A stretch of DNA of 64,000 nucleotides, from positions 1 to 64,000 of the forward strand of contig JAQGDQ010000107.1 of the NCBI GenBank assembly GCA_030141605.1, in the 5' to 3' direction. Within the stretch, counting starts at the first letter, position 1; every line of letters starts with the position of its first letter. Under the pieces are notes generated by a model. The model was not told the DNA's origin. It worked only from the letters and a program-made list of their open reading frames with translations, and did no database searches. This DNA is from Tubiluchus corallicola (Eukaryota; Animalia; Priapulida). Below, piece after piece: positions 1-64,000 of the stretch. Made by a program: the position numbers and the translations under genes.

Positions 1-481
1 CACACACACACATGAAGCCTTATACTTACAACAATAATAACATCAATGACTAATGAATGAAGAATGAGACAATGAAAAATTTTCATCCAATCAGAATTTG
101 AACCCAACAATGGACTGAAACATAGTGTATTTTAAATTCTTTTTCATGTAAGTAGAGCTCCTGCCAAAAGTTAAAAAGTAGACTGTCTTCAGCTTTTGTT
201 AATTGATTTCTACACATAACTGTACATATCCCATAATTCAATGGGGAGTGTGATGTATTAGCAACTTAATAGACCAAATTTGAAGTTAAATAAGTAAAAC
301 AGGACTTTATAGCAAACAAATAAACAAACATACACAAACACACTTCATAGAAATAGAGATTAATTGCAGATTTGTACAATTTGCAGCAATTTTATAGTAT
401 GTATAATAACATGAAAGCTAATGAAAAGTGCAAAACGAATGACACACGACAAACCAAATAAAAAATTATCAACATGCACAC

Positions 482-3400
482 CTGGACACAGAATCTTGAA
501 GACACACAATCATTTGTTGTATAACAGGAGCATACTCCACATCAACAATAGGTAAATCTCCAACAAGTACCTGTATTATAAAAAACATTCACATAAGATT
601 CTACAGTGTATTAAAGTTCGGACCAAAATACTTTTTACAAAGAAGAATTTAGATGACTTGACTGTTGCAAGAATGTTGATATTTTGTCGCACTGCTTTTG
701 AGAGTAATGAAGCATTCATACTAACAAATTTTCTCGCCAAGTAACTCGCAAGCACGTTCAGACTAAAGAACAAAATTCTCCAACATGAAGTAAGCACCAG
801 CTGATACTCCTCCTCTATTCACTGGGAGCCGTGTCAAGAGTAACTCGCTGAGACTGTTCACACTAAACAGGAAATCATTTCGTAGCAACTGTCTGAAAGT
901 GTGCAATGACTTGTCGATAGTAACTCGCAAAGCAGTTCACACTTGCAAGTTTGGTGTTAGAGAAAAACTCCCAACAGAAAACTCGCTAGTCTGAATGCAC
1001 CCTTAGTTTTATCATAGCGGCATTGTCTCGTATCTTTAATCTGTGGATTTCTAAATTTAATGCACAGAATGTCAGGTTAGTAATTGTGATAGTTGTTTGC
1101 TAAACTTCAACTAGTCCTATTGTAGGAGTGCTATGCAATCTAGAATCACCGAAAAGAGTGATATGATATATTTTACTATATTATGTAACAGTGCGTGTGT
1201 GTGGGTGTGTGTGTGCGCGTGCGTGCATGCACGTGTGTGTAACAGCCAGTAAAAAGAAACATTAAAGTAACAGCAAGTGCTTCACTGCCACCATTACTGT
1301 AACCCCCCACCCCCCCCCACCCCCGTCCCACCTTTGAATAGTTTCCATGTTCCTCTCATGCTGTCTCCCCTCTTCAGGCAAATTCGAAAACTGAATAGGA
1401 TTAATTAAAACACCAAAAAATTGTCATAAAAGGCAAGAAAGCCCTTTACTTACATAAAGCTAGAAAATGTGTCTTTTCTATTTACATGAGTATTGCAGGC
1501 AAGAAAGCGTAATACTAAGTAATACAAGTAAGATAATACTAAGTAATATGCCTTCAAAAAAGTCTGTGCAAAGATGCAATTTAGCTATTGGCCAAAAAAA
1601 AACAGCCCATATGATACATTTGAAAAACATGGCCAGCACACACAGTTAAAACAAGTAACGCCGGAAATTTCCTAAAATACATAAATATACCAAGGCGTCA
1701 GAATGTCTTCCAAACTGTCAACCACCTACCTGCTAAAAGCTTCAATGATAAAATTACTTACAACAAAAACCCAGGCAAACTTGTTTTACAGGTCATTCAA
1801 AACAGTAGGTACCTTTAAAAGATCTTTAACATTTTCCTTGTTAACACTAATAGTTGGATTAGCAGGAAAATCTAGCAGAATAAAATTGTCCTCTTTTTTT
1901 CTGGCAACAAGTGGTCCACTTAGCGTATCAAATGTAATCTCTGTAAATTCGTTACCTGTAATAATTTACATAGCTGTAGATATATTCACTAGCTGCCTTT
2001 TAATTTCAGACCCCCCTATCATAATGATTATCAATTTCACAAATATTTAGAGCCTAATCGTAGCATTAGTGGATTAGCAATACAATCAAATATTGCAATG
2101 CCTAATTGTAATTTCATTATTGGAATAGAATATGGTTTAGAATATGGTTAACAGGCACTATTTTCCTTTTCCAATTTTTTAAAGTGCAGATGAAAAGAAG
2201 GGAAAGCTGACAGTCTCCTAAGAAAATGCCAAATATGATGAGAACTGAAAACAGCGGAATGCTTTAAGTCCTAAAATGCAAAAAAGGCACACAATCTAAA
2301 AAAACAATAGAAGAAAAAAAGCAAAACTGCATGGAAGCTTATTTGAAGTAAACGCATTAGCACACAAATAAATTCACAGTGAATTCGTTTGGTATTAGGT
2401 TGGCAAATAAAAACTCCCTGATTTTCAAGACAACGTGAAAAATACTTAAGGGATCGACATAGAAGCCAGAGCCATACCGCTTCAGCTCAGCTCCAGTCGG
2501 TTTATTTCTACAGGCGACCTAGCAGATAAGAAACCCAGCTTTAGTCGTGCCAGCCGCTCGGTGACGGAAGTCGAGGTAGCTGACATTTTTGCCAGCTGTG
2601 AAGATTTTTGCTCTTGCGAACAAGTCACTGGCATAGCAGTGTCCAGTTTTTTTGCTAGATTACTGCTGTGTTTACCTGTTTTGAGGGCAGATTTCTTTTA
2701 TTTTAGAGTTCTGCCTGCCCAATGTCTACAATTGACATAACGGGCTTATGATGATGATGAAATCACTGGTCGCAATGCGGTCATATTGTACGTGTGCTGG
2801 CAGAGATACTAAACTTCAGAAATATTTGAATGAGAAAGCAGTCAATTCAAAATTAAATAAAATGCACAAATAGGCAACATTAGCCACACGTATTGGATCA
2901 TTTTGGTATTTTAGTATTGATTTGTTGGTAATCCAGATAAGCCTTGCCAAGGGTTGGATTTAAATTATATTTGCAATAAATCCATTGCTAGAGTTGCCAG
3001 ATTATAAGCCAGGAGATTTTTTTTAACATTGTGAGTACATAAAATATGAGAGATATAGAGAGATATATGGCATATAAAGGGGTGTGCTGTCGAATCACTT
3101 AAGCCAGTTCACAAATAAAACTATTCAAACTAACGCTAAATTGTTGCTGCAGGACATAAGAATCAAAATCTGTCATTCTTAATGGTGAACTCCAGCTGGC
3201 TGATTTACTGTGAGTGTCAGCTGATGTAGTAGCACTGACTCAGGTTCAGCTTCTAGATTTACATTTCTGTCCTGCTTAGCAAACTTACCAACACAAGAGA
3301 AAAGCACCGTGGCAGCAGCAAGAGTGGCATGACCACACAGTTGGATTTCACAGGCAGGGGTAAACCATCGCAGGCCAAACCGGGAAGAATTCTTGAACGA

Positions 3401-4399
3401 ATCGTTTTCTGTTGGCAGTGCAATGAAACAGGTTTCCGACAAGTTCATTTCGAAAGCAATTTTTTGCATTTTTGCATCGTCGATTACCTAAAATAGAATA
3501 ACCGAATGACTATATACATCACAATGTCTACAGCCATTTAATAATATAACCCAAGAAATGCAGATTACACCACAATTCAACTAATAAAAACAACACAGCC
3601 TTCGGACTGTTTGGAATAGATTTTGAACATATAACATATCTCCTGTTTTGTACAGTTCAAATAATACTCAGAATATCTATTCGAATTGCAGAAAGAAACT
3701 ACAAAGCCTCCGTAGAAACGGAAACAACAACAACAACAACAACAAAATGCATTTTCTGCATTGATACTCATTGTAATTGTCACTTAAAATTATACTAAAT
3801 CTTCATGAAAAACACCTACTATTATAATAGATCCAAATACAAACATAACTTAAAGGCACAGTCACCATTATCCTGACATTATTATGACTGATGTTATAAG
3901 TTTAATTGATTACAAATTGATTTCAGCTGTGACTAAATGGACACTTTTGTTTTCAACTAACTTGTTAAATTTGTTTCAATATTTCTAAAAATAAACCAGT
4001 GATTTTTATTATGCAAGCCTGCGATTTAAATATTATAATATAATGATTTATTTATTGTAACACAGTTAATTCATTGAGTTAATCACATAAATAAATAACA
4101 AAAACATTATCAGTTAGTAGTTAAAAACTCATATCTTTACATAAATAAGAGTGCGATTAAGACACATACATTGACTGAGTTTGTGCTACAGGACCACAAG
4201 TTATTTGCAGTGAAGAACAGTGCAATAAAAATAGCTGAAAACAAATTAAGACGAAAAGTTTGTTAATGACAGATCATCATTAATTTACCTGATTGTGTGA
4301 CACTAGACATACAGCAGCAGCATTTCCAGCAAATGCCTGGCTTGTGAAAGCATCCACCACATATAAAGGCAAAGTGCATCCCTTATTTAAACTTGTCAT
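482..4399 (-). CDS. PBLD: PBLD/PhzF-family isomerase, tandem copy A (3'-partial; exons 5-7 would lie left of the window)
   Basis: Coding exons 4289-4399 (MTSLNK...VDAFTSQAFAGNAAAVC), 3289-3487 (EMNLSETCF...FGLRWFTP.CEIQLCGHATLA), 1813-1955 (TFDTLSGPLVARK...LLDFP) and 482-570. All GT-AG with consistent phases 0,1,0,2; motifs match the PhzF/PBLD family. Confidence 0.9.
2461..2922. repeat. About 470-bp repeat shared by PBLD intron 2 and intron 5
   Basis: Visibly homologous to 11683-12163, 16848-17310, 26637-27116 and 32070-32530 (e.g. gacctagc.gataagaaac.cagctttagtcg and gctggcagagatacta). Confidence 0.85.
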
Positions 4400-4619
4400 C
4401 TTGGTCTGTTGAGTAGAAACTAATGGCAAATATGCAGCTACAAATTTTGAATATAGTATGATGTCTGTATCAAATTGCCTAATGTACATGTTAGATCATA
4501 AATCTGTACCAAAAACCTAAATACGTCAGCCTAGTTGACAGCCTCTTGGTTTTTTGTCGTTTCAAGAGCTTTATGCAATACCATAGGAAGAGGAGGTAAT
4601 CTTACTGTTAGTGTGTGCC

Positions 4620-6110
4620 CAATCCAAAGCAATTTTCTTACTTGTATTTGTCTACTACCAGGAATCTTCTTGACTGCATTATACAGATCATCATTGGATA
4701 TTCTATCAGGCGATTTAATTGCGAGTAATTTCCTATAGAGACGTCTTCGAAAAGCATCAACTGTCCTTCTGTTGCTTAACTTTTATTGTCCATAGCTCAG
4801 CAGTGTACAAAAACACAGATTCAACTAAAGTTGAAAGAATCCGGACTCTGGTTTCAAGAGAAAGTCTATTGTTATCAAAAATCATTGAGATATGTGAATA
4901 AGCAGACAATTTAAGAATTTTCCTTCTTTGTATGTGGGCATCGGTGTCTTACAAGTTACCAAGTTATTTACATCTTTTCCACGAATCATTACCGCATCTT
5001 CAATTTCAATTTTGTTCTATTGCACAAATACAATAGCGTATCATGGCAAAAAATTACAATTGCAAAAAAGTCAAAGTACAAGAAACACGAAAAACAACAA
5101 ATACAGATGCAATTATGCAACATTGCAAAACCACGAGTTTGTACAACTTACTTAAATCTAATAAGAAATTATGTGCTCTTATGAAATAAAACTTTATGCT
5201 ACAACTACAAAGTAGTAGTAAAAACACAAAACCTAAATAATTAATATAATCACAAACGAGATTAAATTACACAATCACAGCACAAGGTTTATCCAGCACT
5301 CACAGATTACCACCAAGATATAACTGCCTTTTTTATCACATTCATTTAAGCAGTTTCCAAAGTGAATAAGGTCTTCTGGGTTTGCAATTAGAAAAAAACC
5401 ACATTACTGAGTATATGTTACCTTTTTGCAAAGATATATTTATGCTCATATTTTTGTCTAATATCTTTATACAAAAGACAAGTAAAAAGGTAATATAATT
5501 TGTTTTCTACTAATTTTGAGCTATTGTTGTGACAGTATTGACAAAGCCTTTCACGCCCTTTTTTATTTTGATATCTAAATCATTCTATTTCCAGGTCATA
5601 TTCGCTGTTACGTAATTTCGTAATCATTTGTCGCTGTTTCTCATTAGAAATAATTTTGAAATAATCTTCTAATTCATTACTGATTTTTACATATCTATAA
5701 AATCTTAGTTTGTTTTTGCCATCACTGTGTCTAGGATCATTATGTAGCTTTGTAAAAAATAGTTTTCTGTACATTGATTTAAGTTTATTACAAAATTCTT
5801 TTAATATGCAATTCAGATGCATTTTATCAATTTCATCTACACCACATGTTTGAAATCCTGGAAAATTTGCCCAATTTGTATAAAGCTGTTTCACTTCTTC
5901 ATGAGACTGGTAACTATACACATTTTTAAATAATGTATTCCTTGACTTTATCTGTGTCATTAAAAGATATTTAGGAAGAATTGTTGATGTTTAAATTAGC
6001 AGTGGGTATAACGTATTCTTTGGTCTTTGTATTGTTCACTTTAAGATTATATTTTTCTATACGATGAGTGTTGTACATTTTACATCTTGCAGTTCCTCAA
6101 CTTCCTCTAT
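4620..6110 (-). mobile_element. Decayed RTE-like LINE remnant interrupted by a second LINE fragment (duplicate at about 19007-20500)
   Basis: 4620-5000 and 6010-6110 align to the decayed RT at 37090-37650; the intervening 5003-6005 is absent there. Confidence 0.65.
5418..5960 (-). mobile_element. 3' fragment of CR1/L2/Crack-like LINE ORF2
   Basis: KLRFYRY..K...LEDYF...RQMITKLRNSEY.LEIE(R.RY)...ERLCQYC...FTC..Y...R resembles the typical ORF2 C-terminus with a degenerate zinc knuckle; interrupted by a stop in this copy. Confidence 0.7.
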
Positions 6111-6299
6111 GTCATGTCGCTGCAGTTGCGGTTCTCCAGTAAGCACATGTTGTTTCGTTGTTTCCTCGGTGTTAACTCTATCTGGTTAGATAGGCACAAA
6201 GGAATATTATCGCGCAAGACACAAGTAACGTAATCAGCATTGATGTTAATCAACCATTTATGACTGTTACTATTTTGGCTAAATTCCCAGCACGACACC

Positions 6300-7020
6300 T
6301 CTTCTTTTTCTTGTTTCCATTGCTATTTGAACAAATTCCACCTACTGCTTTGCTATTTGTGCATCTTCTGACTCAATCAGACTTTGGAAATTTACTTCTG
6401 TAGTTGGTAGCACATTTCTTATAACCGTCTGAATAGATCCTCTGTCTTTACCACATAGCGGACACCATATATCTCCTTTAAACTTACTTCTATAATTACA
6501 TTTTAGTGGTAGCATATTAAGCTTTATCTCTAAAACCCTTTTTGTCTGTTCTAGTGTTAACTCAGTTATATACTGCTTGGGTTTATCATGCTCAGCTCAT
6601 AAGATAAGAACCTTAACTTAGTTCTTGAGTATATCTGGTGATGTGCAGTAATTTTAATAATTTTTTTACGTTTTCTTTTACACGTTTCTTCCAGGCTGAC
6701 TTTTTAAGAGTCTTTATATGTACAAACTGTATACCTACAGCATATACTTATGTACAATGTTCTATTAGCATACCCCTATAACTAGTTGACACCTTCTGTG
6801 ATAATACTAGTTTTTGTAACATATCCTTCTGAATTTCTTCCATCCTACCCATTTCTACTTTTGTTACTTCACTCCATGTTTCTGTATTATAAATCACTGG
6901 TATCATAACTGACTGTAAGAGGTTCAGCCTTATCTGTATTGCAAACCTACCAATTTTGTTTATATCACTCAAATTTAAAATATCCCTCACGATGCATCCC
7001 ACTTTTTCACACATCCCACA
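6300..7020 (-). mobile_element. Decayed LINE RT C-terminal fragment (duplicate at about 20690-21410)
   Basis: RLNLLQSVMIP.IYNTETWS......MEEIQ..ML resembles the post-RT thumb region of non-LTR elements; absent from the matching position near 39770. Confidence 0.55.
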
Positions 7021-9737
7021 ACGGGATATCTTCAACAGGAAAACCGATCGTTTGGCAACGCGTTGACAGCGTATTTACGACGACTCTCATATCAGACACC
7101 ACACACCACAAAAGTATTAACAATGTTAATTTTTTTAACGATAAATTGCTGTGATTGTTCATTTATTAATTTTAGCAAGACTTAAATAATTGCTTGCATA
7201 GTAGGTGAGCATTTCTCTTATTTGTCAATAAGCAGCCTAATACGAAAAAACTTTACCATAAATATGTATTATGCACATAAACAGACACCTAAAATGAGAT
7301 TAAATAAAGTAGAATGTTAACAAACTACCACTTCTTCTGTAAAAAAACAAAACAAATTGCATGACTGTATAACAAAAATCACAACAAATTACGGAAAAAT
7401 AACATCAGCTAACAACAAAAAGAGGCTGTGATTAAGTAAAGTGCATGAAGGAAACAGTGAAAGTGCATTTGATAAGTCACATCAAATGAGACAGCAACAA
7501 GATTTATCAACTTTTTGACTTTTTCCAATTTTTATTTATTATACAATGAGTAGCATCACCTGCACTTAGTATGATATCTTATGAGTTCACTTGTTCATTT
7601 CTATACATTGTGGTACTCTGTCAACTGGTAATAGTAAATCATTTTATCGTACAGTTATTGTAAGCTATTATATAGAAAACTCCCACATGTAGCTGTTCTT
7701 ACTGTTGAGACAGACCTCATGCAACAATTTAAGTGTTCTTAGAGATTGTGTACATGCGAGTTTGATGTGACAAGAGAAACAAGCAAGATTCTAGCATATT
7801 ACTGGCTGCATATTGTTTGCAAATTAAAGTTTTTATTAAATAAAATATGCAGTAATATAACTTTTGATCACTGACTTCCAGAAATCTTAAGTGTGTGGCA
7901 ATGAGCTATTCTGATAAATTGATATTGCTTCATGATATCTAACATATACAACATTAGAATTGTACTATAAAATGCCCCCTTATTCTTGCCAGGAATTTAA
8001 ACATATAAGGAACTGCATTTTCTGCTTTGAGTTCATTTATTGTAACACAGAAACATAGTTAAAGTTTAAATAAACAAGAATAATCTCATTAAAGAAACGA
8101 AAATAATTTCATTTTAATTATTCAATCCACGATTTATACAGCTATAAATATGACTGTAATCAAAAAGTATAGCTTAGTGCATCTGTAACTTGGTAATCTG
8201 CTTTAAGCAGAAACCTGTTAACTTATTTCCTATCCTGTTTCATCCTGTTTACAAAAAATATAATTTCATCTTAATGTGGACTTGGTCCACGATTTATAAA
8301 GCCACAAAAATTACTGTAATCAAATAACACAGCAGTAACTTGATAATCCACTTTAAGCAGAAACGTATTAACTCATTTGGCACAATTAACAAAATAATGC
8401 TGTATTTTCATTCAAATATAGAAACTGCATGGCGCATATAACCACCATTATTATAGTCCTAAGCCGCTTTAAGCGAGAACAAGATAATTTATTTGGCACA
8501 ATTGATAAAATATTACTCAATCCTCTACCCTAATAAAGGAACAATGTGGCACATTTAAATTCTAAAATATAAAACCTACAATAATTAACTTCAGAAATGG
8601 GCAAAAAAGGCAAGGTCAACTTTGGTCCATAAGTAAAACTTCCCAAATGCATAACAATAGTGGTGTAGTTCTAGCTGGTATATAGAGAAAAGATAGTGTA
8701 TATCAACAACAACAAAAACGTCCATCCCACTTAGTGCATAGAACATAAAATAATATTTCTATTAAAACTGCACATAATCCTTTGACTAAAATTGTAAAAT
8801 TATTATAGGGAACAACACTATTTCAGAATTCCACTCAGTCCATTACATGCTAAAAGCTTATTTTAATTTTCCCTTAAAAGGAGCATTTCTAAATAAAAAC
8901 ATAAAAATGATAAAATAATCACTGATCATAAGAGAACATTATACACCATTCTATTTTCCCTTAAAGGAACTCTTTTTTATATTAACTACACACTGCTACA
9001 GTCTACCTTCGTTCTATTTTCTAGCACTTACCTGACATGAAAATGATAAACAGGGTTGCTTTTTATATGAAATTTATTCGAATATACGATAATTTGATGC
9101 TTCATACCATACAAAAAAACAGACTGTATGATAACAGATAATTACAGGATAATTTAGATATGAAAATACATTACTGCTTACCGTGGAAATGTAAATAAAT
9201 TTTGATTTTGTTGTAGTTCAAACCATGCTGGTTGCAAATTAGTGGTAACAGTTTTCAGAAAACAGCAGTAATTTCAAAAGAGAGTAGTTTAACAAACGGT
9301 AAAAATTAAAGAATAAATTTTATATTACGAAATTTTTTATCAGTCATAGGATCTGTGGAATGGTTTACCTCAAAGGGAAGCAGTTACAGTTAATCAGTTT
9401 AAAGGGGCCATTCATAGTTGTCAAATGGCCATGATGACAACGATCAGGCTTCGTTCTGCACATGCAGGAATTAGCAACATTCTATTGTGTTTTGATAAAC
9501 TTAATTTTACACTTGCTAATGGTACTTTTTGGTGTTATGGTTACTTATTAAATGCATAATTATACAATGATAATAATAATTTGCTGCAAATACACAGTAA
9601 TTTTGAATTTTGCATGAAAATGCGATAATATGGTGGAAAATACTATAATTTTTAGCCTCCAAAACAATAATCTTTATCAACCAGAATGGCAACACTGTGA
9701 TAAAGCAATCAGATTAAGTACGATTCCATGATTTAGA

Positions 9738-12700
9738 CTACAAATGGATCTTTCCTTCTATAATGACTACAGACTTGCCTCCAATCTCGACTCTTTTGTC
9801 TTCTCGTACATTCACGTAGACATCTCCTCCTCTTTTTGAGCACTGACGAGCTACAAAAACGCACAAAGCACATGACAAAATAACAACTTTGCAACTTTAC
9901 TTTGGTATTGTTCATAAGAAACAAAGAGATGATTTCAACAAGCGAAATAAAAATCAATGATGCACCCACCTATTCATTCATTCATTCATTCAATCAATCA
10001 TTACATTCATTCACGGAAATTTATTAGGCCTATATATTTACTTACTTGTTTATGTTTTATATTTATTTGCAAATGAGGCAATATGGTGATATGAAACTGC
10101 ACATGAAACTGAATTTAGATCAATAAATGAACCTCCAAAGCAAAATTATAATGTCATGCAAGTGAAACAGCTTCAGCACCTAAATTCAGCCCGAAAATCA
10201 ACTTGTGCAAGTCACAATTAATAACATATTTGTTTTGGTATACATTTATCAAAAGTAAAATACATGCAAAAACCAAAAGCCCTAAAATCACGTAGAATTG
10301 TGTACAAGAATAATAATCCCTTTACAGATCATTTTTATATATCTACCAAGAATGTTTAGAACATATATATATAGGTCCATCGTCTGGAAAATAAGTAAGA
10401 GAGTGTGCATATGCATTAAAACCTACAAAACTATCAAATCTTTAAACTTTTTGCTGAAAATTGTCTTAAAATCTCTAAATCTCTTGTTTTTTAATTACTA
10501 ACAAAAATTATTTTTCATTGTATTAATTATTTATACTAAAACTACATTGCTGTATAAAAATTTTTATACGAATAAAAGATTATTATTAATAATAATACAA
10601 ATGTGCAAAAACAGCAAATTTCAAATGATGCAGAACTCACAGTCGAAGACATATATGTACATAGCAGATGTGCTATGTAGCCAAGGAAATAAGGTCAAAC
10701 TCAGTTCACACATATTCCTGGAGCTGTGCTGGGCCCTGCTAGCTGTCTAAACGTACTAGACTAAGCGATAATACACTTCGCCAGAGTTTAAATGGAGTGC
10801 TAGATATTAATGATAAATATGTATGTCAAATAGGCATAAGCCAGTTCAAAAAATAGACATAATAGTACATCATGGAGGCGGTAAAAGGGTTAAGCAAGAT
10901 ACTGTTCCGGTAACATATGCTGCACAAGTCTATGTGATATGGTATTGCAGGGCAGTAATTATACTTTGTGACTGGCCACTAAAAATATATATTGTTCAAA
11001 ATAACAATTATATTTTCTAGCATTCTGTAATTTTTTGTGAAAAATTGTGTCAATTAAGATACAGTTATTTACAATGGCTGGAAATTTTCATTTTTTAACC
11101 TTTCGAGGACTTTACACACATTGAATTACAGTGTGCTGCACAATATTAAGTAAATCGAACCTATATCGCTCTTTGTCAGCATGGTAATAATCTTGCACAG
11201 AATTTAAATTGAGATCTACTGACATACTGAAAAACACACAAAATCAGATCATAAACGAATAAGCATCATAAGTTAAATTACAATAAACGTCATAAAGCAC
11301 CAAATTATCCTACCTTGAAAAGTTGATTTTCCCAGCACTTTTTGCCAGTAACAACCAAATACAGTGTGAGCCGACCCTAACATAGTCAGAAATTAGTTGA
11401 AGATTACTGGCATCAAACATTGCAAACTTTAAACATGCAAACATAATGAATTAAGATAGGCTTTTCATGTTTTTGAAAAAAACATTTCATGTTTTTGAAA
11501 ATCAGGCCTACAATGTATACTTTATTCACTGGAACTATTACCACATTAGTCCTTCTGCACTAGAACAGAAAAACCATAAAACTGGCAACTCCTTCAGTGA
11601 CATAGTGATTTTCAGTCAGACTTAAGACAGAAAATGTAAGACTAAAACAGAACAAAACTAAAACTAATCTTCATCTTAAAACTAGAGGCCAGAGCCATGT
11701 CGTTTCAGCTGAACTCCAGGCAATTCACTTCTACAGTCGACCTAGCCGATAAGAAACGCAGCTTTAGTCGCGCCAGCTGCTCAGAGATGGAAGTGGAGCC
11801 AGCCGACATTTTTGCCAGCTGCGAAGATTTTAGCTCTTGCGAACAAGCCACTGCCATAGCAGTGTCTAGTTTTTGCTGGATTACTGCTGTGTTTACCTGT
11901 CTTGAGGGTAGATTTCTTTTATTTTAGAGTTCTGCCTACGCAATGTCTACAACTGACATAACGGGCATGTGATGATGACGAAATCACTGGGTGAAATATG
12001 GCAAATGCAGTATGGATTCGTGGTCATACTGTGTGCGTGTGCTGGCAGAGATACTAACTTTGAAAAATTTTTTAATGAGAAAGCAGTCAATTCAAAATTA
12101 AACACACAAATATGCAACGTTAGACACACGTGTGGGATCATTTTAGTGTTTTGGTATTGATTTGGGCACCCTTGCAGTTTAGGTGGTTCTCTTCACACCC
12201 TACAACTTTCCTGTATCAGTCCCACTGCCGATACTCTATCTGTTTTCCACTCCAAACCTTGCCTGTGTCTTTCGCCCCGGTTACAAAAGAACACCAGTAG
12301 ATACGCCACTTACTGGCAAACATAGACACTGCAAAATGGAGCACATCGAGAACATTCCCCAGAAGCTCTTTTTAACTTTTTACTCAGCTAGCTAATTTAC
12401 TGTGTGAGTCAGCTGGTGTGGTAGCAACTGACGGTTGAATAATAAACATAATTTCTTTTGTTTAGCTTTACTTTAAAGCAAAGATAATTATAATTAATTC
12501 ATATATTTAAATAGTATGTCCATTCATTCTTACATAAACAATGCACATTGTTTACCACAAACTGGATCTTCAAGCAGTCCATCCCAGGGAAAAAAACAGC
12601 GGGAATAAAAGTCGTAGCCGGAGTCGGCCGGAGCTTTAACCGTCAAGTGGACACCGTGCAGTTTCATCTGGGACGTGTTAGCTGCAGGAAGAGCAAAACT

Positions 12701-15700
12701 ATCCGGTGCTCTTGCCTCCAACATCTCCCTGAAAATAAATGTATCTTTATTGCTTCATCATGAATGACAGAATTAGCTTGTTGCTCACAGTGTGTCATTA
12801 GCTGCAAAATTAAGCAACATGGGACCTGCTCACTAAATGAATTGATAGTCATTTAAAAAACTGGTTGCCGGTTGCCCCCACTCACTATTAACCTGAGTGA
12901 CAAAGAACGTACAATGTATATGCATTCGAACATGGTGATGATACTTTTATTCATTAGTATTGAAGATACTAATCTTTGCAACTGTCGTATATGTTAAGTA
13001 TATTAAGCATTATACAGACAATGGCATGTTTGTGGCATTGTAAAAGGGCAATGGTTCAGTGTTCGACAAAGCTAAGCAAGTTACTGATAGCCAAGGCATA
13101 GTACTTTCATGTTTTTTTTCGTTTGAATAGATGGCGCTTCCTGCAGGAGTAACTATTTCTCAAAAATAGACCTCTTTTGATGATTTTTGGGTTATAACTC
13201 AGGAGGGTCACAGGGTCACAACCTGAGGTGGCCCTCTACCCTAACTACAAGCATACTAAATTTGGTGGACTAGCTATGTATATTTTTAAGTTATTCCAAA
13301 AAGGTGCATATCTCGGAAACTAAACATCTCAGAATGAAAATAACAGCAGATTCTGAATGTTAAATTTTCGATTGGACTCGCGATTTTGGCACAGTGCATC
13401 AGATTCATCATTTCAGTGCAAATCCAGTGATATATGGCACGCTCTGTAGGATTTATATCTTCCGTTCACAAAGCATTTAAAGCGTCAAGTCTTCATTGTT
13501 AATCATTATTAACCTAACGAAGTGGACTGGCAAAAAAGTGGACCGGCAAAAAAGAAGACTGGCAAAAAAGAAAACTGGCAAAAAAGTAGAATGGCGAAAA
13601 AGTAGACTGGCGAAAAAGAAGACTGGCGAAAAAGAAAATCGGCGAAAAAGAAAACCGGCAAAAAGAAGACTGGCGAAAAAGTGGACCGGGGAAAAAGTGG
13701 ACCGGGGAAAAAGTGGACCGGCAAAAAAGTGGACCGGCGAAAAAGAAAACTGGCGAAAAAGTAGACTGGCGAAAAAGTAGACTGGCAAAAAATAGACTGG
13801 CGAAAAAGAAGACTGGCGAAAAAGAAGACTGGCGAAAAAGAAAACTGGCAAAAAAGAAGACTGGCAAAAAAGTGGACCGGCGAAAAAGAAAACTGGCGAA
13901 AAAGTAGACTGGCGAAAAAGTAGACTGGCAAAAAATAGACTGGCGAAAAAGAAGACTGGCGAAAAAGAAGACTGGCGAAAAAGAAAACTGGCAAAAAAGA
14001 AGACTGGCGAAAAAGTGGAATGGCGAAAAATAAAACTGGCAAAAAATAGACTAGCAAAAAAGAAGACTGGCGAAAAAGTGGAGAGGTGAAAAAGTGGAAT
14101 GGCGAAAAAGAAAACTGGCAAAAAATAGACTAGCGAAAAAGTAGACTGGCAAAAAAGTAGACTAGCAAAAAAGTAGACTGGTGAAAAAGTAGACTGGCAA
14201 AAAGATAACTGGCAAAGTGGGGGATTACCTTTCTGGACACTGTACAATACAACCACAAGCAGCACAGCAAAGATTACAAAAGAAGTAGACTAAAAATAAC
14301 ACATTTTAGCACAATGCTAAGAGCACCAGACATGCAGCAAACATGTACTTGCTACTCACATAACTTTTTCCTTTTACCTGAAGGTAAAACACACACACAC
14401 ATGAAGCCTTATACTTACAACAATAATAACATCAATGACTAATGAATGAAGAATGAGACAATGAAAAATTTTCATCCAATCAGAATTTGAACCCAACAAT
14501 GGACTGAAACATAGTGTATTTTAAATTCTTTTTCATGTAAGTAGAGCTCCTGCCAAAAGTTAAAAAGTAGACTGTCTTCAGCTTTTGTTAATTGATTTCT
14601 ACACATAACTGTACATATCCCATAATTCAATGGGGAGTGTGATGTATTAGCAACTTAATAGACCAAATTTGAAGTTAAATAAGTAAAACAGGACTTTATA
14701 GCAAACAAATAAACAAACATACACAAACACACTTCATAGAAATAGAGATTAATTGCAGATTTGTACAATTTGCAGCAATTTTATAGTATGTATAATAACA
14801 TGAAAGCTAATGAAAAGTGCAAAACGAATGACACACGACAAACCAAATAAAAAATTATCAACATGCACACCTGGACACAGAATCTTGAAGACACACAATC
14901 ATTTGTTGTATAACAGGAGCATACTCCACATCAACAATAGGTAAATCTCCAACAAGTACCTGTATTATAAAAAACATTCACATAAGATTCTACAGTGTAT
15001 TAAAGTTCGGACCAAAATACTTTTTACAAAGAAGAATTTAGATGACTTGACTGTTGCAAGAATGTTGATATTTTGTCGCACTGCTTTTGAGAGTAATGAA
15101 GCATTCATACTAACAAATTTTCTCGCCAAGTAACTCGCAAGCACGTTCAGACTAAAGAACAAAATTCTCCAACATGAAGTAAGCACCAGCTGATACTCCT
15201 CCTCTATTCACTGGGAGCCGTGTCAAGAGTAACTCGCTGAGACTGTTCACACTAAACAGGAAATCATTTCGTAGCAACTGTCTGAAAGTGTGCAATGACT
15301 TGTCGATAGTAACTCGCAAAGCAGTTCACACTTGCAAGTTTGGTGTTAGAGAAAAACTCCCAACAGAAAACTCGCTAGTCTGAATGCACCCTTAGTTTTA
15401 TCATAGCGGCATTGTCTCGTATCTTTAATCTGTGGATTTCTAAATTTAATGCACAGAATGTCAGGTTAGTAATTGTGATAGTTGTTTGCTAAACTTCAAC
15501 TAGTCCTATTGTAGGAGTGCTATGCAATCTAGAATCACCGAAAAGAGTGATATGATATATTTTACTATATTATGTAACAGTGCGTGTGTGTGGGTGTGTG
15601 TGTGCGCGTGCGTGCATGCACGTGTGTGTAACAGCCAGTAAAAAGAAACATTAAAGTAACAGCAAGTGCTTCACTGCCACCATTACTGTAACCCCCCACC

Positions 15701-18700
15701 CCCCCACCCCCATCCCACCTTTGAATAGTTTCCATGTTCCTCTCATGCTGTCTCCCCTCTTCAGGCAAATTCGAAAACTGAATAGGATTAATTAAAACAC
15801 CAAAAAATTGTCATAAAAGGCAAGAAAGCCCTTTACTTACATAAAGCTAGAAAATGTGTCTTTTCTATTTACATGAGTATTGCAGGCAAGAAAGCGTAAT
15901 ACTAAGTAATACAAGTAAGATAATACTAAGTAATATGCCTTCAAAAAAGTCTGTGCAAAGATGCAATTTAGCTATTGGCCAAAAAAAAACAGCCCATATG
16001 ATACATTTGAAAAACATGGCCAGCACACACAGTTAAAACAAGTAACGCCGGAAATTTCCTAAAATACATAAATATACCAAGGCGTCAGAATGTCTTCCAA
16101 ACTGTCAACCACCTACCTGCTAAAAGCTTCAATGATAAAATTACTTACAACAAAAACCCAGGCAAACTTGTTTTACAGGTCATTCAAAACAGTAGGTACC
16201 TTTAAAAGATCTTTAACATTTTCCTTGTTAACACTAATAGTTGGATTAGCAGGAAAATCTAGCAGAATAAAATTGTCCTCTTTTTTTCTGGCAACAAGTG
16301 GTCCACTTAGCGTATCAAATGTAATCTCTGTAAATTCGTTACCTGTAATAATTTACATAGCTGTAGATATATTCACTAGCTGCCTTTTAATTTCAGACCC
16401 CCCTATCATAATGATTATCAATTTCACAAATATTTAGAGCCTAATCGTAGCATTAGTGGATTAGCAATACAATCAAATATTGCAATGCCTAATTGTAATT
16501 TCATTATTGGAATAGAATATGGTTTAGAATATGGTTAACAGGCACTATTTTCCTTTTCCAATTTTTTAAAGTGCAGATGAAAAGAAGGGAAAGCTGACAG
16601 TCTCCTAAGAAAATGCCAAATATGATGAGAACTGAAAACAGCGGAATGCTTTAAGTCCTAAAATGCAAAAAAGGCACACAATCTAAAAAAACAATAGAAG
16701 AAAAAAAGCAAAACTGCATGGAAGCTTATTTGAAGTAAACGCATTAGCACACAAATAAATTCACAGTGAATTCGTTTGGTATTAGGTTGGCAAATAAAAA
16801 CTCCCTGATTTTCAAGACAACGTGAAAAATACTTAAGGGATCGACATAGAAGCCAGAGCCATACCGCTTCAGCTCAGCTCCAGTCGGTTTATTTCTACAG
16901 GCGACCTAGCAGATAAGAAACCCAGCTTTAGTCGTGCCAGCCGCTCGGTGACGGAAGTCGAGGTAGCTGACATTTTTGCCAGCTGTGAAGATTTTTGCTC
17001 TTGCGAACAAGTCACTGGCATAGCAGTGTCCAGTTTTTTTGCTAGATTACTGCTGTGTTTACCTGTTTTGAGGGCAGATTTCTTTTATTTTAGAGTTCTG
17101 CCTGCCCAATGTCTACAATTGACATAACGGGCTTATGATGATGATGAAATCACTGGTCGCAATGCGGTCATATTGTACGTGTGCTGGCAGAGATACTAAA
17201 CTTCAGAAATATTTGAATGAGAAAGCAGTCAATTCAAAATTAAATAAAATGCACAAATAGGCAACATTAGCCACACGTATTGGATCATTTTGGTATTTTA
17301 GTATTGATTTGTTGGTAATCCAGATAAGCCTTGCCAAGGGTTGGATTTAAATTATATTTGCAATAAATCCATTGCTAGAGTTGCCAGATTATAAGCCAGG
17401 AGATTTTTTTTAACATTGTGAGTACATAAAATATGAGAGATATAGAGAGATATATGGCATATAAAGGGGTGTGCTGTCGAATCACTTAAGCCAGTTCACA
17501 AATAAAACTATTCAAACTAACGCTAAATTGTTGCTGCAGGACATAAGAATCAAAATCTGTCATTCTTAATGGTGAACTCCAGCTGGCTGATTTACTGTGA
17601 GTGTCAGCTGATGTAGTAGCACTGACTCAGGTTCAGCTTCTAGATTTACATTTCTGTCCTGCTTAGCAAACTTACCAACACAAGAGAAAAGCACCGTGGC
17701 AGCAGCAAGAGTGGCATGACCACACAGTTGGATTTCACAGGCAGGGGTAAACCATCGCAGGCCAAACCGGGAAGAATTCTTGAACGAATCGTTTTCTGTT
17801 GGCAGTGCAATGAAACAGGTTTCCGACAAGTTCATTTCGAAAGCAATTTTTTGCATTTTTGCATCGTCGATTACCTAAAATAGAATAACCGAATGACTAT
17901 ATACATCACAATGTCTACAGCCATTTAATAATATAACCCAAGAAATGCAGATTACACCACAATTCAACTAATAAAAACAACACAGCCTTCGGACTGTTTG
18001 GAATAGATTTTGAACATATAACATATCTCCTGTTTTGTACAGTTCAAATAATACTCAGAATATCTATTCGAATTGCAGAAAGAAACTACAAAGCCTCCGT
18101 AGAAACGGAAACAACAACAACAACAACAACAAAATGCATTTTCTGCATTGATACTCATTGTAATTGTCACTTAAAATTATACTAAATCTTCATGAAAAAC
18201 ACCTACTATTATAATAGATCCAAATACAAACATAACTTAAAGGCACAGTCACCATTATCCTGACATTATTATGACTGATGTTATAAGTTTAATTGATTAC
18301 AAATTGATTTCAGCTGTGACTAAATGGACACTTTTGTTTTCAACTAACTTGTTAAATTTGTTTCAATATTTCTAAAAATAAACCAGTGATTTTTATTATG
18401 CAAGCCTGCGATTTAAATATTATAATATAATGATTTATTTATTGTAACACAGTTAATTCATTGAGTTAATCACATAAATAAATAACAAAAACATTATCAG
18501 TTAGTAGTTAAAAACTCATATCTTTACATAAATAAGAGTGCGATTAAGACACATACATTGACTGAGTTTGTGCTACAGGACCACAAGTTATTTGCAGTGA
18601 AGAACAGTGCAATAAAAATAGCTGAAAACAAATTAAGACGAAAAGTTTGTTAATGACAGATCATCATTAATTTACCTGATTGTGTGACACTAGACATACA

Positions 18701-18786
18701 GCAGCAGCATTTCCAGCAAATGCCTGGCTTGTGAAAGCATCCACCACATATAAAGGCAAAGTGCATCCCTTATTTAAACTTGTCAT
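9738..18786 (-). CDS. PBLD: PBLD/PhzF-family isomerase, tandem copy B (complete, 296 aa)
   Basis: Exons 18676-18786, 17676-17874, 16200-16342, 14871-14959, 12556-12728 (YDFYSRCFFPWDGLLEDPVCG), 11314-11376 (SAHTVFGCYWQKVLGK) and 9738-9850 (ARQCSKRGG...IEGKIHL*). Total 891 nt, open frame, GT-AG junctions, colinear with human PBLD as recalled. Confidence 0.93.
13521..14217. repeat. 16-bp minisatellite (consensus about CTGGCGAAAAAGWAGA, about 43 copies) in PBLD-B intron 4
   Basis: Tandem units read directly; explains the stop-free overlapping ORFs 13477-14265 etc. Confidence 0.95.
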
Positions 18787-19804
18787 CTTGGTCTGTTGAG
18801 TAGAAACTAATGGCAAATATGCAGCTACAAATTTTGAATATAGTATGATGTCTGTATCAAATTGCCTAATGTACATGTTAGATCATAAATCTGTACCAAA
18901 AACCTAAATACGTCAGCCTAGTTGACAGCCTCTTGGTTTTTTGTCGTTTCAAGAGCTTTATGCAATACCATAGGAAGAGGAGGTAATCTTACTGTTAGTG
19001 TGTGCCCAATCCAAAGCAATTTTCTTACTTGTATTTGTCTACTACCAGGAATCTTCTTGACTGCATTATACAGATCATCATTGGATATTCTATCAGGCGA
19101 TTTAATTGCGAGTAATTTCCTATAGAGACGTCTTCGAAAAGCATCAACTGTCCTTCTGTTGCTTAACTTTTATTGTCCATAGCTCAGCAGTGTACAAAAA
19201 CACAGATTCAACTAAAGTTGAAAGAATCCGGACTCTGGTTTCAAGAGAAAGTCTATTGTTATCAAAAATCATTGAGATATGTGAATAAGCAGACAATTTA
19301 AGAATTTTCCTTCTTTGTATGTGGGCATCGGTGTCTTACAAGTTACCAAGTTATTTACATCTTTTCCACGAATCATTACCGCATCTTCAATTTCAATTTT
19401 GTTCTATTGCACAAATACAATAGCGTATCATGGCAAAAAATTACAATTGCAAAAAAGTCAAAGTACAAGAAACACGAAAAACAACAAATACAGATGCAAT
19501 TATGCAACATTGCAAAACCACGAGTTTGTACAACTTACTTAAATCTAATAAGAAATTATGTGCTCTTACGAAATAAAACTTTATGCTACAACTACAAAGT
19601 AGTAGTAAAAACACAAAACCTAAATAATTAATATAATCACAAACGAGATTAAATTACACAATCACAGCACAAGGTTTATCCAGCACTCACAGATTACCAC
19701 CAAGATATAACTGCCTTTTTTATCACATTCATTTAAGCAGTTTCCAAAGTGAATAAGGTCTTCTGGGTTTGCAATTAGAAAAAAACCACATTACTGAGTA
19801 TATG

Positions 19805-20350
19805 TTACCTTTTTGCAAAGATATATTTATGCTCATATTTTTGTCTAATATCTTTATACAAAAGACAAGTAAAAAGGTAATATAATTTGTTTTCTACTAA
19901 TTTTGAGCTATTGTTGTGACAGTATTGACAAAGCCTTTCATGCCCTTTTTTATTTTGATATCTAAATCGTTCTATTTCCAGGTCATATTCGCTGTTATGT
20001 AATTTCGTAATCATTTGTCGCTGTTTCTCATTAGAAATAATTTTGAAATAATCTTCTAATTCATTATTGATTTTTACATATCTATAAAATCTTAGTTTGT
20101 TTTTGCCATCACTGTGTCTAGGATCATTATGTAGCTTTGTAAAAAATAGTTTTCTGTACATTGATTTAAGTTTATTACAAAATTCTTTTAATATGCAATT
20201 CAGATGCATTTTATCAATTTCATCTACACCACATGTTTGAAATCCTGGAAAATTTGCCCATTTTTGTACAAAGCTGTTTCACTTCTTCATGAGACTGGTA
20301 ACTATACACATTTTTAAATAATGTATTCCTTGACTTTATCTGTGTCATTA
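19805..20350 (-). mobile_element. 3' fragment of CR1/L2/Crack-like LINE ORF2 (duplicate of 5418-5960)
   Basis: ORF 19805-20209 carries LEIERFRY...ERLCQYC...LFTCLLYKDIRQKY. Confidence 0.7.
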
Positions 20351-23300
20351 AAAGATATTTAGGAAGAATTGTTGATGTTTAAATTAGCAGTGGGTATAAC
20401 GTATTCTTTGGTCTTTGTATTGTTCACTTTAAGATTATATTTTTCTATACGACGACTGTTGTACATTTTACATCTTGCAGTTCCTCAACTTCCTCTATGT
20501 CATGTCGCGGCAGTTGCGGTTCTCCAGTAAGCACATGTTGTTTCGTTGTTTCCTCGGTGTTAACTCTATCTGGTTAGATAGGCACAAAGGAATGTTACCG
20601 CGCAAGACACAAGTAACGTAATCAGCATTGATGCTAATCAACCATTTATGACTATTATTATTGTAGCTAAATTTCCAGCACGACACCTCTTCTTTTTCTT
20701 GTTTCCATTGCTATTTGAACAAATTCCACCTACTGCTTTGCTATTTGTGCATCTTCTGACTCAATCAGACTTTGGAAATTTACTTCTGTAGTTGGTAGCA
20801 CATTTCTTATAACAATCTAAATAGATCCTGTCTTTACCATATAGCGGACACCATATATCTCCTTTAAACTTACTTCTATAATTACATTTTAGTGGTAGCA
20901 TATTAAGCTTTATCTCTAAAACCCTTTTTGTCTGTTCTAGTGTTAACTCAGTTATATACTGCTTGGGTTTATCGTGCTCAGCTCATAAGATAAAAACCTT
21001 AACTTAGTTCTTGAGTATATCTGGTGATGTGCAGTAATTTTAATAATTTTTTTACGTTTTCTTTTACATGTTTCTTCCAGGTTAACTTTTTAAGAGTCTT
21101 AATATGCCCAAAGTGTATACCTACAGTATATACTTATGTACACTGTTCTATTAGCATACCCCTATAACTAGTTGACACCTTCTGTGATAAATTACTAGTT
21201 TTTGTAACATATCCTTCTGAATTTCTTCCATCCTACCCATTTCTACTTTTGTTACTTCACTCCATGTTTCTGTATTATAAATCACTAGTATCATAACTGA
21301 CTGTAAGAGGTTCAGCCTTATCTGTATTGCAAACCTACCAATTTTGTTTATATCACTCAAATTTAAAATATCCCTCACGATGCATCCCACTTTTTCACAC
21401 ATCCCACAACGGGATATCTTCAACAGGAAAACCGATCGTTTGGCAACGCGTTGACAGCGTATTTACGACGACTCTCATATCAGACACCTAGGGCTAGGCT
21501 TGGTTAAGCTCATTTTGCTAGTAATTTAGTATTAACAATGTTAATTTTTTTAACGATAAATTGCTGCCATGATCATTTATTAATTTTAGCAAGACTTAAA
21601 TAATTGCTTGCATAGTAGGTGAGCATTTCTCTTATTTGTCAATAAGAAATTTTTTTAAAGCAGCCTAACACGAAAAAACTTTACCATAAATATGTATTAC
21701 GCACATAAACTGACACCTAAAATGAGATTAAATAAAGTAGAATGTTAACAAACTACCACTTCTTCTGTAAAAAAACAAAACAAATTGCATAACTTTATAA
21801 CAAAAATCACAACAAATTACGCAAAATAACATCAGCTAACAACAAAAAGAGGCTGTGATTAAGTAAAGTGCATGAAGGAAACAGTGAAAGTGCATTTGAT
21901 AAGTCACATCAACTGAGACAGCAACAAGATTTATCAACTTTTTGACTTTTTCCAATTTTTATTTATTATACAATGAGTAGCATCACCTGCACTTAGTATG
22001 ATATCTTATGAGTTCACTTCTTCATTTCTACACATTTTGGTACTCTGTCAACTGGTAATAGTAAATCATTTTATCGTACAGTTATTGTAAGCTATTGTAT
22101 AGAAAACTCTCACACGTAGCTGTTCTTACTGTTGAGACAGACCTCATGCAACAATTTAAGTGTTCTTAGAGATTGTGTACATGCGAGTTTGATGTGACAA
22201 AAGAAACAAGCAAGATTCTAACATATTATTGGCTGCATATTGTTTCCAAATTAAAGTTTTTATTAAATAAAATATGCAGTAATATAACTTTTGATCACTG
22301 ACTTCCAGAAATCTTAAGTGTGGCAATGAGCTATTCTGATAAATTTATATTGCTTCATGATATCTAACATATACAACATTAGAATTGTACTATAAAATGC
22401 CCCCTTATTCTTGCCAGGAATTTAAACATATAAGGAACTGCATTTTCTGCTTTGAGTTCATTTATTGTAACACAGAAACATAGTTAAAGTTTAAATAAAC
22501 AAGAATAATCTCATTAAACAAACAAAAATAATTTCATTTTAATTATTCAATCCACGATTTATACAGCTATAAATATAACTGTAATCAAAAAGTATAGCTT
22601 AGCGCATCTGTAACTTCGTAATCTGCTTTAAGCAGAAACCTGTTAACTTATTTCCTATCCTGTTTCATCCTGTTTACAAAAAATATAATTTCATCTTAAT
22701 GTGGACTTGGTCGATTTATAAAGCCACAAAAATTACTGTAATCAAATAACACAGCAGTAACTTGATAATCCACTTTAAGCAGAAACATATTAACTTATTT
22801 GGCACAATTTACACAATAATGCTGTATTTTCATTCAAATATAGAAATTGCATGGCGCATATAACCGCCATTATTATAGTCCTAAGCCGCTTTAACCGAGA
22901 ACAAGTTAATTTATTTGGCACAATTGATAAAATATCACTCAATCCTCTACCCTAATAAAGCAACAATGTGGCACATTTAAATTCTAAAATATAAAACCTA
23001 CAATAATTAACTTCAGAAATGGGCAAAAAAGGTAAGGTCAACTTTGGTCCATAAGTAAAACTTCCCAAATGCATAACAATAGTGGTGTAGTCTAGCTGGT
23101 ATATAGAGAAAAGATAGTATACATCAACAACAACAAAAACGTCCATCCCACTTAGTGCATAGAACATAAAATAATATTTCTATTAAAACTGCACATAATC
23201 CTTTGACTAAAATTGTAAAATTATTATAGGGAACAACACTATTTCAGAATTCCACTCAGTTCACTACATGCTAAAAGCTTATTTTAATTTTCCCTTAAAA

Positions 23301-23762
23301 GGAGCATTTCTAATTAAAAACACAACAATGATAAAATAATCACTGATCATAAGAGAACATTATACACCATTCTATTTTCCCTTAAAGGAACTCTTTTTTA
23401 TATTAACTACGCACTGCTACAGTTCTACCTTCGTTCTATTTTCTAGCACTTACCTGACATGAAAATGATAAACAGGGTTGCTTTTTATATGATAATTATT
23501 CGAATATACGATAATTTGATGCTTCATACCATACAAAAAAAACAGACTGTACGATAACAGATAATTATACGATAATTTAGACAAAAAACATTACTGCTTA
23601 CCAGGGGAAAGTAAACAAATTTTGACTTCGTTGTAATCCAAACCATGCTGGTCGCAATTAGTGGTCAAAGTTTTCAGAAAAAAGCAGTAATTTCAAAAGA
23701 GACTGGTAGCGACATTCTACTGTGTTTTGATAAACTTAATTTTACACTTGCTAATGGTACTT

Positions 23763-24393
23763 GTTATCTCTCAGGCCAGCTTGGGTACAGTGAAGCCAGG
23801 TGTTTTGATTCTAGAGTGTCATTATTCATTTTGCATTACCTGTAGAGTTTGTTTGACATGCTTGGCCGCTCTTGTATGAGTGGTTAGATAGCCTTAGAAT
23901 AGGAAAAAATTGTGTTTTTAGTGGTATAGTAGTTGTGAAGTCAGTATGCCACCGTTGTAGAATCAGTATGTCTCTGTTAATTTCTGAAGACTGGCTTAAA
24001 GTTTTTTCTACAGATCCTCAAACGTTTGTAAGTTCTTATGTTTCTTCATTTTTATGCAGAACTTTGCAGTAATTTATTTGTCAGCTTGGTAGTTTCTAAT
24101 AGTGTTACGGTGATGCCTAATTATTGTTTTTTTTTTGCAACTGCATATGCATATGCGTGTTTTTGTGTAGGCGTGCATGCTGATTTGTGATATGTCAGGA
24201 AGTTTATTTATTAGTAAATTCTGCTTCAGTATGCTTGTTAATTTGCTAATGCTTGTTCCTTTATTTATTTTTTGCATGTCTGTTATGGATTTACTTTTGT
24301 TTCATGTTCTTTTTTCTTGTTTCTCTTGCAGTTTCACCTTTTTTACAATGAGTGGAAAATAAAATCTGTAAAACAAATAGCCAGTTTTCTACA
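23763..24393. mobile_element. 631-bp insertion with 6-bp target duplication (GTACTT), downstream of PBLD-C only
   Basis: Copy B has an uninterrupted ggtactttttggtgttatgg at 9521; copy C has gtactt...[insert]...gtactttttggtgttatgg. Confidence 0.7.
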
Positions 24394-24609
24394 GTACTTT
24401 TTGGTGTTATGGTTACTTATTAAATGCATAATTATACAATAATAATAACAATTTGCTGCAAATACACAGAAATTTTGAATTTTGCATGAAGATGCGATAA
24501 TATGGTGGAAAATACTATAATTTTTAGCTTCCAAAACAATAATCTTTATCAACCAGAATGGCAACACTGTGATAAAGCAATCAGATAAAGTACGATTCCA
24601 TGATTTAGA

Positions 24610-27600
24610 CTATAAATAGATCTTTCCTTCTATAACGACTACAGACTTGCCTCCAATCTCGACTCTCTTGTCTTCTCGTACATTCACGTAGACATCTCCT
24701 CCTCTTTTTGAGCACTGACGAGCTACAAAAACGCACAAAGCACATGACAAAATAACAACTTTGCAACTTTATTTTGATATTGTTCATAAGAAAAAAAGAT
24801 ATGATTTCAACAAGCCAAATAAAAATCAATCATGCACCCACCTATTCATTCATTCATTCAATCAATCAATCATTACATTCATTCACGAAAATTTGTTAGG
24901 CCTATATATTTACTTACTTGTTTAAGTTTTATATTTATTTGCAAATGAGGCAATATGGTGATATGAAACTGCACATGAAACTGAATTTAGATCAATAAAT
25001 GAACCTCCAAAGCAAAATTATAGTGTCATGCAAGTAAAACAGCTTCAGCCCCTAAATTCAGCCCGAAAATCAACTTGTGCAAGTCACAATTAAAAATATA
25101 TTTGTTTTGGTATACATTTATCAAAAGTAAAATACATGCAAAAACCAAAAGCCTTAAAATCACGTAGAATTGTGTACAAGAATAATAATCCCTTTACAGA
25201 TCATTTTTATATATCTATCAAGAATGTTTAGAACATATATATATATATATATATATATATAGGTCCATCATCTCTAAAATAAGTGGGAGAGTGTGCATAT
25301 GCATTAAAACCTCCAAAACTATCAAATCTTTAAGCTTTTTGCTGAAAATTGTCTTAAAATCTCTAAATCTCTTGTTTTTTAATTACTAACAAAAATTATT
25401 TTTCATTGTATTAATTATTTATACTAAAACTACATTGCTGTATAAAAAATTTTATACGAACAAAAGATTATTATTAATAATAATAAAAATGTGCAAAAAC
25501 AGCAAATTTCAAATGATGCAGAATTCACAGTCGAAGACATATATGTACGTAGCAGATGTGCTATGTAGCCAAGGAAATAAGGTCAAACTCAGTTTACACA
25601 TATTCCTGGAGCTGTGCTGGGCCCTGCTAGCTGTCTAAACGTACTAAACTAAGCGATAATACACTTCGCCAGAGTTTAAATGGAGCGCTAGATACTAATG
25701 ATAAATATGTACATCAAATAGGCATAAGCCAATACAAAAAATAGACATAATAGTACATCATGGAGGCGGTAAAAGGGTTAAGCAAGATACTGTTCCGGTA
25801 ACATATGCTGCACAAGTCTATGTGATATGGTATTGCAGGGCAGTAATTATACTTTGTGACTGGCCACTAAAAATATATATTGTTCAAAATAACAATTATA
25901 TTTTATAGCATTCTGTAATTTTTTGTGAAAAATTATGTAAACTAAGACGCAGTTATTTACAATGGCTGGAAATTTTCATTTTTTAACCTTTCGAGGACTT
26001 TACACACATTAAATTACAGTGTGCTGTACGACATTAAGTAAATCAAACCTATGTCGCTCTTTGTCAGCATGGTAATAATCTTGCACAGAATTTAAATTGA
26101 GATCTACTGACATACTGAAAAACATACAAAATCAGATCATAAACGAATAAGCATCATAAGTTAAATTATAACAAACGTCATAAAACAGCAAATTATCCTA
26201 CCTTGAAAAGTTGATTTTCCCAGCACTTTTTGCCAGTAACAACCAAATATAGTGTGAGCCGACCCTAACATAGTCAGAAATTAGTTGGAGATTACTGGCA
26301 TCAAACATTGCAAACTTTAAACATGCAAATATAATGAATTAAGATAGGCTTTTCATGTTTTTGAAAAAAAAACATTTCATGTTTTTGAAAATCAGGCCTA
26401 CAATGTATACTTTATTCACTGGAACTATTACCACATAAGTCCTTCTGTACTGGATAGAATATTTTGTGGCCAAAATTTCATTATTCTCATAAAAACTGCA
26501 AAGTTAGAAACCACCTCAACAGAAAAACCATAAAACTGGCAACTCCTTCAGTGACATAGTGATTTTCAGTCAGACTTAAGACAGAAAATGCAAGACTAAC
26601 ACAGAACAAAACTAAAACTAATCTTCATCTTAAAACTAGAGGCATGAGCCATGTCGTTTCAGCTGAACTCCAGGCAATTCACTTCTACAGTCGACCTAGC
26701 CGATAAGAAACCCAGCTTTAGTCGCACCAGCCACTCAGAGATGAGTGGAGCCAGCCGACATTTTTGCCGGCTGCGAAGATTTTAGCTCTTGCGAACAAGC
26801 CACTGCCAAAGCAGTGTCTAGTTTTTTGCTAGGTTACTGCTGTGTTTACCTGTCTTGAGGGCAGATTTCTTTTATTTTAGAGTTCTGCCTACCCAATGTC
26901 TACAATTGACATAACAGGCTTGTGATGATGACGAAATCACTGGGTGAAATTTGGCGAATGCACTACGGATTCGTGGTCATACTGTGTGCGTGTGCTGGCA
27001 GAGATACTATCTTTGAAAAATTTTTTAATGAGAAAGCAGTCAATTCAAAATTAAACACAAAAATAGGCAATGTTAGACACACGCATGGGATCATTTTAGT
27101 GTTTTGGTATTGATTTGGGCACTCTTGCAGTTTAGGTGGTTCTCTTCACACCCTACTATCTTCCTACATCAGTCCCACTGCCGACACTCTACCTGTTTTC
27201 CACTCCAAATCTTGCCTCTGTCTTCCACCCCATCGCCAAGCCTCCAAGAATGTAAAGCCGCCAAGAGTGCCAAGAACACCCAGCTGTCCAACCCAACATG
27301 CCATACTGAAAACTTGCCAAAACTAACTGATTGACTAACTGACTAGCTTATATAGCTAACTAACTAATTAACAATCTTCGTATAGCTACCTCTTTTGTAT
27401 GGCATGAAGCCTCAAATTATCGTATGTTCCAATATTAATTATTTTACTGTATAAACCACAACCCTAGTTGTGCTGCATTTCAAAAGAGAAAGAAAAGTTA
27501 CAAAACAACGCCAGTAGAGTACGCCACTTACTGGCAAACACAGACGCAGCAAAATGGTGCACATCAAGAATAATAAACATAATTTCTTTTGTTTAGCTTT

Positions 27601-30600
27601 ACTTTAAAGCAAAGATAATTATAATTAATTCATATATATCAATAGTATATTCATTCATTCTTACATAAACAATGCAAATTGTTTACCACAAACTGGATCT
27701 TCAGACGTTCCAATCCAGGGAAAAAAACTGCGGGAATAAAAGTCATAGCCGGAGTTGGCTGGAGCTTTAACCGTCAAGTGGACACCGTACAGTTTCATCA
27801 GGGATGTGTTAGCTGCAGGAAGAGCAAAAATATCCGGTGCCCTTGCTTCCAAGATCTCCCTGAAAATAAATGTCTCTTTATTGTTTTATCACGAATGACA
27901 GGATTAGCTTGTTGCTCACAGTGTCCTTAGCTGCAAAATTAAGCAACATGGGACCTTAAGCCACTGTTGGGCATATTTTCACTTCATCCACCAATAGCAT
28001 ACAGTGTTTCTGCTCAGAGCTTTTTACTTTCTGAAATGTTTTACCTAGCACCTTGTCAATATCTGTCGATGAAATAACTGACTGCAGCTTTCTTTTGCTG
28101 GGTAACACTAAAAAGTCACGCAGTTGTTCGTAATTGCAATGGGGAAATGACTCTATTGCAAAGCAATAATCAGACACTGTGAAAGTCTTATCACATAATA
28201 GTCGAAGCTGTCGTGTTAGAAATTTGAGCTTCTTGGCTTTAGCATTAACACTAGGAGATTGTTCTCGATTTTGAGCTAGTTCAAGTTCAAGAGACTTTGT
28301 CACTTTGTTGACAATATCATCAACATGATGAATGTGGTTGACAACAGAATTCACAACCGCGAAAAATTGTGAGTAAGAGGACAGTCCATTGTTCGGACTG
28401 AGGATTTTAATTAATGGCACACTGATCCCGTTTTTGAAAGCATACAGAGTAAGAGGGGAACACAAGGTAGGCTTATTGTGAACAATAATTGACATATAAC
28501 ATTGACTGTGGTCCTCTTCCATGAACATGCACACAAATTTGTCTTGTGCGCGAGATATAATGAGGTTCTGATACGTCTTATGCAGGTCTTTCTCAGGAGT
28601 GAATTCATTGAGATAAGTTATTTTATCCTTTTTAAAGAAATAATTCAGCTGCTGGTCCTCAGTTTTTGGAGGGCGAGGTGGTGGCTTTGGAGTGGGCAAG
28701 CATGATGTTGGAACGTTGAAAATACTGGGTGGATCCACTGGCTGGTGTGACCACCTGGAATTTTGACTATTTGAGTATCCGATGGCCAATGCTTTTCGCA
28801 AATGAAAAATTTCGATGGATCAACAACAAAGCCTTCGCGTGGGGGAAGAACACTTAGCCATTTCTGTTTTTCTACATGATCTCTTGGCAGTCTGAACACA
28901 CGACACTTGTTCTCCGTGTCATAGTTACCTTGTTAGGCATGCTGCTGAGCACAGATGTATAAAATCCACGAGAAATTTTGAAAATAATCCCAAAAGAAAC
29001 AAACACAAGCACGAAAACAACGCTTCACTTGACTTTGAACAATGACACATTAACAATGACAAAGCACTACTTCCGGTAAAACACACTTACGCCTAAAGTA
29101 GTGCGCTATTTAAGAAGTAAAAATGAACACTAATTTCCTTTGATACATAAAATAAACAATTGGAACTTTTCTCCCGTAATGTAAAGAACCAATTAAATGA
29201 AAAATAATACTCGCTATCTACCGATCCGTCCATTCTTTAATTTCCAAGATCACTACTCTCTAAAGCGCACTATTTCTAGATTACGTTCATTACAAGTATT
29301 GATCGCCTCCGCTGGCGGAATCAGAGATCTGACTGTGCACGTCCTGTTGTATAGTAGTCCTTGCCTGAAGGTAAAACACACACACACACATGAAGCCTTA
29401 TACTTACAACAATAATAACATCAATGACTAATGAATGAAAAATGAGACAATGAGAGAATGAACCCAACAATGGACTGAAACATAGTGTATTTTAAATTCT
29501 TTTTCATGTAAGTAGAACTCCTGCCAAAAGTTAAAAAGTAGACTGACTTCAGCTTTTGTTAATTGATTTCTGCACATAACTGTACATATCCCATAATTCA
29601 ATGGGGAGTGTGATGTATTAGCAACTTAATAGACCAAATTTTAAGTTAAATAAATAAAACAGGACTTTATAGCAAACAAATAAACAAACATACACAAACA
29701 CACTTCATAGAAATAGAGATTAATTGCAGATTTGTGCAATTTGCAGCAATTTTATAGTATGTATAATAACATGAAAGCAAATGAAAAGTGCAAAACGAAT
29801 GACACACGACAAACCAAATAAAAAATTATCAACATGCACACCTGGACACAGAATCTTGAAGACACACAATCATTTGTTGTATAACAGGAGCATACTCCAC
29901 ATCAACAATAGGTAAATCTCCAACAAGTACCTGTATTATAAAAAACATTCACGTAAGATTCTACAGTGTATTAAAGTTTGGACCAAAATACTTTTTACAA
30001 AGAAGAATTTAGATGACTTGACTGTTGCAAGAATGTTGATATTTTGTCGCACTGCTTTTGAGAGTAATGAAGCATTCATACTAGCAAATTTTCTCGCCAA
30101 GTAACTCGCAAGCACGTTCAGACTAAAGAACAAAATTCTCCAGCATGAAGTAAACACCAGCTGATACTCCTCCTCTATTCACTGGGAGCAGTGTCAAGAG
30201 TAACTCGCTGAGACTGTTCACACTAAACAGGAAATCATTTCGTAGCAACTGTCTGAAAGTGTGCAATGACTTGTCGATAGTAACTCGCAAAGCAGTTCAC
30301 ACTTGCAAGTTTGGTGTTAGAGAAAAACTCCCAACAGAAAACTCGCTAGTCTGAATGCACCCTTAGTTTTATCATAGCGGCATTGTCTCGTATCTTTAAT
30401 CTGTGGATTTCTAAATTTAATGCACAGAATGTCAGGTTAGTAATTGTGATAGTTGTTTGCTAAACTTCAACTAGTCCTATTGTAGGAGTGCTATGCAATC
30501 TAGAATCACCGAAAAGAGTGATATGATATACTTTACTATATTATGTAACAGTGTGTGTGTGTGGGTGTGTGCGTGCGTGTGCATGCATGCACGGGTGTGT

Positions 30601-33600
30601 AACAGCCAGTAAAAAGAAACAATAAAGTAACAGCAAGCGCTTCACTGCCACCATTACTGTAACCACCCCACCCCGTCCCACCTTTGAATAATTTCCATGC
30701 TCCTCTCATGCTGTCCCCCTCTTCAGGTAAATTCAAAAACTGAATAGGGTTAATTAAAACACCAAAAAATTGTCATAAAAGGCAAGAAAGCCCTTTACTT
30801 ACATAAAGCTAGAAAATGTGTCTTTTCTATTTACATGAGTATTGCAGGCAAGAAAGCCCTTTACTTACATAAAGCTAGAAAATGTGTCTTTTCTATTTAC
30901 AAGAGTATTGCAGGCAAGAAAGCCCTTTACTTACATAAAGCTAGAAAATGTGTCTTTTCTATTTACATGAGTATTGCAGGCAAGAAAGCCCTTTACTTAC
31001 ATAAAGCTAGAAAATGTGTCTTTTCTATTTACATGAGTATTGCAGGCAAGAAAGCCCTTTACTTACATAAAGCTAGAAAATGTGTCTTTTCTATTTACAT
31101 GAGTATTGCAGGCAAGAAAGCGTAATACTAAGTAATACAAGTAAGATAATACTAAGTAATATGCCTTCAAAAAAGTCTGTGCAAAGCTGCAATTTAGCTA
31201 TTGACCAAAAAAACAGCCCATATGATACATTTGAAAAACATGGCCAGCACACACAGTTAAAACGAGTAAGCCTGGAAATTTCCTAAAATACATAAATATA
31301 CCAAGGTGTCAGAATGTCTTCCAAACTGTCAACCACCTACCTGCTAAAAGCTTCAATGATAAAATTACTTACAACAAAAACCCAAGCAAACTTGTTTTAC
31401 AGCTCATTCAAAAGAGTAGGTACCTTTAAAAGCTCTTTCACATTTTCCTTGTTAACACTAATAGTTGGATTAGCAGGAAAATCAAGCAGAATCATATTGT
31501 CCTCTTTTTTTCTGGCAACAAGTGGTCCACTCAGCGTATCAAATGTAATCTCTGTAAATTCGTTACCTGTAATAATTTACATAGCTGTAGATATATTCAC
31601 TAGCTGCCTTTTAATTTCAGACCTGCCTATCATAATGATTATCAATTTCACAAATATTTAGAGCCTAATCGTAGCATTAGTGGATTAGCAATACAATCAA
31701 ATATTGCAATGCCTAATTGTAATTTCATTATTTGAATAGAATATGGTTTAGAATATGGTTAACAGGCACTATTTTTCTTTTCCAATTTTTTAAAGTGCAG
31801 ATAAAAAGAAGGGAAAGCTGACAGTCTCCTAAGAAAATGCCAAATATGATGAGAACTGAAAACAGCGGAATGCTTTAAGTCCTAAAATGCAAAAAAAGGC
31901 ACACAATCTCCAAGCAATAGAAGAAAAAAAAGCAAAACTGCATGGAAGCTTATTTGAAGTAAACACATTAGCACACAAATAAATTCACAGTGAATTCGTT
32001 TGGTATTAGGTTGGCAAATAAAAACTCCCTGATTTTCAAGACAACGTGAAAAATACTTATGGGATCGCCATAGAAGCCAGAGCCGTACCGCTTCAGCTCA
32101 GCTCCAGCCGGTTTATTTCTACAGTCGACCTAGCCGATAAGAAACCCAGCTTTAGTCGTGCCAGCCGCTCGGTGACGGAAGTCGAGGTAGCTGACATTTT
32201 TGCCGGCTGTGATGATTTTTGCTCTTGCGAAAAAGTCACTGGCATAGCAGTGTCCAGTTTTTGTTAGATTACTGCTGTGTTTACCTGTTTTGAGGACAGA
32301 TTTCTATTATTTTAGAATTTTGCCTGCCCAATGTCTAGAAATAATGTAACAGGCTTATGATGATGATGAAATCACTGGTTGCAATGCGGTCATATTGTAC
32401 GTGTGCTGGCAGAGATACTAAACTTCAGAAATTTTTGAATGAGAAAGCAGTCAATTCAAAATTAAATAAAATGCACAAATAGGCAACATTAGCCACAGGT
32501 ATGGGATCATTTTGGTGTTTAGTATTGATTTGTTGGTAATCCAGATAAGCCTTGCCAAGGGTTGGATTTAAATTATATTTTCAATAAATCCATTGCTAGA
32601 GTTGCCAGATTATAAGCCAGGAGATTTTTTTAACATCGCGAGTACATAAATTATGAGAGATATATGGCATATAAAGGGGCGTGCTGTCGAATCACTTAAA
32701 CCAGTTCACAAATAGAACTATTCAAACTAACACTAAATTGTTGCTGCAGGACATAAGAATCACAATCTGTCATTCGTAATGGTGAACTCCAGTAAGTAAG
32801 CCACTGAAGGAGTAATCATAAGTGTCAATTCCTGAACCAAGTTCACTTAGGAAAATTTAGGTTTTGGTCAACTTGGCCTAGTGTTTATGCAGCACAGTGG
32901 CGGTTGTGTATAAGTATCAGAACTGCAGCGCCCCCTATTTTCACTCAATATTATCGATAATATTCAATACAATAAGTCTTTTTTCTTTAGTTCTTTCTTT
33001 ATACTTGTACGGAACCAGAGCACATGATGGTGCTGCACTGCTAGCATCTGCAGTAAGGTAGAGAAAGTACTGTCACTCACACAGTTGTCAGTTGTCACGT
33101 TCTTAAAAACCATGTACCGGCATATTCTTGAACTGCAGCAATTTAGGCTATTCGTAAGCAAAGATTTTTTTGTTTAGGATTTTATCAAGTTTACGTATGT
33201 TTTTGTATGCTTGTTTGTTTAAAATTACAATTACAACATTAAAATTACTTCAGCCGAGCTAGCTGATTTACTATGTGAGTGTCAGATGATTTAGTAGCAA
33301 CTGACTCAGTTTCAGCCGAGTTAGCTGATTTACTGTGAGTGTCAGCTGATTTAGTAGCAACTGACTCAGTTTCAGCCGAGCTAGCTGATTTACTGTGTGA
33401 CTCAGCTGATTTAGTAGCAACTGACTCAGCTTCAGCTTCTAGATTTACATTTCTGTCCTGCTTAGCAAATTTACCAACACAAGAGAAAAGCACCGTGGCA
33501 GCAGCAAGAGTGGAATGACCGCACAGTTGGAATTCGCAGGCAGGGGTAAACCATCGTAGACCAAAACGGGAAGAATTCTTGAACGAATCGTTTTCTGTTG

Positions 33601-34579
33601 GCAGTGCAATGAAACCGGTTATCGGCAAGTTCATTTCGAAAGCAATTTTTTGCATTTTTGCATCGTCGATTACCTAAAATAGAATAACCGAAGGACTATA
33701 TACATCACAATGTCTACAGCCATTTAATAATATAACCCAAGAAATGCAGATTACACCACAATTCAACTAATAAAAACAACACAGCTTTTGGGCAGTTTGG
33801 GATACATTTTGAACATATAACATATCTGCTGTTTTGTACAGTTCAAATAATACACAGAATATCTATTCTAATTGCAAAAAGAAACTACAAAGCCTCAGTA
33901 GAGACGGAAACAACAACAACAACAAAATGCATTTTCTGCATTGATACTCATTGTAATTCTCACTTAAAATTATACTAACGCTTTATGAAAAACACCTACT
34001 GTTATAATAGATCCAAATACAAACATAACTGAAAGGCACAGTCACCATTATCCTGACATTATTATGACTGATGTTATAAGTTTAATTGATTACAAATTGA
34101 TTTCAGCTGTGACCAAATGGACACTTTTATTTTCATCTAACTTGTTAAATTTGTTTCAATATTTCTAAAAGGAAACCAGTGATTTTTATTATGCAAGCCT
34201 GTGATTTAAATATTATAATATAATGATTTATTTATTGTAACACAGTAGATTAATTGAGTTAATCGCATAAATAAATAACAAGAAACATTATCAGTTAGTA
34301 GTTAAAAACTCGTATCTTTACATAAATAAGAGTGCGATTAAGCCACATACATTGACTTTGATTTTGTGCTATAGGATCACAAGTTATTTGCAGTGAAGAA
34401 CAGTGCAATAAAAATAGCTGACAACAGATTAAGACGAAAAGTTTGTTAATGACAGATCATTAATTTACCTGATTGTGTGACACTAGACATACAACAGTAG
34501 CATTTCCAGCAAATGCCTGGCTTGTGAAAGCATCCACCACATATAAAGGCAACGTGCATCCCTTATTTAAACTTGTCAT
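24610..34579 (-). CDS. PBLD: PBLD/PhzF-family isomerase, tandem copy C (complete, 296 aa, divergent active-site loops)
   Basis: Exons 34469-34579, 33475-33673 (EMNLPITGF...LCGHST), 31424-31566, 29842-29930, 27687-27859 (YSRSFFPWIGTSEDPVCG), 26202-26264 and 24610-24722 (...VIEGKIYL*). Same exon sizes as copy B, no stops or frameshifts. Confidence 0.92.
27957..29354 (-). mobile_element. Truncated, frameshifted THAP9/P-element-like DNA transposon in PBLD-C intron 4
   Basis: Degenerate THAP domain (GNY...VFRLP...KW...PR...ICEKHW; N-terminal CxxxxC missing), followed by the P-element transposase-like LPSKRKL...CMLLVDE. Cut off at 27957. Confidence 0.8.
30780..31120. repeat. 66-bp minisatellite, 5 copies, in PBLD-C intron 3
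   Basis: Unit aggcaagaaagccctttacttacataaagctagaaaatgtgtcttttctatttacatgagtattgc; single copy in A and B (1431-1508). Confidence 0.95.
32597..33247 (+). mobile_element. Partial hAT-like composite MITE, highly similar to 47711-48190
   Basis: Starts TAGAGTTGCCAGATT and includes the left part of a nested CAGTGGCGG element. Shorter remnants at 2989-3190 and 17376-17580. Confidence 0.7.
33249..33440. repeat. 60-62-bp tandem repeat, 3 copies, in PBLD-C intron 2
   Basis: ttcagccgag at 33249, 33311 and 33371; single diverged copy in A and B (about 3192-3250). Confidence 0.9.
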
Positions 34580-34674
34580 CTTGGTCTGTTGAGTAGAAAC
34601 AAAATGCAAATATGAAGCTAGAAATTTTTAATCTAGTATGTTGTCTGTATCGTATTACTTAATATACAAGTTAG

Positions 34675-35029
34675 TGTTGTGTTTAGTTTCTCTCGAAAGG
34701 CTCGTAGAGAAAACCAGAAAACACGCCGTCAAATAAAACTGCTTTATTTAGCGAGAATTCTACTATACAAAAGATGAAGGAACGTTGAAATGATTACAAT
34801 AAACGTGAAAATCTGGAAAACGTTTAAGTAAGTATAAATGCGTAAGTATAAGTCCGTGTTAGATCTGCGTGCGATCCCCTGTCGGCAGCCTGCTTCGCCT
34901 TATATAGCGCACTGCAGAAACTTCTGGAACAAATGTTCGAGAACAATCCAGACGCTAAAGCGGTCATCCCGACAGAACATTCTACGACGTTCTGTGCAAT
35001 TCTACTTGACGTCAGCGATCTCCACAACA
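34675..35029 (-). mobile_element. Solo LTR (355 bp) just upstream of the PBLD-C start exon
   Basis: TGTTGTG...CACAACA inverted termini and a perfect 5-bp TSD GTTAG (34670-34674, 35030-35034). Empty site in A and B (catgttagatcata, about 4487). Minus-strand TATATAA at about 34900 and AATAAA at 34743-34748. Confidence 0.88.
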
Positions 35030-36719
35030 GTTAGATCGTAAACATCTACCAAAAAACTTAAAACATTTAACACTTCACCTAATGATTTCAGACGCCTTAA
35101 GCCTGATTTTTGCACTCTGACTGCACTCAGTGCAATGTTCTAATTTTAAACTTCCAAAAGTTCAAAGAGGTGCTGTTATGTGGATCACGACATTTCTAAA
35201 GTTGACATACTTAAAAATGTAAATTATATTTATGTTCTAGTGGGCATGGTAATGATAAACAGACAAAAAATAATGATGAGCAAATTAAATCGCTGGAAAT
35301 ACCACTTGTGATAACATATGCAGGTAATCAATTGTGGAGCTATGTGCACATGTATTCTATCTATGAACGTATGTTATGTATGTACGGCGTGTATGCGGCA
35401 TGTACTTCTGGATTCTTAGCATACTGCTGGTTTGAGTTGAGCATTGGGGTGAGCATGTAATCTGTGTCGTGTAGCAAACTGATACAGCGTATTTGTAAAG
35501 GCAAACTTCAATAGCCAGAAACGAATGTTACTCTACATACTAATTATTCAGATCTTTATGAGAACAGGACATCTGTGTACTCTACTTTGTAATCCCTTTC
35601 CTCTCCCTCTGTATAAGGCAATCGTCCTAAACACCTTTCGACAGTCTTTTATTATTCAGGTCTGAGTCAGGCTTCAATTTGGCAGACACTGATTACACTA
35701 CTAGCTCATATGCACAAGCTATTGCACTGTTTTATGTCAATGACTATACAAAAATGAAGAACAAATACTATGTTACAAATAAACATTTTGAAAAACCAGC
35801 ATAAATATTTATTAATGAAGTGTTACAATCCCAATCAATGACGAAGATGTATATGAAGTATATGTACTATCTGTTGAAATGTCTGATGAATGCTAGGAGT
35901 GGGAGGGATGGGGGCATATATAGCACAGAAACTTATAAAAACTACAAAATCGTAAACTTTCAGTAATGTTTTAGTTTAACATTTGTATCACTAGATTGTT
36001 GTTGATGCACTGTCGCTGTTAAAATGTGGATATCTGAATGTAAATGTGTGAACATTATATTATAGTACTTACTCATTCCTAAGGCGGAATTAATCAAATA
36101 GCCTATCGTTAAACCTAATTACGACTCTCATATTTAATAACGTAGCACAATTATGTTAAAGAACCGCTTAATTAACGCGAATTAGTAGGTCAGATGAGAG
36201 CAGATCAATCATACTTGTTATTTACCTTATTCACCTTGATTGTAATTTCACCACAGATTTGACAATGGAAATTATTCAAGTTTATTACGACACTGATCTA
36301 GTTTAATGATCGGTAGGTTCTTTTCACGGTCTGTACAGTTTAAGCGCTACTAAATCTCAGCTGGACGTTTCTCAATGTTCGAAGACAATTAAAGCAAATA
36401 AAGGCCCAAGCATTATTTCTGACACTTGTTTAAACTGTTTTAAATATGTGCTTATATGTGCTTGACCCTCGTATTTACCTAAACACAGTAACTGCACAAT
36501 TCCTTACTAATGTTTATCAATCAGATTTTTTTTAATACTAAAGGTCATGAAAAATAAAATGTGTTTATATAAAACCTCAACTGCTGAATTTTGGTATCAA
36601 ACTTGACTACACTGAGCCTGGGTTTGAATCAGTGACCCACTAGGCAGTCAGAATTCTAAAATAAAAGATGGTCTTCAAAGTCTCTTCCATCTGTTGTAGA
36701 CATTGAGGCATTACCATTC

Positions 36720-37650
36720 ATTAGAGCATTCCATCTACTCCTATCTGCAGCTAGTGCGGTAAGTTCTTCTACTCCTAAAGATAAATGGGTTAAAGTTATT
36801 GAACATCTTTATTTATCTTACTTAGCTGTCCACGTTGTTTTTCATTTGACATATGGTTTTTTGCAAGGTTCTTTAAGGATTCCTTTAAGGCAATTCTTAC
36901 TTATGCTTTACTTGGTAATTAGAGAACATATGCTAGCCATCTTGATGTTCGGAGCTCGACTTTTGGACTAAAGTCGTTTGAACCAAGGAATATTAAAATA
37001 TGTTCGTCGTCGTTTCTGTGCTGCTATGTTCTAAAAATAACACGGCCCATCTCACTTGTTGATGCCACGCATTATGCACTGCTGCCACCAAACCAAAGCA
37101 ATCTTCTTACTTGTATTTGTTTACTCCAAGGATTCTTCTTCACCACATTATACTGATCATCAAACGCTATCGATAAATTTAAAATGAATATGAGAAGGGA
37201 CCTTAACGAGTTGAACTCTAGGTCCTGATGTCATTGTAAAAAAGACTGTAAAGCAGATATTCAGTCAGGCCATTTAATTGCGAGTAATTTCTATAGAGAT
37301 GTCTTTGAAAAGTGCCAATTTCCTTCTGTTACTTAAATTTTATTGCCCATAGGTCAACACTGTACAAAAACACAGATTCAACTAAGATGAAAGGATCTGG
37401 GCTTTGGTTTCAAGAGACAGTCTATTGTTTTCAAAAACCGTTGACATCTGTATAATCAGACAATGTAAGAAATTTCCTTCTTTGTATGTCAGCTTCGGTG
37501 TCTAACAAGCCACCAAAGTATTTACATCATTTCCATGAATAATTACCTCCTCTTCGAATATGGTATTCTTCAGTCTTTCTATTGCTGACTTTAAGATTAT
37601 ATTTTTCTAAACGGCAGCTGATCGTACATTCTGCATCTTGTAATTCCTCT
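36720..37650 (-). mobile_element. Old decayed RTE-clade LINE (RT 3' half)
   Basis: Manual translation with stops and shifts gives NLKVSNRKTEEYHI..CKYFGGLLDTEADIQRRK..SLETK..VESVFLY..LW..RWLAYVL..AADRSRW, homologous to the adjacent ORF 37681-38778. Confidence 0.75.
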
Positions 37651-37651
37651 A

Positions 37652-39750
37652 TGTCATCATCATCATCATGATCCAATGAATCACACATCCAGTGACATGA
37701 TTCTGTTCACCTCCCTATGCCAGGACTCCCTGCTCGCCGCAATGCCCCAAGTAGATTTATTTCTAAGGATCAATGCTAAAGTGTTTAAATCTTTTTGTGC
37801 AAAATCTAAATATGTTAACATTTGTCCTCCTGCAGGTTTTTTAGCTGGTTCTATGGCTTGTTGAAGAGCTATCTTCACTGGAGTATCATCAGGTAGTCTA
37901 AGCATATGCCCAATCCATCTTAAACGGCGTCTTTTTATTTTTCTTGTCCAAGGTTCTTCTTTTATTGTTTCATATAGATCTTTGTTTGAAATTTTCTTTG
38001 GCCATCTAATACCCAACATGTTTTTGTAATTTCGCCTTTGAAACGCATCGATTTCAGCTTTATGATTTGCTTTTAATGTCCAGAGCTCAGAGTTATATAG
38101 AAATACAGTTTCAACTAAGGCTGAGAATATTCTAATTTTTGTTTCCAAAGAAATTTTTTTAAGTTTTGAGTAAACTGATAATGCCATTATCTTCCGTCTT
38201 GATATGTCGTCTTCTGTTGTCAGCAGACTACCGAGATACTTGCATCTTTGCCATGATTCATCACCATGGCGTGTTATGTGAAACTCTTCAGTTTTATTTT
38301 TGTTTACAATGAGATCCATTCTGTTCAGTTTCTCCTCTATTGAGTTTTTTATTTCATCTACGTCTTCTTTGTTTCTTGTAATCCATGCCACATCATCAGC
38401 ATACTGCATAGATATAGTAGTTGACTTACTTTGTAGAGAACTGTAACTGCATTCTTGTCTTACTTCATTCGGTATTAATTCAGGATCAAGAATTGTGTAG
38501 TTGTGATCTTCTAGGTCTTTCAATGGTATAACTTTGTCCTCAGTGAGAGCTATGGCAAGATATAAAGTGAAAAGTACAGGGCTTAGGCAGTCACCCTGAG
38601 GTACTCCTTTGTCTGTAGAAAACGGCTGACTCAATTTCCCTTCACACCTGACTTGAATTAATAAATTTTCTAACATTATACTTATGATGTATATTTCATC
38701 AGGTTCAAGGATTTCTTCCAGGCAGCATAGCAGAGTTTTTCTCCGCACACAATCAAAGGCCTTTGACATATCGATCATGAATATGTATTGAGTAATCAGC
38801 AGAAGAGATGGCTTTTCCGGCTAGTAATTTACAGGCTTGTACTAATTCAGTAGTATTCCGTCCTGGTTGATATGCTGCTTGGCTTGTTGGAATGTAAGTG
38901 TGTAACCTGTCATAGATCCTAGTCAACATACAGTGGCGACCAAACTATATAAATCAATCGTTCGTCCTATTCTGGATTATGGTGATGTGATTTGGAGCCC
39001 AAATCGTCAAGACATGATAAGAAAAATTGAAAGTATACAACGTCGAGCTACTAGACTTGTACCTGCCATTTCTCATTTACCGTATGTTGCAAGACTTAAG
39101 ATTCTCGGCCTTACAACTCTGAAATACAGACGCAAAAGACAAGATTTAATCCAAACATTCCGTATTCTTAAAGGCATAGAAACCATCAACAGTGAAATAT
39201 TTTTTCACCGACAGACATATCATGGTACCAGAGGTCACTCCTACAAAATCAAGAAGAGAACAGTTCCCAAAAGGTGGAACAGAAGAAGATTCACATTCGC
39301 AAGGCGAGTAATTAATGAGTGGAACAAGCTGCCTGACCATGTAATACAAGCACCCAATCCTGCCCAGTTTAAGTCTCGTCTCCATAGATTTTGGAAAAAC
39401 AATGCTGAAAAATATATAGACCCCAGGTTGCCACAATGGCAACAAGAAACCCTATGCTTCGCTTCGTGATCGTAGTGTCGCCACCCATTATGTATTCTTA
39501 ATATTGACAAAGTAAACAAGGAAGAGTGGAGAGGTTTATAAGCTATGTATGCTTAACCTCTATCCTTCGACGGTAACGGTACAGATCTTCCTTAGTATAG
39601 TAGTGTAAGCAACATCAATGGTCTAAGATTTTATATAGGACCTCGTTTCTTACCTGGCTTGGGTAAAGGGATAAGTATTCCTTTATGAATATCCTGCGGA
39701 AATGTGCCTGTTTTTAAAATATTGTTTAGAATTTCAGCAATTTCTGCACG
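37652..39750 (-). mobile_element. 5'-truncated RTE-clade LINE (reverse transcriptase) with (GAT)n tail, split by a CR1 insertion
   Basis: ORF 37681-38778: DMSKAFD, GVPQGDCLSPVLF, YADD, KYLG, RRRLRWIGHMLR, AASRESW. The RT N-terminal part continues at 38780-38920 (QAAYQPGRNTTE) and 39583-39750 (GILIPLPKPGK..LRP). Confidence 0.9.
38921..39581 (+). mobile_element. 5'-truncated CR1-clade LINE nested in the RTE element
   Basis: LYKSIVRPILDY..IWSP..IESIQRRATRLVP..YVARL..L.LTTL..RR...DLI..TRGHS.K..RVINEWNKLP..FKSRL; 3' stem-loop and ACGGTA repeat tail. Confidence 0.9.
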
Positions 39751-42700
39751 TCACGTCGCGATTCCCCAATAAGCATTACGGGATATCTTCAACAGGAAAG
39801 CCAATCACTTGGTAACACATTGACGGAATATTTACGACGAGTCTCACGTTGGACACTTAGGGCTAGGCTTGGTTAATGGTTATGCTCATTTGCGAATAAT
39901 TTTTAATTGAGTATTAACATTGTTAATTATTTTTAACGGTAAATTGCTGTAGTGATCAACTATTAATTTTACTAAGACTTACATATAATTATTTGCATGG
40001 AAGGTGAACATTTCTTTTATTTCATCGATTAGCACCTAAAAGATTTGCAGCAACTTGCACATAAATAGAAATTTAATGAAAAAAAATTAGAGTAGCATAA
40101 TACGAAAAAAATTTACAATACCTATACATTACGCACATAAACAGACACATAAAATGAGAGTAAATAAAGTAGAATGTTAACAAATTGCCACTTTTTCTGT
40201 AAAAAAAACAAATTGCATGGCCGCTTAACAAAAATCAAAACTACCTGTCAAATGAAAAACAATGTGGACAGCTAAGTAAGATAAATTACTCAAAATGACA
40301 CCGTACATTTAACAACCAAAAAGAAGGCAATGATTAAGGAACGTGTATGAAAGAAACAATGAAAGTGCATTTGATAAGTCACATCAGATTACAAGATTAG
40401 TGCATTTGATCAACACCAGCAACAAGAATTATTAGTGAATTTTTTCTCGTATTTTGATTATTAGACAATGAGCAGCATCAAATGCACTCAGCATGATACT
40501 GTATGAGTTCACTTTTTCATTTCACTACATTGTGAAACTCTGACAACTGATATCTATTTGTTATACATAATACAAAGCTGCAATTCACTGTAAATACTAA
40601 AGCATTAATTTTAACACGAGGTCCCCATGTGTCACTGTTCTTACTGTGGAGAGTGATCTTAAAAGGTTGTGTACATGAGTTTGACTTGACACGAGAAACA
40701 AAACAGATTCTAGCATATTATTGGCTGCATATTGTTTGCAAATTAAAGTTTTTATTAAGCAAAATACGAGTAGATTTATAATTTAATATTGTTAAACTGA
40801 GCAATTAGGTATGCAGTAATATAACTTTTGATCACTGACTTCCAGAAATGTTAGTGTGTGTGGCAATAAGCTATTATGATAAAAATATGTTGCTTCATGA
40901 TATCTATCATATACAACATTAGAATTGTACTGTAAAATACCCCCTTGCTCTTGCCAGGAATTTTAAACATATAAGGCATTGCATTTTCTGTTTTGAGTTC
41001 ATTTATTGTAACACAGAAATATAGTTAAAGTTTAAATAAACAAGAATAAAACAACAGCATGCACTAAACGTTTTATACAGTGTAATTGTTATTATCAGTA
41101 TCAACACAGCAAACACATAAAATTACAATTTACTGACATCATTTTAAAGTTGTGTGTTTTAGATTTAGACAAAGAAGAGATTTTAAGTTAAGTAGGAGAA
41201 AAATCTTAACATTTTAAAAAGACAACCATGTGTACTTCAGCTTTTTTATATTAACTCTACAATTTCACAGACTAATTCAGCATATGGCTCAACACCCATT
41301 GATATTCAGCAAATCATAGTTGTACAGGCACCTAGTCAAGCTGACATGCAAAAATGATTGCAAAGTAATCTGGAAGAGCTTCATAAAACTAAACATGGAA
41401 CAGATATTACTTAAGTAACTTTAGCTACTACTCTTTACTCCAGATTTGCCAAATAAAAACTAATCTTATATTGTTTTGGAATATAGGATTAAACTATCTG
41501 GAATAAACTATCTCAAATCTAGGCAGCTGAGGTTATCAGGCTTTTGATAATGAGAGATTTTTGCGATTAATTAACCACATTACTTATTTAATTAAAAGAA
41601 CAGTATAAGAAAGTGTCAAAATGGAAAGATAAACACTATGAAGCACTTATAATAACTGCGGTAAAATTCACACAAGAATAGCATCTACGAATTTTGAAGA
41701 GTACTTTAGTTCTATCAACATTCAAATTGCAAAAAATAAGCAAAAAATCTTGTATTTATTACACTGCGGATAGCCAGAACACATGACGTCTTTTGAAATG
41801 TAAAGTTTACGTAAAACGAAAAAAAATCACACAAATGGGATACTAACCAAACTCAGACATGAACCAACTATATACAAAATTTGATAGTAAAGATTAATTT
41901 TGACTGGGCAAGTTTGACAGCTTCACTAATTGATGTGTAAATTAATAAACTGTACAATTCCCACTTACATGTGGGAACTTTATATGTAACAACGAACTTT
42001 AGTATAAAAGTAAACAGGTAACCACAACGAAATGCAGATTAAAGGCAAGTAATGATAAATCAACAAATTTTACAATGTGTGAATAAACGGAACAAGTTTG
42101 GCTAAAAATAAGCTAGTACACCAATTGTTTCTTTTTATCAAAATATTCAAAGTATATACACAGGCATGAAATTACTGCTTTCATCTGCGATTTAAAGATG
42201 AAGTCTGGCAATATATTGTGCACTTAAGAAGTTAGCAAGAAAAACACTATGTATGACACTACTACTAAATACTAGTATTTAAATATCAAATTCCAAATAA
42301 CAAGCTGCAATATCAATGACACAATAGCTTGAAAGCAGATGGAAAACATGTATAAAATTCAAATGCTGAACATTTAATTCACATATACACGTCACACCAA
42401 AAAATGCATAGGTTAAAAATTATGTAATAAACAAATTCTGTTGCCTTAGTTACTTCACTATACTCACAATGGAAGACAGAAACCTAAACGGTAACGGCAC
42501 TGTGAGTGTAGTGTGTGAGTGCAACGTTCGAGTGTACTCGCTAAATTCCTGCAACAAGCCTGCAAGACCTTCTCTTACAGAAGACATCATACACGACCAG
42601 AATATTTATAAAATTTATAACGAAAATCAGAATCGAAAACAAGTTCATCAAAAATTTGAGAAATAAATAGAAATGCAAACAAGAGAACAATCCATTTATA

Positions 42701-44170
42701 TTTATATATTAAACAAGTTCAGTTTATAGATCTCTGGCCTCTCAATACCAATAATATATTATTCCAAAAATGATAAAAAGATTTCCACACGAGGCACACA
42801 TACATTGCTAGTAGCAACGAGAAAGCCTGGCACGCATATTGTGCACAGTTTCGCCTTGCATTGTGGAAGTTTTAATATATTAATTATACATTATATATTA
42901 TATTCATAAATATAATTAGAAAATTTACAATGGTAATGGTAATTCGTACTTTCATAGAAATGTTCTTTAACACCATATTCAAGCAACTTACGAAATAACT
43001 TGCTACCCACCTTCGCAGACATATATATATTGTTCACTCAAGTCCGTGACAACTGACATTTTACACCAGTATCACAAAGAATCCTTTAATAAACTGAAAG
43101 GCTTTATTAACATGCATGCATTTGCAAGAAATATTAACAATATCATGGAAATATTCCTTGTATACTGTTTTAGTTTTCCATGAATAAGTTAATAAGTAAG
43201 TTAAATACCCAAGTGATGATAAAAAAACAGTCACACCCCTTCGACAAAATGAGACGCTCCATCTTGGCCAGTCGAAAGAAATGAAGTAGCTCATTTTGAA
43301 GGGAACGGGGAAGGTGACACATGCGAATAGGTGAAAAATTACAATAAGAATACTTATAATAATAACTAATGATGAAATAGCAAATGAAGTTCAGTGGCTG
43401 ATCATACAGTTTCCAGATCACAAAATCAACCAATCACATTCAATGTCACAGCTCAATTGTCTAATATTTTACAAGTGACCTACTCTTGTAATGTCTGTCA
43501 AAATTAACTGACTAAAGACAGTTGCTATTAACAACTATTAATCAGAAATGCTGATTCAGCCTACATTCTGAAAAGGCACTTCTGACTGGCCATTGGCCAG
43601 TGGGCCACCCAATACCAGCCACTCACAAACTGTGTTACAAAACAAGTGCGAAATAATGAGGTAGCTGCACGCAAATATAAATAAATAAACTAAAAATTAC
43701 TAGATGTTAACAAGTTATACATAAAATGCTTTAGTTTGATGATGTGAATCAAAAGCCTTGTGCATTCAGCATGACGGACATGAATAAATTCAACAAGTTA
43801 AAACTATAGTGTTGTGAACACTGTACAAATAGTGAAAACTCAAAAACAACAACTGACTAATAACGTAATAACGTAGCAAAACAATAGCTTTTCTGAGACA
43901 AAAAACAGATCATAGTAACACAGTACGTGATGGCAGATGTAGCTTCATCACTGCTCGACCATACTTGGTAATGTTTCACGAGTGAATGCCACATCTGTTT
44001 TGTTTATTTCATTAATATTGTGAATGTGCATGTGTTGTTAAGTGTGACCAGAATGACGTGAAACGGAACTCAGAAATGAAAGTTTCTGCAACAAATAAAA
44101 ATAAAACAGATATTAATTGTAAAATGCATTTTGAATTTATAAACTAGCAGATCAGAAACAGTAAATCACA

Positions 44171-44180
44171 GAGAGTGAGT

Positions 44181-44211
<31 letters not shown>

Positions 44212-44275
44212 GAAGAGAGGGAGAGAGGAAGAGAGAGGGAGAAAAGGGAGAGAGGGAGGGAGGGAAAGAGGAGAA
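44171..44275. repeat. GA-rich microsatellite in the probable calcineurin 3' UTR
   Basis: (GA)n/GGA tract read directly. Confidence 0.9.
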
Positions 44276-44431
44276 AGTATAGTACTTTATAAGATTTATG
44301 TGTCATTGTACGTATTGGACTAAACACTCATTTCTTAAATTCAAAGAACTCAATTCAACTTAAGTAACTTCTTTGCCACCCTGGAGAAAAAAATTACGAC
44401 AAAAACAAAACAAAAAACAATGTACCTGATA

Positions 44432-58257
<13,826 letters not shown>

Positions 58258-60779
58258 CTGCAATACAGAAATGAAAATGTGTAAATAGCTAACTAAAGCA
58301 TCTGCTCTGAATACATAGTATCCAAATGGCAGGGTACATTTATGGAACTGCAAGTCATGGACATCCAAAGGTGGCCACTTTTGTATTTACTGGACTAACA
58401 TATACATATACACATACTTGACCAGAACTGATATGTATTTTCTGTATTTTTACAGTAAAATAAAAATTATATACATTAGAAAGCCTACACACTTTTTGAA
58501 GACAATCATTGGCAGAGAAAATAATCCTTTTGAAATCAGTCAAACGTTCAAGAAACAACAATTTTAAATAGTTTAGCCCTCTGCAAGCTGAGGTTTAAAA
58601 TTCAACACCTGACAATTGCGGCAGGACTAAAATTTAGTTTAATACAAAAAATAATCCTCCAGCTTAATAGCAAAGATACTCCAAGGTGAGATGTCTAATC
58701 AGAACAGGGGCTGGTATCAGGACTGGTTTCTTGGTGGATACACATCATAGCGATTATTTAGTTATATGCCTAGCTTATAAAAATAATAACAATAATAGTG
58801 ATACAGTTCAATGTTTACAATAATGATAATAACAAAATGAAAATGATGGTGGCAATGATTACATAATAAATACTTTGGAAACATTTTTAATGTATGCTTT
58901 CTTTAGCACCAGGGTATCTGCCTTCTCTCCGCTATTATTCCAAGATCTAGCAGCAACGCATTATATGCCAATTGCATAACTATGATTAACTTAATTATCC
59001 AACAAGGTATTAGCTTAACTGTATTGATTTCCAAGCCACTAGGGGAATTGCCTGAGTCAGCATTAGATATTAATGGATAGGCCACAGGTGTCAATAGAAT
59101 ACACTATAAATAGTTGAAAAAGCCCATAAGATCAACAGGAATATTGAAAACACTGTAGTTAACGTGCCTACATAACATAACTACATATAGGTTAATTCAA
59201 ATGATTTTTAAATTTTTATATAAACGAGTTTTTGAAACTTAACTGCAAATTCTTTATGTGTTGCAGCTGTCTTATATCTGTGTGTATTTCAATACTGCCT
59301 TTACACTTTACATTTATAGTAAATGTACATGTATATAAAAAAGTAATCTTGCTTTATTTGGCAAAAACACTAGCACTTGTCAAAGGCTAATTACATTATA
59401 ATTTTTCTGAAGACGTTGTATTATCCCAAACACGTTTTTTGCACAATTAAAACAGAATGGAGTGGCAAGACTGTACCAAAATTAACTAAATTTTTGTTTA
59501 TTTTGTGCACATAATAAATAAATTGACAACAATGCTGGCAGCACTGCACTTAACGCCGCAGCAATTTGTTGAAATACCAATAAAAATTGGTCAGCATCTT
59601 AATTTGTGAAAACTAAATACATCAACAAAACAAAACCAGAGACTTGGAACTTGTTTAATTTTCCTTAACGCCTTTATTTCAATATTATTTTAACGTTGAC
59701 GTCCTCGAACGTGGATTTTCTTCAAAGTTTTAGGAAACCATTTTCAATTCAAATAACAACTTAGATTTATTCCAAACTGCAACTTTTGTTTGGCCAGGAA
59801 TTCAGACACAGTTTAAAAATTACATTTTGGTAAATTCACAGTTCAAACATTTTGCTATAAACAAAGCCTGTAAGATAACGCAGATAACTATCTCGTACTA
59901 TCTTGTAAAAAACTTGTGCTACGAACCAAACAAGAAGCCACGGCATTAAGTTTTAACAACCCAGCACAGGTACAGATCAGACCTCGTTTTTTTGGTTACT
60001 GTTATCAGCTTTGTCTCGCATGCTATGGAGACTGGCAAATCAGCATCTCAGTGCTGAGGGTTCTATGTATTACTTACATTAGCAGCTATGACGTCACTGT
60101 GAATTAGACAAGGCTGGGCTTTGAAATAATAATGAGCTTACTGTGTGTATTGTGCTAAATATAGGCAATCGAATAATGATCACATTTTCATTACTGAGAA
60201 AAGCACGTGTCGCTAATTAATCCAACAGACATTAACAGCCCAATGGGATCTAATCACAAACAGCCGCTAAAATATCTACTCATAATCCGCAATTAATCCG
60301 AAAGGATTAGCTGCTCCATTTTTCCTGGCCATCAGCGCCTGCGATTGGTCGACATATCGATCAGCATTATTCCCGGGCAGCGATATCCATCAAGGATGCC
60401 AATATCGCTAACGTTGACTGACCTAGATCTGCGTGAGGGCAACAATTTTGCTTATTACTAGACTCACAAAGTACGCATGAATAAAAAACTGAAGAAACAA
60501 TGAAGTGAGGGAAAAGTAGGCAAAGCAAACTGAATGTGAAGCCAAAAAATTCTCCTTCCAGAGTAAACAATGGTCTACTCTAGCAGAAAGTAGTTTGCCT
60601 TTTCTGTTTTGTGGTCTTTCTGTTTTCCCTGGGTAAGTTTGGCAAAGCTAATAGTCAGCCAAGTTTGGACGAGATGGAGTGTACACAAATGCTGCACAGA
60701 CATGGATTACACTTGTAGGATAACTTTATATGATATAATCCAGAGAAAACACCTTAGGTAACACTTAAATAATACTTAT

Positions 60780-60952
60780 TTCCAAGGTGGTCCCAATCAA
60801 TAATAACCGCACGTAATTTCGATAAACCCGTGTGCTTGGCTGAAGAACCAGCGATACCATATTCTAAGTCTTTGGTATGACTCGATCGGAAGTTGAACCC
60901 GCGACCTCGCGAGTGAGAAGTGAGCACGATACCACTGAACTACGCCACCCGG
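60780..60952 (-). mobile_element. tRNA-derived SINE
   Basis: Minus strand ccgggtggcgtagttcagtggt (A box) ... gggttcaacttcc (B box), then gagtcataccaaagact body; the acceptor stem does not pair as in a true tRNA. Confidence 0.7.
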
Positions 60953-62891
60953 TAATAATTAAGATTATTACTTTCAAGACCCCCTCAATCTCACGTGTTA
61001 ATCAAACAAAAAAGTTTAACACCTAGGCTGACAACGCTTGGACAACGTCTAACGACAGCCTGACACACATTTGACTTTTTTTTCACTAATATAAAAGGAA
61101 GAGAAAGATCAATCGTCAATGCATTGCTACAAATTTCTTTCTAGTCCAATTGCGACTTTAGTTGGCGCCGTGCAATAAACACGAGTTTCATAAAAACGCT
61201 AAACCAGGTGTCTCTCATTCTCAACTTTGTTAAATTCTATGACTTCGCGAAAGCCGCCCAACAAAATATACTCACATGTTAAAAGAATTTCAAAATATGT
61301 ACACCCTTCCCTTTCGTTCAGTGAACATTATCTTACACGAAACACTCAAACACTGCAATCGGTCTTTCTCTTTCTAATAATGTGTTTATTTTTTCGGGGC
61401 GACCTCGTAGTTGCACAAATCGATTTTTTCAGGAAATTGTTTGCAACATTTTTACAAAATTTGCTTGGATTCTATCCGGGAAAATACCCACTGCGAGAAA
61501 GTGTAGCCACCCAGGAAACAAAATTCTGTCTGTTAACACCTACGTTGAATTTTCTTTACAGTAATGTCTAGAACTCTAACAGTCCGGTTCTTTACATTTC
61601 CGTTCTATGACTTTTGCGGAAAAAAGGGAAAAATCACCGTTCGTTTGACGCGTAAATAGTTCGGTCGTTGTTGAGAACATCGCGCCTTACATGTAACTCC
61701 AAAATACACAAGTGCAAATATTTTATACCTGGAGAGTTAATACGTGTATACACAGTAGTTAGATTTCACAGTGCAAAATAAGATGGAGGGCCCAGACTCC
61801 CTATTTTTCGAGAAATTAGACAAGCATTCGTTTAAACAAAGCAACTGAAACAAGGGTTTTCAGTTTACAACAATCATCTACTATTTCAGGAACTGGCGGT
61901 GAGAGTATAAAATTTAGTTAAAGATTAAGTCTTACTGAACTATCTGCAGTACTTATTTTAATTGCTAACCAATGGTGTGCTCGTGCACTTTTGCAAGATT
62001 AAAGAAGTTAACGCTACAATCTTACTATCTCTTGCTCTGAATTTAATTAAGGCTACCTGTAAAAACCTAACTTAAAACAATCATGCGCTCTAGGTTGGAA
62101 ACTACATGATGAGAAATATAAACCATAACAGCGATTATTTAATGAAGTTATTTCAGAGGCATGCTACTGCAGCGGATGCCATTTATGCCTAATAAGTAAA
62201 GTCAATGACAGACTACGCCAAGGTAAACATGTAGAAACCTCTATTTCAAAAGTATTAAGTTTCCAGCAAATGTACATACTTGTACATGGCTTAGCTCAGT
62301 TAGTTGAGCCAATCCAGTTGGACACTAAAGCAGCTTATTGAAGCAAACTACCTAACATAACATGGTTTAATCTGTTCAGCAAACGAATGCTGTGTAGTAG
62401 TGTTGGAAGCCACAGGACCTTGGAACTTCACTGCATGGGGAATTCAGAAACAGAAAGGCCCTTCAAGGGCAACGGTTCGTCAGCTTCTACGACAACAGTT
62501 CTTAATGCTTTGTGGTCCCAATTTCCCATATGCAATTATGAATCATTCATCCTTCTACACAGGTCTTACAACATTCTGCATACTCGAATTCCCAAAGCAC
62601 ACTAGGCCTAATGTACTTCAACTAATTTACAGAAGTACGACAATTTGTCTTACCAAAGCTTAACAACTAAAGCTTAGATCCTGTGCATTTTTTCAAGCAA
62701 AATAGCCTTTAAAAATAGGAAAATTAAAAGCTTGAAAGACAGCAAGAAAATAATTCGACGTGCATACCGCATTGAAAAGCGAAACGCAAAATAACTTCTG
62801 ATAATCTGAAATACGTAGATTTGAAATGAGATAGAAAATTAAACAGGAGACAGAAAGAGCGACAGATATGCGGTTAGACACAGACACAGAC

Positions 62892-63396
<505 letters not shown>

Positions 63397-64000
63397 CTAT
63401 TTATTAGGAGTGGATAGACTGGATTGTAGTTTACAGCAAGTTTACAACCCTACTACAAATACACGGAATGGTTTTTTGATCACATAAGATTTACACGGCT
63501 AAAGAGAATGTGTTGCCGCGGAATTCCCCAACATCAATATCCAGGGCAATACAGGTGTAAGTTACAGGTGAGTTAATGCACTTCCACCCAGGTAATCAGA
63601 GCAGAGAAATCAGCAGGCGGTTGCTAGGTACGCCATTCAAAAAGATGTAAAATTAAGAGGAGGGTGTGCTAAGTGAGGTTTATTTTTCTAAGGAAAGGTT
63701 GCAAAGGTTTTTTTGTAAAAACACCTCACAACTACGTTTATCCATTGTAATGCCACAAACAGCAAGTAATAAAAGATCAGCAGTTATAGCTTTAATCATC
63801 AATTTTGATTAAATAAATGATAAGTGTTTATGCATCGCGCACAAATAACGAGCAAATATTTTTACAGAATAGTGCAATATGTCTGCAACATTACACTTAC
63901 AATATAGGCTCATTCCAGAGAACCTATAAAAACGTATTACAAAATTTTCTTGTGTGTATCTGGCCTATGGGGAAATTTGTCACAATATTGCATGCACGCA

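Follow-up and report, generated by a model that had tools for sequence, protein, structure and literature searches.

Three PBLD copies in tandem

Six-frame scanning and exon building across the window, the 64,000-nucleotide stretch of Tubiluchus corallicola DNA analysed here, identified three intron-containing PBLD copies of the PhzF family in tandem, all on the minus strand. Their positions, with those of the features discussed below, are as follows.

34579-24610, minus strand: PBLD copy B, seven coding exons, 296 aa, intact
34579-34469, 33673-33475, 31566-31424, 29930-29842, 27859-27687, 26264-26202, 24722-24610, minus strand: exons of copy B
33475..33673, minus strand: copy B exon 2, with LCGHST; Cys88 codon at 33523-33521; codons 54-57 at 33625-33614, without the conserved Ser-Glu
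27687..27859, minus strand: copy B exon 5, with EDPVC at its end; Cys238 codon at 27690-27688
18786-9738, minus strand: PBLD copy A, seven coding exons, 296 aa, intact, Ser54-Glu55 present
18786-18676, 17874-17676, 16342-16200, 14959-14871, 12728-12556, 11376-11314, 9850-9738, minus strand: exons of copy A
17676..17874, minus strand: copy A exon 2, with NLSET and LCGHAT; Cys88 codon at 17724-17722
12556..12728, minus strand: copy A exon 5, with EDPVC at its end; Cys238 codon at 12559-12557
4399-482, minus strand: PBLD copy C, exons 1-4 visible, truncated by the window start
34586..34906, minus strand: region upstream of copy B, with a TATA-like box at 34906; in each copy an acceptor-like AG precedes the ATG by six bases
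18787..24393, no strand: B-A spacer, some 97% similar to that between A and C; it also contains collinear patches of 70-87% similarity to the region upstream of B (37088-41049)
4400..9521, no strand: A-C spacer, near-identical to its B-A counterpart as far as about 5500 and about 2-3% divergent beyond (about 6% in the final 278 bases)

Copies A and B have AG/GT at their exon boundaries and each gives an uninterrupted 891-nt frame, while an untranslated first exon may lie upstream of the coding exons. Copy C falls outside coordinates 9738..34579; where visible, its coding part matches A at every codon, and the introns of the two differ at 1 of 3374 aligned bases. The tandem expansion described in an earlier note on this DNA thus holds for the number of copies, but A and C are coding-identical where C is visible, and A and B are not equivalent. 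No further PBLD copy was found by tblastn in the 64,000-nt window. Among 93 open frames of at least 55 aa between 34.7 and 62.6 kb, no Pfam family was found in the frames neighbouring the array; the 94th open frame of this interval is a reverse transcriptase.

Against the PF02567 (PhzC-PhzF) profile, exons 2 and 5 of A and B scored 76.7, 27.9, 63 and 32 bits, all above the cut-off of 27, and both copies align end to end with animal PBLDs as full-length two-domain proteins with the conserved motifs present. Animal PBLD/MAWBP (PF02567, TIGR00654) is of the same family and length, with a best full-length identity of 49% (coral and amphioxus), and its GN, NLSET, WFTP, LCGH, EDPV and RGG motifs also occur in copy A. 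A homologue search with exon 5 by itself found nothing (six candidates). The window exons gave no match to the DapF or proline-racemase profile, and in the DapF (TIGR00652)/proline racemase profile test the homologue P0225 reached 21.8 bits, where the cut-off is 114.65; the window proteins would appear, from sequence, to belong to neither DapF nor proline racemase proper. Pseudomonas PhzF (DHHA isomerase) is of the same family as A and B. As matches, PhzF chains rank far under 1S7J and 4DUN, with the homologue model 26% identical, and the window proteins are probably not true PhzF enzymes. We know of no phenazine pathway in animals.

The cysteine pair and its distribution

Cys88 and Cys238 are present in both complete copies and align with the catalytic Cys73 and Cys217 of E. 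coli DapF, in agreement with the placement of the two cysteines at racemase/epimerase positions in the earlier note. The motifs on which that placement was based, LCGH(A/S)T in exon 2 and EDPVCGSAH across exons 5-6, were confirmed, with LCGHAT in A, LCGHST in B and the GSAH in exon 6 in both. The Cys238 codon (TGT) lies entirely within exon 5 and is therefore independent of the splice model. In an hhalign alignment of 72 PBLD sequences with E. coli DapF (E 8.7e-5, probability 60%), LCGH falls on Cys73 and EDPVCG on Cys217, at 18% identity between DapF and PBLD.

In the predicted model of P0225, a Cys/Cys fish homologue (pLDDT 95.9), Cys79 and Cys229 immediately precede helices 80-93 and 230-244. 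A fold search with this model returned PhzF-family structures at the top, followed by hydroxyproline epimerases, DapF and proline racemase, which share the fold of the homologue model (TM about 0.6-0.68) and have equivalent cysteines. Together with the profile alignment, the homologue model predicts a DapF-like fold for the window proteins, with one cysteine heading each of the two central helices, in positions equivalent to DapF C73 and C217. The accessible portions of PMC11602996 and PMC12039745 likewise describe the catalytic cysteines of DapF-fold racemases as sitting directly before helices, and the CGH beside the first cysteine of A and B recalls the MCGH motif given in part of PMC1964878. 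The proline racemase family offers a precedent for a switch from Cys/Thr to Cys/Cys: according to the available text of PMC4113996 and PMC8142540, its Cys/Cys members act as racemases or epimerases and its Cys/Thr members as dehydratases; PMC4113996 also gives a cysteine C-alpha distance of 7-8 Å in closed sites. In the same part of PMC1964878, three Cys-Cys proline racemase homologues showed neither activity, which indicates that a Cys/Cys pair is insufficient for activity on the amino acids tested there.

Site 2 is Thr in 329, Cys in 18, Asn in 8 and Ser in 2 of 357 aligned homologues, and Thr in 117 of 120 animal-type matches, as against Cys in A and B. The proposal that DPVCG is the common invertebrate state, which the earlier note had raised against its own reading, was rejected, as the motif occurs in none of 28 named invertebrate proteins (one set). 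Nor is the Cys/Cys state special to this animal: Cys at site 2 also occurs in PDB 1S7J and in proteins of plants, bacteria, Aplysia, amphioxus, hoopoe and a fish, and on a tree of 354 leaves the state changes about 15 times. The Cys leaves are mostly single and scattered among Thr relatives (hoopoe branch 0.086), the pattern expected of a tolerated swap. In yeast YHI9 the second site is Cys although the first is not, and this, together with the Asn and Ser found there, indicates that the position tolerates change.

The best structural and profile match, the Enterococcus faecalis PhzF-family protein of PDB 1S7J, carries LCGHAT and EDPVCGSAH and hence a Cys/Cys pair; unlike copy B it is bacterial and retains Ser-Glu, and its entry title names no function. 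Plant homologues from Malus, Nepenthes, Trifolium and Solanum are Cys/Cys like A and B, but are about 38-40% identical to B, form a separate clade and retain the Glu55 that B has lost. The plant enzyme DAAR1, reportedly an isoleucine racemase/epimerase, is also reported to belong to the PhzF family and to have a Cys/Cys site. The gene name (At4g02850) and the citation to Strauch et al. 2015 appear in the available part of PMC4978887, and that of PMC12039745 places the Strauch 2015 plant enzyme among DapF-fold cofactor-free epimerases. Its substrate cannot, on sequence grounds, be transferred to the window genes.

It is possible, if somewhat doubtful, that the array performs ordinary PBLD chemistry. 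Cys238 would then be a swap tolerated because the helix cap where it sits binds a carboxylate mainly through backbone NH, with A and C carrying out the usual isomerisation or elimination, probably based on Glu55 and Cys88, and the array representing a dosage duplication. Consistent with this, Ser54-Glu55 is intact in A, which departs from 5 of 73 conserved columns, a number that 30% of 345 homologues equal or exceed, and the recurrence of Cys at site 2, mainly on single leaves and alongside Asn and Ser, points the same way. However, turning Thr into Cys takes two or more base changes, in a column where Thr makes up 92%, Cys238 coincides with the second catalytic cysteine of DapF, and the pocket-focused changes of copy B are left unexplained.

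Copy B and its remodelled pocket

Copy B differs from A at 21 of 296 residues, with pocket changes A28T, A29V, S54P, E55I, C57G, I85F, A91S, C225S, D230I, L232T and L233S. The acidic residue equivalent to PhzF E45, which by its position in the conserved SET motif would be Glu55 of copy A, is present in A and C and replaced by Ile in B; E or D stands here in 352 of 359 homologues. As the pocket of B is remodelled and without the conserved Glu, A and B are not equivalent. The 41 motif and active-site residues hold 11 of the 21 amino-acid changes as against 1 of the 16 synonymous-only codons (hypergeometric P 1.3e-5, the windows being drawn post hoc with the differences already seen). The dN/dS of B versus A is 0.47, and their branch lengths on the tree are 0.073 and 0.007, respectively.

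A general association of Glu loss with Cys238 was rejected, the residue being absent from 1 of 18 Cys homologues and 6 of 339 others, and its association with Gly/Ser91 is weak (2/7 versus 13/350, P 0.03, kinship ignored). The Aplysia californica protein XP_005092509, 44-46% identical to A and B, resembles B in its Cys/Cys pair, Pro followed by an apolar residue (Val) at 54-55, a small residue (Gly) at 91 and Phe227. On the tree it lies closest to an Elysia protein that is Cys/Thr and has Glu, which suggests convergence of Aplysia with B; long-branch attraction may account for the grouping of Aplysia with A and B (0.88). A contig of a relative, from run X6, whose RNA nature is a guess, is 85% like B and has Val55 and Gly91; the 5' loose end of this exon-2 contig had no window match at three mismatches. 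Contigs of runs X1 and X2 match B exon 2 at 33484-33596 with no differences. No B-type contig was seen over B codons 54-57, with A-type letters alone at 33616-33625 in the run contigs, and no RNA is listed for 24600-34590.

Copy B might instead be a young duplicate that is becoming non-functional or non-catalytic, inactivated by the loss of Glu55 whatever A does, an explanation that we regard as improbable. PhzF acts through E45, described in the available part of PMC5524880 as essential and as a proton shuttle, so loss of the equivalent residue from B may simply abolish activity. The near-invariance of this position, the departure of B from 10 of the 73 conserved columns (matched by 5% of homologues) and the missing B-type transcript contig are in keeping with decay. 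Decay would nonetheless be expected to scatter its changes, whereas those of B cluster in the pocket and the synonymous ones do not. In addition, B has no stop, frameshift or broken splice site, it retains both cysteines, His90 and Asp235, and Glu-less versions occur in Aplysia and the X6 contig.

Less probable again is an assembly or haplotype artefact in part, by which C would be a false duplicate of A, or the cluster at codons 54-57 of B an error or rare allele. The near-identical introns of A and C and the A-type letters over the cluster would fit, as would the similar depths of A-type and B-type arms (233.6/209 in X1 and 11.6/9.1 in X2, one sample) where the window predicts 2:1, contig depth being no measure of copy number. 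Yet the two spacers are about 2-3% apart beyond 5500, both exon-2 arms are present in X1 and X2, the cluster consists of four substitutions without an indel in a setting where contigs drop variants, the 70-87% upstream homology of A and B is too low for alleles, and Cys238 is common to both copies.

A predicted cofactor-free racemase or epimerase

We favour, with roughly even confidence, a model in which PBLD has been converted to a predicted DapF-type thiol/thiolate racemase or epimerase, and in which B is diverging in the substrate it uses. Replacement of the usual Cys/Thr pair by Cys/Cys would likely yield an enzyme that racemises or epimerises a small carboxylate, for example an amino acid, by a two-base mechanism and without a cofactor. 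In the order that we infer, the change of Thr238 to Cys would predate the B/A duplication, and the second thiol would render the PhzF-type Glu55 dispensable. Copy B would then have swapped Glu55 and its neighbours for apolar residues, altering its substrate preference, while A and C would be near the ancestral state and either homogenised or recently duplicated.

A broader version of this model, in which animals repeatedly rebuilt a DapF-type thiol/thiolate racemase from PBLD by changing Thr to Cys, then dropping the Glu and making the pocket apolar, convergently in copy B, the related transcript and Aplysia, seems to us unlikely. If it is true, animals would have a way of making D-amino acids or D-configured metabolites without a cofactor; their racemases are, to our knowledge, PLP-dependent. 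That two-Cys PBLDs are candidates for the cysteine-sensitive L/D peptide isomerase of Aplysia is highly improbable, since the predicted proteins begin right at strand one of the fold and show no signal peptide on inspection by eye, and PBLD is unmentioned in the available part of PMC11277431.

What is new here is a two-Cys animal PBLD array with one remodelled copy, the family and the two-Cys state being known elsewhere. At the level of literature titles, work on animal PBLD concerns tumour suppression and immune regulation, and no reaction was found for it; natural Cys/Cys PBLDs, which would trap or invert the substrate class of the family, offer a handle on that reaction. If active, the proteins would give animals cofactor-free racemases or epimerases of amino acids, and if inactive, the array would reflect ordinary tandem duplication and tolerated substitution. 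With and without Glu55 and 21 residues apart, A and B form a ready test of the catalytic residues.

Three gene copies and a pair of cysteines

A six-frame motif scan identified three PBLD exon sets in the window, all on the minus strand, and tblastn found no further PBLD copy there.

34579-24610, minus strand: PBLD copy B, seven coding exons, built exon by exon
18786-9738, minus strand: PBLD copy A, seven coding exons, built exon by exon
4399-482, minus strand: PBLD copy C, exons 1-4, then the window end

Copies A and B share exon sizes of 111, 199, 143, 89, 173, 63 and 113 bases, and in each the exon boundaries are AG/GT and an uninterrupted 891-base frame encodes 296 residues; across its visible exons 1-4, C has no codon difference from A. 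Building the exons recovered the motifs that the earlier note had read in both complete copies, with Cys88 in LCGH(A/S)T (site 1) and Cys238 in EDPVCGSAH (site 2) present in A and B. The Cys238 codon lies wholly in exon 5, so the second cysteine is independent of the splice model. That model is supported from outside by contigs of X6, a run from a relative that software guessed to be RNA: a 168-base contig joins exon 6 to exon 7 with the intron absent, and an exon-2 contig, its letters read by hand, runs on into an apparent exon 3 start. X6 carries the species label of the best-matching DNA run, yet its exon 2 is just 85% like that of B. Exons 2 and 5 exceed the Pfam PhzC-PhzF cut-off, the copies are members of the PBLD/PhzF family, and the closest protein matches (48-49% identity) come from corals, amphioxus and a sponge, which points to an invertebrate source.

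The proposal that the cysteines occupy DapF-type positions is supported by a profile of 72 PBLD-family proteins, which aligns with E. coli DapF (E 8.7e-5, probability 60%, 18% identity) and places the first cysteine at Cys73 and the second at Cys217. In a model (pLDDT 95.9) of the Cys/Cys fish homologue P0225, rather than of the window's own proteins, the cysteines lie directly N-terminal to helices 80-93 and 230-244; its structural matches are, in order, the PhzF family, hydroxyproline epimerases, DapF and proline racemase. Two papers put the catalytic cysteines of DapF-fold racemases at the heads of two central helices (PMC11602996, PMC12039745), the latter also listing the plant enzyme DAAR1 among DapF-fold epimerases. 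In the proline racemase family, Cys/Cys members racemise or epimerise and Cys/Thr members dehydrate (PMC4113996, PMC8142540), but three Cys-Cys members had neither activity (PMC1964878). An alternative, which we consider rather unlikely, is that the copies retain ordinary PBLD chemistry and that Cys238 is a tolerated swap. The window's proteins do not classify as DapF, proline racemase or true PhzF, and they may work like a two-cysteine racemase. Their nearest functional precedent is DAAR1, which is reportedly Cys/Cys and is said to have been studied by mutagenesis.

With moderate confidence we propose a mechanism in which the second thiol would form, with the first, a DapF-type thiol/thiolate pair inverting a small carboxylate at its alpha carbon. 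Glu55, the conserved PhzF-type glutamate, would be dispensable once the second thiol is present, and the pocket of B would be reshaped for another substrate, probably apolar.

Distribution of the second cysteine

Among 120 exon-2 matches, with 5 off-site pattern matches left out, site 2 is Thr in 100 and Cys in 12, the Cys cases being hoopoe, plants and unnamed proteins, some grouping with bacterial PhzF-family matches. The best 120 matches of an invertebrate-weighted profile have Thr in 117 and Cys in three (hoopoe, the fish Aplochiton and one unnamed protein grouping with teleosts). A pooled alignment that kept 359 of 376 proteins, 17 being left out on length, has Thr in 329, Cys in 18, Asn in eight, Ser in two and a gap in two. 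Within these sets, which are top matches and no census of the family, site-2 cysteine is rare, so DPVCG is not the common state of invertebrate PBLDs, a prospect that the earlier note had set against its epimerase idea; Thr is found in 28/28 named invertebrates (a label assigned by the analyst) among the best 120 matches of the invertebrate-weighted profile.

Cys/Cys occurs in 5 of 143 cluster representatives of the pooled set. Two of these five come from named invertebrates, one from Aplysia (XP_005092509) and one from Branchiostoma; the Branchiostoma protein stands in the tree beside Cys/Thr proteins of its own genus. A FastTree of 354 sequences, rooted at the midpoint, takes 15 changes to account for its 20 Cys leaves. 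The Enterococcus structure 1S7J is Cys/Cys, and yeast YHI9 has the second cysteine only. The Cys/Cys state thus recurs and is not confined to this animal. Plants and bacteria are already known to have PhzF-family proteins of this type; for animal PBLDs with two cysteines, the literature searched, which took in few subscription papers, yielded no paper. The homologues with Asn at site 2 (P0292, P0297, P0321, P0330, P0341, P0360, P0366 and P0374) make up another active-site class within the family.

Divergence of copy B and integrity of the array

There are 21 residue differences between copies A and B, with Ser-Glu-Thr-Cys in A against Pro-Ile-Thr-Gly in B from position 54. The resulting loss of Glu in B was absent from the earlier account. 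Position 55 is Glu or Asp in 352/359 homologues, and the matching E45 of PhzF is described as an essential proton shuttle (PMC5524880). Thr28, Val29, Phe85 and Ser91 of B occur in 0, 0, 0 and 1 homologues, respectively. Forty-one motif residues, in windows chosen after the differences were known, hold 11/21 of the A-B changes against 1/16 of the synonymous-only codons (P 1.3e-5). The A-B dN/dS is 0.47 and branch B is ten times as long as branch A. That B is decaying or non-catalytic is an alternative which we regard as improbable.

Glu loss is not generally tied to Cys238 (1/18 Cys238 homologues against 6/339 others). In the Aplysia Cys/Cys protein, residues 54-55 are Pro-Val and residue 91 is Gly, and an X6 contig has Ser-Val (Val55) and Gly91; a contig of X4, another matching run, has the canonical Ser-Glu and also Val-Pro, the X4 and X6 contigs being compared with the window over 33440-33760. 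The window, X4 and X6 together present four exon-2 pocket types, one of the two runs sharing the best DNA run's species label. According to PMC11277431, Aplysia has an as yet unidentified L/D peptide isomerase that is sensitive to cysteine alkylation, for which the Aplysia Cys/Cys PBLD is a weak lead because these proteins have no signal peptide by eye.

A-B synonymous divergence (16/203 sites) exceeds intron divergence (154/4405; P 0.003), and the upstream regions share only collinear patches at 70-87%. This suggests that the duplication is older, with gene bodies partly homogenised and exons kept distinct. Both A-type and B-type arms at 33484-33596 are present in X1 and X2, which are one sample and possibly the source of the window, so each of the two types exists. 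Over codons 54-57 the X1/X2 contigs, which drop variants, carry A-type letters only, and 28 of the 30 listed contig differences that were compared in B's 3' portion are A's letters. Arm depths (A-type against B-type) of 233.6 vs 209 and 11.6 vs 9.1 are nearer 1:1 than 2:1, contig depth not being copy number. C and A differ at 1 of 3374 intron bases and their upstream spacers are about 2-3% apart; C may have arisen by recent duplication or by conversion, or it may be a haplotype copy. That the array is in part an artefact is the reading to which we give least credence. Like decay of B, it is a matter of B or C and is compatible with the thiol-pair mechanism.

Repeats and mobile elements

A 287-codon open frame in intron 4 of B (27956-28819, minus strand), not in A, has no Pfam or NCBIfam match, and the X1 and X4 contigs over it are very deep; it is probably a piece of a multicopy transposon. 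Other elements are as follows.

37681-38820, minus strand: LINE-type reverse transcriptase fragment (RVT_1 match), upstream of B
38906-39469, plus strand, thus opposite in orientation to the preceding: frame that on visual inspection resembles the C-terminal part of a LINE, without a Pfam match, upstream of B
19805-20278 and 5580-5990, minus strand: decayed retroelement-like frame copied along with the spacer, no significant Pfam match
13520-14220: minisatellite of about 16-base units in intron 4 of A, unmatched in B
11683-12164, 16847-17311, 26637-27117, 32071-32532 and 2460-2924: 480-base repeat, in intron 2 as well as intron 5, about 80-82% alike between introns
30780-31121: 66-base unit, about five repeats, in intron 3 of B; single in A
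32595-33248 and 47709-48190: dispersed repeat, the first copy inserted past exon 2 of B, where it brings that exon's open frame to a length of 142 codons
62845-63393 and 44154-44277: long GA-dinucleotide microsatellites
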